Part shown: positions 1 through 39,850 of the stretch, piece by piece | Layout: each line of letters opens with the position of its first letter | How positions within the stretch are numbered: the first letter of the stretch is position 1 | Assembly (NCBI GenBank): GCA_001871755.1 | Contig: MNXL01000093.1 | Location: 1-39,850 of the forward strand | Length of the DNA stretch: 39,850 bases | Reading direction: 5' to 3' | Origin: Anaerolineae bacterium CG2_30_64_16 | Lineage (GTDB): Bacteria > Chloroflexota > Anaerolineae > CG2-30-64-16 | Notes under the pieces: generated by a model | Databases searched by the model: none | Seen by the model: the letters and a program-made list of their open reading frames with translations, nothing else | What the model was told of the DNA's origin: nothing | Position numbers and translations under genes: made by a program

Positions 1-39
1 CGGCTGTCGTCTTTTTGGTTCCGGCTTGTCCGGGTTAGG
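1..39. repeat. 39-nt interspersed intergenic element, copy 1 (cggctgtcgtctttttggttccggcttgtccgggttagg)
   Basis: 38/39 identical to 6736-6774 by direct reading. The window edge cuts off its upstream context. Confidence 0.8.
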
Positions 40-98
40 GTATCCCAGCTTTGAGAAGGGATTTCATCTTACCCTGATGCTGCGAGAAGGTGTTCGCG

Positions 99-1676
99 AT
101 GCGATTGTCACGTCCTGTTCTGATCTACATCACCCTGGTTGTGAGTCTGGGCATCGGCATCGCGGCCTACATCCTGTGGCGGTACCCGATTGGCGGTGAC
201 CTGACATTCTGGCTGCTCTTTGCCGGTTTTACGCTCCTGGCGATTCTAGGCGATCGCTACGGGCTGCACTTTGCGCGCGGAGAGCAAATTCACGTAGACA
301 CCATCCCGCTCTTTGCCAGCGTCCTGGTGTTCAACCCCGCGGTGGCGCTGCTGATTGCCGCCCTGGGCCGGATTCTCGGCCGGATCGATCAGTGGCTCAC
401 CGGGCGGCTTCCCTTGGTGGAGTGGCTGTTCAATCTGGGACAGACGCTGGTCTATGTCGGTGTCAGCGCGCTGCTATTGGACGCCTTTACGACAGTGCCC
501 TGGCAACCAGCAGGGCTGGTGGCGTGGATCGGGCTGCTGGTGTCCGCGGTCACGATGTTCTTGTTGAACACCAGCATCGTGACTGGCATCGTCAGTCTGC
601 AATCTGGTGCGAGCTTTTTGCGACTCTGGCTGAAATCGACGCCGTCAGGATTACTAGAACACAGCGTCATGTTCGGGTTTGGGCTGCTGACAGTGGTGGT
701 TGTGGCGCCGCACTCTTGGGGCCTGGCGTTGATTGCCCTGCCATCGGTGGCGGTCTTTGTGACTCTGCAGCGCACCCTGCGCATGGAAGCCCAGCAGACC
801 GAACTTGCGCAGGAAAACGCCGCGCTGGCCACCGATTTGAGCAAGCAGGCCGAGCAGTTGCGGGAGGCGTACACGATCCTCGAGGATGCCCTGGACGCCA
901 AGAACCAGATGGTGCAGAACGTGTCTCATGAACTGCGCACGCCACTGGTTTCTATATCCGGATATACCGAGGCGCTGGAGGAAGGGTTATACGGTGATCT
1001 ATCGTCCGACCAACTGGATGCGTTGGACATTATATCCCGCAACACCAAGACCATGATCCGGTTGGTGAACGATCTGCTGTCGTTGCAGGCGTTGGACCGC
1101 AGCCAACTGGACCTCGACGAGGTCTCGTTGTCGGCAATGTTACACTATTGCGCATCCAGCTTTGCCCAGCGGGTTGAGAAGACCGGCATCAGCCTGCTCG
1201 TCGAGCCGGAGCTGGATCTACCGGCGATCCGGGCGGATCAAGTTCGCCTGGAACAGGTGGTCTGCAATCTGCTGGATAACGCGATCAAGTTCAGCCCGGA
1301 CGGAGGCCAGGTCACCTTGCGGGCGGCGCGACTGGATGATGGCAAGGTCCAGATCAGCGTGGCCGACCAGGGGATCGGGATCCCGGAGGAGGAGCTGCCC
1401 CGGATATACCGGCGCTTTTATCAGGTGGATAGCTCCCGGACGCGCCGGTTCGGTGGCCAGGGATTGGGTCTGGCGATCACCAAACGCATCGTGGAGCTAC
1501 ACGGCGGAAACATCCGGGCGGAGAGCCAGGTGGGGAAGGGCACGACCTTCCACGTAACCTTGCCCAGACAGATCACCGAGGCGGCGACACCGTCGGCCGA
1601 TGCCGAGGCGGGACACAGCGGTGAGGCATTCATCCCTGACATCAGCGCCCTGGCGGACCCGTCACGGCTCGACTGA
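99..1676 (+). CDS. membrane sensor histidine kinase
   Basis: ORF 90..1676. The ATG at 99 follows GAGAAGG. The N-terminal ~230 aa form a multi-pass hydrophobic region, followed by a coiled linker. H-box NVSHELRTPL, N-box LLDNAIKFSP, G-boxes DQGIGI and GQGLGLAI. Confidence 0.85.
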   Translation: MRLSRPVLIYITLVVSLGIGIAAYILWRYPIGGDLTFWLLFAGFTLLAILGDRYGLHFARGEQIHVDTIPLFASVLVFNPAVALLIAALGRILGRIDQWLTGRLPLVEWLFNLGQTLVYVGVSALLLDAFTTVPWQPAGLVAWIGLLVSAVTMFLLNTSIVTGIVSLQSGASFLRLWLKSTPSGLLEHSVMFGFGLLTVVVVAPHSWGLALIALPSVAVFVTLQRTLRMEAQQTELAQENAALATDLSKQAEQLREAYTILEDALDAKNQMVQNVSHELRTPLVSISGYTEALEEGLYGDLSSDQLDALDIISRNTKTMIRLVNDLLSLQALDRSQLDLDEVSLSAMLHYCASSFAQRVEKTGISLLVEPELDLPAIRADQVRLEQVVCNLLDNAIKFSPDGGQVTLRAARLDDGKVQISVADQGIGIPEEELPRIYRRFYQVDSSRTRRFGGQGLGLAITKRIVELHGGNIRAESQVGKGTTFHVTLPRQITEAATPSADAEAGHSGEAFIPDISALADPSRLD

Positions 1677-1710
1677 GCCCTTGGCTCCCAGCACCCTGTT
1701 GACAAAAGAG

Positions 1711-1742
1711 AACGGGCCGGTACTCCCAGGTACCAGCCCGTT
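1711..1742. terminator. bidirectional hairpin between the kinase gene and tRNA-Cys
   Basis: aacgggccggtac / gtaccagcccgtt gives a 13-bp stem with one mismatch. It is followed by TTTC on plus and CTCTTTTG on minus. Confidence 0.5.
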
Positions 1743-1745
1743 TCA

Positions 1746-1819
1746 TGGAGGCGACGGCCGGATTCGAACCGGCGATGGGGGTTTTGCAGACCCCTGCCTT
1801 GCCACTTGGCGACGTCGCC
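1746..1819 (-). tRNA. tRNA-Cys (GCA)
   Basis: Reverse complement reads GGCGACGTCGCCAAGTGGCAAGGCAGGGGTCTGCAAAACCCCCATCGCCGGTTCGAATCCGGCCGTCGCCTCCA. It has a 7-bp acceptor stem, a GTTCGAATC T-loop, a CT-GCA-AA anticodon loop and an encoded CCA. Confidence 0.9.
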
Positions 1820-1828
1820 AACATCGAT

Positions 1829-1857
1829 ATTCTAGCTTAACCCGTTCCCGTTGTCAA
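1829..1857 (-). promoter_or_regulatory. sigma70-like promoter for tRNA-Cys
   Basis: The minus strand reads TTGACA, a 17-nt spacer, then TAGAAT, ending 9 nt before the tRNA 5' end. Confidence 0.55.
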
Positions 1858-1865
1858 ACGTATCT

Positions 1866-1945
1866 TCTCAATAATCTGGGGCGAACGTGCCTGGCACTTC
1901 CGAAAAGTGCCAGGCACGTGATGGCGATGCCCCTATCTATTGAGA
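1866..1945 (+). promoter_or_regulatory. nested stem-loop upstream of the cold-shock-domain gene (candidate 5' UTR structure)
   Basis: Perfect 12-bp inverted repeat cgtgcctggcac (1886-1897) / gtgccaggcacg (1907-1918) with a 9-nt loop. It is enclosed by the 8-bp pair tctcaata (1866-1873) / tattgaga (1938-1945). Confidence 0.4.
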
Positions 1946-1976
1946 GGATACTGTCAAACCTTCCAGGAACACTCTC

Positions 1977-2336
1977 ATGGCTGAGGATCAGATCATCCGC
2001 TGCGCCGAATGCGAGACCCCATTTGTGTGGACCGCCAGCGAACAGGCCGGCGCGCCCCAGCCAACCATGTGCCCGTCGTGCCGATTGTTGGCGCCCGCGA
2101 CCGGTCGGGCGCGTGGTCTGGTCAAATGGTTCAGCCGGGCGAGAGGGTACGGTTTCATCACGCCGGCTGATGGCCCGGACCTGTTTGTGCACAAATCGGG
2201 CCTGGCGGCCGGCCAACCACTCCCTCGCGCCGGTCAGTTGGTCGAGTTCGCGGTGTCCGAACGGCGCCGAGGGATCCAGGCCGAGGCGGTAGTGATCCTG
2301 GAGACCCCGGACGCCCCGCCCAGCGATCCCCCATGA
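1977..2336 (+). CDS. zinc-ribbon / cold-shock-domain fusion protein
   Basis: N-terminus has CAEC...CPSC (four Cys), then the CSD signature GLVKWFSRARGYGFITPADGPDLFVHKSGL. AGGA lies 8 nt upstream of the ATG. Confidence 0.8.
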   Translation: MAEDQIIRCAECETPFVWTASEQAGAPQPTMCPSCRLLAPATGRARGLVKWFSRARGYGFITPADGPDLFVHKSGLAAGQPLPRAGQLVEFAVSERRRGIQAEAVVILETPDAPPSDPP

Positions 2337-2348
2337 CCCAGGCACACC

Positions 2349-2424
2349 CCATCCACCAACTACCAATCCACCCATCTACCCATCTACCAATTTACCAATC
2401 TACCAATTTACCAACCAACTATCC
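2349..2424. repeat. tandem about 8-nt array (CTACCAAT / TTACCAAT units)
   Basis: Direct reading: catctacc catctacc aatttacc aatctacc aatttacc. It lies between convergent genes and overlaps the stop of the glycosyltransferase. Confidence 0.75.
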
Positions 2425-3558
2425 CACCTCTCCAAGCACTTCTGCCATGAGCGCGTCGTAGATCGGCGCCTGGACTGACCAATCGAAGCGGGCGACCGCG
2501 CTGCGCAGCTCCGGCGCGGCAGGGGTCGTGAATGCGGCTCTGAGCCGCGCCAGCAGCCCGGCGAAGTCATCGTACAGGCAGGCCGCGCGCGCGGCCGGCG
2601 GGAGCAGCTCTGGATAGCTGAGCCGGTTGGGGAGGATCGGCCAGCAACCGCAATAGATCGCCTCGGCGACGCCGACTCCGAAGAACTCGTGGATCGCCGT
2701 GCTGAGCACCACATCCGCGCCCCAGAGCAACCGGGCGTATGCGGCCTCGCTTTCCGCATAGCCGTAATGGACCAGCCGGTCACCCAACCGGCGCCGGGCT
2801 TGACTGAACTCGGCCGGCTCGACGCGAAAGTTCTCCCCGGCCAGCGCCACCCGGAAGGGCAGCCCTTCGCTGGCGAGGGCATAGAGCGCGCTCAGCATTG
2901 TCTCAGGAGCCTTGTCGTACTCCCAGCGTTGATTCCACAGAATCAGCGGACTTGTCTCCCTGTTTCCTTGTCTCCTTGTTTCCTTGTCTACCCACATCGG
3001 CGCATACTTGTCATAACGTCTGAGATCGCAACCAACCGCCAACACCTCGGCCCGCGCGTGGGCAATCTCCACCGATTCCAGGTGCGTGTAGTCGGGGAAG
3101 TGCTTGAGCAGGCGCGGCAGCTCGGCGAACCAGCTCTGCATGTGGAAGGCGGAGTTGAAGCAGATCCGGTCGGCGGCCAGCATGGAGAGATGCTGGATCA
3201 TGCCGTAGGTCAGGTCGCGCTGGCTGCCGGGTGGGGGCGGGTAGGTGAGCTGGTTCTCGTGCATGTAGAGCACGATCGGGACGCGTGCCAGCTCGCGGCG
3301 GGTCAGCGCCAGGAATGCAGGCAGGTTGGTCATGCTGGTGGCAAGCAAGAGGTCGGGCCGTTCGCCCGCGGCGATCCGCGCCGCGGCCTGTTCGGCCAAT
3401 TCCAGCGCGGCGCCGTGCATCCGCCATTTCCAGAAGTAGCCCTGCATGGCGAAAATCTGCACCCGGTGCTGGCTGTGCGCGGCGTAGCCCTCGGCCCAGG
3501 CGCGATGGGAGCCGGTGTGATACGGGTTCAGCAGCCAAATGGTCAGCCGGTCGGTCAT
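2419..3558 (-). CDS. GT4-like glycosyltransferase with DUF3524 N-terminal domain (GTDC1-like)
   Basis: ORF 2419..3594. The likely start is MTDRLTIWLLNPYHTGSHRAWAEGY (ATG at 3558). The WKWRMHG motif and the C-terminal GT1/GT4-type fold sequence are recognised from memory of the family. Confidence 0.75.
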   Translation of the reverse strand: MTDRLTIWLLNPYHTGSHRAWAEGYAAHSQHRVQIFAMQGYFWKWRMHGAALELAEQAAARIAAGERPDLLLATSMTNLPAFLALTRRELARVPIVLYMHENQLTYPPPPGSQRDLTYGMIQHLSMLAADRICFNSAFHMQSWFAELPRLLKHFPDYTHLESVEIAHARAEVLAVGCDLRRYDKYAPMWVDKETRRQGNRETSPLILWNQRWEYDKAPETMLSALYALASEGLPFRVALAGENFRVEPAEFSQARRRLGDRLVHYGYAESEAAYARLLWGADVVLSTAIHEFFGVGVAEAIYCGCWPILPNRLSYPELLPPAARAACLYDDFAGLLARLRAAFTTPAAPELRSAVARFDWSVQAPIYDALMAEVLGEVG

Positions 3559-3575
3559 GGGGCGATGATAACATG

Positions 3576-3636
3576 AGGGCGGCGGGATGGGCAAGAGGCG
3601 GCCGGGGGGTCATGTTGGCGTGTTGAGTGATTGACA
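3576..3636. repeat. direct repeat copy 1 flanking TA cassette 1
   Basis: agggcggcgggatgggcaagaggcggccggggggtcatgttggcg...ttgaca. About 45 nt are near-identical to 4571-4623 (2 substitutions plus an 8-nt indel). Confidence 0.8.
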
Positions 3637-3659
3637 GTTTTCGTGCCTGGACGTAAAAT
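3631..3659 (+). promoter_or_regulatory. sigma70-like promoter of TA cassette 1
   Basis: TTGACA (3631-3636), a 17-nt spacer, then TAAAAT (3654-3659). It lies 35 nt upstream of the antitoxin ATG. Confidence 0.55.
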
Positions 3660-3693
3660 GATCCCCCAGAAGGATCCATGAAGGAGGTATGGC

Positions 3694-4050
3694 ATGTGTG
3701 CGGATGAAGCATCTGAAACGATCCACGAAGCGCGACCGATCTATTCCGGGGTTGAGACGCGTTGGCTCGACGAGCCTTTGATCGTTGAGCGAGCGGGACA
3801 CCCCACTGCGGTCATCATCTCCCTGGAGGAGTACCGGCGTTTTGCCGCCTGGCGCGAAGAACGAGCAGCCCGGCGCGCCTGGGTTCTGGAGTGCCAACCG
3901 CGCAACCATATGACGGATCAGGAATGGGATGCCCAGTTCGTCACTATGGATCGTTTCGCAACGCATTTCGCGGACATCACCGACGATGAATTGGCAGATG
4001 AGTTGACACAGGCAGTGAGCGCAGTGCGTGCTGAACGAGCGCGCCGATAA
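3694..4050 (+). CDS. putative antitoxin (Phd/YefM-like N-terminus)
   Basis: AAGGAGG lies 6 nt upstream. PLIVERAGHPTAVIISLEEYRRF resembles Phd/YefM antitoxins. It sits 6 nt upstream of a PIN gene. Confidence 0.6.
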   Translation: MCADEASETIHEARPIYSGVETRWLDEPLIVERAGHPTAVIISLEEYRRFAAWREERAARRAWVLECQPRNHMTDQEWDAQFVTMDRFATHFADITDDELADELTQAVSAVRAERARR

Positions 4051-4056
4051 GCTGTC

Positions 4057-4539
4057 ATGGCTGAGAACTTCAGCGCTGCGCCCCGGCGACTGATCGTCGT
4101 GCTCGATACAAATGCCCTGGTTCGAGTGGCCCTGGCGAAAAGTCCACTTGCCAGGGTATTGCGTTGTTCGCTGGAGCGCGGCGACTTTGTCTTGCTGACG
4201 TCGGGTGACATCCTGAACGAGATTGGCCGGGTTTTGTGCTACCCCCGAATCGCCATCCATCATGCCTTGTCCGAGGCAGCCATCGAGGAGTTCGAATTGG
4301 CCGTGAGGAAAGCGGCGGTGGTTGTCCCTGGACTCTACGTTGTGCGCAAGATTGAGGCTGATCCCTCCGACGATATGTTCCTGGCTTGCGCGCTGGAAGG
4401 GGACGCTGACTATATCGTCAGCGAAGACCCACACGTGCGAGATCTCAAGACCTATCAGGGCATTCAGATCATCTCGATGGCGCAGTTTTCCGAGAAGCTG
4501 GGTCTATCTGTGGCCCGTCCAGCGTCGCCCCAAACGTGA
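4057..4539 (+). CDS. PIN-domain toxin (TIGR00305-like PIN family)
   Basis: VVLDTNALV at the N-terminus, an acidic DPSDDMFLACALEGDADYIVSEDPH block and a QGIQIISMAQF tail. Confidence 0.8.
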   Translation: MAENFSAAPRRLIVVLDTNALVRVALAKSPLARVLRCSLERGDFVLLTSGDILNEIGRVLCYPRIAIHHALSEAAIEEFELAVRKAAVVVPGLYVVRKIEADPSDDMFLACALEGDADYIVSEDPHVRDLKTYQGIQIISMAQFSEKLGLSVARPASPQT

Positions 4540-4570
4540 CTGCGCCGCCCCTCTTGAATCGCTATCCAGC

Positions 4571-4623
4571 AGGGCGGCGGGATGGGCAAGAGGCGGCCGA
4601 GGGGTCATGTGGGCGATTTGACA
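4571..4623. repeat. direct repeat copy 2 flanking TA cassette 1
   Basis: agggcggcgggatgggcaagaggcggccgaggggtcatgtgggcgatttgaca. See 3576-3636. Confidence 0.8.
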
Positions 4624-4646
4624 GACCCATCGACCTGTGCTAGACT
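4618..4646 (+). promoter_or_regulatory. candidate promoter of the ilv-leu leader
   Basis: TTGACA (4618-4623), a 17-nt spacer, then TAGACT (4641-4646). Confidence 0.4.
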
Positions 4647-4686
4647 TCGCACAATCCAGTCCCAGTCTAGCCGGGGAATGTAAAAC

Positions 4687-4782
4687 ATGTCCGATCGCTC
4701 AGGCCTGATTATTATCTCCCTTATTGCGCTCCTTGTTATTAAGGAGCCATTGCCGTTTGGGAGGGATCAGGCGGGTATCTGA
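4687..4782 (+). CDS. candidate ilv-leu attenuation leader peptide, MSDRSGLIIISLIALLVIKEPLPFGRDQAGI
   Basis: A 31-codon ORF too short for the ORF track. GGGGA lies about 10 nt upstream of the ATG. Ten of 12 consecutive codons (4705-4740) encode Leu, Ile or Val. A terminator hairpin lies about 30 nt downstream of its stop. Confidence 0.6.
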   Translation: MSDRSGLIIISLIALLVIKEPLPFGRDQAGI

Positions 4783-4810
4783 GTCAGCGAATACCCGAAG
4801 AAGCACACCA

Positions 4811-4836
4811 GGGCCTCCCACACGGGAGGCCCTTTT
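4811..4836 (+). terminator. leader terminator 1
   Basis: gggcctccc-acac-gggaggccc (9-bp GC stem) followed by TTTT. tgggagg (4758-4764), inside the leader ORF, can pair with cctccca (4814-4820) as an antiterminator. Confidence 0.6.
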
Positions 4837-4890
4837 GGTTCCAGGTTTCGTCGATAGGGGGCGCCAGGTGGGCGCCAGAATAGGGCAAGG

Positions 4891-4941
4891 ACGCCTTCTT
4901 AGCGGTCGGTGACGCGGACCGCAGAGAAGGCGTTTTTGTTT
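4891..4941 (+). terminator. leader terminator 2
   Basis: acgccttct / agaaggcgt (9 bp) plus the inner pair gcggtc / gaccgc (6 bp), followed by TTTTGTTT. It ends 30 nt before the ilvB ATG. Confidence 0.55.
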
Positions 4942-4970
4942 CAAGCGCTATCATTGGGAGGAGGGGTGCG

Positions 4971-6662
4971 ATGAAACGAACAGGGGCCCAGATTGTCTGG
5001 GAGAGCATGATGCGTGAGGGTGTGGCGGTGGTATTCGGCTATCCAGGCGGGGCGATCATGCCGGTCTACGATGCGCTGTTGGACTACCCGGTTCATCATG
5101 TGCTGGTGCGCCACGAGGAGAACGCCGCGTTTGCCGCTGATGGCTATGCCCGAGCGAGTGGCAGGGTGGGAGTCTGTCTGGCCACTTCAGGGCCGGGCGC
5201 CACCAACCTGCTAACTGGTCTCGCCGACGCGATGATGGATTCGGCGCCGGTGGTGGCGATCACCGGGCAGGTGGCGTCGAGCCTGGTGGGTTCCGATGCG
5301 TTTCAGGAAACCGATGTGACCGGCGTCACGCTGCCGGTGACCAAACACAACTATCTGGTCACCAGGGTGGAGGAGTTGGCGGGCGTGATGAAAGAGGCGT
5401 TCCACATCGCCCGCTCCGGCCGACCTGGCCCCGTGTTGGTCGATGTATGCAAAGATGTGCAGTTCGCCTCCACCGATTTCGACTACGACGCCATCCAGGT
5501 GCGGTTGCCCGGCTATCGGCCAGTGATGCGGGGTACCGAAGAGCAGATCGAGGAGGCGGTGGCGCTGATCAACGCCTCGCAGCGCCCCATCATCCTGGCC
5601 GGCCACGGCATCATCCTCTCCGGGGCGCACGACGAACTCCAGTCCCTGGCCGAAAAAGCCCACATCCCCATCTCCACCACACTCCTGGGTATCGGCACGA
5701 TCCCCGAATCCCATCCACTCAACCTGCGCATGATGGGGATGCATGGTGAGGCCTATGTGAATCAGGCGGTTCAGGCCGCAGATCTCATCCTCGCGCTGGG
5801 CATGCGCTTCGATGATCGGGTCACCGGTACACTGCGCACCTATGCCCAGAACGCCCAGGTGATTCATGTGGACATCGACCCGGCGGAGATTGGCAAGAAC
5901 GTAGTCGCTGACATCGGCATCGTCGGCGATGCGAAAAACGTCCTGGCCCAGCTCCTGCCCCGAGTCGAGTACCAGGAGCGGGCGGACTGGTTCGCCCAGA
6001 TCGACGAGTGGCGGCAAGATACCACCCGCCGCGACATCCTGAACCGGGAGGAGGATGCTTCGCTGCACGTGCCGTTTGTGATCGATCAGATCCGGCGCAG
6101 CATCAACGGCAGCGGCCAGGTGACCATCGTCAGCGACGTGGGCCAGCACCAGATGTGGGCGGCGCAATACTTCCGCCACGAGCGGCGCAACCGTTTCTTT
6201 ACATCGGGCGGGCTGGGCTCGATGGGCTGTGGTCTGCCGATGGCGGTAGGCGCCTCCTTCGCCAGACCGGACGAGGAGGTCTGGGTGATCGCCGGGGATG
6301 GCGGTTTCCAGATGAGCCTCCCTGAGCTGGCGACCGTCGCGCAGGAACGGCTGCCGATCAAGATCGCGGTAATGCGGAATGGCTACCTTGGGATGGTGCG
6401 GCAGTGGCAGGAGCTGCTGCTTGGAAAGCGTTACTCAGGCGTTGCCATCAGCAGCCCGGATTTCGTGAAGGTGGCCGAGGCGTACGGCATCCTGGGGATG
6501 CGGGCGAGCGAGAAGTCACAAGTGGCCGAGGTGATCGCCGAGGCTCGGTCTCATCCCGGCCCGACCCTGATCGACTTCGTGGTGGAGCAGGAGGCCAACG
6601 TCTACCCGATGGTGGAGCCGGGCAAGGCGCTGCACGAGATGTTGCGGCGACCGCTCGCGTGA
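4971..6662 (+). CDS. ilvB: acetolactate synthase large subunit
   Basis: 563 aa, ThDP enzyme. N-terminal GAQIVWESMMREGVAVVFGYPGGAI and the ThDP motif GGLGSMGCGLP...GDGGFQM. GGAGGAGGGG RBS. Confidence 0.93.
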   Translation: MKRTGAQIVWESMMREGVAVVFGYPGGAIMPVYDALLDYPVHHVLVRHEENAAFAADGYARASGRVGVCLATSGPGATNLLTGLADAMMDSAPVVAITGQVASSLVGSDAFQETDVTGVTLPVTKHNYLVTRVEELAGVMKEAFHIARSGRPGPVLVDVCKDVQFASTDFDYDAIQVRLPGYRPVMRGTEEQIEEAVALINASQRPIILAGHGIILSGAHDELQSLAEKAHIPISTTLLGIGTIPESHPLNLRMMGMHGEAYVNQAVQAADLILALGMRFDDRVTGTLRTYAQNAQVIHVDIDPAEIGKNVVADIGIVGDAKNVLAQLLPRVEYQERADWFAQIDEWRQDTTRRDILNREEDASLHVPFVIDQIRRSINGSGQVTIVSDVGQHQMWAAQYFRHERRNRFFTSGGLGSMGCGLPMAVGASFARPDEEVWVIAGDGGFQMSLPELATVAQERLPIKIAVMRNGYLGMVRQWQELLLGKRYSGVAISSPDFVKVAEAYGILGMRASEKSQVAEVIAEARSHPGPTLIDFVVEQEANVYPMVEPGKALHEMLRRPLA

Positions 6663-6695
6663 ACCGATATTGGATTACGAGGATAGTGCCTAACC

Positions 6696-6730
6696 CCCGA
6701 AATTCTTGTTTTTTGTGCAAGGATTTTGGG
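6696..6730 (+). other. A/U-rich 13-bp hairpin just after the ilvB stop
   Basis: cccgaaattcttg (6696-6708) pairs with caaggattttggg (6718-6730), including 2 G-U pairs, with a 9-nt loop. No T-tract follows. Confidence 0.45.
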
Positions 6731-6735
6731 AATGG

Positions 6736-6774
6736 CGGCTGTCGTTTTTTTGGTTCCGGCTTGTCCGGGTTAGG
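6736..6774. repeat. 39-nt interspersed intergenic element, copy 2
   Basis: cggctgtcgtttttttggttccggcttgtccgggttagg, 38/39 identical to 1-39. It ends 18 nt before the ilvN ATG. Confidence 0.8.
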
Positions 6775-6792
6775 ACTGGAAAGGAGCGACCT

Positions 6793-8480
<1,688 letters not shown>

Positions 8481-8487
8481 GGGGAGG

Positions 8488-8612
8488 AGGGATTGGGTTT
8501 AGGGATTGGGTATTAGGGAGTAGGGATTGGGTATCGGGGATTCGGAATTGCCATTCGACGAATACCCAATACCCAATACCCAATACCCCAATACCTAATA
8601 TCTAATACCCCC
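8488..8612. repeat. imperfect palindrome built from heptamer arrays (GGGTATT/GGGATTG left arm, TACCCAA right arm)
   Basis: The right arm is tacccaa x3-5. The left arm is its approximate reverse complement (for example gggtatcggggattcg versus gggtattgggtattcg, 14/16). The centre is near 8545-8555. Confidence 0.75.
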
Positions 8613-8625
8613 AAGGGGGAAGAAT

Positions 8626-10224
8626 ATGGATGAACCTGCTGTTGTTCGTATCTTCGATACAACCCTGCGCGACGGTGAGCAGTCACCGGGCGCGACGCTG
8701 AATATCGACGAGAAACTGGAGATCGCCCGGCAGTTGGCGCGTCTGGGCGTCGACGTCATCGAGGCCGGCTTTCCGATTGCGTCACCAGGCGACTTCGAGG
8801 CGGTGCGCCGGGTGGCCGACGAGGTGGGACGGGGCGATGACGCCCCCATCATCGCCGGGTTGGCGCGGGCCAATCAGGCCGATATCGACCGGGCCTGGCA
8901 GGCCGTCAAGGGCGCGCGGCGGCCGCGCATTCACACCTTCCTGGCGACGTCTGACATCCATCTGAAGTACAAGCTCAAGATCAGCCGCGAGGAGTGCCTG
9001 GCGCGAGCGGCCGAGATGGTGGCCTATGCCCGCGGTTTGTGTGAGGACGTGGAGTTCTCGCCGGAGGACGGCGGCCGCTCAGACCCCGAGTTCCTTTATC
9101 AGGTGCTGGAGGCCGCGATCAAGGCCGGCGCGACCACTCTCAATATCCCGGACACCGTCGGCTACACTACCCCGCAGGAGTTCGGCGCGCTGATCGCCGG
9201 CATCCGTGAGCATGTGCCAGGCGCCCGGGATGTGATCCTTTCGGCGCACTGTCACAATGACCTGGGGCTGGCGACAGCTAACACCCTGGCCGCCATCGCC
9301 AACGGGGCGCGCCAGGTCGAGGTGACCGTCAACGGGATCGGCGAGCGGGCGGGCAACACGTCGTTGGAAGAGGTCGTGATGGCGTTGTACACCCGGCCCA
9401 CGGTCTACGGGCTGCGCACCCATATCGACACCACCCAGATCGCCCGAGCCAGCCGCCTGGTCAGCGCGTACACCGGCATTCCGGTGCAGCCCAACAAGGC
9501 GATCGTCGGCGCGAATGCGTTTGCGCACGAGGCCGGCATTCACCAGGATGGCGTGCTCAAGAACCCGTTGACTTACGAGATCATGCGGCCCGAGACGATC
9601 GGCATCACCGAGAGCAAGCTCGTCCTGGGCAAGCACAGCGGCCGCCACGCGTTCCAGACCAAGCTGGCCGAGTTGGGCTACGACCTGAACCCGGAGGACA
9701 TGAACCGCGTGTTCGAGCGCTTCAAGGACCTGTGCGACAAGAAGAAGGTCGTCAGCGATCCTGACATCGAGGCGATCATCAACGACGAGGTGTACCAGCC
9801 GGTGGAGTTGTGGCGGCTCGAGCACGTCCAGGTCTCTTGCGGCACCAGCATGCGCCCCACGGCTACGGTGACGTTGCGCGGCCCGGATGGCATCGTGCGC
9901 GAGGACGCCGCGGTCGGCGCCGGGCCGGTGGACTCGGTCTACATGGCCATCAACCGGATCGTCCAGGCGCCCAACGTGCTCACCGAGTTCAGCATCAACG
10001 CGGTGACCGAAGGGATCGACGCGGTGGGTGAGGTGACGATTCGCATCGAGGGGACCAACGGCGCGCACGGCCGGCACTATGCCCTGAACCCGCAGTTCGG
10101 CCTGCGTCAGCGCACCTACAGCGGCCACGGCGCAGACACGGATATCATCGTGGCGTCCGCAAAGGCGTACATGAGCGCGTTGAACAAGATGCTGAGTGCG
10201 CGCAAAGAGGAAGTCGGCGGCTAG
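8626..10224 (+). CDS. leuA: 2-isopropylmalate synthase
   Basis: 532 aa. [33 protein letters not shown], and a C-terminal LeuA dimerisation/regulatory domain. Confidence 0.92.
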
Positions 10225-10631
10225 GAAGCGGATTCCAGGAGGCGCAAGAACCGGCCAAGCTTGATGATTTGGATGCCTGCGTAGCTGCCCAAATCGAGAA
10301 GGTCATCGTCCTGTGAGACGACGTATTTGCAGTGACCGTCCAGGGCGCACTCGATGAACTTGTTGTCGTCTGGGTCACGCTCGACGACGTTAAGCAGGCT
10401 GGTTACCTGGATGACATCGCAGAGCTCGACCAGGCGCAGCCACCACTCGTACGTGGACTCGTCGGGAAGGTCGAAGTAGGCGCGCAAAGTCCTGACGATC
10501 TCATGCAGGATCGGGTGAGAGGCAACCGCAATGTAGTTGCCCGCCTCTGCGCGAAGATAGAGTTGGTGAGCGGCGCTGCGGCGGAGGATGGCGCCGATCC
10601 AGACGTTGGTGTCAAGGACAGCGCGGGTCAA
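10221..10631 (-). CDS. PIN-domain toxin (paralogue of 4057-4539)
   Basis: [49 protein letters not shown]. It has a TTG start that overlaps the antitoxin stop (TTGA). Its stop shares CTAG with the leuA stop. Confidence 0.8.
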
Positions 10632-11065
10632 GACCTCCTCCGATCGTGGGCGACGCGCCTCGTGCGGTGCACGGCTTCATCGACGATCTGGTCGAATTGC
10701 TCATCGGTCAAAGTGTCGTAGTCCAGGTCGCGTTCCTTGAGCCATGCGCGCATATGCGTTTCCGTGCGGCGCTCCAGATCGTAGATCGCCGCATCGGGAC
10801 CAAGCCGAGCATAGCGTCTCTCGACCTCTTCCACAGCCAGGGCGGCGCGGGCGAGCTCAGCCGGCGAAGCGCCATCTTGGGCGAGCATGTCGAGATATGC
10901 CTGGCGCAATTCGCCAATGGGGGGTTTGGTCCGCAGCGTCTTAGCGTACCTCACAACCAGCCAGACGTCACGCGGGGAGAGGGCCTTGATGGCCGATGTC
11001 AGTTCTTGTTCGAGCATTTTGTCCATGAATTCCTGCTCCCTGAGGCGTTGGTCTCTGGAGGTCAT
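10628..11065 (-). CDS. putative antitoxin of the antisense PIN cassette
   Basis: The ATG at 11065 ([13 protein letters not shown]...) lies 18-25 nt downstream of a consensus promoter. The gene is translationally coupled to the PIN gene. Its C-terminal motif is shared with antitoxin 3694-4050. Confidence 0.6.
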
Positions 11066-11089
11066 TGAACCCTTCACGGGCTCAAACCG

Positions 11090-11118
11090 ATTATAGGCCA
11101 GATGTTCGGGCCTGTCAA
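11090..11118 (-). promoter_or_regulatory. consensus sigma70 promoter of the antisense TA cassette
   Basis: The minus strand reads TTGACA, a 17-nt spacer (ggcccgaacatctggcc), then TATAAT. It lies between the antitoxin ATG and the leuC RBS. Confidence 0.65.
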
Positions 11119-11139
11119 TCCCGTTTTTACAGGAGGCGT

Positions 11140-12552
11140 ATGCCACGCACACTTTTCGACAAGATCTGGGACGCCCACGTGGTGGCCGCGGAAACAAGCG
11201 CAGCGACGGCAGCCCCGACTGTGCTCTACATCGACTTGCACCTGGTCCACGAAGTGACATCGCCGCAGGCGTTCGAGGCGTTGCGGCAGCGCGGGCTCAA
11301 GGTCCGCCGGCCTGATAAGACCGTAGCGACCGTCGATCACAGCATCCCGACGCACGACCGCGCGCTCCCCATCACGGACGCGCTGGCGGCCAAACAGATC
11401 GCCCAACTGGAGACGAACTGCCGTGAGTTCGGTATCCCGCTGTACAGCATCGGCAGCGATCATCAAGGCGTGGTCCACGTGATCGGCCCGGAGCTGGGGC
11501 TGACCCAACCCGGCATGACCATCGTCTGCGGTGACAGCCACACGGCCACCCACGGCGCGTTCGGCGCGCTGGCCTTCGGCATCGGCACCAGCGAAGTGTC
11601 GCACGTGCTGGCCACCCAATGCCTGTTCCAGGAGAAGCCGCGGAGCTGCGAGGTGCGGGTCGCGGGACGGCTGGGGCCGGGTGTCTCGCCCAAGGACATC
11701 ATCCTGGCGTTGATCGCCCAGAACGGCGTGGGCGGTGGCGCCGGGCAGGTGTTCGAGTACACCGGGGGCGCGATCCGGGCGCTCTCGATGGAAGGCCGGA
11801 TGACGGTCTGCAACATGAGCATCGAAGGGGGCGCGCGGGCCGGGTTGGTCGCGCCGGACGACACGACCTTCGAGTATCTGGCCGGCCGGCCGTTTGCCCC
11901 GCGGGGGACAGCCTGGGAGCGGGCCATGGCGCGCTGGCGGGCGTTGCCATCCGACCCCGGCGCGACCTACGACAAGACCATCACCCTGGATGTGAACGAC
12001 CTGGCGCCGATGATCACCTACGGCGTCAACCCCGGCATGGGGATGCTGGTCACGGGCCGCGTCCCTGACCCGGAAACGGTGCCCGACCTCAGCCAACGCC
12101 GGGCGCTGGTGAAGGCGTTGGACTACATGGATTTGACGCCGGGGCAGGCGCTGCTCGGCCACCCGATCGACGTGGTGTTCATCGGCTCGTGCACAAACGG
12201 CCGCCTGTCGGACCTGCGCGCCGCGGCCGGGGTCTTGCGCGGCCGCAAGGTCGCGGCGGGCGTGCGCGTCCTGGTCGTGCCGGGCTCGCAAGAGGTCAAG
12301 GCCCAGGCTGAGGCGGAACGGCTGGATGTGATCTTCAAGGAGGCCGGCTGCGAGTGGCGGGAGCCGGGGTGCAGCATGTGCATCGCGATGAACGGCGATC
12401 AACTACAACCGGGCCAGTCCGCGGTGAGCACCAGCAACCGCAATTTCGAAGGCCGGCAGGGGCCGGGTGGCCGCACCTTCCTGGCCAGCCCGTTGACCGC
12501 CGCGGCGAGCGCGGTGGCGGGCGCGGTGGCGGACGTGCGGATGATGATGTAG
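11140..12552 (+). CDS. leuC: 3-isopropylmalate dehydratase large subunit
   Basis: The ATG at 11140 follows [21 protein letters not shown] and the aconitase-family Cys motifs ([20 protein letters not shown]). Confidence 0.93.
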
Positions 12553-12561
12553 AGAGCGGGT

Positions 12562-12633
12562 TGCGTACTGCGTACTGCGTGAAGGCACTGGCTACAAGGC
12601 GTGAAATCCGCAATTCGCAATCCGAAATCCGCA
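12562..12633. repeat. heptamer arrays (TGCGTAC x3; AATCCGC/AATTCGC x4)
   Basis: Direct reading of the leuC-leuD spacer. Confidence 0.75.
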
Positions 12634-12649
12634 GTGTGGGGAGAGCGAC

Positions 12650-13258
12650 ATGGAACCATTTGGGACACTGACCAGCCGGCTTGTTCCCCTGGCGGCCGAG
12701 AACATCGACACCGACCAGATCATCCCGGCGCGTTTTCTGAAGACCACCGACAAGGCCGGATTAGGCGACAACCTGTTCGCGGATTGGCGGTATGACGGCG
12801 CCGGCAACGCCAAACCGGACTTCATCCTGAACCAACCGGCGGCCCGTGGCGCGCAGATCTTGCTGGCCGGCGACAATTTTGGATGTGGCAGCTCGCGTGA
12901 GCACGCGCCGTGGGCGCTCCTCGGATATGGCTTCCGGGCCGTGATCAGCACCTCCTTCGCCGACATTTTCCGCAACAACGCGCTGAAGAACGGGCTGCTG
13001 CCGGTGGTCGTGGATCGGGACACGCACTGGCAGTTGTTTAGCCTGGTCGAGGAGGAGCCGTCCACAGAGCTCGTGATCGACCTGGCCGCGCAAACCGTGA
13101 TCCTGCCGGACGGCCGGGCGGTCACCTTCCCGATGGAGAGTTTCTCGAAAGAGTGTCTGTTGCAGGGCGTGGACGAGTTGGGTTCTCTGCTGGCTCGGAT
13201 GGAGCAAATCGACGCGTACGAGGCGCGCAGGCCGGACGCGGTGCGGACGGTGGCGTGA
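12650..13258 (+). CDS. leuD: 3-isopropylmalate dehydratase small subunit
   Basis: 202 aa. [14 protein letters not shown] and [17 protein letters not shown]. Confidence 0.92.
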
Positions 13259-13268
13259 ACTGGGAGCA

Positions 13269-13390
13269 GGGGGCAAGGGGCAAAGGCAAGGGGCAAGGGG
13301 CGAAGAGCAAGGGCAAAAGGCTTGGGGCAGATCGGCAAATCGGAAATCGCAAATCCGAAATCCGAAATCCGAAATCGCAAATCGGAAATC
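13269..13390. repeat. about 17 tandem heptamers (GGGGCAA family grading into GAAATCC/GCAAATC family)
   Basis: ggggcaa ggggcaa aggcaa ggggcaa ggggcga ... atccgaa atccgaa atccgaa atcgcaa atcggaa. This is the same family as the 12605-12633 array. Confidence 0.8.
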
Positions 13391-13405
13391 TCCAGGAGGT
13401 TAGAG

Positions 13406-13591
13406 ATGCAACGGGAGAGCATGCAGCAGGCGAACGGGCAGCCCCGCGCCGCGGAGAGCGCGGACGGGCAGCGTGCCAACGGGCAACGGGAGAACGCGCA
13501 ACGGGCTACCAGCCAGGCGGAGCGGGCCGTGATGCATCCGGATTACTCCGATCCTGAGTGGCGCTACTATCACGGCGCGTGGCACAGTTAG
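13406..13591 (+). CDS. small hydrophilic hypothetical protein (61 aa)
   Basis: AGGAGG lies 6 nt upstream of the ATG at 13406. Third codon positions are strongly G/C-biased. The sequence has ANGQ-type internal repeats and an aromatic tail, DPEWRYYHGAWHS. I recognise no family. Confidence 0.35.
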   Translation: MQRESMQQANGQPRAAESADGQRANGQRENAQRATSQAERAVMHPDYSDPEWRYYHGAWHS

Positions 13592-13766
13592 GCGGACGAG
13601 ACTTTATGCCTGTATCACGATTTCATCGGAGGGTGAACTGGGCGACCGATGTGCTCGCGCGCGCGAGTGCTGTCGCCCAGGCGATCGGCGGCTCCGGGGA
13701 CTGATCGCGTTCTGTCGCCGGCCGGAAACCGGCCGCACAAACCCTACTTCAAATCAGGAGCTACCA

Positions 13767-15356
13767 ATGACCCTCATATCTGTCTACGACACCACTCTGC
13801 GGGACGGCGCCCAAGGGGAGGGAGTTTCTTTTTCTCTCGAGGACAAGCTCAAGGTTGCCTTGCGCCTGGACGATATGGGCATCCCCTACATCGAAGGCGG
13901 GTGGCCCGGCTCTAACGCCAAGGACGCCGAGTTCTTCCGCCGCGCCCGGTCGTTGCCCCTGAAGCAGGCGCGCATTGCCGCATTTGGCTCGACGCGGCAC
14001 GCAGACACGCCCTGCGAGACCGACCCGCAGGTGCAGATGCTGCTGGACGCGGAGACGCCGGTCGTCACCCTCGTCGGCAAGACGTGGGATCTGCACGTGC
14101 GGCGCGTTCTGGAGACGACCCTGGAAGAGAACCTGGCGATGATCGGCGACACCGTGGCCTATTTCAAAGCCAGAGACCGCGAGGTGATCTACGACGCGGA
14201 GCACTTCTTCGACGGCTATCGGGCCAGCCGGGAGTACGCGTTGGCGACGGTTCAGGCGGCCTACGCGGCCGGCGCTGCGTACATCGTCCTGTGCGACACC
14301 AACGGCGGGGCCGTGCCGTGGGCCGTGGAGGCGGCCGTCCGAGACGCGCGGCAGCACCTGGACGCGGTCCGAGCCGCGCAGGGGCTGACCTGGCCGGTCC
14401 AGCTTGGAATCCACACCCACGACGACGGCGGCCTGGCGGTGGCCAACGCGTTGGCCGCGGTGCGGGCTGGCTGCACGCAGGTGCAGGGCACCATCAACGG
14501 CTACGGCGAGCGCGTGGGCAACTGCAACCTGTGCACCGTGGTCCCTGCATTGCAGCTCAAGCTGGGGATGTCCTGCCTCTCGACCGAGAATCTGCGGCGC
14601 CTCACCGAGCTCTCTCGTTTCATCAGCGAGACCGCCAACCTGGCCCACGATTCCCGCCAACCGTACGTGGGCGCGAGCGCGTTTGCCCACAAAGGCGGCA
14701 TCCACGTGGCTGCCATCATGAAGGCCGAGGAGAGCTATCAGCACATCGATCCGGCGCTGGTGGGCAATGCGAAGCGGGTCCTCGTCAGTGAGCTGTCTGG
14801 CCGCGGCAACCTGGTGTTCAAGGCCCGGGAGTACGGGCTGGACGCCACCCGGGACGACGTAAAGCAGGTGCTGGAGCATATCAAGGAGTTGGAGAGCCGC
14901 GGCTTTTACTTCGAGGGCGCCGAGGCGTCGGTGGCGCTGATGTTGCACCGGCTGCGCGAGGACTATCGGGCGCCCTTTGAATTGATCGACTTCATGGTCG
15001 TGGTGGAGAATCGCCAGGGACGCGGCATGTTGGCTGAGGCGACGGTGAAGGTCAAGGTCGGCGGTGAGATCGTTCACACCGCCGCGGAGGGAAACGGCCC
15101 TGTCAACGCCCTGGATCGGGCGTTACGCAGGGCGCTTTTGCCGCACTATCCGCAGTTGTCTCACGTGCACTTGACCGATTACAAGGTGCGCATCCTGGAC
15201 GGCGACGCGGCCACCGCGGCCACGACGCGCGTCATCATCGACACGCGCAACACGCACAACTCGTGGAGCACGGTGGGATCGTCCAGCAACATCATCGAGT
15301 CGTCGTGGCAGGCGCTGGCCGACAGTATGGAGTACGCGTTGTTGGCAGGCAGTTGA
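13767..15356 (+). CDS. cimA: (R)-citramalate synthase (LeuA/CimA family, TIGR00977-like)
   Basis: 529 aa. ISVYDTTLRDGAQGEGVSFSLEDKLKVALRLDDMGIPYIEGGWPGSNAKDAEFF is the typical CimA-type N-terminus. It has a C-terminal LeuA-dimer-like domain. Confidence 0.75.
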   Translation: MTLISVYDTTLRDGAQGEGVSFSLEDKLKVALRLDDMGIPYIEGGWPGSNAKDAEFFRRARSLPLKQARIAAFGSTRHADTPCETDPQVQMLLDAETPVVTLVGKTWDLHVRRVLETTLEENLAMIGDTVAYFKARDREVIYDAEHFFDGYRASREYALATVQAAYAAGAAYIVLCDTNGGAVPWAVEAAVRDARQHLDAVRAAQGLTWPVQLGIHTHDDGGLAVANALAAVRAGCTQVQGTINGYGERVGNCNLCTVVPALQLKLGMSCLSTENLRRLTELSRFISETANLAHDSRQPYVGASAFAHKGGIHVAAIMKAEESYQHIDPALVGNAKRVLVSELSGRGNLVFKAREYGLDATRDDVKQVLEHIKELESRGFYFEGAEASVALMLHRLREDYRAPFELIDFMVVVENRQGRGMLAEATVKVKVGGEIVHTAAEGNGPVNALDRALRRALLPHYPQLSHVHLTDYKVRILDGDAATAATTRVIIDTRNTHNSWSTVGSSSNIIESSWQALADSMEYALLAGS

Positions 15357-15444
15357 ACTTCCGGGGTGTCTCAGTCATCGTTTTGCGCTCTATGGCACAG
15401 CCCTCCCTACCTGGCAGGCCCGCTTCGCAGGATTGCCCGCGCCG

Positions 15445-15708
15445 CTGCACTTCGGGGAGGCTTGGCACAACCGCCGGATCGTCAGCCCGCTGAACGCGGC
15501 GCCCCCGGTTGCCGCCATAGGAGTCGAGCCACCTTGAGTTATATCAGTACAGCCCATGCCCCTGGTCCCAGCGTTGACCGGTGAAGTACATCCTGAGCCA
15601 AGCCTGTCCTGAGCCCCGCCGAAGGGCCTGTCCTGAGCCCCGCCGAAGGGTCGAAGGGCGATAATTCGTCTTCCGGCTGCCGGGGTTGTAGCGCGTGTTG
15701 CCGTAGAG
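15445..15708 (-). pseudogene. possible degenerate RHS/YD repeat-associated core remnant
   Basis: Minus-strand translation gives LYGNTRYNPGSRKTNYR ... MYFTGQRWDQGHGLY(stop)YNSRWLDSYGGNRGRRVQRADDPAVVP. This resembles the FTGQxxD..GLYYYxARxYD..GRFxxxD core end, but it is interrupted by a stop and by repeats. Confidence 0.3.
15603..15650. repeat. perfect 24-nt tandem duplication (cctgtcctgagccccgccgaaggg x2)
   Basis: Direct reading. Related partial units (cctgagc...cgaaggg) occur at 15592-15602, 15651-15659 and 15713-15732. Confidence 0.85.
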
Positions 15709-15828
15709 CTTGCCCTGAGCTTGTCGAAGGGGCATGTAACCGAGGCGGCTGCATACTTCTACTGGCGGCCCACTGATGGTGGAGTTGCCGGTCGCCTCAT
15801 GTGGCTCGTGAGGCGACCGGCGCCACAC

Positions 15829-16101
15829 CTAACCGCGCTCGTCGATGGTTATCTTCGTGATATCGTCCGGCCAGGGCTTCAAGCCTTGGAGTCTCTCTAC
15901 GTACCGATCCGAGCCGCGCGTTGTGGTCCAGGAAAAGCGCGTGATGAGATCCTCAGGCGGTCCCGGCTGAACGTAGATGATAGCTGCAATCGCTTGGTTC
16001 ACAGTCATACCAGACGCCTTGCGGGTGATGTGGGCCGTGACCATGAGCCCGCGCTCCGGATACCAGAGTTCCAAATAGGTCCAGATGGCTTCTGGAAGCA
16101 T
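15829..16101 (-). CDS. hypothetical protein (90 aa)
   Basis: Intact ORF, no family recognised. It sits between the RHS-like remnant and the murQ fragment. Confidence 0.35.
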
Positions 16102-16109
16102 GGCATAAT

Positions 16110-16226
16110 AACCGCTGGTGCTACCCTGGCATCCTCCTCGTTGATGAGCGTCACAATCTCCAGCGATGACAGGGTATCAATCGCTGCCGTCCGTGGATTC
16201 CGCGCCTCTGTGGCCGGAACACCTTC
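16110..16226 (-). pseudogene. murQ: N-terminal fragment of N-acetylmuramic acid 6-phosphate etherase
   Basis: Minus-strand translation gives [36 protein letters not shown], which matches the MurQ N-terminus (TE.RN..T..ID..STLE....IN.ED..VA.AV). There is no start codon, and the SIS domain is absent. Confidence 0.6.
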
Positions 16227-16230
16227 TTTC

Positions 16231-16270
16231 CCAATTCACCAATCTACCAATCTACCAACCTCCCAACTCC
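16231..16270. repeat. about 8-nt tandem array (CAATCTAC units)
   Basis: caattcac caatctac caatctac caacctcc caactcc. It overlaps the last codons of the BadF-type kinase. Confidence 0.7.
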
Positions 16271-17181
16271 TTCGCCAGCAACGCTGCCCCCACGGCTGCA
16301 TCGTGGCGAGGCTCGACGACACGCCCATGCGGCGCGACCTCGCTCAACGCAGCGACGACCGTCTCCCACACCAGGTCACGGGCCCGGAGAACGCCGCCCA
16401 GCAACACCACCTCAAAGGCACGGTCACTCATGCCCAGGCCGCGGACGACGGCACACACCGTTTCGCCCAATCGCTGCCCGGCTTCGCGCAGGAGGCCCTG
16501 GGCAACCGGGTCTCCGCTGCGCGCAACCTCACTCACCAGTGGCGCCAACGCGGCCAGTTGGGGCACGCCAAACCCGCCGGCGTAGACCCTTGTCACCAGG
16601 GCATCGGCGCTGGGCAAGCCAAGATGCGACAGAAGCCTGTCCGCCAGGGCCGTGTCCGGCCCCCGGCCATCGTGGGCGCGGACGACAGCCCGCAGCCCCT
16701 CCAGCCCGATCCAGTGGGCGCTGCCCTCGTCGCCGAGCCGGTAGCCCCAGCCGTCGGCGCGCCTTGATTCGCCGCGGGCGTTGACACCGTAGGCGATGGC
16801 CCCCGTACCGGCGATCAGCACTACGCCGTGACGGCGACCAACGCCACCTACCAGCGCCGCTTCGGCATCGTGAGTGACGATTACACTTCGGAAGGGAGCG
16901 ATGTTGGCAAGCATGGCTCGCACAAGCCGCCGATCCTCGGGACGGGCGGCCCCGGCCATACCCAGGCCCACGGCCGTGACGTCGGCTGCCGTCAGACCAG
17001 CGGCGGCCAGGATCCGACGGATCGCCTCCCGCAGCGATGCCTCGGCAACGGCCAGCCCCACGGCATGAACGTTGGACGAACCGCTCACGGTGCGAGCGAT
17101 TTCGTGACTGTTTCCATCCACCAAGACGGTTACCGTTTTGGTGCCACCGCCGTCCATGCCCAGAAAGACATCCTTCGCCAT
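16252..17181 (-). CDS. BadF/BadG/BcrA/BcrD-type ATPase (N-acetylglucosamine kinase-like)
   Basis: 309 aa. FLGMDGGGTKT, LIAGTGAIAYG and GWGYRLGDEGSAHWIG. Confidence 0.8.
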   Translation of the reverse strand: MAKDVFLGMDGGGTKTVTVLVDGNSHEIARTVSGSSNVHAVGLAVAEASLREAIRRILAAAGLTAADVTAVGLGMAGAARPEDRRLVRAMLANIAPFRSVIVTHDAEAALVGGVGRRHGVVLIAGTGAIAYGVNARGESRRADGWGYRLGDEGSAHWIGLEGLRAVVRAHDGRGPDTALADRLLSHLGLPSADALVTRVYAGGFGVPQLAALAPLVSEVARSGDPVAQGLLREAGQRLGETVCAVVRGLGMSDRAFEVVLLGGVLRARDLVWETVVAALSEVAPHGRVVEPRHDAAVGAALLAKELGGW

Positions 17182-17192
17182 TGTCGCTGACC

Positions 17193-17684
17193 TTATGCTG
17201 ATTCTTCGATCATAAGCTGTTGGAAGTTGCGGCCAGGCGTGATCTTGCCCAGCACGACGCGCTGCCCTGCTCCTGTACAGCGGGGCAGGTTGCCCGGCCG
17301 GCCATGGATCGTTTCGTAGGCCAGCACGGCAAAGGCCACCGCCTCTTTGGCGTCGCTGGAAAGGCCGACAGCTTCATGGCTGGTGATGGTGGCAGGGGCC
17401 AGACGCTCGCACAGCATAGCCACCAGGGTCGGATTGCTGGCCCCGCCGCCGCCCCGGATCACCTCGTCGGGCATGTGGGGCAGGAAGCGGCGGTAGGCGT
17501 CGGCGATGGAGGCAGCAGTGAAGGCGGTGAGGGTGGCGACGACGTCCTCGCCGCCCAGTCCCCACGCCCTGGCCCGTGCCCAGACCTCGGCGCCGAAGAC
17601 CGCGCCGAACTGCTCGCGGCCCGTCGTTTTGGGCGGAGATTGGGCCAGGTAGGGGTGGGCCAGCAGCTCTTGGATCGAAAGCAT
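17193..17684 (-). pseudogene. anmK: C-terminal half of anhydro-N-acetylmuramic acid kinase (5'-truncated)
   Basis: LLAHPYLAQSPPKTTGREQFG ... GGGASNPTL ... GRPGNLPRCTGA align to the last ~165 aa of AnmK. The ~200-aa N-terminal half is absent, and a repeat array begins at 17696. Confidence 0.65.
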
Positions 17685-17695
17685 GAGTACTCGCG

Positions 17696-17783
17696 TTGGG
17701 ACGTTGGTAGTTTGGTAGGTTGTGTAAATTGGGGTGGATGCCCCCATTCCCCAATCCCCAATATGCCAATTCCCAATTTACCA
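17696..17783. repeat. imperfect palindrome of TTGGTAG / CCCCAAT-type units
   Basis: The left arm is ttgggacgttggtagtttggtaggttgtgtaaattgggg. The right arm is ccccattccccaatccccaatatgccaattcccaatttaccag. Confidence 0.7.
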
Positions 17784-17837
17784 GTTGACTTGGGCTCGGC
17801 TTCTTGTTATACTATCCTGGAAAGTGAGGTGAGCGCC

Positions 17838-18560
17838 ATGACCGTCCAGATGGTAGAAGTTGTGTCGGCGCCTCCCCGTTCCCGTGCCGGGGAGACTGGG
17901 GTGGAAACGTTTCCCCCCCAAAAGCAAAAAATGACCTACCAGGAATTCCTGGCCTGGGCCGACGAGGATACCCTGGCGGAATGGGTAGATGGGAAGGTGA
18001 TTATGAATTCGCCGGCATCGAGGCGTCATCAGGAAATCAGCAACTTTCTGAATACGCTGTTGACGTTTTATGTCAGTATTCGCGACCTGGGTCGCGTGTT
18101 GTTTGCGCCTTTCCAGGTCAAGCTTGGTCCTGACCTGCCAGGGCGCGAGCCGGACCTGCTATTCGTCGCCAGTGAGCACCTGGACCGGCTAAAAGAGACC
18201 CACCTCGACGGGCCGGCCGACCTGATCGTCGAGATCGTCTCGCAGGAGAGCCAGCAGCGTGATCGCGGCGAAAAGTTCTACGAGTACGAGGCCGCCGGCG
18301 TGAGCGAGTACTGGCTGATCGATCCCCAGCGTCGCCAGGCCGAGTTCTATCAACTGGGGGAAGGGGGCTTTTATCGCCCCGTTCCCCCCGACGCCGAGGG
18401 AGTCTACCGCAGTGCTGTCCTGCCCGGCTTTTGGCTGGACATGGCCTGGCTGTGGCAGACTCCCCTGCCCACGCCGCTCGAAACGCTGCACTTGTTAAGC
18501 GAGATGCTGGGCGGCTCACCCGGCTCCGAGACCGTGCAGGCCTTTTTGAAACAGGTCTGA
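17838..18560 (+). CDS. Uma2-family endonuclease (DUF820)
   Basis: MTYQEFLAW, EPDLLFV and PADLIVEIVSQESQQRDRGEKFYEYEAAGVSEYWLIDPQ. The start may instead be the ATG at 17931. The upstream part of ORF 17220.. is a shadow of anmK. Confidence 0.8.
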   Translation: MTVQMVEVVSAPPRSRAGETGVETFPPQKQKMTYQEFLAWADEDTLAEWVDGKVIMNSPASRRHQEISNFLNTLLTFYVSIRDLGRVLFAPFQVKLGPDLPGREPDLLFVASEHLDRLKETHLDGPADLIVEIVSQESQQRDRGEKFYEYEAAGVSEYWLIDPQRRQAEFYQLGEGGFYRPVPPDAEGVYRSAVLPGFWLDMAWLWQTPLPTPLETLHLLSEMLGGSPGSETVQAFLKQV

Positions 18561-18566
18561 TAGGGT

Positions 18567-18588
18567 ATCCCCAATCCCCAATCCCCAT

Positions 18589-18592
<4 letters not shown>
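18567..18592. repeat. CCCCAAT heptamer array
   Basis: atccccaatccccaatccccattcacc. It overlaps the stop of the oxidoreductase gene. Confidence 0.7.
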
Positions 18593-19860
<1,268 letters not shown>

Positions 19861-19881
19861 GGTCTTCCTTGCTCCTTCCGT

Positions 19882-19967
19882 GGGTTGGTAGGTTGGTAGA
19901 TTGGTAGGTTGGTAGATTGGTAAATTGGGGGGAGTCACCCAATCTACCAATTCCCGATTTCCCAACT
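19882..19967. repeat. inverted 8-nt arrays (GGTTGGTA/GATTGGTA x6 facing CCAATCTA units)
   Basis: attggg/cccaat plus attggtag-type pairing gives at least 14 bp of stem. It lies between the GH20 stop and the oxidoreductase start. Confidence 0.75.
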
Positions 19968-22015
19968 CACATATCGGGCCAGTTCTGCCACAGGGTGCGA
20001 TAGTCGTCTGGATCATAGGTAGACAGGTTGGCATCCACCGGCTGGCCGGCCAGGAGCGCCTTGCGTTGTTCCAGCAACCAGGCGGTGGCGGCCTTGTAGC
20101 GGGTGCGCAGGTTGGCAAAGTAGCCCAGCGACACGTGGATCTCGCTGCGGCGGGCGCGGGCCATCCACAGCGCCTCGAGCTCGGCGCGCAGGTCCTCCAG
20201 CTTGCTGTCCAGGCCGCGGATGGCCAGGTAATGCTCGTACAGCCGCGCCGCATTCTCCGCGACCGGCTCCGGCTGGGCGGCAAAGGCATTCAGGTCGGCG
20301 CGGACCGCCTGCGATAGCGCCGTCTTGCGGCCAGCGTAGGCCGTCAGCCGGGCCGCGGAAGCCATCTCCAGCAGCGTCAGCGCGCGCGGGTGGTCGGGGG
20401 CCAGGACATCGCAGGTTGCCGCCGCCGACTCGGCCAGGGCTTGCATCTCGGCCAGTGTCTCGGCAGGTAATGCGCCCTCGCCGGCCACGGTCGTGCCGGT
20501 GAGCGGCTCGTCGAACAGGGCCAGGACGGTGTGTGAACGGTTGCGGTTGTGGACGCCGGGCAGGTCATTGGTGCGGGCCAGTTGGTGGAGCGCTTCCATG
20601 ATGGCCTCGTGGTCCTCGCCAAAAAAGAGCGGGCCAAAGGCAGCGTCGAAATCCTCGTCGCTCGTCGTGCCGCCGGTCCAGCCCTGGGCTGCGCCAAAGA
20701 GGTAGCCGTGCCAGCTCAGGCCAAAGTGCTGGTAGTGGCCATAGTCGCCCCAGTCGGTGTTGAGCAGGCCCTCGGCGCCAGCGGCCACCCCATCGCGCAC
20801 AAAGTTGCGGATGTTGACGTTGGCCCCATAGAGCCGGGGGAAGATGCTGTTCCACGAGCCGACGCCGGGGCAGACCCAGAATTTACGCCCCGCCTCGGCG
20901 AAAATCCTGGCCGTGGGGTACTCGTCGGCGGGGGCATAGTGCCAGTCGAGCAGCGTCACGTCGTCGGGCACCTCATCGATGAGTTCTGGATAGTGGAGCA
21001 GGATGTCGCCCCAGACCTGGGTGCGGCGCCCGAGCCGGGCGGCCAGCTCGCGCACGCGCAGGATGTGGTTGAGGTAGACGCGCCCTACGCCGATTTCGTC
21101 GGCCTGTCTCTTGGTCGCGCCCTTGCCCAGGTCGTAGGTCTCGTCGCAGCCGACGTTGAACGTGGTCGAGGAAAAGGCAGGCAGCATGTCACCAAAGAGC
21201 TCGGCCAGCAGCGTGTAGGTTTCCTCGAAGGCCGAGCTGAGCGTCCAGAGCATGTCGGTCTCGGCCAGGTGCTGGTACTCGGGCAGCATCAGGAGACTGC
21301 GCAGGTGACCGAAAGAATTCAGATTCGGCATCAGCTCGATGTGACGCTCGCGGCAGAAAGCGTCGAGCTCCAGAATGTCCTCGCTGCCGAGGGAGCCGCA
21401 GCCGGCGCCGATCTTGGGATGGCGGGGAAACTGGAAGGTATGCTCGGTGTAGAGCTGCAGCACATTGACCTTGGAGTGGCTCAGCTCCTCGGCCAGGGTC
21501 TTGAGCGTGGTCAGGGTCGGCACCTTGCGCCGCGAGATGTCGAGCATCAGGCCGCGATAGGCCAGGGTGGGCCAGTCGCGGATTTTCAGTGTGGGCAGGG
21601 TGGCGCCCTCCAGCCGTATCAACTGGCGCAGGGTCTGGACGGCGTAGAACAGGCCGGCCGGCGCGTCGGCGTAGAGCACGATGCGCCCCCGCTGGATGGT
21701 CAAAGTGTAGGCCTGGCCCGCCACGGCCTCCGGCGCGTCGAGGGTGACCGGTTCCAGGCCAAAGGCAGCAGCCTGTTCCTGCCCACAGACGAGCAGAACA
21801 ACGTTGTCGGCTCGCGGCGGCGCGTAGGCTTTGACGATAGCCAGGAGTAGCCCTGTCTTCTGCCACACTTCCTCTTGGAGCTGGCGGGCGGCAAAAAAGG
21901 CTCCATCCCCAGCCTGGGCCGGGATCAAGATGAGCGAGTCGGCGTCCAGGGAGTACAGCCCCTTGACGAACATCAACTCTTTCGGTTCGGGAAGCAAATG
22001 CAGCGTCATTTTCAA
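19967..22015 (-). CDS. GH20 beta-N-acetylhexosaminidase-like protein
   Basis: 682 aa. IRDWPTLAYRGLMLDISR, NVLQLYTEHTF and the catalytic-pair context FNVGCDETYDLG. No signal peptide. Confidence 0.8.
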   Translation of the reverse strand: MKMTLHLLPEPKELMFVKGLYSLDADSLILIPAQAGDGAFFAARQLQEEVWQKTGLLLAIVKAYAPPRADNVVLLVCGQEQAAAFGLEPVTLDAPEAVAGQAYTLTIQRGRIVLYADAPAGLFYAVQTLRQLIRLEGATLPTLKIRDWPTLAYRGLMLDISRRKVPTLTTLKTLAEELSHSKVNVLQLYTEHTFQFPRHPKIGAGCGSLGSEDILELDAFCRERHIELMPNLNSFGHLRSLLMLPEYQHLAETDMLWTLSSAFEETYTLLAELFGDMLPAFSSTTFNVGCDETYDLGKGATKRQADEIGVGRVYLNHILRVRELAARLGRRTQVWGDILLHYPELIDEVPDDVTLLDWHYAPADEYPTARIFAEAGRKFWVCPGVGSWNSIFPRLYGANVNIRNFVRDGVAAGAEGLLNTDWGDYGHYQHFGLSWHGYLFGAAQGWTGGTTSDEDFDAAFGPLFFGEDHEAIMEALHQLARTNDLPGVHNRNRSHTVLALFDEPLTGTTVAGEGALPAETLAEMQALAESAAATCDVLAPDHPRALTLLEMASAARLTAYAGRKTALSQAVRADLNAFAAQPEPVAENAARLYEHYLAIRGLDSKLEDLRAELEALWMARARRSEIHVSLGYFANLRTRYKAATAWLLEQRKALLAGQPVDANLSTYDPDDYRTLWQNWPDM

Positions 22016-22027
22016 CCTCCTCTATGG

Positions 22028-23266
22028 TTAGTCGCTTGCTACAGCACAAATCAGACGATTCTTTTGCACATCAACGAGACGGAAGAACGAGACGGACAGG
22101 GCGATCGCCGCCACGTTCAACAGGCCGACGATGGCGAACGGCAGCCCAAGGGCAACGTCCATCAACGCGCCGCCGAGCATCGAGCCGCCGATCATGGCCA
22201 GGTTCCACAGCACGCTGAGTGCGCCCAGCACCCGGCCGCGCTCCTCGACGACCGCCGATTCGGAGACCAGGACGGGCAAGAGCGTGGCCAACGACCAGGC
22301 CGCGGCAATGCCCGGCACGCCAAAGGTGTAGTAGCTCCAAAGCTGCGTGGCGAACACGCCCTGCCCGGCGATGGCCACGAGCAGCAGGCCGAACATCGCC
22401 AGGGTCGGGCGGCGGCTGCCCCAGCGGTCGGAGGCCCGCCCGACGACGATCTGCGCCAGCGTGGCCACCACCTGGCTGAGGGTGACGTAGAGGGCCACGG
22501 CAGTCTTGGTCCCGGCCAGGCGGTTGATCAGCAGAGGGTTCAACACCACGATCATACCATAGTAGCAGGTGGGCAGGAAACGCAGCAGGCCCAGGAGCAC
22601 CATCGACGGGCGGCGGACGACCTGCCCATAGCCGAGCAGGGTTGCGCCGACCGAGTGGGTTTGCTCGCCGGCCCCGCGCTGGAACCGGGGCAACAGGAGC
22701 ACTGCTCCCACCACTGTCGCGCCGGAGAAGGCCAGCAGAGCCAGCCCAAAGGCAGCGAAGCCCTGATGGTCCAGTACAAAACCGGCCGCCGGGCTGCTCA
22801 ACGCTCCACCAAGCGTGTAGCCCCAGTTGTACAACGCCGAGAACAGCCCCAGGCGCCTGGGGTTGGCGGCGTCGATCAGGTAGCCCATGCCCCCCAGAGT
22901 GTGAAATCCCGGCCCCAGGCCGCCCAGGACCCAGAACGCCAGGACCAACCCTGGCACCCGGCTCAGGTAGGCCAGGTTGGCCAGCGTGATCCCCAGCAGG
23001 CCCAGGACCAGCGTGCCTTTGTGCCCCACGGTGTCGGACAGCGCCCCACCGACCACCGAGGCGATCATGCCCAGCACCAGCCCCAACGAGACAAAGGTCG
23101 AGACGAGAACTGCCGGAAAGCCCAACTGCTCCTCGACGTAGATGGGGAAAAACGAGCGCTGCGGCGAGAGGATGATGCCGCTGAGCAGCATCACCAGCAA
23201 AAAGAACACGATGGGCCAGTCGCGGAAACGGGTGGTGACAGCCCGGGCCTTGAGTTTTCCGATCAT
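22028..23266 (-). CDS. MFS transporter
   Basis: About 12 hydrophobic segments. The start MIGKLK (ATG at 23266) overlaps the upstream stop as ATGA. Confidence 0.8.
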   Translation of the reverse strand: MIGKLKARAVTTRFRDWPIVFFLLVMLLSGIILSPQRSFFPIYVEEQLGFPAVLVSTFVSLGLVLGMIASVVGGALSDTVGHKGTLVLGLLGITLANLAYLSRVPGLVLAFWVLGGLGPGFHTLGGMGYLIDAANPRRLGLFSALYNWGYTLGGALSSPAAGFVLDHQGFAAFGLALLAFSGATVVGAVLLLPRFQRGAGEQTHSVGATLLGYGQVVRRPSMVLLGLLRFLPTCYYGMIVVLNPLLINRLAGTKTAVALYVTLSQVVATLAQIVVGRASDRWGSRRPTLAMFGLLLVAIAGQGVFATQLWSYYTFGVPGIAAAWSLATLLPVLVSESAVVEERGRVLGALSVLWNLAMIGGSMLGGALMDVALGLPFAIVGLLNVAAIALSVSFFRLVDVQKNRLICAVASD

Positions 23267-24438
23267 CACGAATCGTTCTCCGCCTTGTCCCGGTAGAGCA
23301 AGTATGCCTCCCGCCGCTGGTTGAATTCGGCCAAATCTTTGCTCCAACTTTGGACGATCTGTTCGACCGGTTCTCCCGCCTCCAGGGCGTGGCGGACCCG
23401 GTCGCTGCCGATGAGCCGGTCAAAGTGGGACGCTCGCCAGGCGAACTGGTCCGGGTACAGGTCATGGAGAGTGGCGACGAGGTGCAGGCCCAGCGCCACG
23501 GGGCGCAGAGTGTCTCGATCGGTGACGTGGAGTTGAAGGCCGCCGCACATCTCCCTGGCGAATTTGTCCGAGCAGGGCGCAAAACGTGTCGCCCGCGCCC
23601 GGACGCCGGGCAGCGCCAGCGCGTTGAGCCGCTTCGCCAGGGCGCGACCGTCGATCCAGGGCGCGCCGCAGACCTCGAAGGGCAGCGCCGTGCCGCGTCC
23701 CTCCGACACGTTGGTCCCCTCCAGCCGGCACAGCCCCGGATACAACGTCGCCGTCGAGGTCGATGTACCCATCGCATGGGGCATGGCCGGCGAAGTGGGC
23801 ACCCAGAGCAGCCCCGTCTCGTCGAACCACATGCCTCGCCGCCAGCCGCACATGGCCACGACGGTCAGGTCGGCACCCAGGGCGTGCTCGCCGTTCATCC
23901 AGCGCGCCATCTCACCCAGGGTCAGCCCGTGGCGGATGGGTACGGACGCGACGCCCACGAACGACTCGAAATCGGGGAGCACCGGCGGCCCTTCCAGTGT
24001 CCGGCCGTTGATGGGATTGGGCCGGTCCAGGACGATGACGGGCTTGCCGGCCTGGGCCGCGCCCTGGAGCACGTAAAAGAGGGTACTCACAAAGGTGTAA
24101 AAGCGCACGCCCACGTCTTGCATATCAAAGACCAGGACATCCACTTCGGTCAGCATGTCGGGCGTCGGCTCTTGCACCGCGCCATAGAGGCTGTAGACAG
24201 GCAGCCCGGTGTGAGGGTGGACGGCGTCGCCCACCGGCGCGCCATCGGCGGCGGCGCCATCCGGGCCATGCTCCGGGCCAAAGAGCGCGGTGAGGCGCAC
24301 GCCGGCCCGGAGCAGGGCGTCCACCGCCCCGGTGAGGTCCGGCAGGACCGCCGCCGGGTGCGTGACCAAGCCGACTCGTTTGCCCTGGAGCAGGTGGAGT
24401 TGTTCGTGGATCAGCCGATCCAACCCTGTCTGAATCAT
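23266..24438 (-). CDS. namZ: DUF1343 protein (exo-beta-N-acetylmuramidase NamZ family)
   Basis: 390 aa. GKRVGLVTHPAAV, LFGPEHG, DVLVFDMQDVGVRFYTF and LDRPNPING. Confidence 0.8.
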   Translation of the reverse strand: MIQTGLDRLIHEQLHLLQGKRVGLVTHPAAVLPDLTGAVDALLRAGVRLTALFGPEHGPDGAAADGAPVGDAVHPHTGLPVYSLYGAVQEPTPDMLTEVDVLVFDMQDVGVRFYTFVSTLFYVLQGAAQAGKPVIVLDRPNPINGRTLEGPPVLPDFESFVGVASVPIRHGLTLGEMARWMNGEHALGADLTVVAMCGWRRGMWFDETGLLWVPTSPAMPHAMGTSTSTATLYPGLCRLEGTNVSEGRGTALPFEVCGAPWIDGRALAKRLNALALPGVRARATRFAPCSDKFAREMCGGLQLHVTDRDTLRPVALGLHLVATLHDLYPDQFAWRASHFDRLIGSDRVRHALEAGEPVEQIVQSWSKDLAEFNQRREAYLLYRDKAENDS

Positions 24439-24450
24439 GATCTCGCCAAC

Positions 24451-26052
24451 CTACCACAACGCACCGGCTGTCGGAACCATCCGCTCGAACTGCACGCCGG
24501 GCAGCCGGTAGCGGTTGCCGGGCGTGGTGGCCAGGCCACCCCGGTAGAAGAGCTGCGTCGAGCCGCCGCCGTCCAGGTTGATGGCGTCCACGGCGCCGGC
24601 CTCGGCCAGCAGTTCGGCCAGCTCCAGCAGCGTCGCGCCCGCGCTGTCGCTCTCGAGGCGATGGGCGCCCCGCTCCGTGCCGGGCACGGCGACGACGAGT
24701 AGTTGCCCCTCGGCATCCACGCCCAGGCCGATGCGGCCGGCGCGAGTGCGGTCGGTGTCCATCGGGTAATCGGTGGGCACCACGCCCACGGGGGTGTTCT
24801 CACCCTGTTCCAGCGGCGCGGTTCGGCCTTGCTCACCACGGGTCGGCCAGAACTCCTCGTCCGCCAACGAGTCTGCTGTGAGGGCGATCTGTCCACCTTT
24901 CAACAGCAACGGCCCGGCCTGGATTGCCTGCTGCACGCCCCGCAAAACCTCCTGGGCAAAGCCGTATTGCACGCGCGGCAGGCCCCCGTCTGAGATCGCA
25001 CCGTGTGGCGGCACGCCGGGGGAGAAAGAGAGCACCAGGCCATTCTGCGGGATCTCCAGCTCGCCGCCCACCTTGCGACTCACGATCCGCGTATCGACGA
25101 CGGTGTATTCGGCGCGGCCCGGTGCAGCCGGTGTCCGCCGCTGCGGCCGGCCGTAGCTCGCCAGGCCAAGGGTGCGAGTGTAAACGGCCACCCTGGCATC
25201 CCCGTCCGGGTTGAGGCGGAAAGGCAACCCCGGCAACTCACTCCCCTCCGGCGCCAGCAGCGCTCCATTCGGCAGTTGTACGGTCATGGCGAGCATCGAA
25301 ATGTGCCCGGCTTGCCAGCAACCGTCTGGCGTTTGGTAAAAGGCCGCGCGGCGGTGCAACGGTGGTCGCAGGATCACCCCGTCGCGGACGTAGAGGTTGT
25401 AGGCTTCCCCCAACGCCGAGTGGTGGCTATCAAAATCGTCGTGCTCCAGCAAGAAAAAGGCAGCGTTGAAAGCGATACGCGGGCGCTCGCGCCACACGAA
25501 CTCGCGCACAAAACCGAGGCGTCCCACCGGCAGCAGGTCCCGCTGCACGTCGAACCCTTCGAAATCGGTTGGTGTCGAAAGGCGGCGACCCAAGGCGCCG
25601 CCCAGGTAGAGCCGGTCCTCGTGGGCCAACAGAGCCAGCACCGCGCGGGCGCGATCGCGCCAGACCGGCTCGTCGTCCGGGACGGCGGCCTGCCAGTCGG
25701 CGCCATCGAAGTGCAGCCAGCCGCGGGCCAGGAGCATACGCAGGGTGTAGGTGAGCAGCGAATTGGCGCTGTAGAGCCGCTCGCCGCGCCCAGTGTGCGG
25801 ATCCACGCCGGGAAAGACCTGCTCGACGCCGCGGTCCTGCTCCAACCGGGCAAAGGCGACGCTGCGCGGATCGTTCACGCCCCGCGTCTGGGCCTTGACG
25901 GCGCGCAGGTGGGCCACTTCGGCCAGCTTGACAGCCCGGTCCTGCTGGTCGAATTCGGCAAAAGCGAACCCCGCCGGCGGGAAGCGCAGAAACGCCACGT
26001 CGGAGAAAGTGTCGTTATCCCAAAAGCGGCGGGCGTGGGTTAGATGTATCAA
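24451..26052 (-). CDS. phosphodiester glycosidase (NAGPA/DUF2233) family protein with a large N-terminal region
   Basis: The C-terminal AGPLLLKGG ... RIGLGVDAEGQLLVVAV ... GATLLELAELLAEAGAVDAINLDGGGSTQL is the NAGPA signature. It has an apparent TTG start and no signal peptide. Confidence 0.7.
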   Translation of the reverse strand: MIHLTHARRFWDNDTFSDVAFLRFPPAGFAFAEFDQQDRAVKLAEVAHLRAVKAQTRGVNDPRSVAFARLEQDRGVEQVFPGVDPHTGRGERLYSANSLLTYTLRMLLARGWLHFDGADWQAAVPDDEPVWRDRARAVLALLAHEDRLYLGGALGRRLSTPTDFEGFDVQRDLLPVGRLGFVREFVWRERPRIAFNAAFFLLEHDDFDSHHSALGEAYNLYVRDGVILRPPLHRRAAFYQTPDGCWQAGHISMLAMTVQLPNGALLAPEGSELPGLPFRLNPDGDARVAVYTRTLGLASYGRPQRRTPAAPGRAEYTVVDTRIVSRKVGGELEIPQNGLVLSFSPGVPPHGAISDGGLPRVQYGFAQEVLRGVQQAIQAGPLLLKGGQIALTADSLADEEFWPTRGEQGRTAPLEQGENTPVGVVPTDYPMDTDRTRAGRIGLGVDAEGQLLVVAVPGTERGAHRLESDSAGATLLELAELLAEAGAVDAINLDGGGSTQLFYRGGLATTPGNRYRLPGVQFERMVPTAGALW

Positions 26053-26079
26053 TACCGGCCACCCTCGCGATTGAACATC

Positions 26080-26124
26080 CTAATCCCCAATTCCCAATCC
26101 CCAATCCCCAACCTGCCAACTCAC
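26080..26124. repeat. CCCCAAT/TCCCAAT heptamer array
   Basis: taatcccc aattccc aatcccc aatcccc aacctgcc. It overlaps the stop of the fusion gene. Confidence 0.7.
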
Positions 26125-28304
26125 CCCAACGCCACAAAACCCTTCAACCACCGGATCAACTCGCGCGCTTTCTCCTCCGAGTCGGCCTCGGCAAAGATGC
26201 GCAGCACCGGCTCGGTGCCCGAGAAGCGTATCAGCAGCCAGTTGTCGTTCTCCAGGAAGAACTTGGTGCCATCCATGTGGGACACGCCCCGCAACGGATA
26301 CGGCCCGATATGGGTGAGCCCGGTCTCGGCCAGGCGACGCGGGACGACGACCCGCATCTCGGAGGTGGCTGGCAGGTTCTCCTCCACGCTGTACAGGCGG
26401 CCGGTGATGCGGTAGATCTCCTCGCACAGCTCTGAAATTGTCTTGCCCGTGCGAGCCAGCATCTCGACGACCAGCACCGCGGCAAAGATGCCGTCCTTGC
26501 CCAGGATGTGGCCGCGGATGGTCAGCCCGCCGCTGCTCTCGCCGCCCAACAGGGCATTGCGCTCCTTCATGGCCGCGACGACGTGCTTGAAACCGACTGG
26601 CACTTCGTAACATTCTTCGCCCAGATGCGCGGCCAGCCGGTCCAGCAGGTGCGTGGTGGCCAGGTTGCGCACCACACCACCTCGCTCGCCGCGCACCTTG
26701 TGCAGGTAGTAGTAGAGCAACAGCAGAACGTCGTTGATGGGCACATATCCACCCCGCTCGTCTACAATCGCGATACGGTCGGCGTCGCCGTCGGTGGCCA
26801 GGCCGAGATGGTAGCCGTCCTCCTGAACGTGGGTCATCAACAGCCGCAAGGCCTCCAGGTTGGGCGCCGGCGAGCGGCCGCCGAACAGCGGGTTGCGGCG
26901 CTCGTGGATGAAGGTCACCCGGCAGCGCGCCTCGGTGAGGATGATGCCCAGGGTGAGCTGCCCCGTGCCGTACATCGGGTCGACGATGACCTTGAGGCCG
27001 GCGTCGCGGATGGCGTCCAGGTCCACCAGCGACTCGACGGCGTCCACGTACTCGTTGACGAAATCGGCGCGGCGGACGATGTCCGCTTCCAGGCCCACAT
27101 CGAGCGGGATCTTGACCACGTCGCGCGTCATCAGGGTGTTGGTCTCGGCTTCGATGCGCTCCGTCTCCTCGGTGAGCAGCAACGAACCGTCGCCGTGAAA
27201 GACCTTCAGGCCGTTCCACTCGGGTGGATTATGGCTGGCGGTGAAGGCCAGACCATAGGCCACGCCCTGGGCCGCTGCCGCGTAGGTGATGAGCGGCGTC
27301 GGCGCGTCCTCAGTCAGCAGGATGACGGGGATGTTGTTCCCGGCAAAGACCTCCGCTGCCGCCTCGGCCGCCCGGTCGGAGAGGAAGCGGCGGTCAAAGC
27401 CGACGAGCACGCCCCGTTTTTCCTCGCCGCGGCGGATCACGTCGTTGGCCAGCGCCTGACACAGCCGCCGCACGTTGTGCAGGGTGAACCCCTCGCCGAT
27501 GACGGCCCGCCAGCCACCGGTGCCAAAGGTAACCAGGTTCTCCTCCTCGTGGCGGCGGGGGCGATAGAGCCGCTTCTGCAGGATGAACTCGGCCCGTTCC
27601 AGATCCTCCCGGGTGTTGATGCCCAGCACCTCGTCCTGGTCGTAGATCTGATGGCTCTCCACCCGCAGCCCGGAGCGAATGAGGCGGTGGGCGCAGTCGG
27701 TGAGGCGGTATTCGCCGTCCAGGGGCGAAGGCGCCAGGGTCCTTAAAGCAGGCCAGATCTTTTCAGCGCAGACGACGTAGGCCCCCACGTTCAGCTCGCG
27801 GATCTGGCGCACTTCGGCCGAAGCCTCTTCCTCTTCGATAATGTCCATGATGCGCCCGCTCGCGTCGCGGATGATGCGGCCGTAGGGCAGGGGCCGATCC
27901 ACCACGGCACTGAGCAGGGTCAGGTGTGCCTGCCGCAGCCGGTGGCGATTGAGCAGCCCCAAGATGGACGCCGGCCGGAAGAGGGGGGTGTCGCCGTAGA
28001 GGATGAGCAGATCGCCCCGGAAATCTGCCAGCAAAGGATCGAGTTGCAAGACGGCGTGCCCGGTGCCCAGCGGCTCAGCCTGGATCACGTACCGAAAACC
28101 CGGCCCCAGGTGCGCCCGCACCCTGTCTTGCTCGTAGCCGACGACGATGTAGAGATCGTCCACCGCCACACGCCGCAGCGCGCACTCGACCACATGGTCC
28201 AGAACCGCGCGGTCGCCGAGCGGCTGAAGCAGCAGTGGTTCTCTATCGGCCGTGATCGTCTGTTGGCCCGCCGCCAGGATGACGGCTTTCAGTTCCTTAC
28301 TCAT
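26121..28304 (-). CDS. fusion protein: GlmU-N-like nucleotidyltransferase domain + alpha-D-phosphohexomutase
   Basis: The N-terminal ~245 aa carry AVILAAG, LGTGHAV, LILYGDTPL and EYRLTD. The C-terminal ~480 aa carry FTASHNPPEWNGLK, LATDGDADR, GGESSGG and RFSGTEPVLR. The ATG at 28304 overlaps the upstream stop (ATGAGTAA). Confidence 0.85.
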   Translation of the reverse strand: MSKELKAVILAAGQQTITADREPLLLQPLGDRAVLDHVVECALRRVAVDDLYIVVGYEQDRVRAHLGPGFRYVIQAEPLGTGHAVLQLDPLLADFRGDLLILYGDTPLFRPASILGLLNRHRLRQAHLTLLSAVVDRPLPYGRIIRDASGRIMDIIEEEEASAEVRQIRELNVGAYVVCAEKIWPALRTLAPSPLDGEYRLTDCAHRLIRSGLRVESHQIYDQDEVLGINTREDLERAEFILQKRLYRPRRHEEENLVTFGTGGWRAVIGEGFTLHNVRRLCQALANDVIRRGEEKRGVLVGFDRRFLSDRAAEAAAEVFAGNNIPVILLTEDAPTPLITYAAAAQGVAYGLAFTASHNPPEWNGLKVFHGDGSLLLTEETERIEAETNTLMTRDVVKIPLDVGLEADIVRRADFVNEYVDAVESLVDLDAIRDAGLKVIVDPMYGTGQLTLGIILTEARCRVTFIHERRNPLFGGRSPAPNLEALRLLMTHVQEDGYHLGLATDGDADRIAIVDERGGYVPINDVLLLLYYYLHKVRGERGGVVRNLATTHLLDRLAAHLGEECYEVPVGFKHVVAAMKERNALLGGESSGGLTIRGHILGKDGIFAAVLVVEMLARTGKTISELCEEIYRITGRLYSVEENLPATSEMRVVVPRRLAETGLTHIGPYPLRGVSHMDGTKFFLENDNWLLIRFSGTEPVLRIFAEADSEEKARELIRWLKGFVALG

Positions 28305-29805
28305 TTCCAATAATCCGTATGGGCGTCCAGGTTGTATCCAGATCTAAAGGATAGATCGGGCGATTCACCCGGCGAAACGCCATGTCGGCCACCCGGCAGT
28401 TGGTCGCGCCGGGGCTGAAGGCCAGGATCGAACGCTGGCTGATGGCCTGGAACGGTGCGGTCAGGTAGCCCCGCTTGAGCACAACAATGCGGTAGTCGAG
28501 CGGCTCCAGACCGAGGCAACGGAGCTGGGCCGGGTCCTCGAAGCTGAGGCGGGTGGACGATAAAATGATGTCCACCCCATCCATGTTCAACACGGCAATG
28601 GGTCCGGTCTGGGCCCTTCCACGCGGCTGACGGACACCGCCTTTGTAATCTTGACCGTCAGTCAACAGCCGCACGCGCCCCGTGACTTCCAGGGACGTGC
28701 CATGAAACGTATCCAGCTTGCCACCGATAGACACGGTCACGTCCTGACCCACGCCGGCGGCAGCACAGGCTTCCACCGCCTCCACATCCCAGATGCTGGC
28801 AAAAACGACGCTCTGGGCGTCCTGGGCGAACAGTTCTGCCAGGAGTTCGGGTACGTCCGTCGTGCCACCGGCGCCGGGGTTGTCGCCGGAATCGGACAGA
28901 AAGACGGTGGATTCCCCGGCGGTCCGGGCCTTTTCGACGGCCTCGGCCATCGGATAGGCCTCGGCGCTGACGCCGAACTCGGCCCGCCGCTGCCAGAAGG
29001 TCGCCGCCAGGCGATCCGCCTCCGCCTGGGCCAGCGCCGCGTCACCGGTGGTGACGACCACCGCCGAGACACCGATGTCGGGCACGTCGGCCCAGCAGTG
29101 GCCGTTGGCCAGCGACGCCGACAGCACCTCGGGGCGCTGCTCCAGCTCGTCCACCAGGGCCATCATCGACGCCATCGGATCGAGCGCTGTCTGGGCCATC
29201 TCGCCGGGCAAGAGGAACGGCGCCTTGGCAAAGCCCATCGCCGGCCGCTTGCCCCCCTCCAGGATCCACAAGAGCATCTCGGCGGCGCGCCCGCCGGTCT
29301 CGTAGGCGTCCACGTGGGGTGCGGTGTGGTAGGCGACCATGGCGTCCACGTTGCCCACCATCTCGGCGACGATGTTGGCGTGCATGTCCAGGGCCAGGGT
29401 GATGGGCACGCCCGGACCGAGCCTGGCCCGCAGGTCGCGAACCAGATCGTTGTCAGCATAATCCAGCCCCTCGGCCCTTCGACCCGGCTCAGGGCTGGCC
29501 CGCATCGCGCCGTGGAGATAGAGGCAGGCGCCGTCCACGTCGTGGGCCTGGTCGAGAATGGCCTGCTTGAACGTTTCGTAGGCGCGGCGCTCCACCACAC
29601 CGCCGGGCATGGCCCCCGCGGCCACGGTCGGCACCAGCCCGGCGCCGCGCGCGCGCAGCGTGTCGAGGATGCCGTCCAGCGAGCTGCGACAGGGCAGGCC
29701 CTGAAGCAGTTCGTCGCCGTAGCGCACGTAAAAGTCGTCCATCGTCGTCAGGAACGGCGTAAAAGTATTGGATTCGTGGCCTACAGCACCAACCAGGATT
29801 CTCAC
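28297..29805 (-). CDS. M81-family metallopeptidase (MlrC-like)
   Basis: 502 aa. MRILVGAVGHESNTF and LHGAM...LDMHAN, with the MlrC_C-like C-terminus. GTG start. Confidence 0.75.
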   Translation of the reverse strand: MRILVGAVGHESNTFTPFLTTMDDFYVRYGDELLQGLPCRSSLDGILDTLRARGAGLVPTVAAGAMPGGVVERRAYETFKQAILDQAHDVDGACLYLHGAMRASPEPGRRAEGLDYADNDLVRDLRARLGPGVPITLALDMHANIVAEMVGNVDAMVAYHTAPHVDAYETGGRAAEMLLWILEGGKRPAMGFAKAPFLLPGEMAQTALDPMASMMALVDELEQRPEVLSASLANGHCWADVPDIGVSAVVVTTGDAALAQAEADRLAATFWQRRAEFGVSAEAYPMAEAVEKARTAGESTVFLSDSGDNPGAGGTTDVPELLAELFAQDAQSVVFASIWDVEAVEACAAAGVGQDVTVSIGGKLDTFHGTSLEVTGRVRLLTDGQDYKGGVRQPRGRAQTGPIAVLNMDGVDIILSSTRLSFEDPAQLRCLGLEPLDYRIVVLKRGYLTAPFQAISQRSILAFSPGATNCRVADMAFRRVNRPIYPLDLDTTWTPIRIIGNE

Positions 29806-29812
29806 AATGTCA

Positions 29813-30610
29813 CTAAGATAAGGCTCTGAAGCCCGTCCTCGGACGTCCCGGGGACGGGACTTGTGAGCGAATGGCCCCCAGCATCGCCCGGACGCGACTG
29901 GGATCGGTCACTTCGAGGGCGAATTCCGGCGGCCTGAGCTCGCCACCCATGAAGCAGTTCGGGTTGCGGTACTCCATGGGGCTGGCGATGGTGGCCGGCG
30001 CGGCAGCGTGCACCTCCCTGGCCCCGCTCAACTCGACGATCTTGCGGATGTTGCGCTCGTGGATCCCGCCGCCGGGCATGACGATGATCCGGTCGCCGGC
30101 CCTTTGTACCAGGTCGGCGATCAGGGCCAGCCCCTCGAAGGCCGTGATCTCCTGGCCGGAGGTGAGCACCCGGTCCACGCCCAGCTCAATCAGGTCCTCC
30201 AACGCCTGGTACGGATCGCGCGCCATGTCAAAGGCGCGGTGAAATGTGACGTTCATTGGCCGGGCCAGCTCGACCAGCTCGCCGGTGCGCGCCCTGTCCA
30301 CCGCGCCGTCGGGATTCAAGATGCCGATGACCACCCCGTCGGCGCCCAGCTTTTTGGCCATTGCGATGTCGAGCTTCATGATCTCGAACTCGCCGTCAGT
30401 GTAGCAGAAATCGCCGCCCCGGGGCCGGATCATGACCTGTAAGCCGATGTCGATGCGCTGGCGGGCAAGCTGGATCGACCCCGCGCTGGGCGTCGTGCCG
30501 CCCTCCAGCAGGTTGGCGCACAGCTCGACGCGGTCCGCGCCGCCTGCCTGGGCGGCGATGGCCGCCTCGGCAGAGCCGATGCAGACCTCAAAAATGATGC
30601 GGCCTGTCAT
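29813..30610 (-). CDS. cutC: CutC-family protein
   Basis: EVCIGSAEAAIAAQAGGADRVELC, MIRPRGGDFCY and HRAFDM. Confidence 0.8.
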   Translation of the reverse strand: MTGRIIFEVCIGSAEAAIAAQAGGADRVELCANLLEGGTTPSAGSIQLARQRIDIGLQVMIRPRGGDFCYTDGEFEIMKLDIAMAKKLGADGVVIGILNPDGAVDRARTGELVELARPMNVTFHRAFDMARDPYQALEDLIELGVDRVLTSGQEITAFEGLALIADLVQRAGDRIIVMPGGGIHERNIRKIVELSGAREVHAAAPATIASPMEYRNPNCFMGGELRPPEFALEVTDPSRVRAMLGAIRSQVPSPGRPRTGFRALS

Positions 30611-30674
30611 GTCCAGGGTTCCTCCACCAGTGAAGATCTGGTGATATGATTCGTTTGAGATTGCAGTTCCCGCA

Positions 30675-30693
30675 AGACCTGTCAGGTCTAGAC
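30675..30693. promoter_or_regulatory. overlapping palindromes AGACCTGTCAGGTCT and GGTCTAGAC (candidate operator)
   Basis: A perfect 15-bp palindrome (30675-30689) overlaps the 8-bp palindrome GTCTAGAC. It lies 65-85 nt upstream of the cutC start. Confidence 0.35.
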
Positions 30694-30698
30694 AGTGT

Positions 30699-30735
30699 GA
30701 GACTGCGAACCCCCCAGGCGGGAGCTCGCAGTCTC
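30699..30735 (-). other. 10-bp perfect hairpin downstream of the binding-protein gene
   Basis: gagactgcga / tcgcagtctc with a 17-nt loop and no clear U-tract. It is a candidate intercistronic stabiliser or partial terminator. Confidence 0.4.
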
Positions 30736-30776
30736 GTTTGCCTTGTCAGGCGTTTTGACTCACGCCAAAGCTCGGA

Positions 30777-32711
30777 CTACTGGTTGCACGGATAGAGCGT
30801 GCCGTCCAGGATCATCATGACGGCAAAGGAATCGGCGTAGGGGCTGTTCTTGTAGATCGGGTCGTCGTCCGGCAGCCAGCCACAGGTATGCAAGCCGTCC
30901 ATGGCCGGGTTGTTGCCATAGCGCTCCCAGAGTGGGATCTGGGGCAGCAGCTCATTGTAGGCCTTGGCGGTCTCGGCCACCATCGCCTTCTGGGCCGCGG
31001 TATCCAGGCCCTGGGGCATGTTGTCGATGTTGGTTTCAAAGTCAAAGTCGCCGCAGCAGTCGGTGGTCTGTTGCAGGGTGAAGCTCATGCCTGGACCTTG
31101 CGTGCCCAGGGCAGGATCGGCCGCCAGGGCGGCACCGGTGACCGCCTCACCGTTGTGGGTGTACAGATCCTGGACGAAGGAGAAGTGCGGGTGCGGGTTG
31201 CCAGAACCCCAGGCGCGAATGGCGAGCTGGAAGTTGCCCTGGTTCACGTTGATGGGGTGCTGGCGGAACTCGACGCCGCGGAAGCTGGTGGGGATGCCAA
31301 AGGCGGTGAGCTGCTCGGCCACGTTCTCGGCGGAGGCCGACCAATCGGCGTACTCGGCCGGTGCGGTCAGCTCGTACTCCATGCGGTCGCCCTTGTCGGT
31401 GACCCACACACCGTCGGCGCCCTTGGTGAAGCCCAGGCCGGTGAGGATCTGCTCGGCCTTGGCCGTGTCGTACGCGTACTTGTCGAGGGCATCGACGTCG
31501 TCCACCCAGAGCGGAACGATGTTGTCGCTAAAGCCGGTCATGTACACCACGGCTTTACCCGACTCGCCCAGGGAGACGGTGCCGTTCTCGTGGCGGTCGA
31601 TGGCGTAGGCCAGGGCCTGGCGAACCTCTTTGACGTTGAAGGGGTAGATGGTCTGGTTGAAGTAGAGTGCCGGGCCGGAGTAGATGGGCGGCCGCAGGAT
31701 GCGGACTCCCTCGCCGACGAACGCCTTTTCCGTCGCTGGCGGGAAGCCGTGGGTGGCATAATCCACCTGCATGGCCAGGACCAGCGGGGTGACGGTGGGC
31801 GTCTCGCCGTTGTAGATGTAGACCTCGTCGAACTTGACCGTGTCGGCCAGCCAGGACGACTCGTTCTTGACCAGGGTCAGGCGGGCCTCGTTGAGGCTCT
31901 TGGGGTCAACGTTATACGGGCCGGTAGCGTTGATGGCTTCGGGCCGATACTCGTTGAATTGCTGCAACAAGGCATTCCACTCATCCGAGGCCATATCCTT
32001 GCCCTCGTCCAGCAGGGCCTGCACCTTATCCGACCACTCGCCGTAGGTGGCCCGGTCCACGATGTACTCGTTGCGGATGACGTAGCGCTCGACGACGATC
32101 GAGGGCTCGCTCATGGAAAAGACGACGGTGTGGTCATCCACGGCCTCGACCTTGTCCAGGAAGCGCCAGACGGTGCCCTTGGCCAGGCGGCGGCAGTTGA
32201 AGGTGACGACCACGTCTTCGGCTGTAAAGTCGTCGCCGTTGCTCCACTTGACGCCCTCGCGCAGCTTGACGGTGAGGGTGGCCGCCTCCTGGTCAGTCTT
32301 CCACTCGGTGGCCAGAAGGGGCATCCAGGAGCCATCGGCCCAGTAGTACATGGCCAACGGCGGCTGGAACAGCGAGCGGTAGATGCCGATGGCGATAGCG
32401 TTGGTGGCGAATTCGTTGAAGTGGCCCACCGGCGGGACCTGGTAGGGATAGGCGCCGGCGAACACGCCGCCAGGCTTCGGGGTGGCCGTGATCACCTTCT
32501 CCACCTCGACCGGCTTCTCCACGACCTGGGTCACGACCTTCTCCACAACCTGGGGCGTGCCCTCGACGACGACGGTCTCTTTGACCGTCTTTTCCACAAC
32601 TTGGGTGACGACTTTTTCGACCACCTGCGGCTCCGAGATGGGTGCGCAAGCGGTGAGCAACATCGCCACCACGATCAACAAGCTGGCCATAGAAAACAGT
32701 TTCTTACTCAC
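30777..32711 (-). CDS. ABC transporter substrate-binding lipoprotein (family 5, peptide/oligosaccharide type)
   Basis: GTG start 7 nt after AAGGAGG. Lipobox LLTAC. There are repeated VVEKVVTQVVEK linker units before the SBP_bac_5-like body. Confidence 0.85.
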   Translation of the reverse strand: MSKKLFSMASLLIVVAMLLTACAPISEPQVVEKVVTQVVEKTVKETVVVEGTPQVVEKVVTQVVEKPVEVEKVITATPKPGGVFAGAYPYQVPPVGHFNEFATNAIAIGIYRSLFQPPLAMYYWADGSWMPLLATEWKTDQEAATLTVKLREGVKWSNGDDFTAEDVVVTFNCRRLAKGTVWRFLDKVEAVDDHTVVFSMSEPSIVVERYVIRNEYIVDRATYGEWSDKVQALLDEGKDMASDEWNALLQQFNEYRPEAINATGPYNVDPKSLNEARLTLVKNESSWLADTVKFDEVYIYNGETPTVTPLVLAMQVDYATHGFPPATEKAFVGEGVRILRPPIYSGPALYFNQTIYPFNVKEVRQALAYAIDRHENGTVSLGESGKAVVYMTGFSDNIVPLWVDDVDALDKYAYDTAKAEQILTGLGFTKGADGVWVTDKGDRMEYELTAPAEYADWSASAENVAEQLTAFGIPTSFRGVEFRQHPINVNQGNFQLAIRAWGSGNPHPHFSFVQDLYTHNGEAVTGAALAADPALGTQGPGMSFTLQQTTDCCGDFDFETNIDNMPQGLDTAAQKAMVAETAKAYNELLPQIPLWERYGNNPAMDGLHTCGWLPDDDPIYKNSPYADSFAVMMILDGTLYPCNQ

Positions 32712-32838
32712 AGTTCATCCTCCTTGTCAACTAAGCATTTGGTTGAACGTACAATCAGACAGTCAAACTGATTCTATGGGCTATCACCCCCTTTCAGGCA
32801 GTGGAGCGCACGATTCATCGCAACGATTCGAAGAGCAG

Positions 32839-32955
32839 TATACTGAACGGAAATCAAATGAACGCATTGGAATCGAGGCTTTAGCCGGTTTTTGCGCTTG
32901 ATTTCCGCCTAAAGGCTCGACTCCGTTTGCACTGCATCCATTTCCGTTCAGTATA
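32839..32955. repeat. 117-bp element bounded by perfect 16-bp inverted repeats with a nested 12-bp inverted repeat
   Basis: tatactgaacggaaat (32839-32854) / atttccgttcagtata (32940-32955). The inner pair is tcgaggctttag (32873-32884) / ctaaaggctcga (32909-32920), with one mismatch. Confidence 0.7.
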
Positions 32956-33015
32956 GCTTGCCGGTCCAGTCTCTTCTTATCCTGTCATTTGCTGCGATCC
33001 CCATGTTCTCCGGCA

Positions 33016-33201
33016 TTACGGACGCGCTGACCAGCGAGCCAGGACTGCAACGACGGCAACGGAAGCCAACCCCACGGCCAGCGCCAGCACATCCACGACA
33101 AACTCGGCTGTGCCAGGCGTGAGAAATGGCAACACAGCCAACGAAGCGAGCGTGATGAAGACCGCGATGCGGAAGAAAGCCTGACCTGTTCCGGGACTCA
33201 T
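33016..33201 (-). CDS. small two-helix membrane protein (61 aa)
   Basis: MSPGTGQAFFRIAVFITLASLAVLPFLTPGTAEFVVDVLALAVGLASVAVVAVLARWSARP. It starts 15 nt after the ATPase stop. No family recognised. Confidence 0.35.
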   Translation of the reverse strand: MSPGTGQAFFRIAVFITLASLAVLPFLTPGTAEFVVDVLALAVGLASVAVVAVLARWSARP

Positions 33202-33215
33202 AGCCCCAATTCCCC

Positions 33216-34196
33216 CTATCCTGTAACCCTGTGACAGGCTACCTGATGCCCGTTTTCGCCCACTGACTTCAGTTTCGGCGCTACCCGGTCGCATAGTCCT
33301 TCCTCAAAAAGCGGGCAACGCGGGTGAAACCGGCAGCCTGGGGGCAGGTTACGCAAGCTGGGAATGTCCTGACTACGGAGCGTTATCGGTTTCTTGCGCC
33401 GGGTCAAATTCGGATCGGCTTCAGGCACAGCAGCCAGGAGAGCCTTGGTATAGGGGTGTTGCGCGTTGTTGATCAACTCTGGCGTGGATGTAAGCTCAAC
33501 GACGCTACCCACATACATCACGGCGATGCGCCCTTCCCAGGCGAAGAATTTAGCCAGCGCCAGGTCGTGGGTGATGAACAGAAAAGTGACGCCCAACTGC
33601 ATCCTCAAGCGGGAGAGCATTTTGAGTAGACTGACTCGGATAGAGACATCCACCATCGAGACGGCCTCGTCGGCGACAATGAAGCTGGGATTGACAGTGA
33701 GAGCACGGGCCACAGACACACGCTGGCGCTGGCCACCGCTCAACTGGTGGGGATATTTGGTCAGGAAATCCTCAACCGGGGTCAAGTCCACGATCTGGAG
33801 CAATTCGACGACCCGCTCCCGCGCCTGCCGGCGGCCATTCACAAGATTATGATGCAATAAGGGGGCACTCAGGATCTGGTGGACGGTGTGAGACGGGTTC
33901 AGCGAGGCGTAAGGATCCTGATGGATGATCTGCACCCCCAGCCGGTACTTTCTGAAGCTTTCTTTGTCTTGCGTCCAAACATCCTGACCCTGGTACCGGA
34001 TCCGCCCACTGGAGGGTTTGAGCAAGCCGGCCAGCAGCTTGCCCGTGGTCGTCTTGCCACAGCCGCTTTCACCCACCAGACAGAGGACCTCTCCCTCACT
34101 GATACCCAGGGAGACGTCGTCCACCGCCGTCACCCTTTCGCGGCGGCGGCCAAACTGCCGGGTCAGGTTGTGCGCTTCGATGAGGTACTCGGTCAT
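33216..34196 (-). CDS. ABC transporter ATP-binding protein (OppF/DppF-like)
   Basis: Walker A GESGCGKTT, signature LSGGQRQRV, Walker B FIVADE. It has the C-terminal oligopeptide-type extension. Its start overlaps the upstream stop as ATGA. Confidence 0.88.
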   Translation of the reverse strand: MTEYLIEAHNLTRQFGRRRERVTAVDDVSLGISEGEVLCLVGESGCGKTTTGKLLAGLLKPSSGRIRYQGQDVWTQDKESFRKYRLGVQIIHQDPYASLNPSHTVHQILSAPLLHHNLVNGRRQARERVVELLQIVDLTPVEDFLTKYPHQLSGGQRQRVSVARALTVNPSFIVADEAVSMVDVSIRVSLLKMLSRLRMQLGVTFLFITHDLALAKFFAWEGRIAVMYVGSVVELTSTPELINNAQHPYTKALLAAVPEADPNLTRRKKPITLRSQDIPSLRNLPPGCRFHPRCPLFEEGLCDRVAPKLKSVGENGHQVACHRVTG

Positions 34197-35257
34197 GCTG
34201 CCTCTCCTGCTGCGACGTGCCCGGTTCCCTCCCATATGGCATCGGCGTCCCGCCGGACCTGGTCGACATGGAAACAAGCCACACTGTGATCTGGCCCATA
34301 CGGCTCCAAGGTCGGCTCCTCCTGACGACACCGATCGGTGGCATAGGGACAGCGGATGTGAAACTTGCAGCCGGTGGGCAGGTCGATCAGGTCGGGCGGC
34401 GAGCCGGGGATCGAGATCAGGTCTTGGAAATCGCCGGTCACGGTCGGCACGGCCCGGATCAGGCCCAGGGTGTAGGGATGCGCCGGCCGGTAAAAGATGT
34501 CGTAGACCAGGCCAAGCTCCACAATGGCGCCAGCATACATGGTGGCCACCCGGTCGGCCAACTCGGCTGCGATGGACAGGTCGTGGGAGATGAACATTAG
34601 TGAGAAGCCCATCTCTGCTTTCAAGCTTTTCAACAACTCCAGGATGGTGCGCTGAGTCAGGATGTCCAGGGCCGTCGTCGGTTCGTCGAGGATGATGATT
34701 TGGGGATCCAACAGCAAGCTCATGGCCAGCAGCACCCGCTGTCGCATACCGCCGCTCAATTCGTGGGGGTAGGAGTCGATGACCCGTTCCGGATCGAGCT
34801 GCACGTGGCGTAGCAGGCTCAGCGCGCGCTCGCGCATCTCAGATTGGGACATCCGCCAGTGGGCGCGTATGGTATCGTACATCTGGTCCCTGATGCGCAA
34901 CACCGGGTTAAAGGCGTTGAGCGCCGACTGGAAGACCATGGCGCATTCGCACCAACGGAAGTGTCGCATCTCGCGCCCTTTCAGTTTGAGCACGGCTGTC
35001 TCCCTCCCGCTTCGACGGTACAAGATCTCACCCTGGGAGATGCGGGCTGTCTTGACCAGCAGCCGGATGAGCGCCAGGCCCAGCGTCGTCTTGCCGCAGC
35101 CACTTTCGCCGATGAAGGCCAGGCTTTCCCTGGGTCGCAAGTCAAAGGTCACGCCACGTACGGCCTTCACCATACCTCGCTCGCCGAGATACTCTACCCA
35201 CAGATTCCGCACGGAAAGAGGATTGGTGTCCCAGATCGTGGCGTTCTCGTCCTTCAT
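34193..35257 (-). CDS. ABC transporter ATP-binding protein (OppD/DppD-like)
   Basis: GESGCGKTT, LSGGMRQRV and IIILDEPT. Confidence 0.88.
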   Translation of the reverse strand: MKDENATIWDTNPLSVRNLWVEYLGERGMVKAVRGVTFDLRPRESLAFIGESGCGKTTLGLALIRLLVKTARISQGEILYRRSGRETAVLKLKGREMRHFRWCECAMVFQSALNAFNPVLRIRDQMYDTIRAHWRMSQSEMRERALSLLRHVQLDPERVIDSYPHELSGGMRQRVLLAMSLLLDPQIIILDEPTTALDILTQRTILELLKSLKAEMGFSLMFISHDLSIAAELADRVATMYAGAIVELGLVYDIFYRPAHPYTLGLIRAVPTVTGDFQDLISIPGSPPDLIDLPTGCKFHIRCPYATDRCRQEEPTLEPYGPDHSVACFHVDQVRRDADAIWEGTGHVAAGEAA

Positions 35258-35263
35258 GTCGGT

Positions 35264-36169
35264 CTATCTCCCGGCTCGTAGTCTGGGATTAAAGATCTCT
35301 TCCAGAGAGCGGCTCATCCAGACAATGGATAACTGGAACAAAGCAATGGCGACAACGGGGGCCATGATGAAGTAGATGCTGTCTCTGAAAAAGATGGCTC
35401 CTTGCGTCCAGGCCAGGTTGATCATCACCCCCCAGTTCCTGGTAAGTGGCACCAACCCCAGGAAAACGAGGCCAACCTGGGCGTAAATCGCCGCGGTCAT
35501 GGCCAGGGTAAAGTTGATGGCGATGTAGGCCATCATGTTGGGCAGGATCTCGGAAAAGATGATGTGCCGCAGTCCCAGGCCGAGGGCAGTGGCCGCCTCG
35601 ATATAGTCCCGCTCCTTGATAGAAAAGACCTGGGCGCGAATGGCCCGGTACAGCCCGGCCCACGACAGGACGGCCAGGATCAAGGCCAGGGTGATGATGT
35701 TATTCAATGTAATCAGACCAGCCAGCACAGCCAGGAGCGGGAAGCGGGGAATGGTGAGCCAGACGTCGGCCAGGGTCGTCAGGAACGAGTCGAGTGGACC
35801 GCCGATGACGGCGCTCAAGGACCCCAGGCTCACACCGATAAAGGTGGCGATCATCCCGGTGAGGAAGGCCATGACCACGATGTCTCTGCCGCCGTGCACG
35901 ATCTGGGCCCAGATATCCTTGCCCTGGCTATCCGTGCCTAGCAGATGTTCGCGGGAAGGGCGCTCGTAGATTTTGGTGATATCGGCCTTGTGTGGCGCCG
36001 GCACAAAGTAGGGCATGATGAAAGCCAGGAAGATAAAGCCGAGGATCATCAGTGTACCGACAAAGCCCACCTTGTTCCGTGTCAGATTGCGCAAAAAGAT
36101 ACGGAAGGAATGCCCAAGATCAGATAGAAATCTGGATAAGCCATTTGCCGCTGCTGTGTTAGAGGCCAT
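35264..36169 (-). CDS. ABC transporter permease (OppC/DppC-like)
   Basis: Six hydrophobic segments and an EAA-like loop, YIEAATALGL. The ATG at 36169 lies just after the upstream stop. Confidence 0.85.
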   Translation of the reverse strand: MASNTAAANGLSRFLSDLGHSFRIFLRNLTRNKVGFVGTLMILGFIFLAFIMPYFVPAPHKADITKIYERPSREHLLGTDSQGKDIWAQIVHGGRDIVVMAFLTGMIATFIGVSLGSLSAVIGGPLDSFLTTLADVWLTIPRFPLLAVLAGLITLNNIITLALILAVLSWAGLYRAIRAQVFSIKERDYIEAATALGLGLRHIIFSEILPNMMAYIAINFTLAMTAAIYAQVGLVFLGLVPLTRNWGVMINLAWTQGAIFFRDSIYFIMAPVVAIALFQLSIVWMSRSLEEIFNPRLRAGR

Positions 36170-36170
36170 G

Positions 36171-37265
36171 TCATTCCCCTCCAGCGATCCGAACACGCGG
36201 ATCCAGCCAACCGTAGGCATAATCCGCCAGCAGGTTGGAGAGGATCACCGCCATGGTGATAACCAGGAAAATGCCCTGCATCACCGGGTAGTCGCGGGTG
36301 TTGATCGCCTCCCGCAATTGGAAGCCAATCCCCTGGTAGACAAAGATGAATTCGATGAGGATCGAGCCGCCGACGACAAAGCCAATGCTGATGGCCAACT
36401 GGGCGATGAGCGGCAATGAGGCATTGCGGCCCACGTAGGCGCTCGTGATGCGGCCCTCCGTCAGGCCTCGCGCCCGAGCCACGGTGACGTAATCCTCCCC
36501 CAGCGTGCTGATGGTATTGCTCTTCATGGTTAACAGCCAGCCGCCAAAGGTCGCCAGCACGTAGGTGGCAATGGGCAGCGCCGCGTGGAAAAAGATGTCC
36601 TTGATGAATTTCAGCGTAAAGCCCGGCTGGATGCCCGGCGTCGACGAGCCGCGCATGGCGTGGATGGGCACGATTTCCCAGCGCACCCCCAGGTAAACCA
36701 ACAAGAGAATGCCGATGATGTAATCGGGTACCGAGCTCAAGAAAGAGCCTATGGCCGACACAACCGGCTCCCAGGCGCTGTCCCGGCGATAGGCCGAGAG
36801 CATACCGAGGGTCATGCCGATGCTGAAACTGATCAGCAGGCCCACCCCCACGCTGAAGATCGTCCAGGGCAAAAACCGGGCGATGATGGCCGTGACCGGC
36901 GTCCCCGGCGAACGCAGCGAGGTGCCCATGTTGCCCTGAACCAGATTACCCATATAGTCAACATACTGCTTCCACAGCGGCGCGTCCAGGTCTATCGCAA
37001 AAAGCGAGGCCGCCTGGTCTCTGGCTTCCGGGTAGGTGAGGCTATACTGCACGATCAACTCATTGATGTACACCTCGATAGGGTTGGACGGCATCAGCCG
37101 AACCAAAAAGAAGATCAGCGTGGTCACAAACCAGACGGTGAACAGGGCTTTGCCCAGCCGCCGCACCAGGTAGTTGGAGGCGATGGTCCTCGCGATACGG
37201 CCAGGAGAAACCTTGGCCTTTCCTTGCGATGCTGTCGCTACACTCAAGTCAGACCTCCTCTTCAA
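36171..37265 (-). CDS. ABC transporter permease (OppB/DppB-like)
   Basis: N-terminal RRLGKALFTVWFVTTLIFFLVRLMPSNP and an EAA-like loop, YVTVARARGL. Confidence 0.85.
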   Translation of the reverse strand: MKRRSDLSVATASQGKAKVSPGRIARTIASNYLVRRLGKALFTVWFVTTLIFFLVRLMPSNPIEVYINELIVQYSLTYPEARDQAASLFAIDLDAPLWKQYVDYMGNLVQGNMGTSLRSPGTPVTAIIARFLPWTIFSVGVGLLISFSIGMTLGMLSAYRRDSAWEPVVSAIGSFLSSVPDYIIGILLLVYLGVRWEIVPIHAMRGSSTPGIQPGFTLKFIKDIFFHAALPIATYVLATFGGWLLTMKSNTISTLGEDYVTVARARGLTEGRITSAYVGRNASLPLIAQLAISIGFVVGGSILIEFIFVYQGIGFQLREAINTRDYPVMQGIFLVITMAVILSNLLADYAYGWLDPRVRIAGGE

Positions 37266-37274
37266 GTTGACCAG

Positions 37275-38081
37275 CTACCCATGCTTTTCGACGATCCTGA
37301 CCATCTGCTCGAATTTCTCTTCCATATCCTGGACCATCTTGAACTGGGTTCGGCAACGGTCCAGGTTGTGGCCCTCTCGATGAACCTCCATGACGTTGTT
37401 GAACTTGGTGTCGTTGTGCGTGATGCGGCGGGGAAGCGCTCCCTTGTCCAACAGATCGACGAGGATTGGCATCTCCTCAGCCCGCTGCTCTACGAACTCG
37501 ATCTCGGCCCTGGCCGTCTGAGCGCGGTTCCTGGCATCCCTTTCCACAGACCGGACAAAGGCGTCGAACCGTTTCGGCGTGTGGTGAAAGTCCGGGATAG
37601 TTTCGTACAGTTGCTCCGCCGGGAAATCGCTGACCAACTGCTGGAACTTACCGAACGCCTTTCCGGCATTGTAAAAGTGATCCAGGTGCGCCACGACCTG
37701 GTAGGTTTGGGCGCCTTCGATAAAGACATACGCCCGCCAGTAGTTGCCCTCGGTCGTTTTGTAAAAAGTCCTGCCATCCACCGTGGGAATGAGATTGAGC
37801 GTCTCCCGCTCCGGATCGCCGCCGGCAGCAATGATTTTCTCCCGGAGGTGGACGGTCACTTTTGCGATGTTGTGCATCAACTCTTCGGGATGCCTGAACA
37901 CCTCGTGGTTGATCCGCTGCAAGATGTAGCGATGGACCACGCCATCGGCTTTGCGAAAGCGGGCGGCGTAGGTGCCATTGATGTGCCCGATACCGCAGCG
38001 CTGGGCGTCCAGAAACTCGCCCTCGAACGCGAATTGGGCGACGATGGATCGAAAGTCGGGCCTCATCGAGCATTCCCTCAC
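37275..38081 (-). pseudogene. nahK: N-acetylhexosamine 1-kinase-like (NahK/AmgK-type APH-fold kinase) with an apparent ~100-aa in-frame internal deletion
   Basis: GHINGTY, YILQRINHEVFRHPEELMHNI and ITHNDTKFNNVM are followed directly by the family C-terminal end, HNLDRCRTQFKMVQDMEE. The IDLDT metal-binding segment expected in between is missing. Confidence 0.6.
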
Positions 38082-38140
38082 AGACTCTCTGGCTGTGTCG
38101 CGGCTGAACTACATGCGCCGCTCCTCGCCATCAGCCGCCA

Positions 38141-38568
38141 TCAGCCGCCGATGGCCGGCAGGCTGGCGGCCGCGATGGACTGTCCCACGCGCCGGCTCTT
38201 TTCGTCCGGCAACTGAATGTTGGTCCGTGCGGCAAGCTCTGGAAACTCGGCCCGGAGCACCTTGTGGGCGCCATCCAGGATGAGTTGCCCCCCCTGCCTG
38301 AAGTGCAGCGCCCGAGAACGAGCACGTGCTTCAATTCGTAGAAATCGGCATAGTGAGCGATGGTGTAGCCCATGTAGATGCCCATGCTCTGCCAAATCTG
38401 AAGCGCCCCTTCGTGGTCGGCTTCCAGTCTCTCCTGGACAAGTTTCAGCTTTTCAGCATTAGGCATGTTGTCGGGCATCTTGATCCCGGCTTTCGGCGCC
38501 AGCCGGAAAACGCATTGCTGGGAGAGGTAGGGTGCGCCCCAGCCTCGGTCTCCCGACCACTCGTCCAC
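38141..38568 (-). pseudogene. C-terminal fragment of a ROK/ASKHA-type sugar-kinase-like protein, frameshifted
   Basis: Two ORFs (38131..38568 and 38141..38395) join into ...VLVLGRCTSG-RGGQLILDGAHKVLRAEFPEL...LPDEKSRRVGQSIAAASLP if one G is added to the G7 run (plus-strand C7 at 38288-38294). The N-terminal ~250 aa are missing. Confidence 0.5.
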
Positions 38569-38582
38569 CGAGGCCGCGTGCG

Positions 38583-39801
38583 TTACGCCGCGGCCTCTGG
38601 CGTGGCAAACAGTCCCAGTTCGCGGTTCAGGACCAGGGCCGATGCACCCAGGATCACAATCTCCGAGTCCATGCTCGACAGCCCGATCTCGGTTTCGTTG
38701 GCCAGAACAGCCAGCGAGCGTTTGACCATCTCCTGCCGGATCGCATCCAACAGTATCTGTCCAAGGCGAGCCACGCTGCCGGCGATCACAATGCGCCGGA
38801 CACTGAGCAGACCGACAACGTTGGCAGCCGCGATCCCGAGGTACTGTCCGGCTCGCCGGACCATCTGCTGCACCTGCTCATCACCGGCCTCCATCGCCCG
38901 GCAGATAGTCTCGATCGTGATCTCTTCGGGGCTGGCGGCAAAATGGTTGAGGCGAGAGTCCGGATCGTTGGTAGCGAGAGATTGGGCCTGGCTGATAATC
39001 GCGCGCGCTGGCCACTGTTTCAAGGCAGCCGAAATTGCCGCATCGACACTGCCTGCCATTCGCGACCACGGCGACGTGCCCGATCTCCCCCGCGCCAAAA
39101 GTCTCGCCGTGGAAGATCTGTCCATTCAGCACGATGCCAGCGCCGATGCCTTGCCCCACTTTGACCACGACCAGGTTCTCCACACCCGGCCCGTCGCCAA
39201 AGGTGTACTCGCCCAGGGCCGCCACCTGCGAATCGTTGGCTACGTACACCGGCAGGCCGTACCGCTCTTCCAACAGGGCCCGCAACGGCAGGTCGTGCCA
39301 GTTCAGGTTGACCGAGCGGCGCACGATGCCGTTGGTGGCATCCATCAAGCCCGGCGAGCCAATGCCGATGCCCAGCAGAGGGTTGTCGGTTGCAGCTATC
39401 AGATCTTGGACCATCTCGTACACGAGTGCCAGAGCGGCCTCACCGTCTCGATTGTGCAAAGGTACATTGATCTGGTGCCGGACCTGGCCGTGCAGGTTCA
39501 CCACTGCGCCACGGAACTCGGCGCTGGCCAGGTCAATACCGATGAGGTGGCGGGAGTCGGCGACGATACTGAGAAGGATGGGGGGTTTGCCACCTGCCGA
39601 CGGACCATAGCCGATTTCTTCTACCAGTCCCTGGTCCATCAGGTCTGTGACCACGTCGGAAACGGTCGTTCGGGTAAGTCGAGTCTCGCGAGCCACGTCA
39701 GCCCGGCTGATCTCTCCGCGCTCGTAGATGATCTTGAGCACCAGGCGACTGTTGTGGACCTTCGTCTGTTTGCGGGTTGCCTTTTGTGCCACTCGTCGCA
39801 T
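38583..39801 (-). pseudogene. ROK-family transcriptional regulator (NagC/XylR-like) with an apparent frameshift
   Basis: It has an N-terminal wHTH (LVLKIIYERGEISRADVARETRLTRTTVSDVV) and the ROK motif CRCGNFGCLETVAS. The frame changes inside the CG-repeat run 39000-39008 and continues as RAIISQAQ... in ORF 38583..39125. Confidence 0.7.
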
Positions 39802-39850
39802 GATGTCAACCCAGGCAGAGACCTGCTTAGAAAGCTCAATGAACTTACAA

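Follow-up and report, generated by a model that had tools for sequence, protein, structure and literature searches.

The window analysed here, the whole 39,850-nucleotide stretch from Anaerolineae bacterium CG2_30_64_16, carries ilv and leu genes together with genes for a glycosyltransferase, a BadF-type ATPase, Uma2, GFO/IDH and GH20 proteins, and short tandem arrays lie in the spacers between them. TRF finds 16 period-7/8 arrays, whereas 100 dinucleotide-preserving shuffles average 0.65 and never exceed 3; as in long simple-sequence repeats (SSRs), there are more arrays than composition predicts. Five have an 8-nt unit (TRF extents 2351-2414, 16238-16266, 17695-17722, 19883-19928 and 2951-2989), and period-7 arrays occupy 8488-8612, 12562-12633, 13264-13390, 17742-17778, 18567-18587 and 26077-26111. 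Family A is found at five sites, CCCCAAT-type units at four and AAATCCG at two. Every array listed in an earlier, sequence-only reading of this DNA has a period-7/8 TRF match, and direct reading confirms the unit sequences. That reading counted at least ten array-bearing spacers, but there are only nine; the tenth array, 2951-2989, lies within an ORF.

The leftmost array (2349-2418, no strand assigned; TRF period 8, 8.1 copies) consists of about eight family A 8-mers, (C/T)TACCAAT. It takes up the 82-nt spacer that separates the convergent genes for a zf-CSD protein (+) and a QTMAN-like glycosyltransferase (-), whose TAG stop (2419-2421) directly adjoins it, and its C-rich strand has a folding energy of -0.1 kcal/mol. 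The in-ORF array (2951-2989, minus strand, TRF) is an in-frame 8-mer array with an effective period of 24 nt, of VDKETRRQ type, and lies in the linker that joins the glycosyltransferase's QTMAN_N and GT1 domains (Pfam, residues 19-188 and 205-333).

On the plus strand, the ilvC>leuA spacer holds a hairpin whose G-rich 5' arm of GGGATT/GGGTATT heptamers (8488-8550, TRF) is G-quadruplex-capable by motif. Its 3' arm, seven copies of AATACCC (8561-8612; TRF 8561-8611), stops 13 nt upstream of the leuA start (RBS AAGGGGGAAG). Four further plus-strand TRF arrays flank leuD: TGCGTAC (2.7 copies, 12562-12580) and AATCCGC of family C (four copies, 12605-12633) in the leuC>leuD spacer, GGGGCAA (seven copies, 13264-13313) immediately 3' of the leuD stop, and AAATC(C/G)G, also family C (8.4 copies, 13331-13390), which terminates 16 nt before a small ORF (13407-13591).

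On the minus strand, 3.6 copies of the family A unit CCAATCTA (16231-16270, TRF) cover the end of the BadF-type ATPase gene, namely its stop (16252-16254) and ~4 final codons. Between a truncated AnmK gene (-) and Uma2 (+), a G-rich 5' hairpin arm of GTTGGTAG units (17695-17735) precedes a C-rich 3' arm of CCCCAAT/CCCAATT units (17742-17783), both from TRF and folding and without an assigned strand; the 3' arm reaches as far as the -35 hexamer of a site that resembles a promoter (17785-17813). Three copies of CCCCAAT (18567-18592, TRF, likewise unstranded) fill the 28-nt spacer between the convergent Uma2 (+) and GFO/IDH (-) genes. The GH20>GFO hairpin on the minus strand is made of 5.5 copies of (G/A)TTGGTAG (19883-19930, TRF and folding), which form its 3' arm when read as minus-strand mRNA, and an arm of CCAATCTA/CCCGATTT units (19936-19966, from reading and folding) that begins, in mRNA sense, right after the GH20 stop (19967-19969). 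The last array, 4.3 copies of CCCCAAT (GGGGAUU in the mRNA; 26077-26124, minus strand, TRF), begins right after the stop (26121-26123) of an NTP-transferase/PGM gene. Arrays do abut five stops (2419, 16252, 18589, 19967 and 26121), but the earlier proposal that five genes have repeat-encoded C-termini holds only for the BadF-type ATPase, whose stop and last ~4 codons lie inside the TRF array; the other four genes end 0-10 nt before theirs.

Folding of three spacers bears out the expectation that three inverted arrays can form long hairpins. For the ilvC>leuA spacer (8481-8625) the folding energy is -59.4 kcal/mol (z = -3.8, with 0 of 200 shuffles as good), the region 17688-17837 (+) has a predicted fold of -50.2 kcal/mol, and 19860-19966 (-) is predicted to contain a 14-bp perfect stem. 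By folding, the ilvC>leuA and GH20>GFO hairpins are intercistronic, as STRR hairpins are.

Host, placement and known repeat systems

The best relatives of the window's LeuD are Chloroflexota/Thermoflexales/Anaerolineae MAGs, and the contig of a sister species ('Chloroflexi bacterium HGW-Chloroflexi', GCA_002842085.1) shares 88% LeuD identity and an unchanged gene order. With a GC content of 63%, the host of the arrays is an uncultured Anaerolineae-type Chloroflexota from groundwater metagenomes and not a cyanobacterium, the setting that the sequence-only reading had wrongly implied; the arrays are therefore STRR-like but fall outside STRRs in the strict sense.

Placement of the arrays is strongly non-random, not that of randomly placed low-complexity sequence. 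In the window, 490 of 611 array bases (80%) are intergenic, and intergenic DNA makes up 11.7% of the sequence. Across 323 kb of high-GC contigs that bear arrays, non-coding DNA amounts to 20% of the total but holds 83% of array bases, and the median distances are 9 nt to the preceding stop and 38 nt to the following start. The density that had seemed striking is indeed high, at 3.0 arrays per 10 kb compared to 0.48 in other Chloroflexota leu loci, although the general class of heptanucleotide SSRs has already been documented.

The consensus of cyanobacterial STRR1 was reportedly given by Mazel et al. in 1990 as CCCCA(A/G)T. The three to four copies of CCCCAAT at 17742-17762, 18567-18587 and 26082-26111 carry this consensus, whereas the other unit families here are not known to match any of STRR1-3. 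The likeness to STRRs extends to architecture, with tandem heptamers in non-coding DNA and several unit families each present at many sites. Inverted arrays form intercistronic hairpins, as in the cyanobacterial hupS-hupL spacer (PMC2670836). What does not agree is the high-GC (63%) Chloroflexota host, which is no heterocystous cyanobacterium, and the 8-nt unit of the commonest family.

As summarized in PMC4679880 and PMC4692102, Mrazek, Guo & Shah (2007) found long SSRs with units of 5-11 nt in scattered phyla, with heptanucleotides over-represented, and proposed slippage. The arrays resemble the repeats so summarized in their above-chance length, heptanucleotide predominance, intergenic location and patchy phylogenetic distribution, but Chloroflexota are not among the repeat-rich genomes named in these summaries, and a density of ~3 per 10 kb, with repeats making up to ~75% of a single spacer, also sets the arrays apart. 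The Xanthomonas GGGAATC and Nostoc GGGGA(T/C)T heptamers that Rehm et al. (2015; PMC4692102) studied for G-quadruplexes are near-identical G-rich units, also intergenic, with some inverted stem-loop pairs and with wide variation in length and sequence at the same intergenic positions of close relatives; here, however, G-quadruplex potential covers only a minority of arrays. The TAACTGA direct repeats of marine Beggiatoaceae and some Cyanobacteria and Bacteroidetes (MacGregor, 2015; PMC4679880) likewise place one heptamer at many intergenic sites, and this unit is common to distant phyla although no route of transfer is apparent. TAACTGA repeats lie mostly a few nucleotides upstream of starts in a single orientation, whereas the arrays here hug the upstream stop and, when single, are unoriented.

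Variation and polarity of the arrays

We compared the window with 11 contigs of its own species (99.0-100% identical) and with sister-species contigs L091 and L093, which represent two strains, and L094. The own-species contigs have no array indels and one SNP in arrays (position 13343, the single SNP of array 13331-13390 in eight strain contigs), versus dozens in the flanking genes; the 8488-8550 arm does not vary in five to six of them. This invariance could reflect constraint. Alternatively, the arrays may simply be too short and impure to vary, and consensus assembly of metagenomes hides minority length variants.

Sister strains and species do differ in copy number, the polymorphism that the earlier reading had suggested looking for. 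L093 and L091 are separated by 8 SNPs in 8.8 kb, and their sole indels, of +7 and +8 nt, are one unit each and lie inside the two longest, purest arrays. At orthologous spacers of the sister species the unit family is mostly kept and copy number altered, while some arrays are gained, lost or replaced. The CTACCAAT array (2349-2418) has eight copies in the window and five in L094, AATCCGC has four versus three, and TGCGTAC has three where L091/L093 have eight copies of TGCGTA(C/G/A). The counterpart of the seven GGGGCAA copies is GGGGCAG, with 8.6 copies in L091 and 9.4 in L093, one 7-nt unit apart. In place of the AAATC(C/G)G array (13331-13390) the sister species has 9-10 copies of TCAGCGA, and it carries an additional CGTATTG array in ilvB>ilvN. 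The in-ORF array is 63 nt long in L094 versus 39 nt in the window (+24 nt, or +8 aa in frame); in L091 the glycosyltransferase gene is broken directly after this array. Copy number changes by whole units, as in long SSRs, between the L093 and L091 strains; it also differs between species, but shows no such variation among the own-species contigs.

Hairpin potential at ilvC>leuA is kept across both species, and its ~50-nt centre, made up of the loop and the inner stem, matches the sister-species sequence exactly when reverse-complemented. The 8-mer TTGGTAGA seeds arrays at five window sites, and beyond the window it does so at dozens of independent loci, both in other Anaerolineae and on a contig of Vicinamibacterales. 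Units recur across phyla, in Chloroflexota and Acidobacteria, with CCCCAAT also in Cyanobacteria. Inverted TTGGTAGA pairs have a fixed polarity, which is a new observation: the stop-codon-bearing, G-first arm is 5' in 27 of 27 pairs (22 independent loci in several Anaerolineae lineages), and on whichever strand the pair is read, the arm with stops in all three frames comes first. Asymmetric pairs of other unit families also have the stop-bearing arm first (6/6), and the CGTAACC pairs are of opposite polarity by G/C content (3/3).

Origin and possible function of the arrays

We consider it probable, though far from certain, that the arrays are STRR-type long simple-sequence repeats, driven by slippage and limited to unconstrained spacer. 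Replication slippage would amplify or trim the 7- or 8-nt unit in whole-unit steps, and unit variants would spread inside an array. Arrays would last only in unconstrained sequence, from the upstream stop, which is often touched, to ~20-40 nt before the next start; the downstream limit would be where the RBS or promoter begins, and selection would lie behind this confinement. At about a third of sites an inverted second array would be gained, giving a long imperfect palindrome, and recombination between arms could keep them complementary and flip the centre. Such DNA-level exchange is suggested because the ilvC>leuA centre is exactly inverted between species. Any effect on expression is probably generic, through longer intercistronic spacers and hairpins that act as stable stem-loops between cistrons, and we infer that the arrays have no specific function. 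Array invariance in the own-species contigs and retention of the ilvC>leuA hairpin count against slippage.

These last two observations would be expected if the arrays, chiefly the hairpin pairs, were functional cis-elements of the mRNA, a real possibility but a minor one; as intercistronic stem-loops they would shield upstream segments from 3' exonucleases, be processed by RNases or adjust translational coupling. Roles in stability or coupling have been proposed for cyanobacterial STRR hairpins such as that of hupS-hupL (PMC2670836) but are not known to have been demonstrated. The ilvC>leuA hairpin folds far better than shuffles, one operon (in L109) has its own inverted pair at nearly every junction, and arrays occupy half of the same-strand spacers that are 25 nt or longer but only some third of those between convergent or divergent genes, although these occupancy figures come from the 323 kb of contigs chosen for carrying an array, with a crude gene caller. 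However, mismatches between arms show no G.U excess on the sense strand (36 G.U versus 28 A.C, p = 0.38), and single arrays, which are structure-free, lie in both orientations relative to transcription (15 versus 17). Units and copy numbers turn over and arrays are gained and lost between sister species, and DNA recombination alone can maintain arm complementarity. No Rfam family matches, and none of 29 terminator-like sites overlaps any array; intrinsic terminators were rejected on this count and because an RBS rather than a T run follows the hairpins. The mismatch, orientation, Rfam and terminator tests thus give no sign of an RNA signal specific to sequence or strand.

It is quite improbable that the inverted arrays are dispersed, possibly mobile palindromic copies resembling REPINs or MITEs, or products of a directional sequence-specific enzyme, with single arrays as decayed half-elements. 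Such an origin would fit the polarity fixed per unit family, the presence of the same unit at many loci in two phyla, and the 50:50 orientation of single arrays, as predicted if either arm is lost. Stop-rich single arrays are also closer, on the whole, to the preceding stop (median 7 versus 28 nt), but this trend is not significant (p = 0.10). REP/REPIN and MITE elements are similarly intergenic, often at 3' ends or between cistrons, and form palindromic hairpins in many copies per genome. They are conserved over their full length, whereas the arrays have tandem arms of variable units around unique centres; the centres of 14 family A hairpins all differ, which speaks against this assignment. 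The ilvC>leuA centre is nevertheless perfectly conserved between sister species, and centres therefore evolve too slowly for traces of shared ancestry to vanish soon. The arrays showed neither target-site duplications nor terminal motifs, an unsystematic look at their neighbours revealed no gene for a transposase or RAYT, and Uma2, the sole array-flanked candidate nuclease, is unlinked to arrays elsewhere. Unlike for REPINs and MITEs, we know of no RAYT or transposase link for such arrays.

Action through non-B DNA or RNA, with the G-rich heptamers GGGGATT, GGGTATT and GGGGCAA forming G-quadruplexes or their C-rich strands i-motifs that modulate transcription or translation, is very improbable. 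Five of the 11 canonical G-quadruplex motifs in the window (at least four G3+ runs, loops of 1-7 nt) do fall in arrays, among them 8489-8510, 8516-8539, 8565-8589(-) and 26085-26109(-), and the units are near-identical to those analyzed in PMC4692102. Yet G3 runs are absent from the commonest family, TTGGTAGA, and from TGCGTAC and AAATCCG, a 9-nt loop takes the GGGGCAA array (13264-13313) outside the canonical motif, and in hairpin spacers folding predicts a base-paired G-rich arm. Scarcely credible, and already largely refuted, is phase variation, in which unit changes would switch genes through frame or promoter spacing: unit-step indels exist (L093/L091), one 8-mer array lies in an ORF (2951-2989) and a -35 hexamer marks the end of one hairpin, but nearly all arrays lie between a stop and the next RBS, where length changes shift no frame, the in-ORF array differs by 24 nt in frame between species, the 11 strain contigs show no length polymorphism, and the genes are housekeeping ones (ilv/leu, cell-wall recycling).

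Slippage in unconstrained spacer, the explanation we favor, meets two further observations. The recurrence of TTGGTAGA at many loci means that purely local slippage is insufficient to explain unit choice, and the single polarity of 27 of 27 pairs counts against undirected in-situ inverted duplication, which should yield both. To our knowledge, neither strict hairpin polarity nor centre inversion has been reported for STRRs. That inverted STRR-type arrays are no accidental palindromes but elements of a class of their own, with a direction, is a tentative idea, and an unlikely one. If true, it would imply either a dedicated process in which a nuclease, polymerase or recombinase with sequence specificity generates or disperses them, or selection for bidirectional, 'translation-proof' structured spacers, and it would supply a concrete, testable rule for the 35-year-old STRR puzzle.

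Repeat arrays and gene content

Counting throughout as an array any tandem repeat of period 7 or 8 with at least 2.5 copies, we found 16 in the window; 100 dinucleotide-preserving shuffles of it averaged 0.65 and peaked at 3. With genes modelled from GC3 statistics together with Pfam, 490 of the 611 array bases are intergenic, although intergenic DNA makes up only 11.7% of the window. Repeats account for 50-78% of spacer length in several of the nine array-bearing spacers. Tandem Repeats Finder (TRF) recovered period-7 or period-8 arrays at every position listed by the sequence-only reading, and direct reading bore out its units. Its "at least ten" array-bearing spacers come to nine, because the tenth array (2951-2989) lies inside an ORF. 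Arrays do abut the stop codons of five genes said to have repeat-encoded C-termini, but the repeats include codons of just one of them, whose stop is at 16252.

Family A is the 8-mer (C/T)TACCAAT, that is, TTGGTAGA, at five sites in the window, and it shares a CCAAT core with the 7-mers of family B, CCCCAAT and AATACCC/GGGTATT (17742, 18567, 26077 and both arms of 8488-8612). The other units are AAATCCG (family C, 12605 and 13331), GGGGCAA (family D, 13264) and TGCGTAC (family E, 12562). A small conserved ORF between leuD and cimA (13407-13591), called as 61 aa in strain and sister-species contigs, has an internal NGQR-type repeat (TRF period about 7, 13464-13506) and no match in Pfam. ORF callers are misled by the arrays, reading through the stop-free strand; the ORF at 18589-20289, for example, is about 140 codons too long.

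The window has a GC content of 63%. Compared by LeuD, the closest species representatives are MAGs assigned to Chloroflexota/Thermoflexales/Anaerolineae (73-74% identity). Contigs that match the window identically or nearly so were recovered from metagenomes at JGI and ENA, where JGI samples 3300008011, 3300025787 and 3300014060 and ENA ERZ272933xx represent the organism. One member of a sister species, at 87-89% LeuD identity, is the NCBI MAG 'Chloroflexi bacterium HGW-Chloroflexi' (GCA_002842085.1). The host is thus not a cyanobacterium. The window opens with genes for a histidine kinase, a zf-CSD protein and a QTMAN-like glycosyltransferase, then a toxin-antitoxin pair. An amino-acid cluster follows, ilvB-ilvN-ilvC-leuA-(PIN/antitoxin)-leuC-leuD-small ORF-cimA. 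A cell-wall sugar recycling cluster on the minus strand comprises a BadF-type kinase, an AnmK fragment, GFO/IDH, GH20, MFS, NamZ, NAGPA, NTP-transferase/PGM, MlrC and CutC, and a peptide ABC transporter comes last.

Several other features of these genes were recorded. A tRNA gene (1749-1819, minus strand, Rfam 63 bits) between the histidine kinase and zf-CSD genes has a promoter-like site upstream (1857-1829) and a terminator-like hairpin downstream (1742-1711). On either side of the toxin-antitoxin cassette (a 118-aa ORF at 3694-4050 and a PIN_3 protein at 4057-4539) lies a copy of a 51-nt direct repeat, at 3576-3626 and 4571-4621, with 92% identity between the two. In the sister species the 51-nt sequence is single and the cassette is missing; the cassette looks like an insertion with target duplication. 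Upstream of ilvB is a classic-type ilv-leu attenuator (4618-4841), with a promoter-like site (4618-4646), an Ile/Leu/Val-rich leader peptide (MSDRSGLIIISLIALLVIKEPLPFGRDQAGI plus stop; 31 codons, 4687-4782) and, between the leader peptide and ilvB, a strong terminator hairpin with a T run (4810-4833). This leader is conserved nearly base for base in the sister species, and leader-peptide attenuation in a Chloroflexota may merit record. Two copies of the 39-nt sequence CGGCTGTCGT(C/T)TTTTTGGTTCCGGCTTGTCCGGGTTAGG, with 97% identity, precede the histidine kinase gene (1-39) and, at a short distance, ilvN (6736-6774). The 895 nt after cimA (15357-16251) contain no convincing gene, only a 90-aa ORF called in strain contigs (15829-16101, minus strand) and a perfect 24-nt repeat in two copies, GCCTGTCCTGAGCCCCGCCGAAGG (15602-15650). 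Since the sister species has an AAA-ATPase/PDDEXK gene, leuB and ilvD at this position, the stretch is a rearrangement breakpoint.

Array turnover and distribution

Eleven same-species contigs are 99.0-100% identical to the window, one of them (L095) differing by 63 SNPs across 20.6 kb. Together they show a single array SNP (13343) and dozens of SNPs in neighbouring genes. The copy-number comparison proposed from the sequence did find differences between species and between sister strains, but no array indel among these eleven contigs, and the arrays are not hypervariable at the within-species scale. Two sister-species contigs, L093 and L091, are separated over 8.8 kb by 8 SNPs and by only two indels, +7 nt (TCAGGGG) and +8 nt (TCAGCGAG). 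Both indels amount to a single unit and fall within the two longest, purest arrays, which is the signature of slippage at a rate dependent on copy number and purity.

Between the window and the sister species, gene order is the same and orthologous spacers keep the same unit family with changed copy number. TGCGTAC goes from 3 copies in the window to 8 in the sister species, AATCCGC from 4 to 3 and CTACCAAT from 8 to 5. The 7 copies of GGGGCAA correspond to 8.6-9.4 copies of a homogenised unit variant, GGGGCAG. AAATCSG (8.4 copies in the window) has TCAGCGA in its place, and CGTATTG (4.6 copies in the sister species) is absent from the ilvB-ilvN spacer of the window. Inside the glycosyltransferase ORF, the 8-mer arrays of the window and of the sister-species MAG contig L094 are 24 nt apart in length, an in-frame difference of 8 aa; in L091 the gene is interrupted directly after the array, by either a rearrangement or an assembly chimera. 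The strain and sister contigs at hand thus give a calibrated view of array evolution: stability at about 0.3% divergence; one-unit indels in the longest and purest arrays; and at about 12% protein divergence turnover of copy number and unit, gain and loss, and inversion of a hairpin centre.

Arrays break short-read assemblies: five strain contigs (L082, L083, L084, L089 and L090) end at or just past the leuD-proximal arrays, and L094 has an N-gap there (10554-10628). The sister species also carries a MITE-like palindromic element (GTCATTGCGAGGAG...CGACGAAGCAATC...GATTGCTTCGC...CTCGCAATGAC) in two spacers (L091, about 10745-10890 and about 1925-2040; also in L094 and L093), which is not in the orthologous window spacers.

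A single metagenome scan with the family A pattern CCAAYCTACCAAYCTACC matched at least 120 stretches. From the matches listed we took about 50 (49) high-GC contigs with a tetranucleotide signature near that of the window, independent of one another and not overlapping it. A caveat to the resulting 323 kb is that the contigs were chosen for carrying an array and that genes were called approximately, with a rough GC3-based caller. In these array-selected contigs, 83% of array bases are non-coding, compared with 20% of all DNA, so the proposed enrichment in spacers holds there as well as in the window. Among spacers of 25 nt or longer, arrays occupy 50% of those between same-strand genes, 33% of the convergent ones and 32% of the divergent ones, with a median start 9 nt past the upstream stop codon (many overlap the stop) and a median end 38 nt before the next start. 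One array-bearing contig from the sample series of the window's strains (L109) has an inverted heptamer pair at nearly every junction of one operon.

Tetranucleotide similarity failed as a proxy for taxon. Of two further contigs in the sample, L160 belongs to Anaerolineae, but L164 (Ga0207428_10000384; r = 0.88 to the window) proved to be Vicinamibacterales (Acidobacteriota), so the 49-contig sample is taxonomically mixed. L164 carries TTGGTAGA (6.8 copies), CCCCAAT (4.4) and CAGGGCA (7.7) at 830-883, 3584-3614 and 8666-8719, which places the first two units in a second phylum. Across 80 species-representative leuD loci, array density per 10 kb is 0.48 in Chloroflexota, 0.53 in Bacteroidota, 0.09 in Acidobacteriota and 0.08 in Myxococcota; the window has 3.0.

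Hairpins, arm polarity and candidate functions

Folding confirmed that three inverted-array spacers can form long hairpins: the ilvC-leuA spacer (8481-8625; -59.4 kcal/mol, z = -3.8), the divergent AnmK/Uma2 spacer (plus strand, -50.2 kcal/mol) and the GH20-GFO spacer (19860-19966, minus strand). Single-orientation arrays are nearly structure-free (-0.1 kcal/mol for spacer 2337-2418). The ilvC-leuA hairpin is common to both species, but the roughly 50 nt of its asymmetric centre, comprising the loop and the inner stem, appear in the sister species as the exact reverse complement, the expected product of recombination between inverted arms. Such recombination can keep the arms complementary without selection on RNA.

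The order of the arms in a palindrome does not depend on which strand is read and so belongs to the element itself. Without exception, family A inverted pairs read 5'-(TTGGTAGA)n-centre-(TCTACCAA)n-3', at 14:0 for strict runs, 25:0 for TRF-defined pairs and 27:0 with the window's own pairs added. The pairs come from 22 independent loci, their hairpin centres are all different, and the binomial probability of 14:0 alone is 6e-5; the result is robust. (TTGGTAGA)n has TAG in all three frames, and its complement is open in all three. Among 13 pairs from other families, 7 have the stop-richer arm 5' and 2, both of them marginal cases, have it 3', while 4 lack stops altogether. Wherever just one arm is free of stops, which holds for six pairs (CGGTAAT, three of CGTAACC/TAACCCG, TTGGAGA and AGACCAT), the stop-bearing arm comes first, although with about four families this extension is only suggestive.

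The family A polarity may reflect descent from dispersed elements, a directional generating mechanism, or selection favouring elements able to halt translation arriving from either side. Single arrays might be half-decayed hairpins: the trend in distance from the stop codon (median 7 versus 28 nt) has the expected sign but is not significant (p = 0.10). Fold-back priming, with the better self-folding strand first, fits TTGGTAGA, CGGTAAT, TTGGAGA and GGGTATT; it is contradicted by CGTAACC and AGACCAT, and CGTAACC also breaks a rule of G-rich arm first.

Several tests addressed specific functions of the arrays. A selected fold of the sense transcript should leave arm transition mismatches G.U-compatible on the transcribed strand, but the sense strand has 36 G.U and 28 A.C mismatches (p = 0.38). 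Single arrays in same-strand spacers lie both ways, with the stop-rich strand sense in 15 and antisense in 17 (8:9 for family A) and 28 G-rich against 20 C-rich, which argues against a strand-specific RNA signal, avoidance of C-rich sense arrays as Rho loading sites, and birth from an upstream stop codon. In the window, no terminator-like site overlaps any array, and the tRNA is the sole Rfam match at gathering thresholds, with none on the arrays. Ribosome-binding sites, not T runs, lie downstream of the hairpins. Phase variation is unlikely, since the arrays sit between a stop codon and the next ribosome-binding site and are not polymorphic within the population. G-quadruplexes fail as a general explanation, with canonical motifs in GGG-containing families only.

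The Uma2 nuclease was also considered as an array-linked gene, but tblastn of the protein against all the loci compared returned only the same-species contig L095 and one weak, unrelated match, and the link was rejected. The Uma2 gene lies inside the minus-strand operon in antisense direction. It is flanked on each side by CCCCAAT arrays and has a promoter-like site of its own (17785-17813). The hairpin at 17696-17783, in which family A pairs with family B, ends exactly at the -35 of this site. The adjacent AnmK (region 17193-18560) is reduced to a C-terminal half of 163-164 aa, which aligns with positions 218-366 of the 367 in the Pfam profile, and the neighbourhood suggests an insertion that truncated anmK.

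Known relatives and origin of the arrays

Knowledge of STRR and other heptanucleotide repeats goes back to 1990, and they serve in strain fingerprinting. To our knowledge, neither their origin nor their function is understood. In cyanobacteria, STRRs are non-coding 7-bp tandem repeats that sometimes form intercistronic hairpins, as in hupS-hupL; their function is described as unknown, with roles in transcript stability or translational coupling suggested (PMC2670836). They are the closest described class to the window arrays, which differ in host taxon and, for the 8-mers, in unit length. The arrays do fall within the long simple sequence repeats (5-11-nt units), in which heptanucleotides predominate and slippage is the proposed origin, as Mrazek (2007) is cited in PMC4679880 and PMC4692102. 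Nostoc GGGGA(T/C)T and Xanthomonas GGGAATC arrays have units nearly identical to the window's, occasional inverted pairs and much variation between close relatives, and the TAACTGA repeats of Beggiatoaceae likewise share one unit across phyla. CspB binds heptamers (PMC4679880), which makes CSD and S1-domain proteins candidate binders of the array units. The literature searched held no report of such arrays in Chloroflexi/Anaerolineae. The STRR analogy of the sequence-only reading was apt and its finding genuine; what is new here is the host, whereas the type of sequence is a known one and does not amount to a novel type of system.

The best-supported account, and probably the right one, is that the arrays are slippage-driven, recombination-homogenised simple-sequence DNA tolerated only in unconstrained spacer. 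Slippage would change arrays by whole units, recombination would homogenise them, and they would survive only where spacer is unconstrained. Any effects on operon expression are at most generic. This slippage account does not explain why inverted pairs have a fixed polarity or why one and the same 8-mer recurs in different lineages. These two observations keep a more interesting reading alive, one that we consider rather improbable.

Taken together, the locus extends the STRR/heptanucleotide phenomenon, at very high density, to uncultured, high-GC Chloroflexota. It also yields a simple rule, stop-bearing arm first, that is checkable in any repeat-rich genome, cyanobacteria included, and that could separate neutral, selected and enzyme-driven origins.

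Follow-up and report, generated by a model that had tools for sequence, protein, structure and literature searches.

A probable ribosome-mediated transcription attenuator, with a second conserved terminator in series, upstream of the ilvBNC-leu operon of an uncultured Anaerolineae bacterium

In an uncultured bacterium of the Chloroflexota (Anaerolineae), the acetolactate synthase gene ilvB is preceded by a short ORF rich in leucine, isoleucine, and valine codons and by two predicted intrinsic terminators in series, which raises the questions of how the expression of the downstream operon is controlled and what the second terminator contributes to this control. The element in question comprises positions 4618–4970 on the forward strand of the analyzed DNA, a stretch of 39,850 nucleotides to which we refer as the window. 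It is located directly 5′ of ilvB, the first gene of an operon with the order ilvB-ilvN-ilvC-leuA … leuC-leuD-cimA as assigned by equivalog matches, and 3′ of a PIN gene on the same strand, the last position of which is 4539. With a probability of roughly 0.8, we regard this element as the promoter of the ilvBNC-leu operon combined with a ribosome-mediated transcription attenuator, to which a second terminator (T2) has been added in series without a sensor of its own. It is well supported that the leader represents a known mechanism, namely that of leader-peptide attenuation, with T2 as its one unexplained add-on.

The features of the element are compiled in Table 1. The promoter-like site is near-consensus (score 10/12 plus the TG), and the arrangement TTGACA-17-(TG)n-TAnAnT precedes the leader in most close relatives, with L018 lacking the TG; likewise, a purine-rich stretch is found at a comparable distance before the leader ORF in most relatives. 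An initial annotation of the sequence had proposed this 31-codon ORF as a leader peptide, and we recovered it together with its cluster of 12 codons, 10 of which encode leucine, isoleucine, or valine (L I I I S L I A L L V I): Among 334 short ORFs of 20–80 aa in the six frames of the window, it alone exceeds seven such residues per 12. Because the operon consists of ilvB, ilvN, ilvC, leuA, leuC, leuD, and cimA, the Leu/Ile/Val codons of the leader fit the products of the genes that it precedes. Moreover, seven of the 10 Leu/Ile/Val codons in the run are ATT, CTT, or GTT, all of them rare: In the operon genes, Ile is encoded by ATT in 8% of cases, Leu by CTT in 4%, and Val by GTT in 5%.

Table 1. 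Positions of the features discussed in the text, in window coordinates.
Feature	Position	Strand	Remarks
Promoter-like site	4618–4646	+	-35 TTGACA (4618–4623), 17-nt spacer with extended -10 TG, -10 TAGACT (4641–4646)
Shine–Dalgarno-like GGGGA	4673–4677	+	9 nt 5′ of the leader ATG; read from sequence
Leader ORF	4687–4782	+	ATG…TGA, 31 codons plus stop: MSDRSGLIIISLIALLVIKEPLPFGRDQAGI
Segment 1	4703–4720	+	GCCTGAT … TCTCCC; partner segment 2 in the minimum-energy fold
Putative sensor, codons 7–18	4705–4740	+	CTG ATT ATT ATC tcc CTT ATT gcg CTC CTT GTT ATT
In-ORF hairpin	4728–4747	+	GCTCCTT-GTTATT-AAGGAGC; tip of the 1:2 structure; Val/Ile codons in loop
Segment 2	4753–4772	+	CCGTTTGGGAGG + GATCAGGC; partner segment 1, or first 12 nt with segment 3
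Hairpin across leader stop codon	4772–4797	+	CGGGTAT / ATACCCG; not kept in relatives
T1, intrinsic terminator (predicted)	4810–4836	+	Segment 3 (stem AGGGCCTCCC, 4810–4819), loop ACAC, segment 4 (stem GGGAGGCCCT, 4824–4833), TTTT up to 4836
Hairpin A	4860–4876	+	GGCGCC-AGGTG-GGCGCC; small G+C hairpin between T1 and T2
GGC	4884–4886	+	Invariant in 12/12 T2-bearing leaders; 3 nt before T2 core
T2, second intrinsic terminator (predicted)	4886–4941	+	Long hairpin, 22-nt arms (4886–4907 and 4917–4938), core 4890–4934 (-30.4 kcal/mol); then TTTTTGTTT (4933–4941)
ilvB Shine–Dalgarno region	4956–4966	+	GGGAGGAGGGG
ilvB, acetolactate synthase large subunit	4971–6662	+	TIGR00118, 746 bits; heads operon

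Folding of positions 4650–4970, a check put forward with the initial annotation, yielded z = -6.85 relative to dinucleotide shuffles. In the minimum-energy fold, TCTCCC of segment 1 (4715–4720) pairs with GGGAGG of segment 2 (4759–4764), as had been supposed from inspection, and the flanking GCCTGAT (4703–4709) pairs with ATCAGGC (4766–4772) to complete the 1:2 structure. The alternative partner of segment 2 is segment 3: The complementarity of TGGGAGG (4758–4764) to CCTCCCA (4814–4820), which had already been noticed, reaches 12 nt (4753–4764 with 4814–4825, 92%) and constitutes the antiterminator 2:3. The third helix, 3:4, corresponds to the GC hairpin with TTTT that the initial annotation had placed after the ORF stop and that we refer to as T1; its loop bases have no role within T1. 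In addition to these helices, the promoter-like site (4618–4646), the in-ORF hairpin (4728–4747), and hairpin A (4860–4876) were found as features beyond that annotation. The in-ORF hairpin might possibly act as a pause hairpin for RNA polymerase. The hairpin across the leader stop codon is of a different kind, as only ~40% of its alignment cells are paired. Hence, a leader ORF 3′ of a promoter, a codon cluster, an intrinsic terminator, and an antiterminator with a sequestering segment, which are structural parts expected of a leader-peptide attenuator, are all found in the window.

The relative stabilities and spacings of these parts bear on how such a switch would operate. By prediction, 2:3 forms a weaker duplex than 3:4 (-14.4 versus -23.7 kcal/mol), as is usual for attenuators such as the E. 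coli trp leader, and the outcome would therefore hang on kinetics. The leader stop codon of the window follows GGGAGG at a distance of 15 nt, and a ribosome terminating there would cover segment 2 incompletely; most relatives have the stop codon closer to GGGAGG. The position of the codon run and of the stop relative to the helices can be taken directly from the nucleotides, and its regulatory consequences are presumed.

For a comparative analysis, 26 related leaders were gathered by protein search, contig look-ups, and covariance-model searches. They originate from Anaerolineae, Ardenticatena, Caldilineaceae, and Sphaerobacter and include a cultured carrier, Ardenticatena maritima (locus L183 in GCA_001306175.1, LGKN01000004.1; peptide ARMA_2590); in an IlvB-based metagenome scan, relatives appeared among the matches listed at ≤59% identity, and it was the protein search and the contig look-ups that supplied closer ones. 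Wherever the downstream gene is identifiable, the leader precedes the first gene of the operon, which is either ilvB itself or ilvD/ilvE followed by ilvB. The initial annotation had staked its proposal on the conservation of ORF and stems in related genomes, and the 26 leaders keep both, including the Leu/Ile/Val codon cluster. Length changes of the ORF among relatives run in 3-nt steps, which indicates that it is translated, and the span of the in-ORF hairpin amounts to 20, 23, 29, or 32 nt. Coding constraint on the leader ORF is thereby demonstrated computationally.

The helices are supported by the same 26 sequences. The terminator-state structure is 80.9% paired with 27 of 34 pairs changed on both sides, a level reached by none of 500 shuffles; the in-ORF hairpin is 96% paired (6/7 pairs changed on both sides), and T1 is 100% paired (7/8) and followed by a T-rich tail in nearly all members. 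Double changes are likewise seen in the 1:2 helices. The antiterminator 2:3, to which the alignment had not been fitted, is 79.6% paired and scores 0.194, as compared to 0.140 for shuffled and ≤0.089 for slid controls. Moreover, the T1 loop bases change together with segment 2, with 12 of 12 positions matching in L173, L001, and L172 and 10 of 10 in L014. An alignment-free duplex test, in which each arm was paired with its own or with foreign partner arms, favored the own partners for 1:2 (p = 5e-5), 2:3 (p = 4e-4), and 3:4 (p = 8.5e-4). The 1:2/2:3/3:4 layout proposed in the initial annotation consequently holds in the window and in the 26 leaders, and each helix shows compensatory changes. 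Helix anatomy, conservation, and covariation, and likewise the agreement of the codons with what the operon makes, are in this way established computationally.

These data bear on two alternatives in which the leader would have no regulatory role for ilvB. According to the first, the hairpins serve to terminate the PIN gene, and the ORF with its Leu/Ile/Val codons arose by chance, a view suggested by the fact that this gene lies on the same strand and is followed by two terminators. The comparative data already contradict this view, which we consider scarcely credible: A promoter-like site separates the ORF from the PIN gene, the ORF stands alone among the short ORFs of the window in its Leu/Ile/Val content, the 1:2 and 2:3 helices covary, and the leader is intact in two relatives (L163 and L169) in which the PIN gene is missing and the upstream gene is encoded on the other strand. 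According to the second, the product of the ORF is a small hydrophobic protein with a function of its own, and the location upstream of ilvB is incidental. The peptide is indeed hydrophobic and resembles a helix, its ORF is sometimes picked up by gene callers, and the ORFs of the window and L163 differ by two synonymous changes only. We nevertheless judge a protein function very improbable, as the peptides vary widely in sequence and in length (20–38 aa or more), the codons of the run are rare, and the ORF is always 5′ of the first operon gene, whichever gene this is, where it can be identified. Furthermore, the conserved residues map to RNA helices, ELL…KE to the in-ORF hairpin and G-R to GGGAGG. 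In L173 the stop codon precedes GGGAGG and the ‘conserved’ C-terminus is not translated, yet the nucleotides are nonetheless kept, so that the C-terminal ‘P-x-G-R’ conservation is to be understood as an RNA feature. The peptide itself gave zero matches to Pfam or NCBIfam, and public records list it unnamed or as ‘hypothetical protein’.

A third alternative, a T-box or metabolite riboswitch in place of a leader-peptide attenuator, draws on the phylum itself, since the T-box model RF00230 detects T-boxes before ilvB in the Dehalococcoidia loci L028, L034, and L055. The same model gave no match in positions 4400–5100 of the window even at E up to 10, and at the gathering score no Rfam leader family (such as Leu_leader, His_leader, Thr_leader, Trp_leader, or Phe_leader), T-box, or riboswitch was matched in the window or in 12 other family members. 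The best and sole weak match in 4400–5100 at E up to 10 was Phe_leader, which is driven by the terminator and remains with 27.1 bits below the threshold of 55. As the 3-nt length steps and the codon run point to translation, we hold this alternative to be about as poor as the attribution of the hairpins to the PIN gene. A full-text literature search, the texts of which did not include Lopatovskaya et al. 2010 (PMID 20198868), found no such leader described for Chloroflexi; this and the absent Rfam, Pfam, and NCBIfam matches agree with the statement in the initial annotation that no description for the lineage was known to it.

Ribosome-mediated attenuation would proceed in the window as follows. 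RNA polymerase would start near 4653 and a ribosome would begin to translate the 31-codon ORF. If charged Leu, Ile, and Val tRNAs are plentiful, the ribosome should pass through segment 2 to the stop codon; while it covers segment 2 (4753–4764), segment 3 would not be held, 3:4 could fold as T1, and transcription would end at about 4836. Should the ORF stay untranslated, 1:2 would form and lead to the same termination at T1. If Leu, Ile, or Val is short, the ribosome is expected to stall within the mostly rare NTT codons at 4705–4740, thereby opening 1:2 and leaving segment 2 free. Segment 2 could then pair with segment 3 and the T1 loop, which would block T1 and allow the polymerase to read on. 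Polymerases past T1 would reach T2 about 100 nt later, where T2 may trim the leak-through of a T1 whose U-tract appears to have weakened in this clade. Stalling, termination at T1 and T2, and the responses to the amino acids are thus predictions of the layout.

The second and stronger terminator before ilvB, which the initial annotation had pointed out as unexplained, is present and conserved. Between the end of its T tract and the ilvB ATG there are 29 nt. Among 14 ilvB-first relatives examined in detail, 12 contain T2, each time followed by a T-rich tract, and the 12 bp at its base show 91.7% pairing, 8 of these 12 having changed on both sides (score 0.624 versus 0.25 shuffled); own arms were again favored over foreign ones (p = 5e-5). 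The conservation of T2 as a structure in this clade is thereby confirmed. T2 seems to have been lost in L001, and the ilvD- and ilvE-first leaders never had it, which implies that it is dispensable. The T1–T2 spacer varies between 35 and 164 nt, and a short hairpin of differing sequence occupies the position of hairpin A in most T2-bearing relatives. Our best guess is that T2 serves as a back-up terminator for a leaky T1: The proximal U run of T1 is shorter in T2-bearing leaders (3.7 versus 5.75, p = 0.013), in a comparison that ignores kinship and is weakened by four stem ends set by hand after automatic calling had misplaced them. Against a plain back-up, it may be said that placing a strong terminator without regulation after a near-consensus promoter would seem a waste, and the invariant GGC and the conserved hairpin A hint at a more specific role.

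Several further candidates were discarded. A sigma-54 promoter at GGCAAnGAYGCC was rejected by reading because of its wrong spacing, and a T-box-like pairing of a UGGN motif with a tRNA end was rejected because the motif is not conserved and is incompatible with the tRNA discriminator base. Two small ORFs over T2 (4868–4912 and 4909–4974) lack a Shine–Dalgarno sequence, and neither L163 nor L166 conserves their reading frames.

That T2 is a regulated second checkpoint, be it through a chain of exclusive helices or through a factor that recognizes the context of GGC and hairpin A, is in our estimation doubtful, with the odds clearly against it. Of the two forms that such regulation could take, a separate input appears unlikely, though less so than the other: An RNA-binding protein or small RNA might recognize hairpin A, the invariant GGC, or the base of T2 and turn the leader into a two-input tandem attenuator. 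It would account for the retention of T2, the preceding short hairpin, and the invariant GGC in relatives down to 57–63% IlvB identity and for the apparent waste mentioned above, and tandem attenuators or riboswitches do exist, for instance in Salmonella mgtCBR (PMC3641672). However, hairpin A has neither a conserved loop nor a conserved stem sequence, and the spacer is, in addition to being variable, too short for known aptamers. Rfam searches of 4400–5100 at E up to 10 returned no motif at the T2 region, the sequences of the relatives contain no conserved small ORF across the spacer, and no candidate regulator gene is conserved beside the operon among the relatives.

In the other form, T2 would be relayed to the same sensor: Upon formation of 2:3, the free segment 4 would pair with the 5′ arm of T2, resulting in a six-segment chain with 1:2, 3:4, and 5:6 in the off state and 2:3 and 4:5 in the on state. 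In all members, the conserved base of the T2 5′ arm is a possible pairing partner for segment 4 plus its tail (mean -11.6 versus -9.2 ± 0.8 kcal/mol for shuffled arms), and the segment-2 region can pair with the whole T2 5′ arm in the window (-22.1 kcal/mol) and in L163 (-18.0 kcal/mol). Such complementarity would arise in any case, since segment 4, like the T2 3′ arm, is the purine-rich half of a terminator, and it is not accompanied by covariation: Own partners perform no better than foreign ones for 4:5 (p = 0.12 and 0.49) and 2:5 (p = 0.12), and the pairings 2:6, 3:6, and 1:6 were non-significant as well. When the T2 5′ arm was scanned for duplexes with everything upstream of it, partners turned up in segment 2 or 4 or in hairpin A, none of them consistent. 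Moreover, T2 (about -30 kcal/mol) greatly exceeds 4:5 (about -10 kcal/mol) in stability, the upper T2 5′ arm would stay free as a toehold for displacement, and, as 3:4 is more stable than 2:3, segment 4 would likely be recaptured before T2 is made. For these reasons a relay strikes us as improbable, and we retain the reading of T2 as a back-up for T1.

How does the attenuator compare to characterized systems? Leader-peptide attenuation in E. coli relies on the mutually exclusive helices 1:2, 2:3, and 3:4, the last of which is an intrinsic terminator (PMC9413887). The present leader shares an ORF of end-product codons and this helix layout with the leaders of E. coli ilvBN (ivbL), ilvGMEDA (ilvL), and the trp, his, leu, thr, and phe operons, and it also resembles them in its presumed multivalent sensing of Leu, Ile, and Val and its rare codons. 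Unlike those leaders, with which it has no sequence relation (all Rfam leader families stay below their thresholds), it belongs to another phylum and contains a conserved in-ORF hairpin with Ile/Val codons in the loop as well as, in this clade, a second conserved terminator. Outside Enterobacteria, uORFs with branched-chain codons before ilvB for which attenuation has been proposed or shown are represented by the Corynebacterium ilvBNC uORF (ilvB-II), ilvB-OMG, and Leptospira ilvB, which were catalogued first as orphan RNA motifs (PMC10272879; PMC11857589). These are unrelated to our leader in sequence and structure, and none is described with a second terminator; membership in the ilvB-OMG or Leptospira ilvB motifs was rejected, as their published alignments share nothing with the leader and Rfam likewise returned no match to it. 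The Leu-rich attenuator peptide of Staphylococcus aureus ilv-leu likewise serves a branched-chain operon in a non-proteobacterial lineage, but its sequence is unrelated, and it is reported to act together with CodY (PMC5794164). With Salmonella mgtCBR and tandem riboswitches the leader has two stem-loop elements in series in common; in those systems, the two elements are equipped with separate sensors (a pair of uORFs or of aptamers), whereas we found none for T2.

The closest counterpart within the phylum is the T-box of the Dehalococcoidia, which shares the genomic position before ilvB, the presumed signal of branched-chain tRNA charging, and the terminator output. It differs in that it senses uncharged tRNA directly via an RNA of ~250 nt, while the translating ribosome would be the sensor here. 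A switch between T-box and leader peptide is known between Firmicutes and Proteobacteria (PMC2965389); Dehalococcoidia and Anaerolineae would provide such a sensor switch within one phylum at the same gene.

If our reading is correct, classical leader-peptide attenuation extends to the Chloroflexota, that is, to Anaerolineae, Ardenticatena, Caldilineaceae, and Sphaerobacter. The mechanism would need transcription and translation to occur close in time, with the ribosome steering the folding of the RNA. Such coupling is not a given outside Proteobacteria. Should T2 prove to be regulated, the Anaerolineae ilvB leader would represent a two-stage attenuator, a type that we did not find described for leader-peptide systems. 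From a practical point of view, the covariance model and the 26 sequences could seed a family and thereby give a name to ‘hypothetical proteins’ and unannotated leaders. Similar uORFs were also seen in genome bins of Acidobacteriota and delta-proteobacteria; together with the Chloroflexota leaders, they suggest that the mechanism is much wider than curated RNA and protein libraries indicate.

Two minor observations concern repeats of leader motifs. Close to the ilvB start, TTGGGAGG at 4954–4961 is the same as segment 2 and complementary to segment 3. Elsewhere in the window, GGCNNNGAYGCC has six matches as compared to 2.75 expected, one of which, at 26481, is located inside a coding region.

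All features that the initial annotation had listed between the PIN-domain gene and ilvB are present at the positions it gave: the ORF rich in branched-chain amino acids, the attenuator layout with its mutually exclusive pairings 1:2, 2:3 and 3:4, and a second terminator. Because of the promoter-like site ahead of the ORF, the leader element was taken to begin at the −35 box; past the leader the genes follow in the order ilvB, ilvN, ilvC, leuA, a gap, leuC, leuD and citramalate synthase. Codons 7–18 of the leader ORF encode L I I I S L I A L L V I, and this maximum of 10 Leu/Ile/Val per 12 residues compares with 7 in the runner-up and 2–4 in most of the 334 ORFs of 20–80 aa that the window contains over its six reading frames. 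In this genome of 63% G+C, ATT, CTT and GTT account for only 8%, 4% and 5% of the Ile, Leu and Val codons of the operon genes; in the leader run they make up 7 of the 10 Leu/Ile/Val codons. Attenuators classically have rare codons in their sensor.

Coordinates of the leader and of neighboring features in the window
Feature	Position	Strand	Remarks
tRNA gene	1749–1819	minus	63 bits; promoter-like site 1857–1829, terminator-like hairpin 1742–1711
Glycosyltransferase gene	2419–3594	minus	
Phd/YefM-like antitoxin gene	3694–4050		promoter-like site of the antitoxin/PIN pair, 3631–3659
PIN-domain (toxin) gene	4057–4539		upstream of leader
Promoter-like site	4618–4646		TTGACA-17 nt-TAGACT, extended −10 TG
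Leader ORF	4687–4782		31 codons; GGGGA 9 nt ahead of ATG
Segments 1 and 2	4703–4720, 4753–4772		
Segments 3 and 4	4810–4819, 4824–4833		
Terminator T1 (3:4)	4810–4836		
Second terminator T2	4886–4941		
ilvB	4971–6662		downstream of leader
Second PIN_3-domain gene	10221–10631	minus	between leuA and leuC
ORF adjoining PIN_3 gene	10628–11260	minus	between leuA and leuC
Sigma-70-like promoter	11118–11090	minus	perfect 12/12

The MFE of 4650–4970 lies far below that of shuffled sequences (z = −6.85). Its structure comprises a long bulged hairpin, in which segment 1 (GCCUGAU...UCUCCC) pairs with segment 2 (GGGAGGGAUCAGGC) and which is tipped by a small perfect hairpin (4728–4747), as well as a stop-codon hairpin, T1, a small G+C hairpin and the long T2 hairpin. 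A repeat finder independently recovered the same helix arms, and additionally the 2:3 antiterminator, 4753–4764 with 4814–4825 (12 nt, 92% complementary). A perfect 8-bp inverted repeat, GCTAGACT / AGTCTAGC (4639–4646 and 4664–4671), overlaps the −10 box; it is not conserved in the related locus L163 and is therefore probably not an operator. Moreover, TTGGGAGG occurs twice, in segment 2 (4757–4764) and in the ilvB ribosome-binding site (4954–4961), and each copy is complementary to segment 3 (CCTCCCA); a side-effect of leader folding on ilvB translation is conceivable, but conservation does not extend to its details.

Among species representatives, an Anaerolineae genome bin (L001) comes closest with 76% IlvB identity, all others reaching ≤61%. 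Closer relatives, found by protein search, have identities of 99, 92 ('Chloroflexi bacterium HGW'), 82 and 80%, extending down to 63%. The leader ORF with its internal hairpin recurs in all of these relatives, as do GGGAGG and GGGCCUCCC-loop-GGGAGGCCC with a T-rich tail behind it; the TTGACA-17-(TG)-TAnAnT promoter recurs in most. In the cultured Ardenticatena maritima (L183) the leader peptide is annotated as 'hypothetical protein ARMA_2590'; the leader is also present in Caldilineaceae (L018) and Sphaerobacter (L032). A covariance model from 16 leaders found ten more. Six of these new matches, together with the weaker match L092, precede operons headed by ilvD, dihydroxy-acid dehydratase (L008, L012, L014, L022, L081, L092), or ilvE, branched-chain aminotransferase (L011), with ilvB 1–3 kb further on; since ilvB is not the first gene, these loci had escaped inspection of the region just ahead of ilvB. 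In Dehalococcoidia, a T-box (RF00230) lies directly upstream of ilvB (L028, 2698–2950; L034, 2344–2613; L055, 2654–2917). The sensor type is thus switched within Chloroflexota, T-box versus leader peptide at the same position.

The attenuation reading of the initial annotation gains support from these relatives, across which 1:2, 2:3 and 3:4 covary. When 26 leaders were aligned so as to fit the structure, pairing in the terminator state came to 80.9%, with both-side changes in 27 of 34 pairs (T1, 100% paired; in-ORF hairpin, 96%); none of 500 shuffles reached any of five measures, and slid partners gave 44–59% pairing. As the 2:3 helix had been left out of both building and fitting this alignment, it serves as an independent check: pairing amounts to 79.6%, and the helix shows both-side changes in 6 of 12 pairs and scores 0.194 for covariation versus 0.140 in shuffles (0/500) and ≤0.089 when slid. 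The most telling detail for 2:3 is that T1 loop bases, which take no part in T1, co-vary with the 5' portion of segment 2, namely CCGTTTGGGAGG with CCTCCCAAACGG in L173, CCGCTTGGGAGG with CCTCCCAAGCGG in L001, and TCGGTTGGGGGG with CCTCCCAACCGG in L172. In the more distant leaders L014, L081 and L008 the whole segment triplet is exchanged to GGGCGG / CCGCCC / GGGCGG. A further test, which needs no alignment and sets the partner arm of each leader against arms taken from the others, gave p = 5e-5 (1:2), 4e-4 (2:3), 8.5e-4 (3:4) and 5e-5 (T2).

The geometry fits the classical attenuation scheme: The stall-site codons (4705–4740) fall within the 1:2 structure, in its loop and 5' arm, so a ribosome held there would open 1:2 and leave 4753–4764 free to capture 4814–4825 before segment 4 is transcribed. 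A ribosome completing the ORF would move across segment 2. In most relatives no more than a few nt separate the stop codon from GGGAGG, and in the window it is 15 nt beyond, so that masking of segment 2 would be partial here and timing would matter more. The in-ORF hairpin and the U-rich stretch behind it form a candidate pause site that might synchronize polymerase and ribosome. The relatives also provide evidence that the ORF is probably translated and conserved mostly at the RNA level. The in-ORF hairpin spans 20, 23, 29 or 32 nt, i.e., steps of three, and other ORF insertions are likewise triplets; spacing past the stop codon varies freely. Of the seemingly conserved peptide motifs, E-L-L...K-E corresponds to the RNA helix GCUCCUU...AAGGAGC and G-R to GGGAGG, the nucleotides of which are kept in L173 even though a stop codon precedes them. 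Pfam and NCBIfam models gave no match to the leader peptides.

The second terminator, noted by the initial annotation as unexplained, recurs as a conserved structure with strong covariation in 12 of 14 ilvB-first relatives examined in detail (hairpin of −27 to −44 kcal/mol, then a T-rich tract), and on this comparison can be taken as established to be no quirk of the window genome. It ends 21–69 nt ahead of the ilvB ATG, more where insertions intervene. Its interior sequence differs almost wholly between members with pairing retained; pairing across the basal 12 bp is 91.7%, 8 of these 12 pairs change on both sides and the score is 0.624 versus 0.25 in shuffles, and the stem continues into its own U-tract by way of an upstream A/G-rich tract. 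While the stem varies freely, a GGC triplet 3 nt ahead of the T2 core (4884–4886) is invariant in 12 of 12 T2-bearing leaders; upstream of T2 there is usually a short G+C hairpin, the sequence of which varies. T2 is missing from L001, which seems to retain a decayed remnant; L018, L032 and every ilvD/ilvE-first leader found also lack it, and in the ilvD/ilvE-first group T1 directly adjoins the start codon. In L163–L165 (~2330–2470; in L163, GTCATTGCGAGGAGCG...CGCTCGCAATGAC) and L173 (~1290–1470), the interval from T2 to ilvB contains long palindromic G+C-rich inserts; they look like mobile repeat elements that left T1 and T2 in place.

Our best guess is that T2 is a plain second terminator catching leak-through. 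The uninterrupted T1 U run is 3.7 in T2-bearing versus 5.75 in T2-less leaders (p = 0.013, uncorrected for shared ancestry and with four stem ends set by hand), which lends this role weak support. A relay coupling T2 to the leader-peptide sensor via segment 4 seems unlikely: Segment 4 can pair better with the conserved base of the T2 arm than with shuffled arms (−11.6 vs −9.2 ± 0.8 kcal/mol), but this excess is expected from composition, the helix would be three times weaker than T2 with a toehold free for displacement, and the T2 5' arm shows no covariation with segment 4 or segment 2 (p = 0.12, 0.49, 0.12). Control by a trans-acting factor is possible; searches for a T2 controller gave no match in Rfam, no conserved small ORF and no consistent upstream partner for the 5' arm.

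The proposed mechanism is the same as in the enterobacterial ilv, leu, trp, his, thr and phe leaders. Attenuators with uORFs ahead of ilvB have been described or proposed in Corynebacterium, marine gamma-proteobacteria (ilvB-OMG) and Leptospira (PMC10272879; PMC11857589), and a Leu-rich attenuator peptide is reported for Staphylococcus aureus (PMC5794164). The alignments published for ilvB-OMG and Leptospira show no sequence relationship to the Chloroflexota leader. A 2013 survey of cis-regulatory RNAs, as far as its retrieved passages go, covers Rfam families only, including T-boxes and His, Trp, Thr and Leu leaders, and reports no ilv leader in Chloroflexi in those passages (PMC3766115). We found no description of such a leader in Chloroflexota in the searchable literature; the survey by Lopatovskaya et al. 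(2010) lay outside this search, and priority is not settled. The leader is thus a well-conserved regulator of a known kind in a phylum for which we found no prior description, and T2 is clade-specific. The mechanism is textbook; its taxonomic reach, the T-box/leader switch in one phylum and the sensor-less T2 merit a short follow-up. Unrelated uORFs rich in Leu/Ile/Val also precede ilvB in delta-proteobacterial, Acidobacteriota/Bryobacterales and myxobacterial bins (L044, L051, L063, L072, L075; L017, L069, L078; L010, L019; e.g., ...NLISLILVL...GLIMA), and terminator hairpins follow several of them.

Judged by the same relatives, the antitoxin/PIN pair is an insertion (3631–4575) between the glycosyltransferase gene and the ilvB leader: It is missing in the 92% relative (L163–L165) and in L169, and shared sequence restarts at ~4576 of the window. 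Since the upstream gene in L163 and L169 is a divergently transcribed glycosyltransferase and the PIN pair is inserted, a role of the hairpins as terminators of the upstream gene is ruled out. The stretch 10221–11260 looks like another toxin-antitoxin insertion, within the biosynthetic operon, and may split its transcription.

Follow-up and report, generated by a model that had tools for sequence, protein, structure and literature searches.

A probable PIN_3 toxin-antitoxin module that has long occupied the 5' edge of leuC in an uncultured Anaerolineae family

The common view of toxin-antitoxin modules is that they are mobile, patchy in their distribution and without meaning for the locus in which they happen to lie. 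The promoters of type II systems are normally auto-repressed, and the VapC-type PIN toxins cleave specific tRNAs or rRNA loops. VapBC modules, for instance those of Shigella flexneri (VapC, PDB 5ecw), Rickettsia felis (promoter-bound VapBC2, 3zvk) and Pyrococcus horikoshii (VapC4, 5h4g), are small two-gene operons with the antitoxin gene first, overlapping stop and start codons, a toxin of PIN fold in which four acidic residues are conserved, and a promoter of their own. The cassette described here is like them in all of this, and the spacer of its promoter is conserved and might be an operator. It differs in that its toxin is of the PIN_3/TIGR00305 branch, the antitoxin is a six-helix protein of 132 aa in which library and fold searches found no AbrB, RHH, Phd or HTH signature, and the module keeps to a single chromosomal position in different genera.

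The window, i.e. the whole stretch of 39,850 nt that was analysed, derives from an uncultured Anaerolineae bacterium and contains an ilv-leu operon of the leader-peptide type (Table 1). An earlier note on this DNA had described a PIN toxin-antitoxin cassette lying antisense in the gap between leuA and leuC and filling it. We saw both minus-strand genes and confirmed the PIN_3 identity, and the sequence also bears out the claim that the stop codons of toxin and leuA overlap within CTAG (10221-10224). leuA converges on the toxin gene, and leuC is divergent from the cassette. Two small co-directional genes with overlapping frames and the antitoxin gene upstream have the layout of a type II (VapBC-like) module; the predicted PIN fold with its acidic active-site residues points to a toxin of this type, and the conserved promoter upstream of the antitoxin gene is presumably the module's own. 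We prefer, and hold to be probable, the reading that the pair works as a type II toxin-antitoxin module and has long been resident at the 5' edge of leuC.

Table 1. Features of the ilv-leu locus and of the cassette between leuA and leuC. Positions are those of the window; minus-strand promoter positions run in reading direction.
Feature	Position	Strand	Basis or remark
Second PIN_3 module in the window	3694-4050, 4057-4539	+	just upstream of the ilvB promoter
ilvB	4971-6662	+	strong Pfam match
ilvN	6706-7386	+	strong Pfam match
ilvC	7419-8480	+	strong Pfam match
leuA, 2-isopropylmalate synthase	8626-10224	+	Pfam HMGL-like 1e-97, HCS_D2, LeuA_dimer; ORF list
Putative PIN_3 (VapC-like) nuclease toxin, 136 aa, TTG start	10221-10631	-	PF13470, TIGR00305
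Partner, putative antitoxin, 132 aa, six helices	10628-11026	-	start and ribosome-binding site conserved, 10 loci
Inferred cassette 5'UTR, about 57 nt	11027-11083	-	sequence, alignment; GGAG at about 11036-11040 conserved
Candidate mirror promoter TTGAAC-18-GATTAT	11065-11094	+	8/12 match, weak
Cassette promoter TTGACA-17-TATAAT	11118-11090	-	12/12 match
leuC Shine-Dalgarno AGGAGG (11131-11136) and ATG (from 11140)	11131-11142	+	sequence
leuC, 3-isopropylmalate dehydratase large subunit	11140-12552	+	Pfam Aconitase 9e-171
leuD	12650-13258	+	strong Pfam match
CimA/LeuA-like gene	13767-15356	+	strong Pfam match

The toxin matched Pfam PIN_3 with an E-value of 4e-17 (63.5 bits, cut-off 27) and the NCBIfam family with 54.1 bits (cut-off 29.15). 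The acidic residues D7, E44, D86/D89 and D108 were invariant among seven homologues. In Foldseek the AlphaFold model (pLDDT 90) resembled VapC structures with TM-scores of 0.62-0.72, and PDB 5wz4, whose title names a toxin that cleaves the sarcin-ricin loop, was matched as well; a sequence search against solved structures gave no match, hence the resemblance is at the level of the fold only. The toxin start codon is TTG, GTG or ATG among the relatives, at a fixed position, and it overlaps the TGA stop of the preceding partner gene by 4 nt, as TTGA.

The upstream gene does not begin near the end of the gap but at ATGGAC (11026), and both this start and the GGAG ribosome-binding site were kept in all ten aligned loci. 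Searches of the partner against Pfam and NCBIfam gave nothing above threshold (in Pfam only DUF2293, 17 bits against a cut-off of 25), PADLOC gave no match, and for the all-helical AlphaFold model (pLDDT 76) Foldseek detected no fold match in PDB at E <= 0.001. A profile search found 39 representative clusters, and the C-terminal domain of about 85 aa immediately precedes PIN_3 genes in three unrelated contexts, which supports the identification of the partner as an antitoxin. One homologue from an unrelated context has a weak, below-threshold CopG/RHH-like N-terminus. Judged from these sequence comparisons, the partner appears to define an uncatalogued antitoxin domain that pairs with PIN_3 toxins. 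In these searches no DNA-binding fold was recognisable in the partner, and this is a weak point of the preferred reading as regards a putative repression by the antitoxin; the conservation of the promoter spacer within each cassette type is indirect support for such repression.

The dN/dS ratios were 0.08-0.32 for the toxin and 0.08-0.22 for the partner, with dS saturated (>1) between cassette types, and indicate that both genes are under purifying selection. Such constraint also agrees with the pair being an RNA-processing or regulatory nuclease together with its chaperone or inhibitor, acting on ilv-leu mRNA or on a leucine-related tRNA and not as an addiction module. A function of this kind would tie the presence of the pair to the leu operon; the antitoxin subfamily is indeed found exclusively at the leu locus, and the tRNA and rRNA targets of VapC-type toxins agree with it. 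We nevertheless consider it improbable, as more distant homologous pairs occur in unrelated contexts and most relatives can dispense with the cassette.

Upstream of the partner gene the minus strand carries, as reported in the earlier note, a perfect TTGACA-17-TATAAT promoter (11090-11118), which is the sole 12/12 site between 4000 and 16000. Hexamers and spacing were invariant in nine of the ten aligned loci, the tenth having TATACT, and the promoter of locus L063 reads TTGACA-17-TACAAT. A genome-wide search for perfect TTGACA-N16-18-TATAAT returned 51 sites against none for the reversed control pattern; this count, along with the conservation of the hexamers across relatives, argues that the cassette promoter is not a chance match. 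The same number tempers the earlier description of the promoter as very strong: the consensus match stands, but it is one of 51 such perfect promoters in the genome, and auto-repression is the rule for promoters of toxin-antitoxin systems. The 17-nt spacer, GGCCCGAACATCTGGCC, was identical at 15-16 of 17 positions within cassette type A, compared with 43-67% identity of the 5'UTR at comparable pair divergence, and we suggest that it is likely an operator.

That the promoter abuts leuC was correct, although the distance between its -35 hexamer and the leuC Shine-Dalgarno, earlier estimated at about 20 nt, is 12 nt; to the ATG it is 21 nt. The Shine-Dalgarno/ATG stretch of leuC, GGAGGCGTATG, was kept in the type A loci of the alignment. 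For the candidate promoter towards leuC, the proposed TTGAAC (11065-11070) could be retained, while GATTAT at 11089-11094 reads better as its -10 than ATTATA at 11090-11095, the spacer then being 18 nt. In bidirectional (pseudo-symmetrical) promoters, described by Warman et al. 2021 and summarised in PMC10268837, the -11A and -7T of a consensus -10 have reciprocal partners in a -10-like hexamer of the opposite strand, and the two starts are 18 bp apart. The same pairing is present here between TATAAT (11095-11090, minus strand) and GATTAT (plus strand), and the symmetry predicts divergent starts, near 11083 for the cassette from the position of its -10 and near 11101 on the leuC side, likewise 18 bp apart. 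Unlike in the described promoters, the match on the leuC side is weak, with a -35 that relatives do not share, and both starts are predicted only. It should be noted that GATTAT is conserved as a by-product of the cassette TATAATC, of which it is the reverse image, so that the reciprocal pairing follows automatically.

This arrangement raises the question whether the control region of the cassette has been co-opted as a bidirectional, antitoxin-repressed promoter that drives leuCD and the CimA-like gene apart from the ilvB leader attenuator. Turnover of the antitoxin in starvation would then raise leuCD expression, and the toxin would be secondary. Besides the reciprocal -11A/-7T pairing, the short distance from -35 to the leuC ATG in type A loci (21-28 nt) leaves no space for a separate leuC promoter; no such conserved promoter was found, nor any other plus-strand site of at least 9/12 between the ilvB promoter and 16000. 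On the other hand, the plus-strand promoter matches at only 8/12 positions with an unconserved -35, and any TATAAT followed by C will produce GATTAT. All in all we regard such co-option as unlikely.

The comparison of relatives, called for in the earlier note, showed the cassette to be old and conserved. It was present in 4 of the 26 family genomes where the leuA-leuC junction could be measured and on eight kinds of metagenome contig. In each of the contexts covered it lay antisense and immediately upstream of leuC. In all 11 examined antitoxin clusters adjoining leuC, the latter was divergent with the cassette directly upstream. As this is so even at L063, where the toxin is flanked by gltB and not by leuA, the constant position next to leuC agrees with a co-opted control region. 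The junction is tight (0-190 nt) in 20 of the 26 family genomes; this is the ancestral state, hence the cassette interrupts a former co-transcription unit. Those 20 genomes manage with a promoter-less leuA-leuC spacer, however, which speaks against the need for a promoter there. As a separate observation, a purely selfish module would not usually keep so strictly to one site while its hosts diverge to the level of a family, and this counts against seeing it as one.

Carriers of the cassette were scattered on the LeuC and LeuA trees, with four to five changes needed. The flanks of L057 resemble genus g14, while its cassette groups with that of G021 (support 100/99). The conflict between the cassette tree and the host-gene trees implies loss and exchange of cassette alleles at this single site, to which we attribute the patchy presence of the cassette. 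In G021, G023 and L057 the LeuA protein is of the host type as far as the C-terminus, and between G023 and G014 the aligned leuA and leuC flanks are similar up to the insert, with about nine differences in the first 66 nt or so of leuC as counted by eye. Transfer with long donor flanks is therefore not supported, while an exchange that begins and ends within the strongly conserved ends of the two genes is conceivable. No deletion scars were recognisable in the cassette-less sisters G014, G041 and G009. Among 120 sampled phylum genomes the junction held no further toxin-antitoxin pairs; the other cargo found there was pheA, gltB and a Uma2-like endonuclease with a methyltransferase, the latter two named from their ORF translations.

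We rejected a mobile element or recent insert, given the same site across several genera, the saturated dS and a GC content that is only mildly lower, and we saw no transposase or flanking repeats at the cassette. A neutral or decaying remnant without present activity, conserved through recent common ancestry, was also considered. The toxin is frameshifted in one lineage (two assemblies), the cassette has 59.8% GC against 64-69% in the flanks, and GC3 is below the flanks as well, all of which would fit a remnant. Yet dN/dS stays at 0.08-0.3 with reading frames intact at a dS above 1 between cassette types, and the promoter hexamers have stayed the same while the sequence around them diverged; the dN/dS values above all make a remnant highly improbable. 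In the lineage with the frameshifted toxin the antitoxin and the promoter are intact, which hints at a role beyond addiction and is in line with a co-opted control region, while the purifying selection on the toxin in most lineages is not.

Because the cassette breaks the former tight junction, leuCD transcripts must either cross 0.9 kb of antisense sequence or start in the shared divergent promoter region. Plus-strand RNA across the cassette is not C-rich as judged by Rho-site composition (C/G <=1.08) and no terminator was predicted in it; read-through is therefore feasible, which weakens the case for a co-opted promoter. The genome does encode Rho, and a polar effect of reading through 0.9 kb without translation is therefore conceivable, which strengthens it. 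Between the convergent genes no separating terminators were found in G000 or G023 (z 0.2-0.5), and strong heptamer palindromes were present in G021 and L059. A search for known RNA elements in 3000-17000 gave none at E <= 0.1.

For a working toxin-antitoxin module, which we favour, we propose the following. The toxin would be a PIN_3 (VapC-like) ribonuclease and the all-helical partner its antitoxin, from an uncatalogued family and presumed from the gene neighbourhood to neutralise it. Antitoxin and toxin would be translationally coupled via the TTGA overlap, with the module's own consensus sigma-70 promoter driving both, and the spacer probably serves as the operator through which the antitoxin or the complex would repress the promoter. 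We take the module for a long-term resident of the leuC edge in this uncultured Anaerolineae family and not for a recent insert; purifying selection has maintained it there, it was lost many times, and at least once lineages have swapped it.

The second PIN_3 module in the window is like the cassette in that it has two genes, a PIN_3 toxin (35% identical) and a GC3 below its neighbours. It differs in being co-directional with the operon and outside it, and its antitoxin is weakly Phd/YefM-like (PF02604, 24.4 bits, below the cut-off of 29.8). A C-terminal motif common to both antitoxins of the window was not supported, since their similarity was not significant (BLASTP E 0.95).

The geometry that links cassette and operon is real, while the effects proposed in the earlier note, namely a head-on collision of transcription, a coupling of cassette expression to the activity of the operon and a split of the operon, are candidate roles. 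A bolder version, in which the module is domesticated and its antitoxin-repressed, pseudo-symmetrical promoter fires both ways and is what actually drives leuCD and the CimA-like gene, seems to us quite doubtful. If true, turnover of the antitoxin in amino-acid starvation would raise the output of the later half of the leucine/isoleucine pathway apart from the ilvB attenuator, and the convergent cassette transcript would damp leuA. The cassette occupies a single core-operon junction across several genera with its conserved promoter pressed against the leuC ribosome-binding site, and it bears on whether chromosomal toxin-antitoxin modules gain regulatory roles for their host and on how convergent and divergent promoters within operons reshape transcription units.

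The branched-chain amino-acid operon lies on the + strand of the window, all its genes being strongly supported by Pfam, and the 915-nt gap from leuA to leuC is occupied by two minus-strand genes (see table). An earlier note had described a PIN toxin-antitoxin cassette lying antisense in this gap and filling it, with a stop overlapping that of leuA and a perfect minus-strand promoter near leuC, and this description is confirmed. The stops of toxin and leuA overlap in CTAG (10221-10224), while TTGA is common to the partner stop and the PIN start.

Features of the operon and of the cassette between leuA and leuC
Feature	Position	Strand	Remarks
Second toxin-antitoxin pair	3694-4539	+	just 5' of the ilvB promoter
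TTGACA-17-TAGACT	4618-4646	+	before ilvB; sole + strand promoter-like site with at least 9/12 matching bases in 4000-16000
ilvB	4971-6662	+	Pfam
ilvN	6706-7386	+	Pfam
ilvC	7419-8480	+	Pfam
leuA	8626-10224	+	Pfam
PIN_3 toxin gene (distal)	10221-10631	-	TTG start; PF13470 4e-17; TIGR00305 54 bits (cut-off 29)
Partner gene (proximal)	11026 to 10628	-	start ATGGAC at 11026, set by relatives; 132 aa
Candidate leuC promoter TTGAAC-18-GATTAT	11065-11094	+	best + strand candidate toward leuC; 8/12
Cassette promoter TTGACA-17-TATAAT	11118..11090	-	12/12 match
leuC	11140-12552	+	Pfam; ATG at 11140; Shine-Dalgarno AGGAGG 11131-11136
leuD	12650-13258	+	Pfam
CimA/LeuA-like gene	13767-15356	+	Pfam

The acidic residues D7, E44, D86/D89 and D108 of the toxin are invariant in six orthologues and one paralogue. 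By sequence the toxin matched no solved structure; the likeness is at the fold level, where the AlphaFold model (pLDDT 90) matches VapC structures including P. horikoshii VapC4 5h4g (TM 0.72), PAE2754, S. flexneri VapC and M. tuberculosis VapC15. Of the second pair listed in the table, one protein (118 aa) has a Phd/YefM-like match that is weak and below threshold, and the other (160 aa) is a PIN_3 protein sharing 35% identity with the toxin next to leuC; the GC3 of this pair is 0.61-0.68 versus 0.81-0.89 for the operon genes.

No family for the partner was found in Pfam, NCBIfam or PADLOC, and its predicted structure of six helices (pLDDT 76) matched no PDB fold. Only 12 clusters, 56-100% identical, came up when 5.8 billion proteins were searched by word matching, and a full search of 1.84 billion representatives with a HMMER profile of the partner returned 39 (P0017-P0054). 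Most of these have in common with the partner only some 85 residues at the C-terminus (profile positions ~40-125), an uncatalogued helical domain with the core ...RTExHxRxWxxERGLDYDxLSEE..., and their differing N-termini include one CopG/RHH-like (weak, below threshold) and one beta-rich. Two distant homologues, one of them with the weak CopG/RHH-like N-terminus, lie directly 5' of PIN_3 genes in unrelated neighbourhoods. Type II antitoxins are usually built from a toxin-binding domain and exchangeable N-terminal modules. Since the C-terminal domain is found, where checked, 5' of PIN_3 genes and behind varied N-termini, it seems to act as the toxin-binding, PIN_3-partner domain, the N-terminal modules being exchangeable. 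The near-identical contigs L065 and L066 both carry the distant homologue P0019, followed in one by an intact PIN_3 gene; in the other no PIN_3 was called and a 92-aa opposite-strand ORF is listed. Nei-Gojobori dN/dS values of 0.08-0.32 for the toxin and 0.08-0.22 for the partner, with dS > 1 between cassette types, indicate that the two have long been maintained as proteins. We regard the cassette as a true toxin-antitoxin module of the PIN_3 kind, whose antitoxin belongs to an uncatalogued family.

The leuC-to-antitoxin region was aligned for 10 loci: that of the window, three from species genomes and six from metagenome contigs. TTGACA is invariant (10/10) and TATAAT is found in 9/10, with TATACT in one contig, the spacing is 17 throughout, and both the ATGGAC start of the partner and the GGAG before it are conserved. 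The 17-nt spacer is 15-16/17 identical inside the closest cassette type and 5-10/17 between types, and 5'UTR identity is 43-67% in pairs of comparable divergence. The pattern agrees with strong selection on the promoter, whose spacer would contain a putative type-specific operator. The consensus is indeed perfect, though its description as very strong should be tempered, as 51 perfect TTGACA-N16-18-TATAAT sites occur in the 4 Mb of the window's own genome. The reversed control pattern gave 0; consensus promoters are thus genuine and fairly common in this organism, whose genome uses exact-consensus sigma-70 promoters unusually often.

The geometry proposed in the earlier note, an antisense cassette with a consensus promoter by leuC, proved correct. 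In the window genome the leuA-leuC gap has no predicted intrinsic terminator on either strand, and the overlapping-stop region folds no better than shuffles (z 0.2-0.5). With no predicted terminator between the convergent genes, antisense read-through seems possible both ways: operon transcripts can cross the cassette, and cassette transcripts can enter leuA. Rho is encoded in the genome, but C is not enriched in the 0.9-kb read-through RNA (C/G 1.08 or below). In two other carriers, G021 and L059, a strong palindromic hairpin separates the convergent genes (-37 and -41 kcal/mol, z about -6), and similar heptamer-built palindromes were seen by eye in plain operon spacers of relatives. Across the family, the intergenic spacers of the operon consist of heptamer repeats folding into long palindromes (z about -6, -37 to -41 kcal/mol), as at L050:3780-3870, at L059:1310-1415 and in leuA-leuC spacers (A10).

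At loci of type A, one of the cassette types, only 21-28 nt separate the -35 hexamer from the leuC ATG, which would leave no room for a separate leuC promoter between them. The candidate leuC promoter suggested earlier from TTGAAC (11065-11070) reads better with GATTAT as its -10 than with the ATTATA first proposed, but its -35 is not conserved, and GATTAT is the mirror of TATAATC, an automatic consequence of the consensus -10. Bidirectional promoters have a reciprocal -11A/-7T layout with starts 18 bp apart (PMC10268837), and the leuC-side candidate resembles them, having the reciprocal -11A/-7T and starts predicted near 11083 and 11101. Transcripts of leuCD could come through the cassette, begin at a divergent start, or arise in both ways; at roughly even odds, we lean towards read-through with some divergent initiation.

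The host lineage belongs to uncultured Anaerolineae (Chloroflexota), with 'Chloroflexi bacterium HGW-Chloroflexi-1' in the same genus and two further carriers being 'Anaerolineae bacterium' MAGs. The comparison of relatives that had been proposed was run on 26 family genomes with leuA and leuC on the same contig. The gap is 0-190 nt in 20 of them, and short gaps, where sampled, contain heptamer-built palindromes and no promoter-like site; the ancestral state was probably a co-transcribed leuA-leuC junction. The cassette is present in four of the 26 (G000, the window's own, and G001 of its genus; G023 and G021 of two other genera), and co-directional gltB or fragments of it in two, both of another genus. 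The insert at L061 (G017:C16:41800-46900) encodes 1512 aa, glutamate synthase large-subunit-like as named from the ORF translation, and L062 in G050, the second genome of that genus, holds only fragments; the gltB insert scanned against Pfam was the homologue on metagenome contig L063. Within the leu-linked antitoxin subfamily leuC is divergent and directly upstream in 11 clusters, all whose context was read, down to the ~125-aa P0017. On the toxin side leuA is found wherever the contig is long enough, except at L063, where TTGACA-17-TACAAT is kept 27 nt from the leuC ATG. As gltB there replaces leuA beside the toxin and leuC is retained, the constant neighbour of the cassette appears to be leuC, not leuA.

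A sample of 120 phylum genomes held no further toxin-antitoxin pair at the junction; other cargo comprised pheA, gltB, and an endonuclease with a methyltransferase. The junction thus accepts varied cargo and is permissive to insertion across Chloroflexota. At L069, L070 (both family f31) and L071 (G083) a prephenate-dehydratase-like gene, or a Uma2-like endonuclease with a methyltransferase, was named from ORF translations, and some gaps in families f31 and f47 hold 3-4.5 kb of sequence.

On maximum-likelihood trees of LeuC and LeuA the carriers are scattered, requiring 4-5 changes, and the cassette tree conflicts with the host-gene trees. G023 is sister to the cassette-less G014, with aligned leuA/leuC flanks similar right up to the insert, and G021 is sister to the cassette-less G009. 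On both sides of its cassette, contig L057 looks like genus g14 (LeuA clade support 98/95; LeuC identity 86-87% versus 80-81%), yet the cassette groups with that of G021 (support 100/99), both having the short 126-aa antitoxin form. No donor-like tracts were found in the cassette flanks. The simplest history would be long residence at this one site, with several losses and one or more exchanges of alleles there; such exchange may have proceeded via the ends of leuA and leuC, which are very conserved.

In the L057/L058 lineage, two independent assemblies show a 1-nt deletion in the toxin (L057:1674-2090), giving a 66-aa product, plus E84K, and the antitoxin and perfect promoter are intact. That antitoxin and promoter outlive toxin decay could point to recruitment of the cassette control region for leuC regulation, as could the strict adjacency to leuC and a promoter abutting the leuC ribosome-binding site; we regard such co-option as rather improbable. 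The sequences compared show the cassette to be long established, and under selection, beside the 5' end of leuC within one Anaerolineae family, and its proposed regulatory coupling to the operon is plausible.

Follow-up and report, generated by a model that had tools for sequence, protein, structure and literature searches.

The window analysed here, a stretch of 39,850 nucleotides from the groundwater Chloroflexota Anaerolineae bacterium CG2_30_64_16, carries a co-directional run of minus-strand genes (39801 to 16110) with an inferred role in the import and intracellular breakdown of cell-wall-type amino sugars. The cluster is real and conserved; it represents an uncharacterised version of a known type of system and is partly decayed here. 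With moderate confidence, and on sequence grounds, we regard it as one form of a supercluster, conserved among Anaerolineae-type genomes (Chloroflexota), that would salvage N-acetylhexosamine-containing cell-wall fragments. Five of its genes are broken remnants in this genome (the ROK regulator, a second sugar kinase, NahK, AnmK, and MurQ), including the two most diagnostic genes of the cluster, so that the locus has lost both its MurNAc-to-GlcNAc and its anomeric-kinase arm. The transporter, glycosidases, peptidase, fusion protein, and NagK are intact. The genome may have unbroken copies of anmK, murQ, and other genes outside the window.

Organisation of the gene cluster

Throughout the run, gaps are short or genes overlap, as an earlier note on this DNA had described (Table 1). 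The ATGA stop/start overlap joining the two ATPase genes (34196-34193) was read directly at the junction; the second ATGA proposed in that note, at 23266, is instead a TGATG junction with a 1-nt overlap between the NamZ and MFS genes. The overlap between the M81 stop and the fusion start is real and spans 8 nt (ATGAGTAA, 28304-28297). This tight co-directional packing counts in favor of one salvage cluster, as does the secretion signal, which was correctly placed on the solute-binding protein (SBP) only, the glycosidases and the peptidase lacking an N-terminal hydrophobic signal. Profile (Pfam and NCBIfam) and structure searches upheld the gene order and nearly all the family assignments, including those of NamZ, NAGPA, and NahK, but not the intactness of AnmK, MurQ, NahK, the regulator, and the kinase fragment.

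Table 1. Features of the cluster, in the direction of transcription of the minus-strand genes.
Feature	Coordinates	Strand	Evidence
NagC/Mlc-like ROK regulator	38583..39801	-	Frameshift near 38990 splits ORFs 38881-39801 and 38583-39125
Putative sugar-kinase-like (ASKHA/ROK-type) remnant	38141..38568	-	C-terminal part only, itself frameshifted
NahK-type N-acetylhexosamine 1-kinase	37275..38066	-	APH-fold; internal 103-residue deletion
ABC permease, OppB/DppB type	36171..37247	-	BPD_transp_1 E 1e-35; NCBIfam Opp/Nik permease models; gene call in L001
ABC permease, OppC/DppC type	35264..36169	-	BPD_transp_1 and OppC_N; NCBIfam Opp4C E 1e-55
ABC ATPase, OppD type	34193..35257	-	ABC_tran and oligo_HPY; OppD subfamily E 4e-87
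ABC ATPase, OppF type	33216..34196	-	ABC_tran and oligo_HPY
Lipoprotein solute-binding protein	30777..32711	-	SBP_bac_5 E 8e-55; signal peptide, lipobox LLTAC
CutC-family TIM-barrel protein	29813..30610	-	Pfam CutC E 6e-73
M81 metallopeptidase	28297..29805	-	DUF1485/M81 E 5e-88; MlrC_C E 1e-52
NTP_transferase (GlmU-like) and PGM_PMM I-IV alpha-D-phosphohexomutase fusion	26121..28304	-	Pfam and NCBIfam
NAGPA-type phosphodiester glycosidase (DUF2233), cytoplasmic	24451..26052	-	PF09992 E 4e-21; no signal peptide
NamZ (GH171, DUF1343) exo-beta-N-acetylmuramidase homologue	23266..24438	-	NamZ_N E 6e-80 and NamZ_C E 4e-59; no signal peptide
MFS permease	22028..23266	-	MFS_1 / MFS_1_like (Pfam); ten hydrophobic segments
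GH20 beta-N-acetylhexosaminidase, cytoplasmic, divergent	19967..22009	-	GH20b and GH20; PDB GH20 matches E 4e-13
Gfo/Idh/MocA oxidoreductase (GFO), 423 aa	18589..19860	-	Pfam GFO_IDH_MocA
Uma2-family putative endonuclease	17838..18560	+	PF05685 E 3e-36; also in L001
AnmK remnant, C-terminal 159 residues only	17199..17675	-	Pfam AnmK positions 218-366 of 367
BadF/BcrAD-type N-acetylglucosamine kinase (NagK), intact	16252..17181	-	PF01869 E 2e-45
MurQ remnant, codons 7-40 only (34 codons)	16110..16211	-	tblastn with L093 MurQ

Broken genes at the two ends

The first regulator ORF matches Pfam ROK positions 2-182 and carries a wHTH, and the second matches ROK positions 190-293; against NCBIfam NagC, the two cover positions 9-264 and 265-383. 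Three-frame reading places the frame change right after CRCGNFGCLE, and gene calls in L096 (98.8% identical) and L097 (99.3% identical) show this split as well. The ORF at 38583-39125, previously considered a separate ROK-like kinase fragment, is the C-terminus of this regulator past the frameshift. The neighbouring remnant, which has no Pfam or NCBIfam match, reads ...YELKHVLVLGRCTSGRGG and runs on in another frame as QLILDGAHKVLRAEFPEL... in three-frame translation; inspection suggests a kinase fold. NahK aligns with Bifidobacterium NahK (PDB 4wh1/4ocj; E 7e-46) through its residues 21-240, opposite residues 10-215, and then skips to 324-350. The missing residues include the metal-binding site (VVDLDTV segment), which the P0242 orthologue (90% identical, 366 aa) retains, and the remaining top homologues all have lengths of 334-399 aa. 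The kinase is probably inactive here, and the support that the earlier note drew from it falls away.

At the other end, the Uma2 gene, in opposite orientation, occupies the place of the 5' half of the AnmK gene. In tblastn, intact AnmK proteins from L093, L090, and L098 match only residues ~226-384 here, and the MurQ stub, identical to intact L093 MurQ at 31 of 34 residues (91%), is recovered by the L098 and L090 queries as well, with no L093 MurQ match further downstream. Both had served as supports in the earlier note, and both fail in the window. NagK is 70% identical to its L093 orthologue over the full length, and matches NCBIfam NagK_SO3507 with E 3e-36 at 125.6 bits, below the 370-bit cut-off. 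Identical lesions recur in independent metagenome assemblies that differ by SNPs.

Import, peptidase, and fusion proteins

The best solved relatives of the SBP are mannoside- and cellobiose-binding proteins of Thermotoga and chitin-oligosaccharide-binding proteins of Vibrio (E 6e-19 to 1e-11); within the Opp family, the protein comes nearest to the sugar-binding branch. The MFS permease matches no AmpG model and gives only weak NCBIfam efflux-type matches; its gene follows that of NAGPA in nine related loci.

CutC scores 256 bits against NCBIfam CutC, below the 311-bit cut-off, and its gene keeps synteny with that of M81 in L093, L094, L099, L105, and L129. The M81 protein matches PDB 3iuu (E 5e-51) and MlrC 7ylq (E 2e-43), and scores 163 bits against the NCBIfam microcystinase model, whose cut-off is 999; by these comparisons, it is MlrC-like but no orthologue of MlrC. 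MlrC, a characterised M81 relative, is a cytoplasmic enzyme that cleaves an X-D-Glu bond.

The N-terminal part of the fusion protein matches the GlmU N-domain (E 5e-39, with LAAGKGTRMKSDLPK opposite LAAGQQTITADREPL), and no acetyltransferase domain was found in the fusion. This domain lacks both catalytic residues of GlmU, an Arg and a Lys, here and across the whole fusion family, whose motif is LAAGKEAITADxxPxVLQ, which counts against the salvage reading. The proposed bypass from MurNAc-1-P to UDP-MurNAc is unsupported because the nucleotidyltransferase lacks these residues and the kinase lacks its metal-binding segment. The mutase motifs TASHNP, DGDADR, GESSGG, and RFSGTEP are all present, and the best 120 fusion homologues are 73-91% identical. 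As the fusion is found alone in L007 and adjoins a GH94 phosphorylase gene in Terriglobales, it is not specific to peptidoglycan.

Glycosidases and oxidoreductase

The NAGPA-type protein belongs to a small subfamily of ~530 aa, in which the NLDGGGS motif is invariant among 17 homologues. Its AlphaFold model (pLDDT 86) matches only NAGPA-family structures in Foldseek, and the DGGGS motif recognises GlcNAc-1-P (PMC13474241); the presence of fold and motif counts in favor of the salvage reading. NamZ aligns with PDB 4k05 (E 2e-76), including GPEHG. In the GH20 protein, which carries an additional C-terminal region of about 300 aa, the catalytic Asp-Glu pair comprises residues 291-292 within NVGCDE. 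The GFO, for which the best named matches, at weak scores, are 3-dehydrogenases of sugars or sugar nucleotides, is a conserved partner that follows GH20 in L090, L093, L094, L099, and L103. A longer upstream ORF for this gene was rejected, as it reads through an intergenic tandem repeat.

Related loci

The earlier note did not recognise the layout, fairly so, as no account of it was found in the literature searched; gene-neighbourhood comparison shows that it is recurrent and conserved in Anaerolineae-type genomes, not unique to the window. Related loci share a core of CutC, M81, anomeric kinase, fusion, (NagA), NAGPA, MFS, GH20, and GFO, to which Chloroflexota loci add intact PF00144, AnmK, BadF-type NagK, and MurQ, and sometimes NagA and NamZ; PF00144 is the family to which AmiE, an amidase of B. 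subtilis, belongs. Orthologues in syntenic relatives are 56-85% identical. The order is MlrC, CutC, MlrC, GHMP, fusion, NAGPA, GH20, GFO, PF00144, AnmK, BadF, MurQ in L093; PF00144, MlrC, GHMP, fusion, NAGPA, MFS, GH20, GFO, PF00144, AnmK, MurQ in L090; OppDF, SBP, CutC, MlrC, GHMP, fusion, NAGPA, MFS, GH20, GFO in L094; fusion, NagA-like, NAGPA, GHMP, NamZ, SIS, PF00144, AnmK, MurQ in L098; and GFO, AnmK, BadF, MurQ, SIS, NahK, fusion, NagA, NAGPA in L107.

Of the 24 loci whose sequence extends far enough for the comparison, 16 have the fusion immediately upstream of NAGPA. The kinase immediately upstream of the fusion is of the GHMP type in most loci and of the NahK type in L107, a non-orthologous displacement. 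The order CutC, M81, kinase, fusion, NAGPA is kept in L094, L099, and L105. The five genes are all present in L093 as well, where an abhydrolase gene, a second MlrC gene, and an AP_endonuc_2 gene lie among them; L129 retains CutC-M81-GHMP-NAGPA without the fusion, and L100 has all five but M81. A homologue search of the window found no NagA, PF00144, GHMP, or extra SIS homologue, in agreement with the earlier note on NagA and the amidase; for NagB, the Glucosamine_iso domain is absent from the Pfam-scanned ORFs, several ORFs in 1-15356 lying outside the scan. The absence of a MurNAc-L-Ala amidase from the window counts against the salvage reading.

Proposed function and alternative explanations

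Homology and synteny suggest a mechanism for all steps, in which the substrates of the SBP, MFS, GH20, M81, CutC, GFO, NAGPA-like, and fusion proteins are predicted ones. The lipoprotein SBP, ABC importer, and MFS permease would import GlcNAc/MurNAc-type oligomers, with or without peptide, to the cytoplasm, where GH20 and NamZ would remove terminal beta-GlcNAc and beta-MurNAc, respectively, alternating from the non-reducing end, and the M81 peptidase would process peptide stems. NagK would make GlcNAc-6-P, the mutase half of the fusion would interconvert HexNAc-6-P and HexNAc-1-P, and its GlmU-like half may bind, and possibly convert, the 1-phosphate; the NAGPA-like enzyme would hydrolyse a GlcNAc-alpha-1-phosphodiester. 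Intact relatives would also turn anhydro-MurNAc into GlcNAc-6-P by means of AnmK and MurQ, and their anomeric kinase, of the GHMP or NahK type, would supply the fusion.

It is possible, but rather unlikely, that the locus now serves to take up and use chito-oligosaccharides or other HexNAc-glycans, the peptidoglycan-specific arm being a decayed leftover. The Opp-type chitobiose-like importer, cytoplasmic GH20, NagK, and GlcNAc-phosphate mutase would then resemble the Vibrio (GlcNAc)2 operon, in which a phosphorylase is paired with a GlcNAc-1-P mutase (PMC5209532), a logic also described for Acidobacteria (PMC6252331). The relatives of the SBP agree with this, as do the intact state of GH20 and NagK and the loss of AnmK and MurQ, and in Terriglobales a fusion (73% identical) is flanked by an MFS gene and a gene of the GH94 (chitobiose/cellobiose-phosphorylase) family, together with a GntR regulator. 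However, NamZ belongs to a family of exo-N-acetylmuramidases, and its gene is unbroken and coupled in translation to that of the MFS permease; chitinase, GH94, and GH18 genes are all absent from the window, and AnmK, MurQ, and PF00144 consistently adjoin the same core in relatives.

General loss of function, of which the five lesions would be the visible part, is improbable. The lesions are independent and affect both cluster ends, a foreign Uma2 gene has been inserted, and the regulator is broken, but 13 consecutive genes match profiles and orthologues (57-83% identity) over their full length, with high third-position GC (0.75-0.88), like the window's housekeeping genes, 99.9-100% sequence identity across assemblies from several samples, and intact catalytic motifs wherever these were checked. 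A chance adjoining of two unrelated modules, one for peptide import and cleavage (Opp, CutC, M81) and one for amino sugars, is similarly doubtful: although Opp-type transporters and M81 peptidases are usually annotated as peptide systems and gaps of 166 and 504 nt set the SBP gene off from its neighbours, the M81 and fusion genes overlap, the order from CutC to NAGPA is kept in three related loci, and the SBP resembles sugar-binding, not peptide-binding, family members.

Under the favored reading of cell-wall-fragment salvage, the peptidoglycan-linked oligomer uptake and intracellular dismantling described in the earlier note is supported as the function of the cluster type, as judged from related loci, although three of its supports fail in the window. 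NamZ and, less specifically, NagK are the only peptidoglycan-specific genes left intact there, and the other genes still intact would be just as compatible with the use of chito-oligosaccharides or other HexNAc-glycans. In relatives, the core together with intact PF00144, AnmK, NagK, and MurQ supports a role in cytoplasmic peptidoglycan and amino-sugar salvage for this type of cluster.

Gene Content and Surroundings of the Cluster

As the G+C content of the window is approximately 63%, shadow ORFs abound in raw ORF lists; genes were chosen by third-position GC, by profile searches, and by the gene calls of public contigs carrying the same DNA. Two long ORFs that would have represented the Gfo/Idh/MocA oxidoreductase (GFO) and AnmK were trimmed, their 5′ parts being translated intergenic tandem repeats. 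The cluster genes are separated by gaps of −8 to 27 nt, the exceptions being 504 nt (between OppF and the solute-binding protein, SBP), 166 nt (SBP–CutC), 68 nt, 106 nt, and 64 nt. Direct reading of the junctions confirmed the ATGA and ATGAGTAA stop/start overlaps claimed in the earlier note, apart from the ATGA placed at 23266, where the junction reads TGATG. The family names that it had assigned by reading all survive profile and structure searches (Pfam, NCBIfam, PDB), and the SBP is, as it had stated, the sole protein with a signal peptide (lipobox LLTAC), the only other hydrophobic proteins being the permeases and the MFS permease.

The SBP gene is the last of the transporter set, which is unusual, and lies beyond a long non-coding gap. 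No Rfam family was found when an RNA element or riboswitch was sought in this gap (the single Rfam hit, tRNA-Cys, lies elsewhere), and promoter and terminator scans of it remained at background level. The G+C content of the transporter/regulator part (32000–39850) is 0.575–0.61 and that of the enzyme part (20000–30000) is clearly higher, 0.64–0.68; the two halves may be of separate history. Positions 1–15356 of the window contain a histidine kinase, a tRNA-Cys, a glycosyltransferase near it, and an ilv/leu operon. The N-terminal domain of the glycosyltransferase matches QTMAN_N, the N-terminal domain of tRNA-queuosine alpha-mannosyltransferase (E = 4e-57). Within the branched-chain amino-acid operon, the large and small subunits of acetolactate synthase, ketol-acid reductoisomerase, a LeuA-type synthase, and the aconitase-family LeuC are confirmed by Pfam, while a LeuD-like ORF and a second synthase ORF, possibly citramalate-synthase-like, were assigned by position and translation only. 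On both sides of the window, many of the intergenic spacers are taken up by tandem-repeat arrays with units of 7–8 nt, and inverted repeat copies flank the block that begins with the GFO gene, continues over Uma2 and the AnmK remnant, and ends with NagK.

Features of the cluster in minus-strand order (39801 to 16110), of its surroundings, and of related loci
Feature	Sequence	Coordinates (strand)	Remark
NagC/Mlc-like ROK regulator	window		frameshift near 38990
C-terminal ORF of the regulator	window	38583–39125	
Sugar-kinase-like remnant	window	~38141–38568	frameshifted
NahK-type kinase	window		
OppB, OppC, OppD, OppF	window		
OppF–SBP gap	window	32712–33215	non-coding
SBP_bac_5 lipoprotein	window		
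CutC	window		
M81/MlrC-like peptidase	window		
GlmU-like/phosphohexomutase fusion	window	26121–28304 (−)	
NAGPA-domain protein	window		
NamZ	window		
MFS permease	window		
GH20 hexosaminidase	window		
Gfo/Idh/MocA oxidoreductase	window		
Uma2	window	17838–18560 (+)	opposite orientation
AnmK fragment	window		
BadF-type GlcNAc kinase (NagK)	window		
MurQ stub	window	16110–16211 (−)	34 codons
Expected site of remaining MurQ	window	15357–16110	
90-aa ORF	window	15829–16101 (−)	
24-nt tandem duplication	window	15602–15649	perfect
Trimmed ORFs	window	18589–20289; 17193–17747	"GFO"; "AnmK"
tRNA-Cys(GCA)	window	1746–1819 (−)	
Glycosyltransferase	window	2419–3594 (−)	
Branched-chain amino-acid operon	window	4971–15356 (+)	
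LeuD-like ORF	window	12650–13258	
Second synthase ORF	window	13767–15356	
Tandem-repeat arrays	window	2351–2414, 8488–8611, 12605–12633, 13264–13506, 16238–16266, 17695–17775, 18567–18587, 19883–19928, 26078–26111	units ATCTACCA/TTGGTAGA, AATCCCC, AATACCC, AGGGATT, ATCGGAA, GCAAGGG
Inverted repeat copies	window	16227–16267; 19884–19924	
NahK-type kinase upstream of fusion	L107	5525–6620	
Tandem GFO/AP_endonuc_2 region	L090	827–3914	
Tandem GFO/AP_endonuc_2 region	L099	1–2898	
Tandem GFO/AP_endonuc_2 region	L105	1384–4465	
Tandem GFO/AP_endonuc_2 region	L129	3231–6453	
Tandem GFO/AP_endonuc_2 region	L093	5719–6474	
Tandem GFO/AP_endonuc_2 region	L100	2154–2891	
GHMP kinase and NAGPA-like gene	L129	8934–11632	fusion missing
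Fusion between MFS and GH94 genes	L008/L009 (Terriglobales)	10001–14746	

Importer and Enzymes

The Opp/Dpp-type importer is complete, consisting of two BPD_transp_1 permeases, two oligo_HPY-tailed ATPases, and the SBP_bac_5 protein. The nearest solved relatives of the SBP, at modest E-values (6e-19 to 1e-11), are Opp-family proteins that bind sugars (mannosides and cellobiose in Thermotoga, chitin oligosaccharides in Vibrio), and not peptide binders of the MppA/OppA type. The MFS permease was also considered as an AmpG, an identity that was dropped, as no AmpG-family model in NCBIfam matches it. CutC contains the TIM-barrel domain (Pfam E = 6e-73) and scores 256 bits, short of the NCBIfam equivalog cut-off of 311. 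The peptidase carries M81 and MlrC_C domains and is not orthologous to microcystinase MlrC (163 bits against an NCBIfam cut-off of 999), the characterised M81 relative that cuts the Adda–Glu bond in the cytoplasm.

NamZ contains both NamZ_N and NamZ_C (Pfam E = 6e-80 and 4e-59) and matches the Bacteroides fragilis DUF1343 structure (PDB 4k05) over residues 2–383 (E = 2e-76); in this alignment, its LFGPEHG stands opposite LYGPEHG. The hexosaminidase comprises a GH20b domain and the catalytic (beta/alpha)8 domain (Pfam E = 1e-15 and 2e-11), and the adjacent Asp–Glu pair in NVGCDE (residues 286–292) is predicted, by motif only, to be catalytic. For the GFO protein, the nearest named relatives are UDP-GlcNAc(A) 3-dehydrogenases and glycoside 3-dehydrogenases, at E-values of only 1e-16 to 1e-6.

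The NAGPA-like protein matches PF09992 (E = 4e-21), and its NLDGGGS motif is invariant in 17 homologues. The AlphaFold model (pLDDT 86, pTM 0.89) returns NAGPA/DUF2233 structures as all of its top 15 Foldseek matches, with a probability of 1.0. The DGGGS loop has been described as the determinant of GlcNAc-1-phosphate recognition in a 2026 structural paper (PMC13474241). The full-length subfamily of approximately 530 aa is small, with approximately 25–30 clusters at 50% identity among 1.84 billion representatives, and most of its named members belong to Chloroflexota or Anaerolineae. The protein in the window has no signal peptide.

The Fusion Protein

In its N-terminal domain, the fusion shows clear homology to the GlmU uridyltransferase domain (Streptococcus pneumoniae, E = 5e-39), and its sugar- and uridine-binding motifs (LGTGHA, GDTPL, YGRI, and GEYxxTD) align with those of GlmU. 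The GlmU signature LxxGxGTR...PK is absent, LAAGKGTRMKSDLPK of GlmU being aligned to LAAGQQTITADREPL of the fusion. Among the 120 closest homologues, which are 73–91% identical, the motif at this site is LAAGKEAITADxxPxVLQ, and the Arg and Lys of the signature, which we take to be the catalytic residues of GlmU, are thus missing throughout the family. There is no C-terminal left-handed beta-helix acetyltransferase domain; residues 260–727 instead form a phosphohexomutase with PGM_PMM domains I–IV, in which the phosphoserine, metal, sugar, and phosphate-binding loops are all kept (TASHNP, DGDADR, GESSGG, and RFSGTEP) and which matches PDB 1wqa with an E-value of 4e-65. HexNAc-phosphate mutase activity is therefore the safer prediction for the fusion, and a pyrophosphorylase activity is doubtful.

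The fusion stands alone in one 5.2-Mb Chloroflexota genome. In Terriglobales, a 73%-identical copy lies between an MFS gene and a gene of the chitobiose/cellobiose-phosphorylase family GH94, in a neighbourhood that also contains a GntR/UTRA regulator and TonB-type receptors. This copy points to horizontal spread or else to strong conservation of a role in handling GlcNAc-1-P, and its context resembles the GlcNAc-1-P mutase and chitobiose phosphorylase pair of Vibrio and Acidobacteria (PMC5209532, PMC6252331).

Erosion of the Cluster in the Window

Both ends of the cluster are eroded, and the window holds a partly decayed copy. The ROK regulator combines a wHTH with a ROK domain (Pfam, NCBIfam) whose CxCGxxGCxE zinc motif reads CRCGNFGCLE, and it is split by a frameshift. 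The ORF that the earlier note may have meant by a "ROK-like kinase fragment" proved, from Pfam, NCBIfam, and the reading frame, to be the C-terminus of the regulator itself; the remnant between the regulator and NahK resembles, by eye, the C-terminal portion of a sugar kinase of the ASKHA type. The NahK-type kinase matches Bifidobacterium NahK (4wh1/4ocj; E = 7e-46) with its catalytic-loop HxDxxxxN preserved, THNDTKFNN being aligned to THNDTKLNN. The alignment covers residues 10–215 and then 324–350 of the solved enzyme, whose residues 216–323 have no counterpart, and exactly 103 residues, including VVDLDTV, are missing relative to a 90%-identical orthologue of 366 aa (P0242). The window NahK consequently falls short of a complete C-lobe, in which the metal-binding Asp segment and the sugar-binding region would both be present; the other 119 homologues among the matches listed are 334–399 aa long.

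AnmK is reduced to Pfam profile positions 218–366, corresponding to residues 226–384 of an intact orthologue, and is not a full-length two-domain ASKHA kinase (~370–440 aa). MurQ retains only codons 7–40, which are 91% identical to an intact relative, out of a SIS-domain protein of ~300 aa. The gene for a Uma2-family putative endonuclease (E = 3e-36), with short repeat arrays on either side, sits exactly at the site of the missing 5′ two-thirds of AnmK, and looks like the insertion or replacement event that destroyed AnmK. The expected site of the remaining MurQ contains a perfect tandem duplication, and the ORF in this gap has no family match in a profile search.

Such lesions could have arisen from assembly or sequencing error, an explanation that was rejected because contigs from other samples, distinguished by SNPs, share them. 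A 27-kb groundwater contig (L001) is 99.94% identical (11 mismatches) and has the same arrangement of NahK, Uma2, and AnmK, and two further contigs (L096 and L097; 98.8% and 99.3% identical) carry the same split regulator. Two key arguments of the earlier note fail in the window. It had proposed a bypass from MurNAc-1-P to UDP-MurNAc, whose basis is gone here, since the nucleotidyltransferase domain lacks the catalytic Arg and Lys and NahK is internally deleted. AnmK and MurQ, the two most diagnostic genes, are stubs, and pathway inference from this genome alone would therefore overstate its capacity.

Related Loci

Approximately 40 related loci were gathered with the NAGPA-like protein as anchor. 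A scan of a genome collection with an alignment of the whole NAGPA-like protein was swamped by matches to the generic NLDGGGS motif and gave only approximately three useful loci, and an alignment of the N-terminal half gave 31 specific loci in metagenomes. Of the 24 loci that extend far enough upstream, 16 have the fusion immediately upstream of the NAGPA-like gene or with nothing but a NagA-like amidohydrolase gene in between. The fusion is itself immediately preceded by the gene of a candidate anomeric kinase, which is of GHMP type in seven of the related loci named here (L090, L093, L094, L099, L100, L105, and L111), some of these kinases having a galactokinase signature domain, and of NahK type in L107. 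This is a non-orthologous displacement, which argues for a supply of sugar 1-phosphate to the fusion.

Downstream of the NAGPA-like gene the usual order is MFS, GH20, and a 425-aa GFO, and the kinase is preceded by M81 and CutC, sometimes with an alpha/beta-hydrolase, three tandem GFO paralogues, and an Opp/SBP5 importer. Intact genes for a PF00144 protein (the family of the amidase AmiE), AnmK, BadF, and MurQ follow in L090, L093, L098, and L107, and L098 also has NamZ. Given this recurrent core and shared order, the window is a variant of a recurrent layout in which NamZ and the importer have been gained or kept; the GHMP kinase, the PF00144 gene, and the three GFO genes with AP_endonuc_2 are absent from it. 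In L129, the NAGPA-like gene directly follows the GHMP kinase and the remaining cluster order is kept. The three tandem GFO paralogues of relatives lie between SBP and CutC, in some loci with an AP_endonuc_2 (xylose-isomerase-like TIM barrel) gene, and are reminiscent of oxidative glycoside-cleavage modules.

Comparison with Known Systems

The murQ-murR-murP-amiE-nagZ-namZ operon of B. subtilis, in which NamZ, NagZ, and AmiE are secreted and the monosaccharides enter by PTS transporters (PMC8054146), shares with the window a NamZ exo-muramidase, an exo-N-acetylglucosaminidase, and MurQ, and its AmiE family, PF00144, recurs in relatives of the locus. Both follow the same logic, in which exo-enzymes trim step by step starting at the non-reducing end. 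In contrast to B. subtilis, the hydrolases of the window all lack signal peptides, an ABC importer and an MFS permease are encoded, the hexosaminidase belongs to GH20 rather than GH3, and MurQ is a stub; the operon, for its part, has no equivalent of CutC, M81, the NAGPA-like protein, GFO, or the fusion.

Gram-negative bacteria recycle peptidoglycan through AmpG/Opp, NagZ, AmpD, and AnmK, followed by MurQ (E. coli type) or by MupP, AmgK, and MurU (Pseudomonas type). The cluster type resembles this pathway in import by permeases, cytoplasmic dismantling, the presence of AnmK, and an anomeric kinase adjoining a nucleotidyltransferase-fold protein. Profile searches (Pfam/NCBIfam) of the cluster found no AmpG-model match, AmpD, or GH3 NagZ; moreover, the kinase is of NahK or GHMP type, and the nucleotidyltransferase-fold domain, which is joined to a mutase, has lost the catalytic Arg/Lys. 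The NamZ paper (PMC8054146), silent on Chloroflexi, reports NamZ as mostly absent where AmgK/MurU occur.

The Vibrio (GlcNAc)2 operon VC0611–VC0620 (PMC5209532) resembles the cluster in its Opp-family ABC importer with an SBP_bac_5 protein, which binds sugar in Vibrio and is predicted to do so here, in the processing of HexNAc disaccharides inside the cytoplasm, and in its genes for a sugar kinase and a GlcNAc-1-P mutase. The window differs in having no GH94 phosphorylase (GH94 adjoins the fusion in Terriglobales) and in the fusion of its mutase to a GlmU-like domain, while NamZ, together with AnmK/MurQ in relatives, ties the cluster to muramic acid. The GNB/LNB pathway of Bifidobacterium longum employs NahK with a uridylyltransferase and an ABC importer, and resembles the cluster in that a single locus brings together an anomeric N-acetylhexosamine kinase of the NahK family, an ABC importer, and a protein with the nucleotidyltransferase fold; in the window, however, NahK is internally deleted and there is neither a GalT/GalE-type partner nor a phosphorylase. 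The mannose-6-phosphate uncovering enzyme NAGPA and bacterial DUF2233 proteins (PMC13474241) share the fold and the invariant DGGGS loop of the NAGPA-like protein. Whereas the characterised enzyme is Golgi-resident or secreted and the solved bacterial homologues are annotated as exported, the ~530-aa subfamily of the window lacks a signal peptide, occurs mainly in Chloroflexota, and is genomically coupled to the sugar-phosphate mutase fusion. No description of this cluster layout was found in the literature, and searches on CutC or M81 in amino-sugar/peptidoglycan metabolism, or on peptidoglycan recycling in Chloroflexi, returned nothing relevant.

Proposed Mechanism and Implications

In the mechanism proposed, HexNAc-type oligomers would be imported by the ABC system and the MFS permease and trimmed alternately, in exo fashion, by the cytoplasmic GH20 enzyme and NamZ. 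Released GlcNAc would be phosphorylated by NagK, the fusion would interconvert 6- and 1-phosphates, and the M81 enzyme may process peptide stems; in relatives, anhydro-MurNAc would be converted by AnmK and MurQ.

A bolder reading, which we consider improbable, is that the core (anomeric kinase, fusion, NAGPA-like protein, MFS, GH20, GFO, CutC, and M81) constitutes an undescribed peptidoglycan-sugar recycling route with two unusual steps. In one, a cytoplasmic "uncovering" enzyme would strip alpha-GlcNAc off GlcNAc-1-phosphate-6-MurNAc, the linkage-unit stub where wall polymers attach to muramic acid, and the resulting MurNAc-6-P would pass to MurQ. That the NAGPA-like protein might so remove alpha-GlcNAc from a GlcNAc-1-phosphate diester on muramic acid C6, giving the MurQ substrate, is the most appealing of the candidate roles for this protein, and is a speculation prompted by the known chemistry of the family and by the walls of Chloroflexus, which carry a polysaccharide on muramic acid 6-phosphate. 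In the other step, the fusion would run a deacetylation-free interconversion of GlcNAc-6-P and GlcNAc-1-P, possibly leading on to UDP-GlcNAc. MurNAc recycling through a "GlcNAc but not glucosamine intermediate" has been inferred in mycobacteria without known enzymes in a 2026 preprint (PMC13041923). The fusion is a candidate for a step of this kind.

The recycling of peptidoglycan and amino sugars is understood in detail for only a handful of model organisms. In Chloroflexota, which abound in groundwater, sediments, and sludge, little has to our knowledge been established about cell-wall recycling. The window itself is a warning against relying on gene names in annotation. The cluster type suggests a strategy in which dismantling takes place wholly in the cytoplasm, and links five uncharacterised or poorly understood families to HexNAc metabolism: the cytoplasmic NAGPA-like protein, the fusion without canonical catalytic residues, CutC, M81, and the 425-aa GFO. 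These families are concrete candidates for enzymology, and their conserved coupling to HexNAc salvage makes them worth that effort.

Follow-up and report, generated by a model that had tools for sequence, protein, structure and literature searches.

A putative N-acetylhexosamine-phosphate mutase fused to a GlmU-like domain with a degenerate nucleotide-binding loop in Chloroflexota

The window analyzed here, the whole 39,850-nucleotide stretch of contig MNXL01000093.1 from Anaerolineae bacterium CG2_30_64_16, carries a salvage and transport gene cluster that lies, with one exception, on the minus strand. A NagC-like ROK regulator (38881-39801) stands at the head of the cluster and is followed by a NahK-like N-acetylhexosamine 1-kinase gene (37275-38081) belonging to the operon of the fusion described below and carrying an in-frame internal deletion of ~98 aa, by two ABC ATPases and two permeases (33216-37265), a family-5 solute-binding protein (30777-32711), CutC (29813-30610) and an MlrC/M81-like peptidase gene (28297-29805), which lies immediately upstream of a 727-aa nucleotidyltransferase-fold/phosphohexomutase fusion (26121-28304). 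Downstream of the fusion are a NAGPA-like phosphodiester glycosidase (24451-26052), its most constant neighbor across relatives, and the remainder of the salvage cluster (16252-24438), consisting of NamZ (23266-24438), MFS (22028-23347), GH20 (19967-22015), a GFO/IDH/MocA oxidoreductase (18598-19860), an AnmK remnant (17223-17693) and a BadF-type GlcNAc kinase (16252-17181), with an Uma2 gene on the plus strand (17838-18557). The cluster is peptidoglycan-oriented, as seen in NamZ, MlrC and the AnmK remnant, and no GH94 or chitobiose phosphorylase gene is present in the window. The NahK-like gene looks damaged. An Rfam scan of the window returned one tRNA only.

The fusion is encoded by an uninterrupted open reading frame with an ATG start and a stop codon at 26121-26123; initiation at a TTG further upstream (28310) would lengthen the product to 729 aa. 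The reading frames of the MlrC-like gene and the fusion overlap by 8 nt at the stop of the former and the ATG of the latter (ATGAGTAA), an arrangement also found in the closest relative (L021), which suggests translational coupling. The protein comprises an N-terminal GlmU-type nucleotidyltransferase-fold domain (aa 1-250, 27555-28304) that includes the equivalent of the GlmU helical arm, a conserved interdomain linker of low AF2 confidence (aa 246-258, LYRPRRHEEENLV, 27531-27569; mean identity 0.73) and an alpha-D-phosphohexomutase domain (aa 259-727, 26124-27530) composed of PGM_PMM I-IV, which stands where GlmU has its acetyltransferase domain. The single-polypeptide architecture put forward in the original prediction is borne out by the reading frame and by Pfam, NCBIfam and PDB matches. 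The AF2 model of the fusion has a pTM of 0.67, with pLDDT below 50 at linker residues 226-254. Foldseek and phmmer found no PDB structure with both domains, the matches being single-domain, either of mutase length or to the GlmU N-domain, and a literature search for a characterized nucleotidyltransferase-mutase fusion or a bacterial GlcNAc-phosphate mutase fusion gave nothing relevant and no description of the Chloroflexota-type family.

Co-linear fusions make up more than 120 clusters of homologues at 73-91% identity, drawn from JGI, ENA, NCBI and Logan assemblies and for the most part from Chloroflexota MAGs; the best 120 are without exception co-linear, 724-800 aa long and from independent assemblies. 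The fusion is present at nine genome loci on contigs of up to 5.2 Mb, and identity across loci and clusters, spanning Chloroflexota classes, is 67-91%. The family is abundant in Chloroflexota, and one Acidobacteriota MAG also has a member. The notion that two adjacent genes were joined by assembly, frameshift or gene calling was rejected, its probability being practically negligible given the intact reading frame, the independent co-linear clusters, the nine loci and the conserved linker; nothing in its support was found. Nor did relatives show the two domains as separate genes, a possibility raised in the original prediction: a few have a stand-alone mutase of the subfamily (P0124, and many in Clostridia), and beside none of these was a separate N-domain gene seen.

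The mutase half has the four-domain alpha-D-phosphohexomutase architecture, with PGM_PMM I-IV at aa 259-716 (Pfam). Its best NCBIfam match is archaeal-type GlmM (Arch_GlmM, aa 260-720, E=5e-91), phospho-sugar mutases of P. horikoshii and Thermus match aa 258-719 in a PDB search (E ~1e-61 to 1e-65), and Foldseek superimposes it on archaeal and Thermus PGM/PMM structures 9du5, 1wqa and 1tuo with TM scores of 0.89-0.90. Every catalytic element is intact, including the TASHNP catalytic phosphoserine loop (aa 355-360, Ser357, 27225-27242), the DGDADR metal-binding loop (aa 505-510, 26775-26792), the GGESSGG sugar-binding loop (aa 587-593, 26526-26546) and the RFSGTEP phosphate-binding loop (aa 693-699, 26208-26228). 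The four motifs named in the original prediction were thus located exactly, and their residues Ser357, Asp505/Asp507/Asp509/Arg510, Glu589/Ser591 and Arg693/Ser695/Thr697 are invariant in 40 sequences. The GlmM equivalog cut-offs are missed (TIGR03990 Arch_GlmM, 305.9 vs 439; TIGR01455 glmM, 173.3 vs 447.55), and sugar specificity (GlcNAc, GalNAc, MurNAc, Glc or Man) is judged from gene neighbors only.

The N-terminal domain is matched by NTP_transferase/NTP_transf_3 at aa 6-158 (Pfam), by the N-terminal half of GlmU at aa 7-248 (NCBIfam, E=3e-56) and by S. pneumoniae GlmU over aa 7-247 (PDB search, E ~1e-39), while RmlA-type NCBIfam models are far weaker (E ~1e-10). Over aa 7-248 it is 33-37% identical to GlmUs in the PDB, and it falls short of every GlmU equivalog cut-off (190.8 vs 450). 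The C-terminal left-handed beta-helix acetyltransferase domain of GlmU is absent according to Pfam and NCBIfam, PGM_PMM I-IV following the helical arm instead. Sugar-1-phosphate nucleotidyltransferases of GlmU type carry the fingerprint L-x2-G-x-G-T-x-M-x4-P-K (PMC10087520), which the corresponding loop of the fusion (LAAGQQTITADREPLLLQ, aa 10-27, 28224-28277), reading LAAGQQTIT....PL, does not match. In a gapless alignment with GlmU, Arg18 is matched by Ile17 and Lys25 by Leu24; the second fingerprint glycine (Gly16) has likewise been lost, here as in all 121 family members. The missing NTP-contacting Arg and Lys, noted from this one protein in the original prediction, prove to be a family trait, with Arg found at the Arg18 position in 0/121 members and Lys at the Lys25 position in 0/121. 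In MtGlmU no residues other than the equivalent Arg19 and Lys26 form salt bridges with the phosphates (PMC8386105), and Lys25 of GlmU touches the alpha-phosphate region too (PMC9105790). By the account given in PMC4643126, the R18A substitution alone lowers E. coli GlmU activity ~6000-fold, and the activity of GalU and GlmU falls 500- to 6000-fold when the single Arg is lost.

The rest of the pocket, including the positions that make the uracil and ribose contacts in GlmU (PMC9105790), is retained. The equivalents of Gln76, Gly81, Thr82, Tyr103, Asp105, Pro107, Gly140, Arg141, Glu154, Asn169, Gly171, Thr199, Asp200 and Asn227 show 99-100% conservation across 121 sequences, with both metal ligands and the GDTP loop at 100%, and the sole exception among UDP-GlcNAc pocket residues outside Arg18/Lys25 is the Glu195 equivalent (111/121). 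The fusion therefore shares with GlmU the uracil, ribose and GlcNAc contacts, the metal ligands and the helical arm after the domain; it differs in lacking Arg18, Lys25 and Gly16, in having a phosphohexomutase in place of the beta-helix domain and in three extra conserved arginines. These clade-specific, nearly invariant residues lie beside pocket elements in sequence: Arg110 in YGDTPLFR (aa 103-110, 27975-27998), which retains Tyr103 and the metal ligand Asp105; Arg169 in IRELNVG (aa 168-174, 27783-27803), beside Asn172, a retained GlcNAc-binding residue (Asn169 in E. coli); and Arg200 in GEYRLTD (aa 197-203, 27696-27716), which takes the place of GlmU Tyr197 in 120/121 family members. A literature search on the role of Tyr197 in GlmU gave nothing relevant.

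At a family identity of ~75% overall, mean pairwise identity is 0.77 in the N-domain and 0.795 in the mutase, and it drops to 0.565, with indels, in the signature loop, where the family is least conserved. In the four closest and least saturated comparisons (L021, L018, L001 and L002; dS is saturated beyond these), dN/dS is 0.14-0.20 for the N-domain and 0.11-0.22 for the mutase, so that purifying selection acts on the N-domain as it does on the mutase. In losing catalytic motif residues from a fold that is kept under purifying selection, the N-domain resembles pseudo-nucleotidyltransferase regulators of the GalF, GMPPA and ADP-glucose pyrophosphorylase large-subunit type. The Arg18/Lys25 loss, fixed in 121/121 sequences, is consistent with the earlier view that this transferase might be regulatory or lack activity.

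Neighborhoods of the fusion are dominated by HexNAc-1-phosphate producers and NagC regulators. Chitobiose phosphorylase orthologues, scoring ~1200 bits to 1v7v vs ~520 to cellobiose phosphorylases, adjoin it in L001, L002, L004 and L014/15, and in L017 a chitobiose phosphorylase lies beside a clostridial member of the mutase subfamily that stands alone. A ~798-aa GH94 gene, assigned to GH94 level only, follows the fusion in L028/29, and at one locus a GH130 mannoside phosphorylase takes the place of chitobiose phosphorylase. Homologues of NahK are found in the window itself, in L018 and L007 and in clostridial L010, and HddA-like GHMP kinases, related to anomeric-carbon kinases, lie directly upstream of the fusion in L025-27. 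The ROK genes of the clusters are NagC-like. Such HexNAc-1-P-producing partners suggest flux from the 1-phosphate to the 6-phosphate, or a role at a branch point. From gene neighborhood we infer that the substrate is a HexNAc-alpha-1-phosphate supplied by chitobiose phosphorylase or anomeric kinases, and that the fusion operates within NagC-controlled amino-sugar/peptidoglycan salvage operons. MurQ and AnmK are found in clusters of relatives, where MurNAc-6-P therefore already has a standard sink, and the gene clusters examined hold no evidence of MurNAc specificity; the MurNAc-6-P-specific shortcut envisaged at the outset thus finds no specific support.

A comparable coupling is known from Vibrio, where the GlcNAc-1-P mutase VC0611 is encoded beside the (GlcNAc)2 phosphorylase VC0612 (PMC5209532; PMC4814513). 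The fusion and V. cholerae VC0611, likened here by context and not by sequence, have in common the phosphohexomutase family, genomic coupling to chitobiose phosphorylase (in relatives of the fusion) and to a family-5 solute-binding protein/Opp-type ABC importer, and the inferred reaction GlcNAc-1-P to GlcNAc-6-P. VC0611 is a stand-alone mutase, and the cluster in the window differs from its surroundings in being peptidoglycan-oriented and without a phosphorylase.

Taken as a whole, we propose with moderate confidence that the fusion is an N-acetylhexosamine-phosphate mutase (GlcNAc-1-P/GlcNAc-6-P) carrying a disabled pyrophosphorylase domain kept as a ligand-binding pseudo-GlmU module. Interconversion of GlcNAc-1-P and GlcNAc-6-P is the most likely reaction of the mutase, serving the salvage of cell-wall and chitin sugars, and the disabled domain, by analogy with other nucleotidyltransferase paralogues, is probably a ligand-binding module and not an enzyme. 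Chitobiose phosphorylase or an anomeric kinase would supply HexNAc-alpha-1-phosphate, and the mutase would move the phosphate from GlcNAc-1-P to give GlcNAc-6-P for catabolism; on the other branch, GlcNAc-1-P would be re-used directly for UDP-GlcNAc via the real GlmU of the cell. As in GalF, GMPPA and the ADP-glucose pyrophosphorylase large subunit, the dead transferase domain may bind a uridine-sugar, for example UDP-GlcNAc or an anionic congener like UDP-MurNAc, and the bound ligand may tune mutase activity where the routes from GlcNAc-1-P diverge, or the domain may present substrate to the mutase.

In each of these three proteins the motif Arg of GXG(T/S)R is lost and the fold kept. GalF, with its disrupted motif, is ~1000-fold less active than even monomeric GalU, and the ADP-glucose pyrophosphorylase large subunit is modulatory (PMC4643126). 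GMPPA is described as a non-catalytic paralogue that binds product and regulates GMPPB, its retained product binding serving feedback (PMC11228364). All three are separate subunits regulating an active nucleotidyltransferase paralogue, whereas the pseudo-domain here is fused in cis to a mutase; moreover, the sugar subdomain, also decayed in GalF, is intact in the fusion N-domain. Several observations count against a disabled module: the 100% conserved metal ligands and GDTP loop are not strictly required for ligand binding alone, the three gained arginines might compensate catalytically for the lost residues, and the window has no chitobiose phosphorylase and a damaged-looking NahK-like gene, with GH130 at one other locus.

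An unlikely alternative is that the N-domain is a rewired, active nucleotidyltransferase in which Arg110, Arg169 and Arg200 replace the lost loop charges, making the protein bifunctional (HexNAc-6-P to HexNAc-1-P and, with NTP, to NDP-HexNAc) and, together with an upstream anomeric kinase, part of a MurU/GlmU-like salvage route. An anomeric kinase directly upstream of a nucleotidyltransferase-like domain, as found at several loci, follows AmgK/MurU logic and makes most sense with an active N-domain, which counts against a disabled one. AmgK/MurU of Pseudomonas type and eukaryotic AGM1 with UAP1 share the plan of an anomeric kinase or HexNAc-phosphate mutase followed by a nucleotidyltransferase-fold step towards UDP-HexNAc. 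Further in favor of activity are the near invariance of the arginines beside the pocket, retention of the other catalytic-pocket residues and both metal ligands, the canonical loop in clostridial fusions of the same architecture, the function of eukaryotic UGPases without the motif Arg (PMC4643126) and the lysine from elsewhere that stands in for metal in other pyrophosphorylases (PMC8386105). However, neither of the phosphate salt-bridge residues survives, nor does the glycine-rich turn; the loop that has to close over the NTP is the least conserved part of the protein and prone to indels, the cost of losing the Arg alone is severe in GalU and GlmU as recounted above, and the gained arginines, judged from sequence position, would fall in or near the sugar-binding lobe (Glu112-Val215, PMC10087520) and not on the PPi side. 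MurU and UAP1 have intact NTP-binding motifs, whereas the fusion N-domain lacks the catalytic residues; it is also GlmU-like rather than MurU-like, an assignment made from GlmU vs RmlA-type models and the degenerate motif, not by MurU sequence.

We consider it doubtful that the three arginines create an additional anion site, on the sugar-facing side of the retained uridine/HexNAc/metal pocket, for a reaction unknown for the GlmU fold. On that reading the domain might act without PPi on UDP-HexNAc or UDP-MurNAc, by hydrolysis or uridylyl transfer, or might process a HexNAc-1,6-bisphosphate from the HddA-like kinase upstream in some relatives. It is decidedly improbable that the protein is a common housekeeping enzyme, a PGM/PMM or the GlmM of the cell, with an N-domain that is merely structural, for oligomerization or stability, and has no ligand role. 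That reading would suit the archaeal-type GlmM match, the very high conservation across Chloroflexota classes, the glmS gene upstream in L004, the lack of sugar context around the fusion in L013 and the stand-alone mutases of the subfamily, which function without an N-domain; it sits poorly with the missed equivalog cut-offs and with neighborhoods rich in HexNAc-1-P producers and NagC regulators. The 99-100% retention of ligand-contact residues (Arg18/Lys25 apart) and metal ligands in a family of ~75% identity also counts against a purely structural N-domain. Less credible still is a PPi-independent reaction on a uridine-sugar that would feed the fused mutase, either hydrolysis of UDP-HexNAc (or a UDP-MurNAc-peptide) to UMP and HexNAc-1-P or an exchange of UMP between a UDP-sugar and another sugar-1-P. 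In its favor, only residues holding PPi and the beta/gamma-phosphates are lost, with product pocket and metal site fully kept, the mutase would use up the HexNAc-1-P, and the constant NAGPA-like neighbor is of a family acting on HexNAc-alpha-1-phosphodiesters, but the proposal is speculative, no precedent for such GlmU-fold chemistry was found, there is no obvious cytoplasmic UDP-sugar source for catabolism, and the lost Lys25 also contacts the alpha-phosphate region.

Fusions with the same domain order and a similar junction occur in clostridia (Ruminococcaceae/Oscillospiraceae), for example P0126, with a mutase from the subfamily of the Chloroflexota-type protein (44% identity); genes for a NagC-like ROK protein and a NahK-like kinase lie next to them. 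In contrast to the Chloroflexota-type proteins (0/121), they keep the canonical loop GKGxR[LM]...PKVMR, with Arg in 24/25 and Lys in 25/25. In a neighbor-joining (NJ) tree, where long-branch effects are possible, clostridial N-domains group with true GlmUs (188/200 bootstraps), while the degenerate-loop N-domains (Chloroflexota-type, P0121 and P0130) cluster together. A single origin of the clostridial and Chloroflexota-type fusions is unsupported, the joining split appearing in 3/200 NJ bootstraps, again with long-branch effects possible. The original prediction of a channel from GlcNAc-6-P or MurNAc-6-P through the 1-phosphate to the UDP-sugar is unsupported for the Chloroflexota-type protein, which has lost the phosphate salt-bridge residues and whose neighbors make HexNAc-1-P; such a channel fits the canonical-loop clostridial fusions better. 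These uncharacterized proteins are candidates for a single-polypeptide route from GlcNAc-6-P to UDP-GlcNAc.

The partitioning of amino sugars and the recycling routes that keep the N-acetyl group are an active question in bacteria, and a 2026 mycobacterial preprint infers an undescribed route through a GlcNAc intermediate (PMC13041923). GlcNAc-1-P is a branch point between uridylylation to UDP-GlcNAc and a shift to GlcNAc-6-P for catabolism. Should the N-domain be rewired, the fusion would represent new chemistry in a well-studied fold and a new cytoplasmic peptidoglycan/amino-sugar recycling branch in Chloroflexota. If instead, as we favor, it is a ligand-binding pseudo-nucleotidyltransferase fused in cis to its mutase, the family would have sensing built in at the GlcNAc-1-P branch point.

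The nucleotidyltransferase (NTase)-phosphohexomutase fusion is encoded by an uninterrupted ORF on the minus strand of the window (26121..28304), with an ATG start and a length of 727 aa. The ATG and the stop codon of the preceding MlrC-like gene share an 8-nt overlap (ATGAGTAA), and the identical arrangement recurs in the closest relative (L021; L and P numbers denote genome loci and proteins of relatives), supporting this start; an alternative TTG at 28310 would add 2 residues. The arrangement suggests translational coupling to the MlrC-like gene. Pfam places NTP_transferase/NTP_transf_3 at aa 6-158 and PGM_PMM I-IV at aa 259-716, and in NCBIfam GlmU models match aa 7-248 through their N-terminal half (best E=3e-56) and archaeal-type GlmM matches aa 260-720 (E=5e-91), with none of the equivalog cut-offs reached. 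Among PDB sequences, aa 7-247 resemble S. pneumoniae GlmU (E ~1e-39) and aa 258-719 the phospho-sugar mutases of P. horikoshii, T. kodakarensis and Thermus (E ~1e-61 to 1e-65). Since both domains were found and the mutase motifs TASHNP (aa 355-360), DGDADR (aa 505-510), GGESSGG (aa 587-593) and RFSGTEP (aa 693-699) are all present, as is the N-domain loop LAAGQQTITADREPLLLQ (aa 10-27), the architecture and motifs of the original prediction, a fused NTase-mutase with an NTP-binding loop lacking Arg and Lys, are confirmed as an observation. The mutase half is intact in sequence.

This architecture defines a family. Every one of the best 120 homologue clusters (73-91% identity) is a co-linear fusion of 724-800 aa, from JGI, ENA, NCBI and Logan assemblies and, where named, mostly from Chloroflexota MAGs; one homologue lies on a 5.2-Mb contig, and nine species-representative genomes (Anaerolineae, Chloroflexia, Ardenticatenia and others) carry the fusion. 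A Terriglobales (Acidobacteriota) MAG harbors a degenerate-loop fusion of 73% identity (L028/L029, 9001-11238) with an MFS transporter on one side, a GH94 gene on the other and TonB-type outer-membrane proteins in the flanks, a placement that suggests lateral transfer of the fusion along with the GH94 gene.

The degenerate loop is not peculiar to the window, since the whole family shares it, with the consensus LAAGKEAITADAEPMVLQxLGDR and insertions of 6-14 residues in some members. Using E. coli GlmU (MG1655) as the position ruler over 121 family sequences, we found I, A, L or V at the Arg18 position and M, I, L, T or P at the Lys25 position, with R and K, respectively, in none. The equivalents of Q76, G81, T82, Y103, D105, P107, G140, R141, E154, N169, G171, T199, D200, G225 and N227 are 99-100% conserved in the 121 sequences, and that of Glu195 is kept in 111. 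In the ternary complex of MtGlmU, no residues other than the Arg and the Lys form salt bridges with the UDP-GlcNAc and PPi phosphates (PMC8386105), with further contacts from Ala14, Gln83, Gly88, Thr89, Gly151, Glu166 and Asn181 (PMC8386105; PMC9105790); the family retains counterparts of these contacts, except for the glycine-rich-loop residues Gly17 and Thr18. The fingerprint L-x2-G-x-G-T-x-M-x4-P-K is strictly conserved in these pyrophosphorylases (PMC10087520). Three arginines, each present in 120/121 members, have been gained: R110 (E. coli S110) directly after the GDxP metal loop, R169 (Q166) three residues ahead of the GlcNAc-binding Asn, and R200 (Y197) inside the E195-T199 segment. 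None of them occurs in E. coli GlmU or in the clostridial-fusion consensus, and the reference GlmU 5vmk has an Arg at the R110 position; two of the three fall in the sugar-binding lobe as bounded in PMC10087520. With Arg and Lys lost and three arginines gained, the N-terminal NTP/PPi loop has given up positive charge and sites adjoining pocket elements have acquired it, the placement of R110, R169 and R200 in space being read from their sequence positions.

The N-domain is under strong purifying selection. Across 37 close homologues, pairwise identity averages 0.77 in the N-domain without the loop, 0.795 in the mutase and 0.565 in the loop. Comparison with the four closest relatives, the least saturated ones, gave Nei-Gojobori dN/dS values of 0.14-0.20 (N-domain) and 0.11-0.22 (mutase). 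Decay of the N-domain is ruled out by this mutase-like identity and dN/dS.

The R18A mutation lowers the activity of E. coli GlmU ~6000-fold, and T20M/R21H that of GalU ~500-fold; GalF, in which GXG(T/S)R is naturally disrupted, has a Vmax ~1000-fold below even that of monomeric GalU and gains 10-fold in activity when T and R are put back, and in plant ADP-Glc pyrophosphorylase the large subunit, which is modulatory, is resurrected once the Arg is restored (PMC4643126). GMPPA, a paralogue that is itself non-catalytic, binds GDP-mannose and thereby has a regulatory role towards GMPPB (PMC11228364). GalF, GMPPA and the ADP-Glc pyrophosphorylase large subunit are precedents for NTase-fold pseudoenzymes retained as ligand-sensing regulators.

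Scanned in full, a set of 1.84 billion representative proteins yielded few fusions under 60% identity, among them P0121 (57%) with a degenerate loop plus an insertion, P0130 (39%) with an odd loop, and P0126 (41%) with a canonical GKGERM...PKV loop. Searching with P0126 as the seed revealed 24 more such fusions (25 in total; those named are from Ruminococcaceae, Oscillospiraceae and Clostridiales), in which the Arg is kept in 24/25 and the Lys in 25/25, together with very many stand-alone mutases of ~466 aa and ~70% identity to the mutase half of P0126. Clostridial fusions of the same architecture with a canonical GKGxR...PK loop are found at L010 (10001-12157), L011 and L012; the clostridial canonical fusion adjoins a NagC-like ROK gene, with a divergent NahK-like kinase and a short NTase, and these proteins are candidates for a single-polypeptide route from GlcNAc-6-P through GlcNAc-1-P to UDP-GlcNAc. 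In an NJ tree of N-domains, the clostridial ones grouped with true GlmUs and the Chloroflexota-type ones with P0121 and P0130, a split found in 188/200 bootstraps, and a clade uniting the clostridial and degenerate fusion types appeared in just 3/200. From this grouping, the degenerate state looks old and stably maintained; the tree does not establish an active-ancestor tie to the clostridial fusions, and long-branch effects may contribute. Two further fusions, P0149 and P0230, carry an NTase of a different type and show that the general NTase-mutase architecture arose more than once.

In the window, the fusion sits in a long minus-strand cluster comprising, in transcription order, a NagC-like ROK regulator, a NahK-like kinase, an Opp-type ABC importer with a family-5 solute-binding protein, CutC, an MlrC/M81 peptidase, the fusion, a NAGPA-like phosphodiester glycosidase, NamZ (exo-beta-N-acetylmuramidase family), an MFS transporter, a GH20 hexosaminidase, a GFO/IDH/MocA oxidoreductase, an AnmK remnant and a BadF-type GlcNAc kinase. 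Compared with its L007 and L010 homologues, the NahK-like N-acetylhexosamine 1-kinase (37275-38081, minus strand; E=1e-46 to NahK structures from B. longum) carries an internal, in-frame deletion of ~98 aa, which starts straight after the H-N-D-x-K-F-N-N catalytic loop; the kinase is therefore probably inactive in this organism. AnmK (17223-17693, minus strand) is a 3' remnant only, aligning with aa 270-426 of the 455-aa L019 homologue at 80% identity; a Uma2-family gene (17838-18557, plus strand) lies just upstream of where the 5' part is missing, and L019 has complete copies of the two genes next to each other.

The NAGPA-like glycosidase (~530 aa) is the most constant neighbor of the fusion, including in the 39%-identical relative (window 24451-26052, minus strand; L005 12268-13890; L016 1006-2397; L018 12956-14563; L025 11360-12955; L026 11226-12998). 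Its N-terminus has no obvious signal peptide on reading, and it may act on HexNAc-alpha-1-phosphodiesters, for example UDP-HexNAc or the linkage units of wall polymers. In L026 the glycosidase and fusion genes share a 4-nt overlap; close relatives have a 190-aa HI_0787_N-domain gene between them (L018 12347-12928; L021 4116-4688), which is absent from the window, where the 68-nt spacer holds a G-rich heptamer array. NamZ, which the window has at 23266-24438, is not at the corresponding position in L018. Many short tandem arrays with 7-8-nt units (CCCCAAT/ATTGGGG, AGGGATT/AATACCC, GCAAGGG, ATCGGAA, TTGGTAGA/ATCTACCA) lie between genes in the window (26077-26111, 17742-17778, 18567-18587, 8488-8610, 13264-13390, 2351-2414, 16238-16266, 17695-17722, 19885-19928), the one directly between the fusion stop and the NAGPA-like start being rich in G on the mRNA-sense strand; CCCCAAT, one of the heptamers, presumably resembles cyanobacterial STRR1 repeats. 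The left part of the window (90-15356) is unrelated housekeeping: a histidine kinase, a queuosine-mannosyltransferase-like GT, a single tRNA (1749-1819, minus strand) and an ilv/leu set (acetolactate synthase large and small subunits, ketol-acid reductoisomerase, two LeuA/CimA-type synthases and aconitase-family LeuC).

Relatives at 78-88% identity keep the cluster and extend it with a complete AnmK gene, a MurQ-like etherase and genes of the beta-lactamase fold; a further addition, an HddA-like GHMP kinase (L025 7973-8998; L026 7973-8989; L027 1063-2079), directly precedes the fusion. This kinase is most similar to heptose-7-phosphate C1-kinases (HddA/WcbL) and fucokinase, and its nearest PDB relatives phosphorylate heptose-7-P or fucose at the anomeric carbon; by analogy, its product might be HexNAc-1-P or even HexNAc-1,6-bisphosphate. 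In other lineages the fusion directly adjoins a GH94 gene. The GH94 proteins of L001 and L017 score ~1200-1255 bits against 1v7v versus ~520 against cellobiose phosphorylases, and the L001 enzyme shares 68-78% identity with those of L002, L004, L014/15 and L017; the GH94 proteins of these five loci are clear chitobiose phosphorylase orthologues. In L017 the phosphorylase stands beside a stand-alone clostridial mutase of the fusion's mutase subfamily. Other neighbors are GH130 (L003), glmS (L004) and, at the P0121 locus, a LysM protein and an enzyme of the MR_MLE family, which includes L-Ala-D/L-Glu epimerases.

The common denominator of these neighborhoods is enzymes predicted to make HexNAc-alpha-1-phosphate. 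In Vibrio, the GlcNAc-1-P mutase VC0611 is encoded beside the (GlcNAc)2 phosphorylase VC0612 (PMC5209532; pathway in PMC4814513), and relatives of the fusion likewise place a mutase gene beside a phosphorylase yielding HexNAc-1-phosphate. From this likeness and the HexNAc-1-phosphate-producing neighbors, we infer by gene context that the mutase half interconverts GlcNAc-1-P and GlcNAc-6-P, with promiscuity possible. The original prediction had channeling proceed from sugar-6-P to sugar-1-P to NDP-sugar; the neighbors place the relevant input at the 1-phosphate instead.

The explanation we favor, at roughly an even chance of being right, is a non-pyrophosphorylase, ligand-binding N-domain that serves the fused mutase. 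The N-domain would no longer make UDP-HexNAc at a useful rate and would instead bind a uridine-sugar (UDP-GlcNAc or, as the added positive charge suggests, a more anionic compound like UDP-MurNAc(-peptide)) or alternatively a HexNAc phosphate; in its ligand-bound form it would regulate the mutase or hand substrate over at the GlcNAc-1-P branch point. What the sequences show is that the mutase is intact, that the GlmU-derived domain has lost the residues forming salt bridges to the phosphates but retains the complete uridine/HexNAc/metal pocket, that it has new arginines and that purifying selection is strong. A rewired, active NTase is a distinctly less probable reading, favored by the position of a kinase gene upstream and by the retention of the metal ligands; eukaryotic UGPases lack the motif Arg (PMC4643126) and a lysine from another site can stand in for a metal (PMC8386105), so that relocated catalytic charge has precedent and such a site is conceivable. 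We consider it unlikely that the protein is a housekeeping mutase whose N-domain has no more than a structural role, and very improbable that the N-domain performs PPi-independent chemistry on UDP-sugars. An artefact is ruled out to near certainty by the co-linear fusions in 120 clusters from separate assembly sources and on the 5.2-Mb contig.

AF2 modeling from a 40-sequence alignment gave a mean pLDDT of 81.9 and a pTM of 0.67, with high confidence for the mutase, moderate confidence for the N-domain and values below 50 at linker residues 226-254. Foldseek against the PDB returned mutase-length matches only (TM 0.89-0.90, normalised to target), and there was no solved structure of the NTase-mutase architecture among the PDB entries searched.

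The phosphohexomutase, the GlmU-fold domain and the principle of a pseudo-NTase regulator are of known kinds. Their combination in the fusion was not found described in the literature searched: a GlmU N-domain with a mutase in the place of its acetyltransferase partner, an NTP loop fixed in degenerate form and a pocket putatively remodelled by three arginines, in the setting of chitobiose and peptidoglycan salvage operons. No categorical surprise, the fusion constitutes a solid and testable lead for amino-sugar recycling and pseudoenzyme biology.
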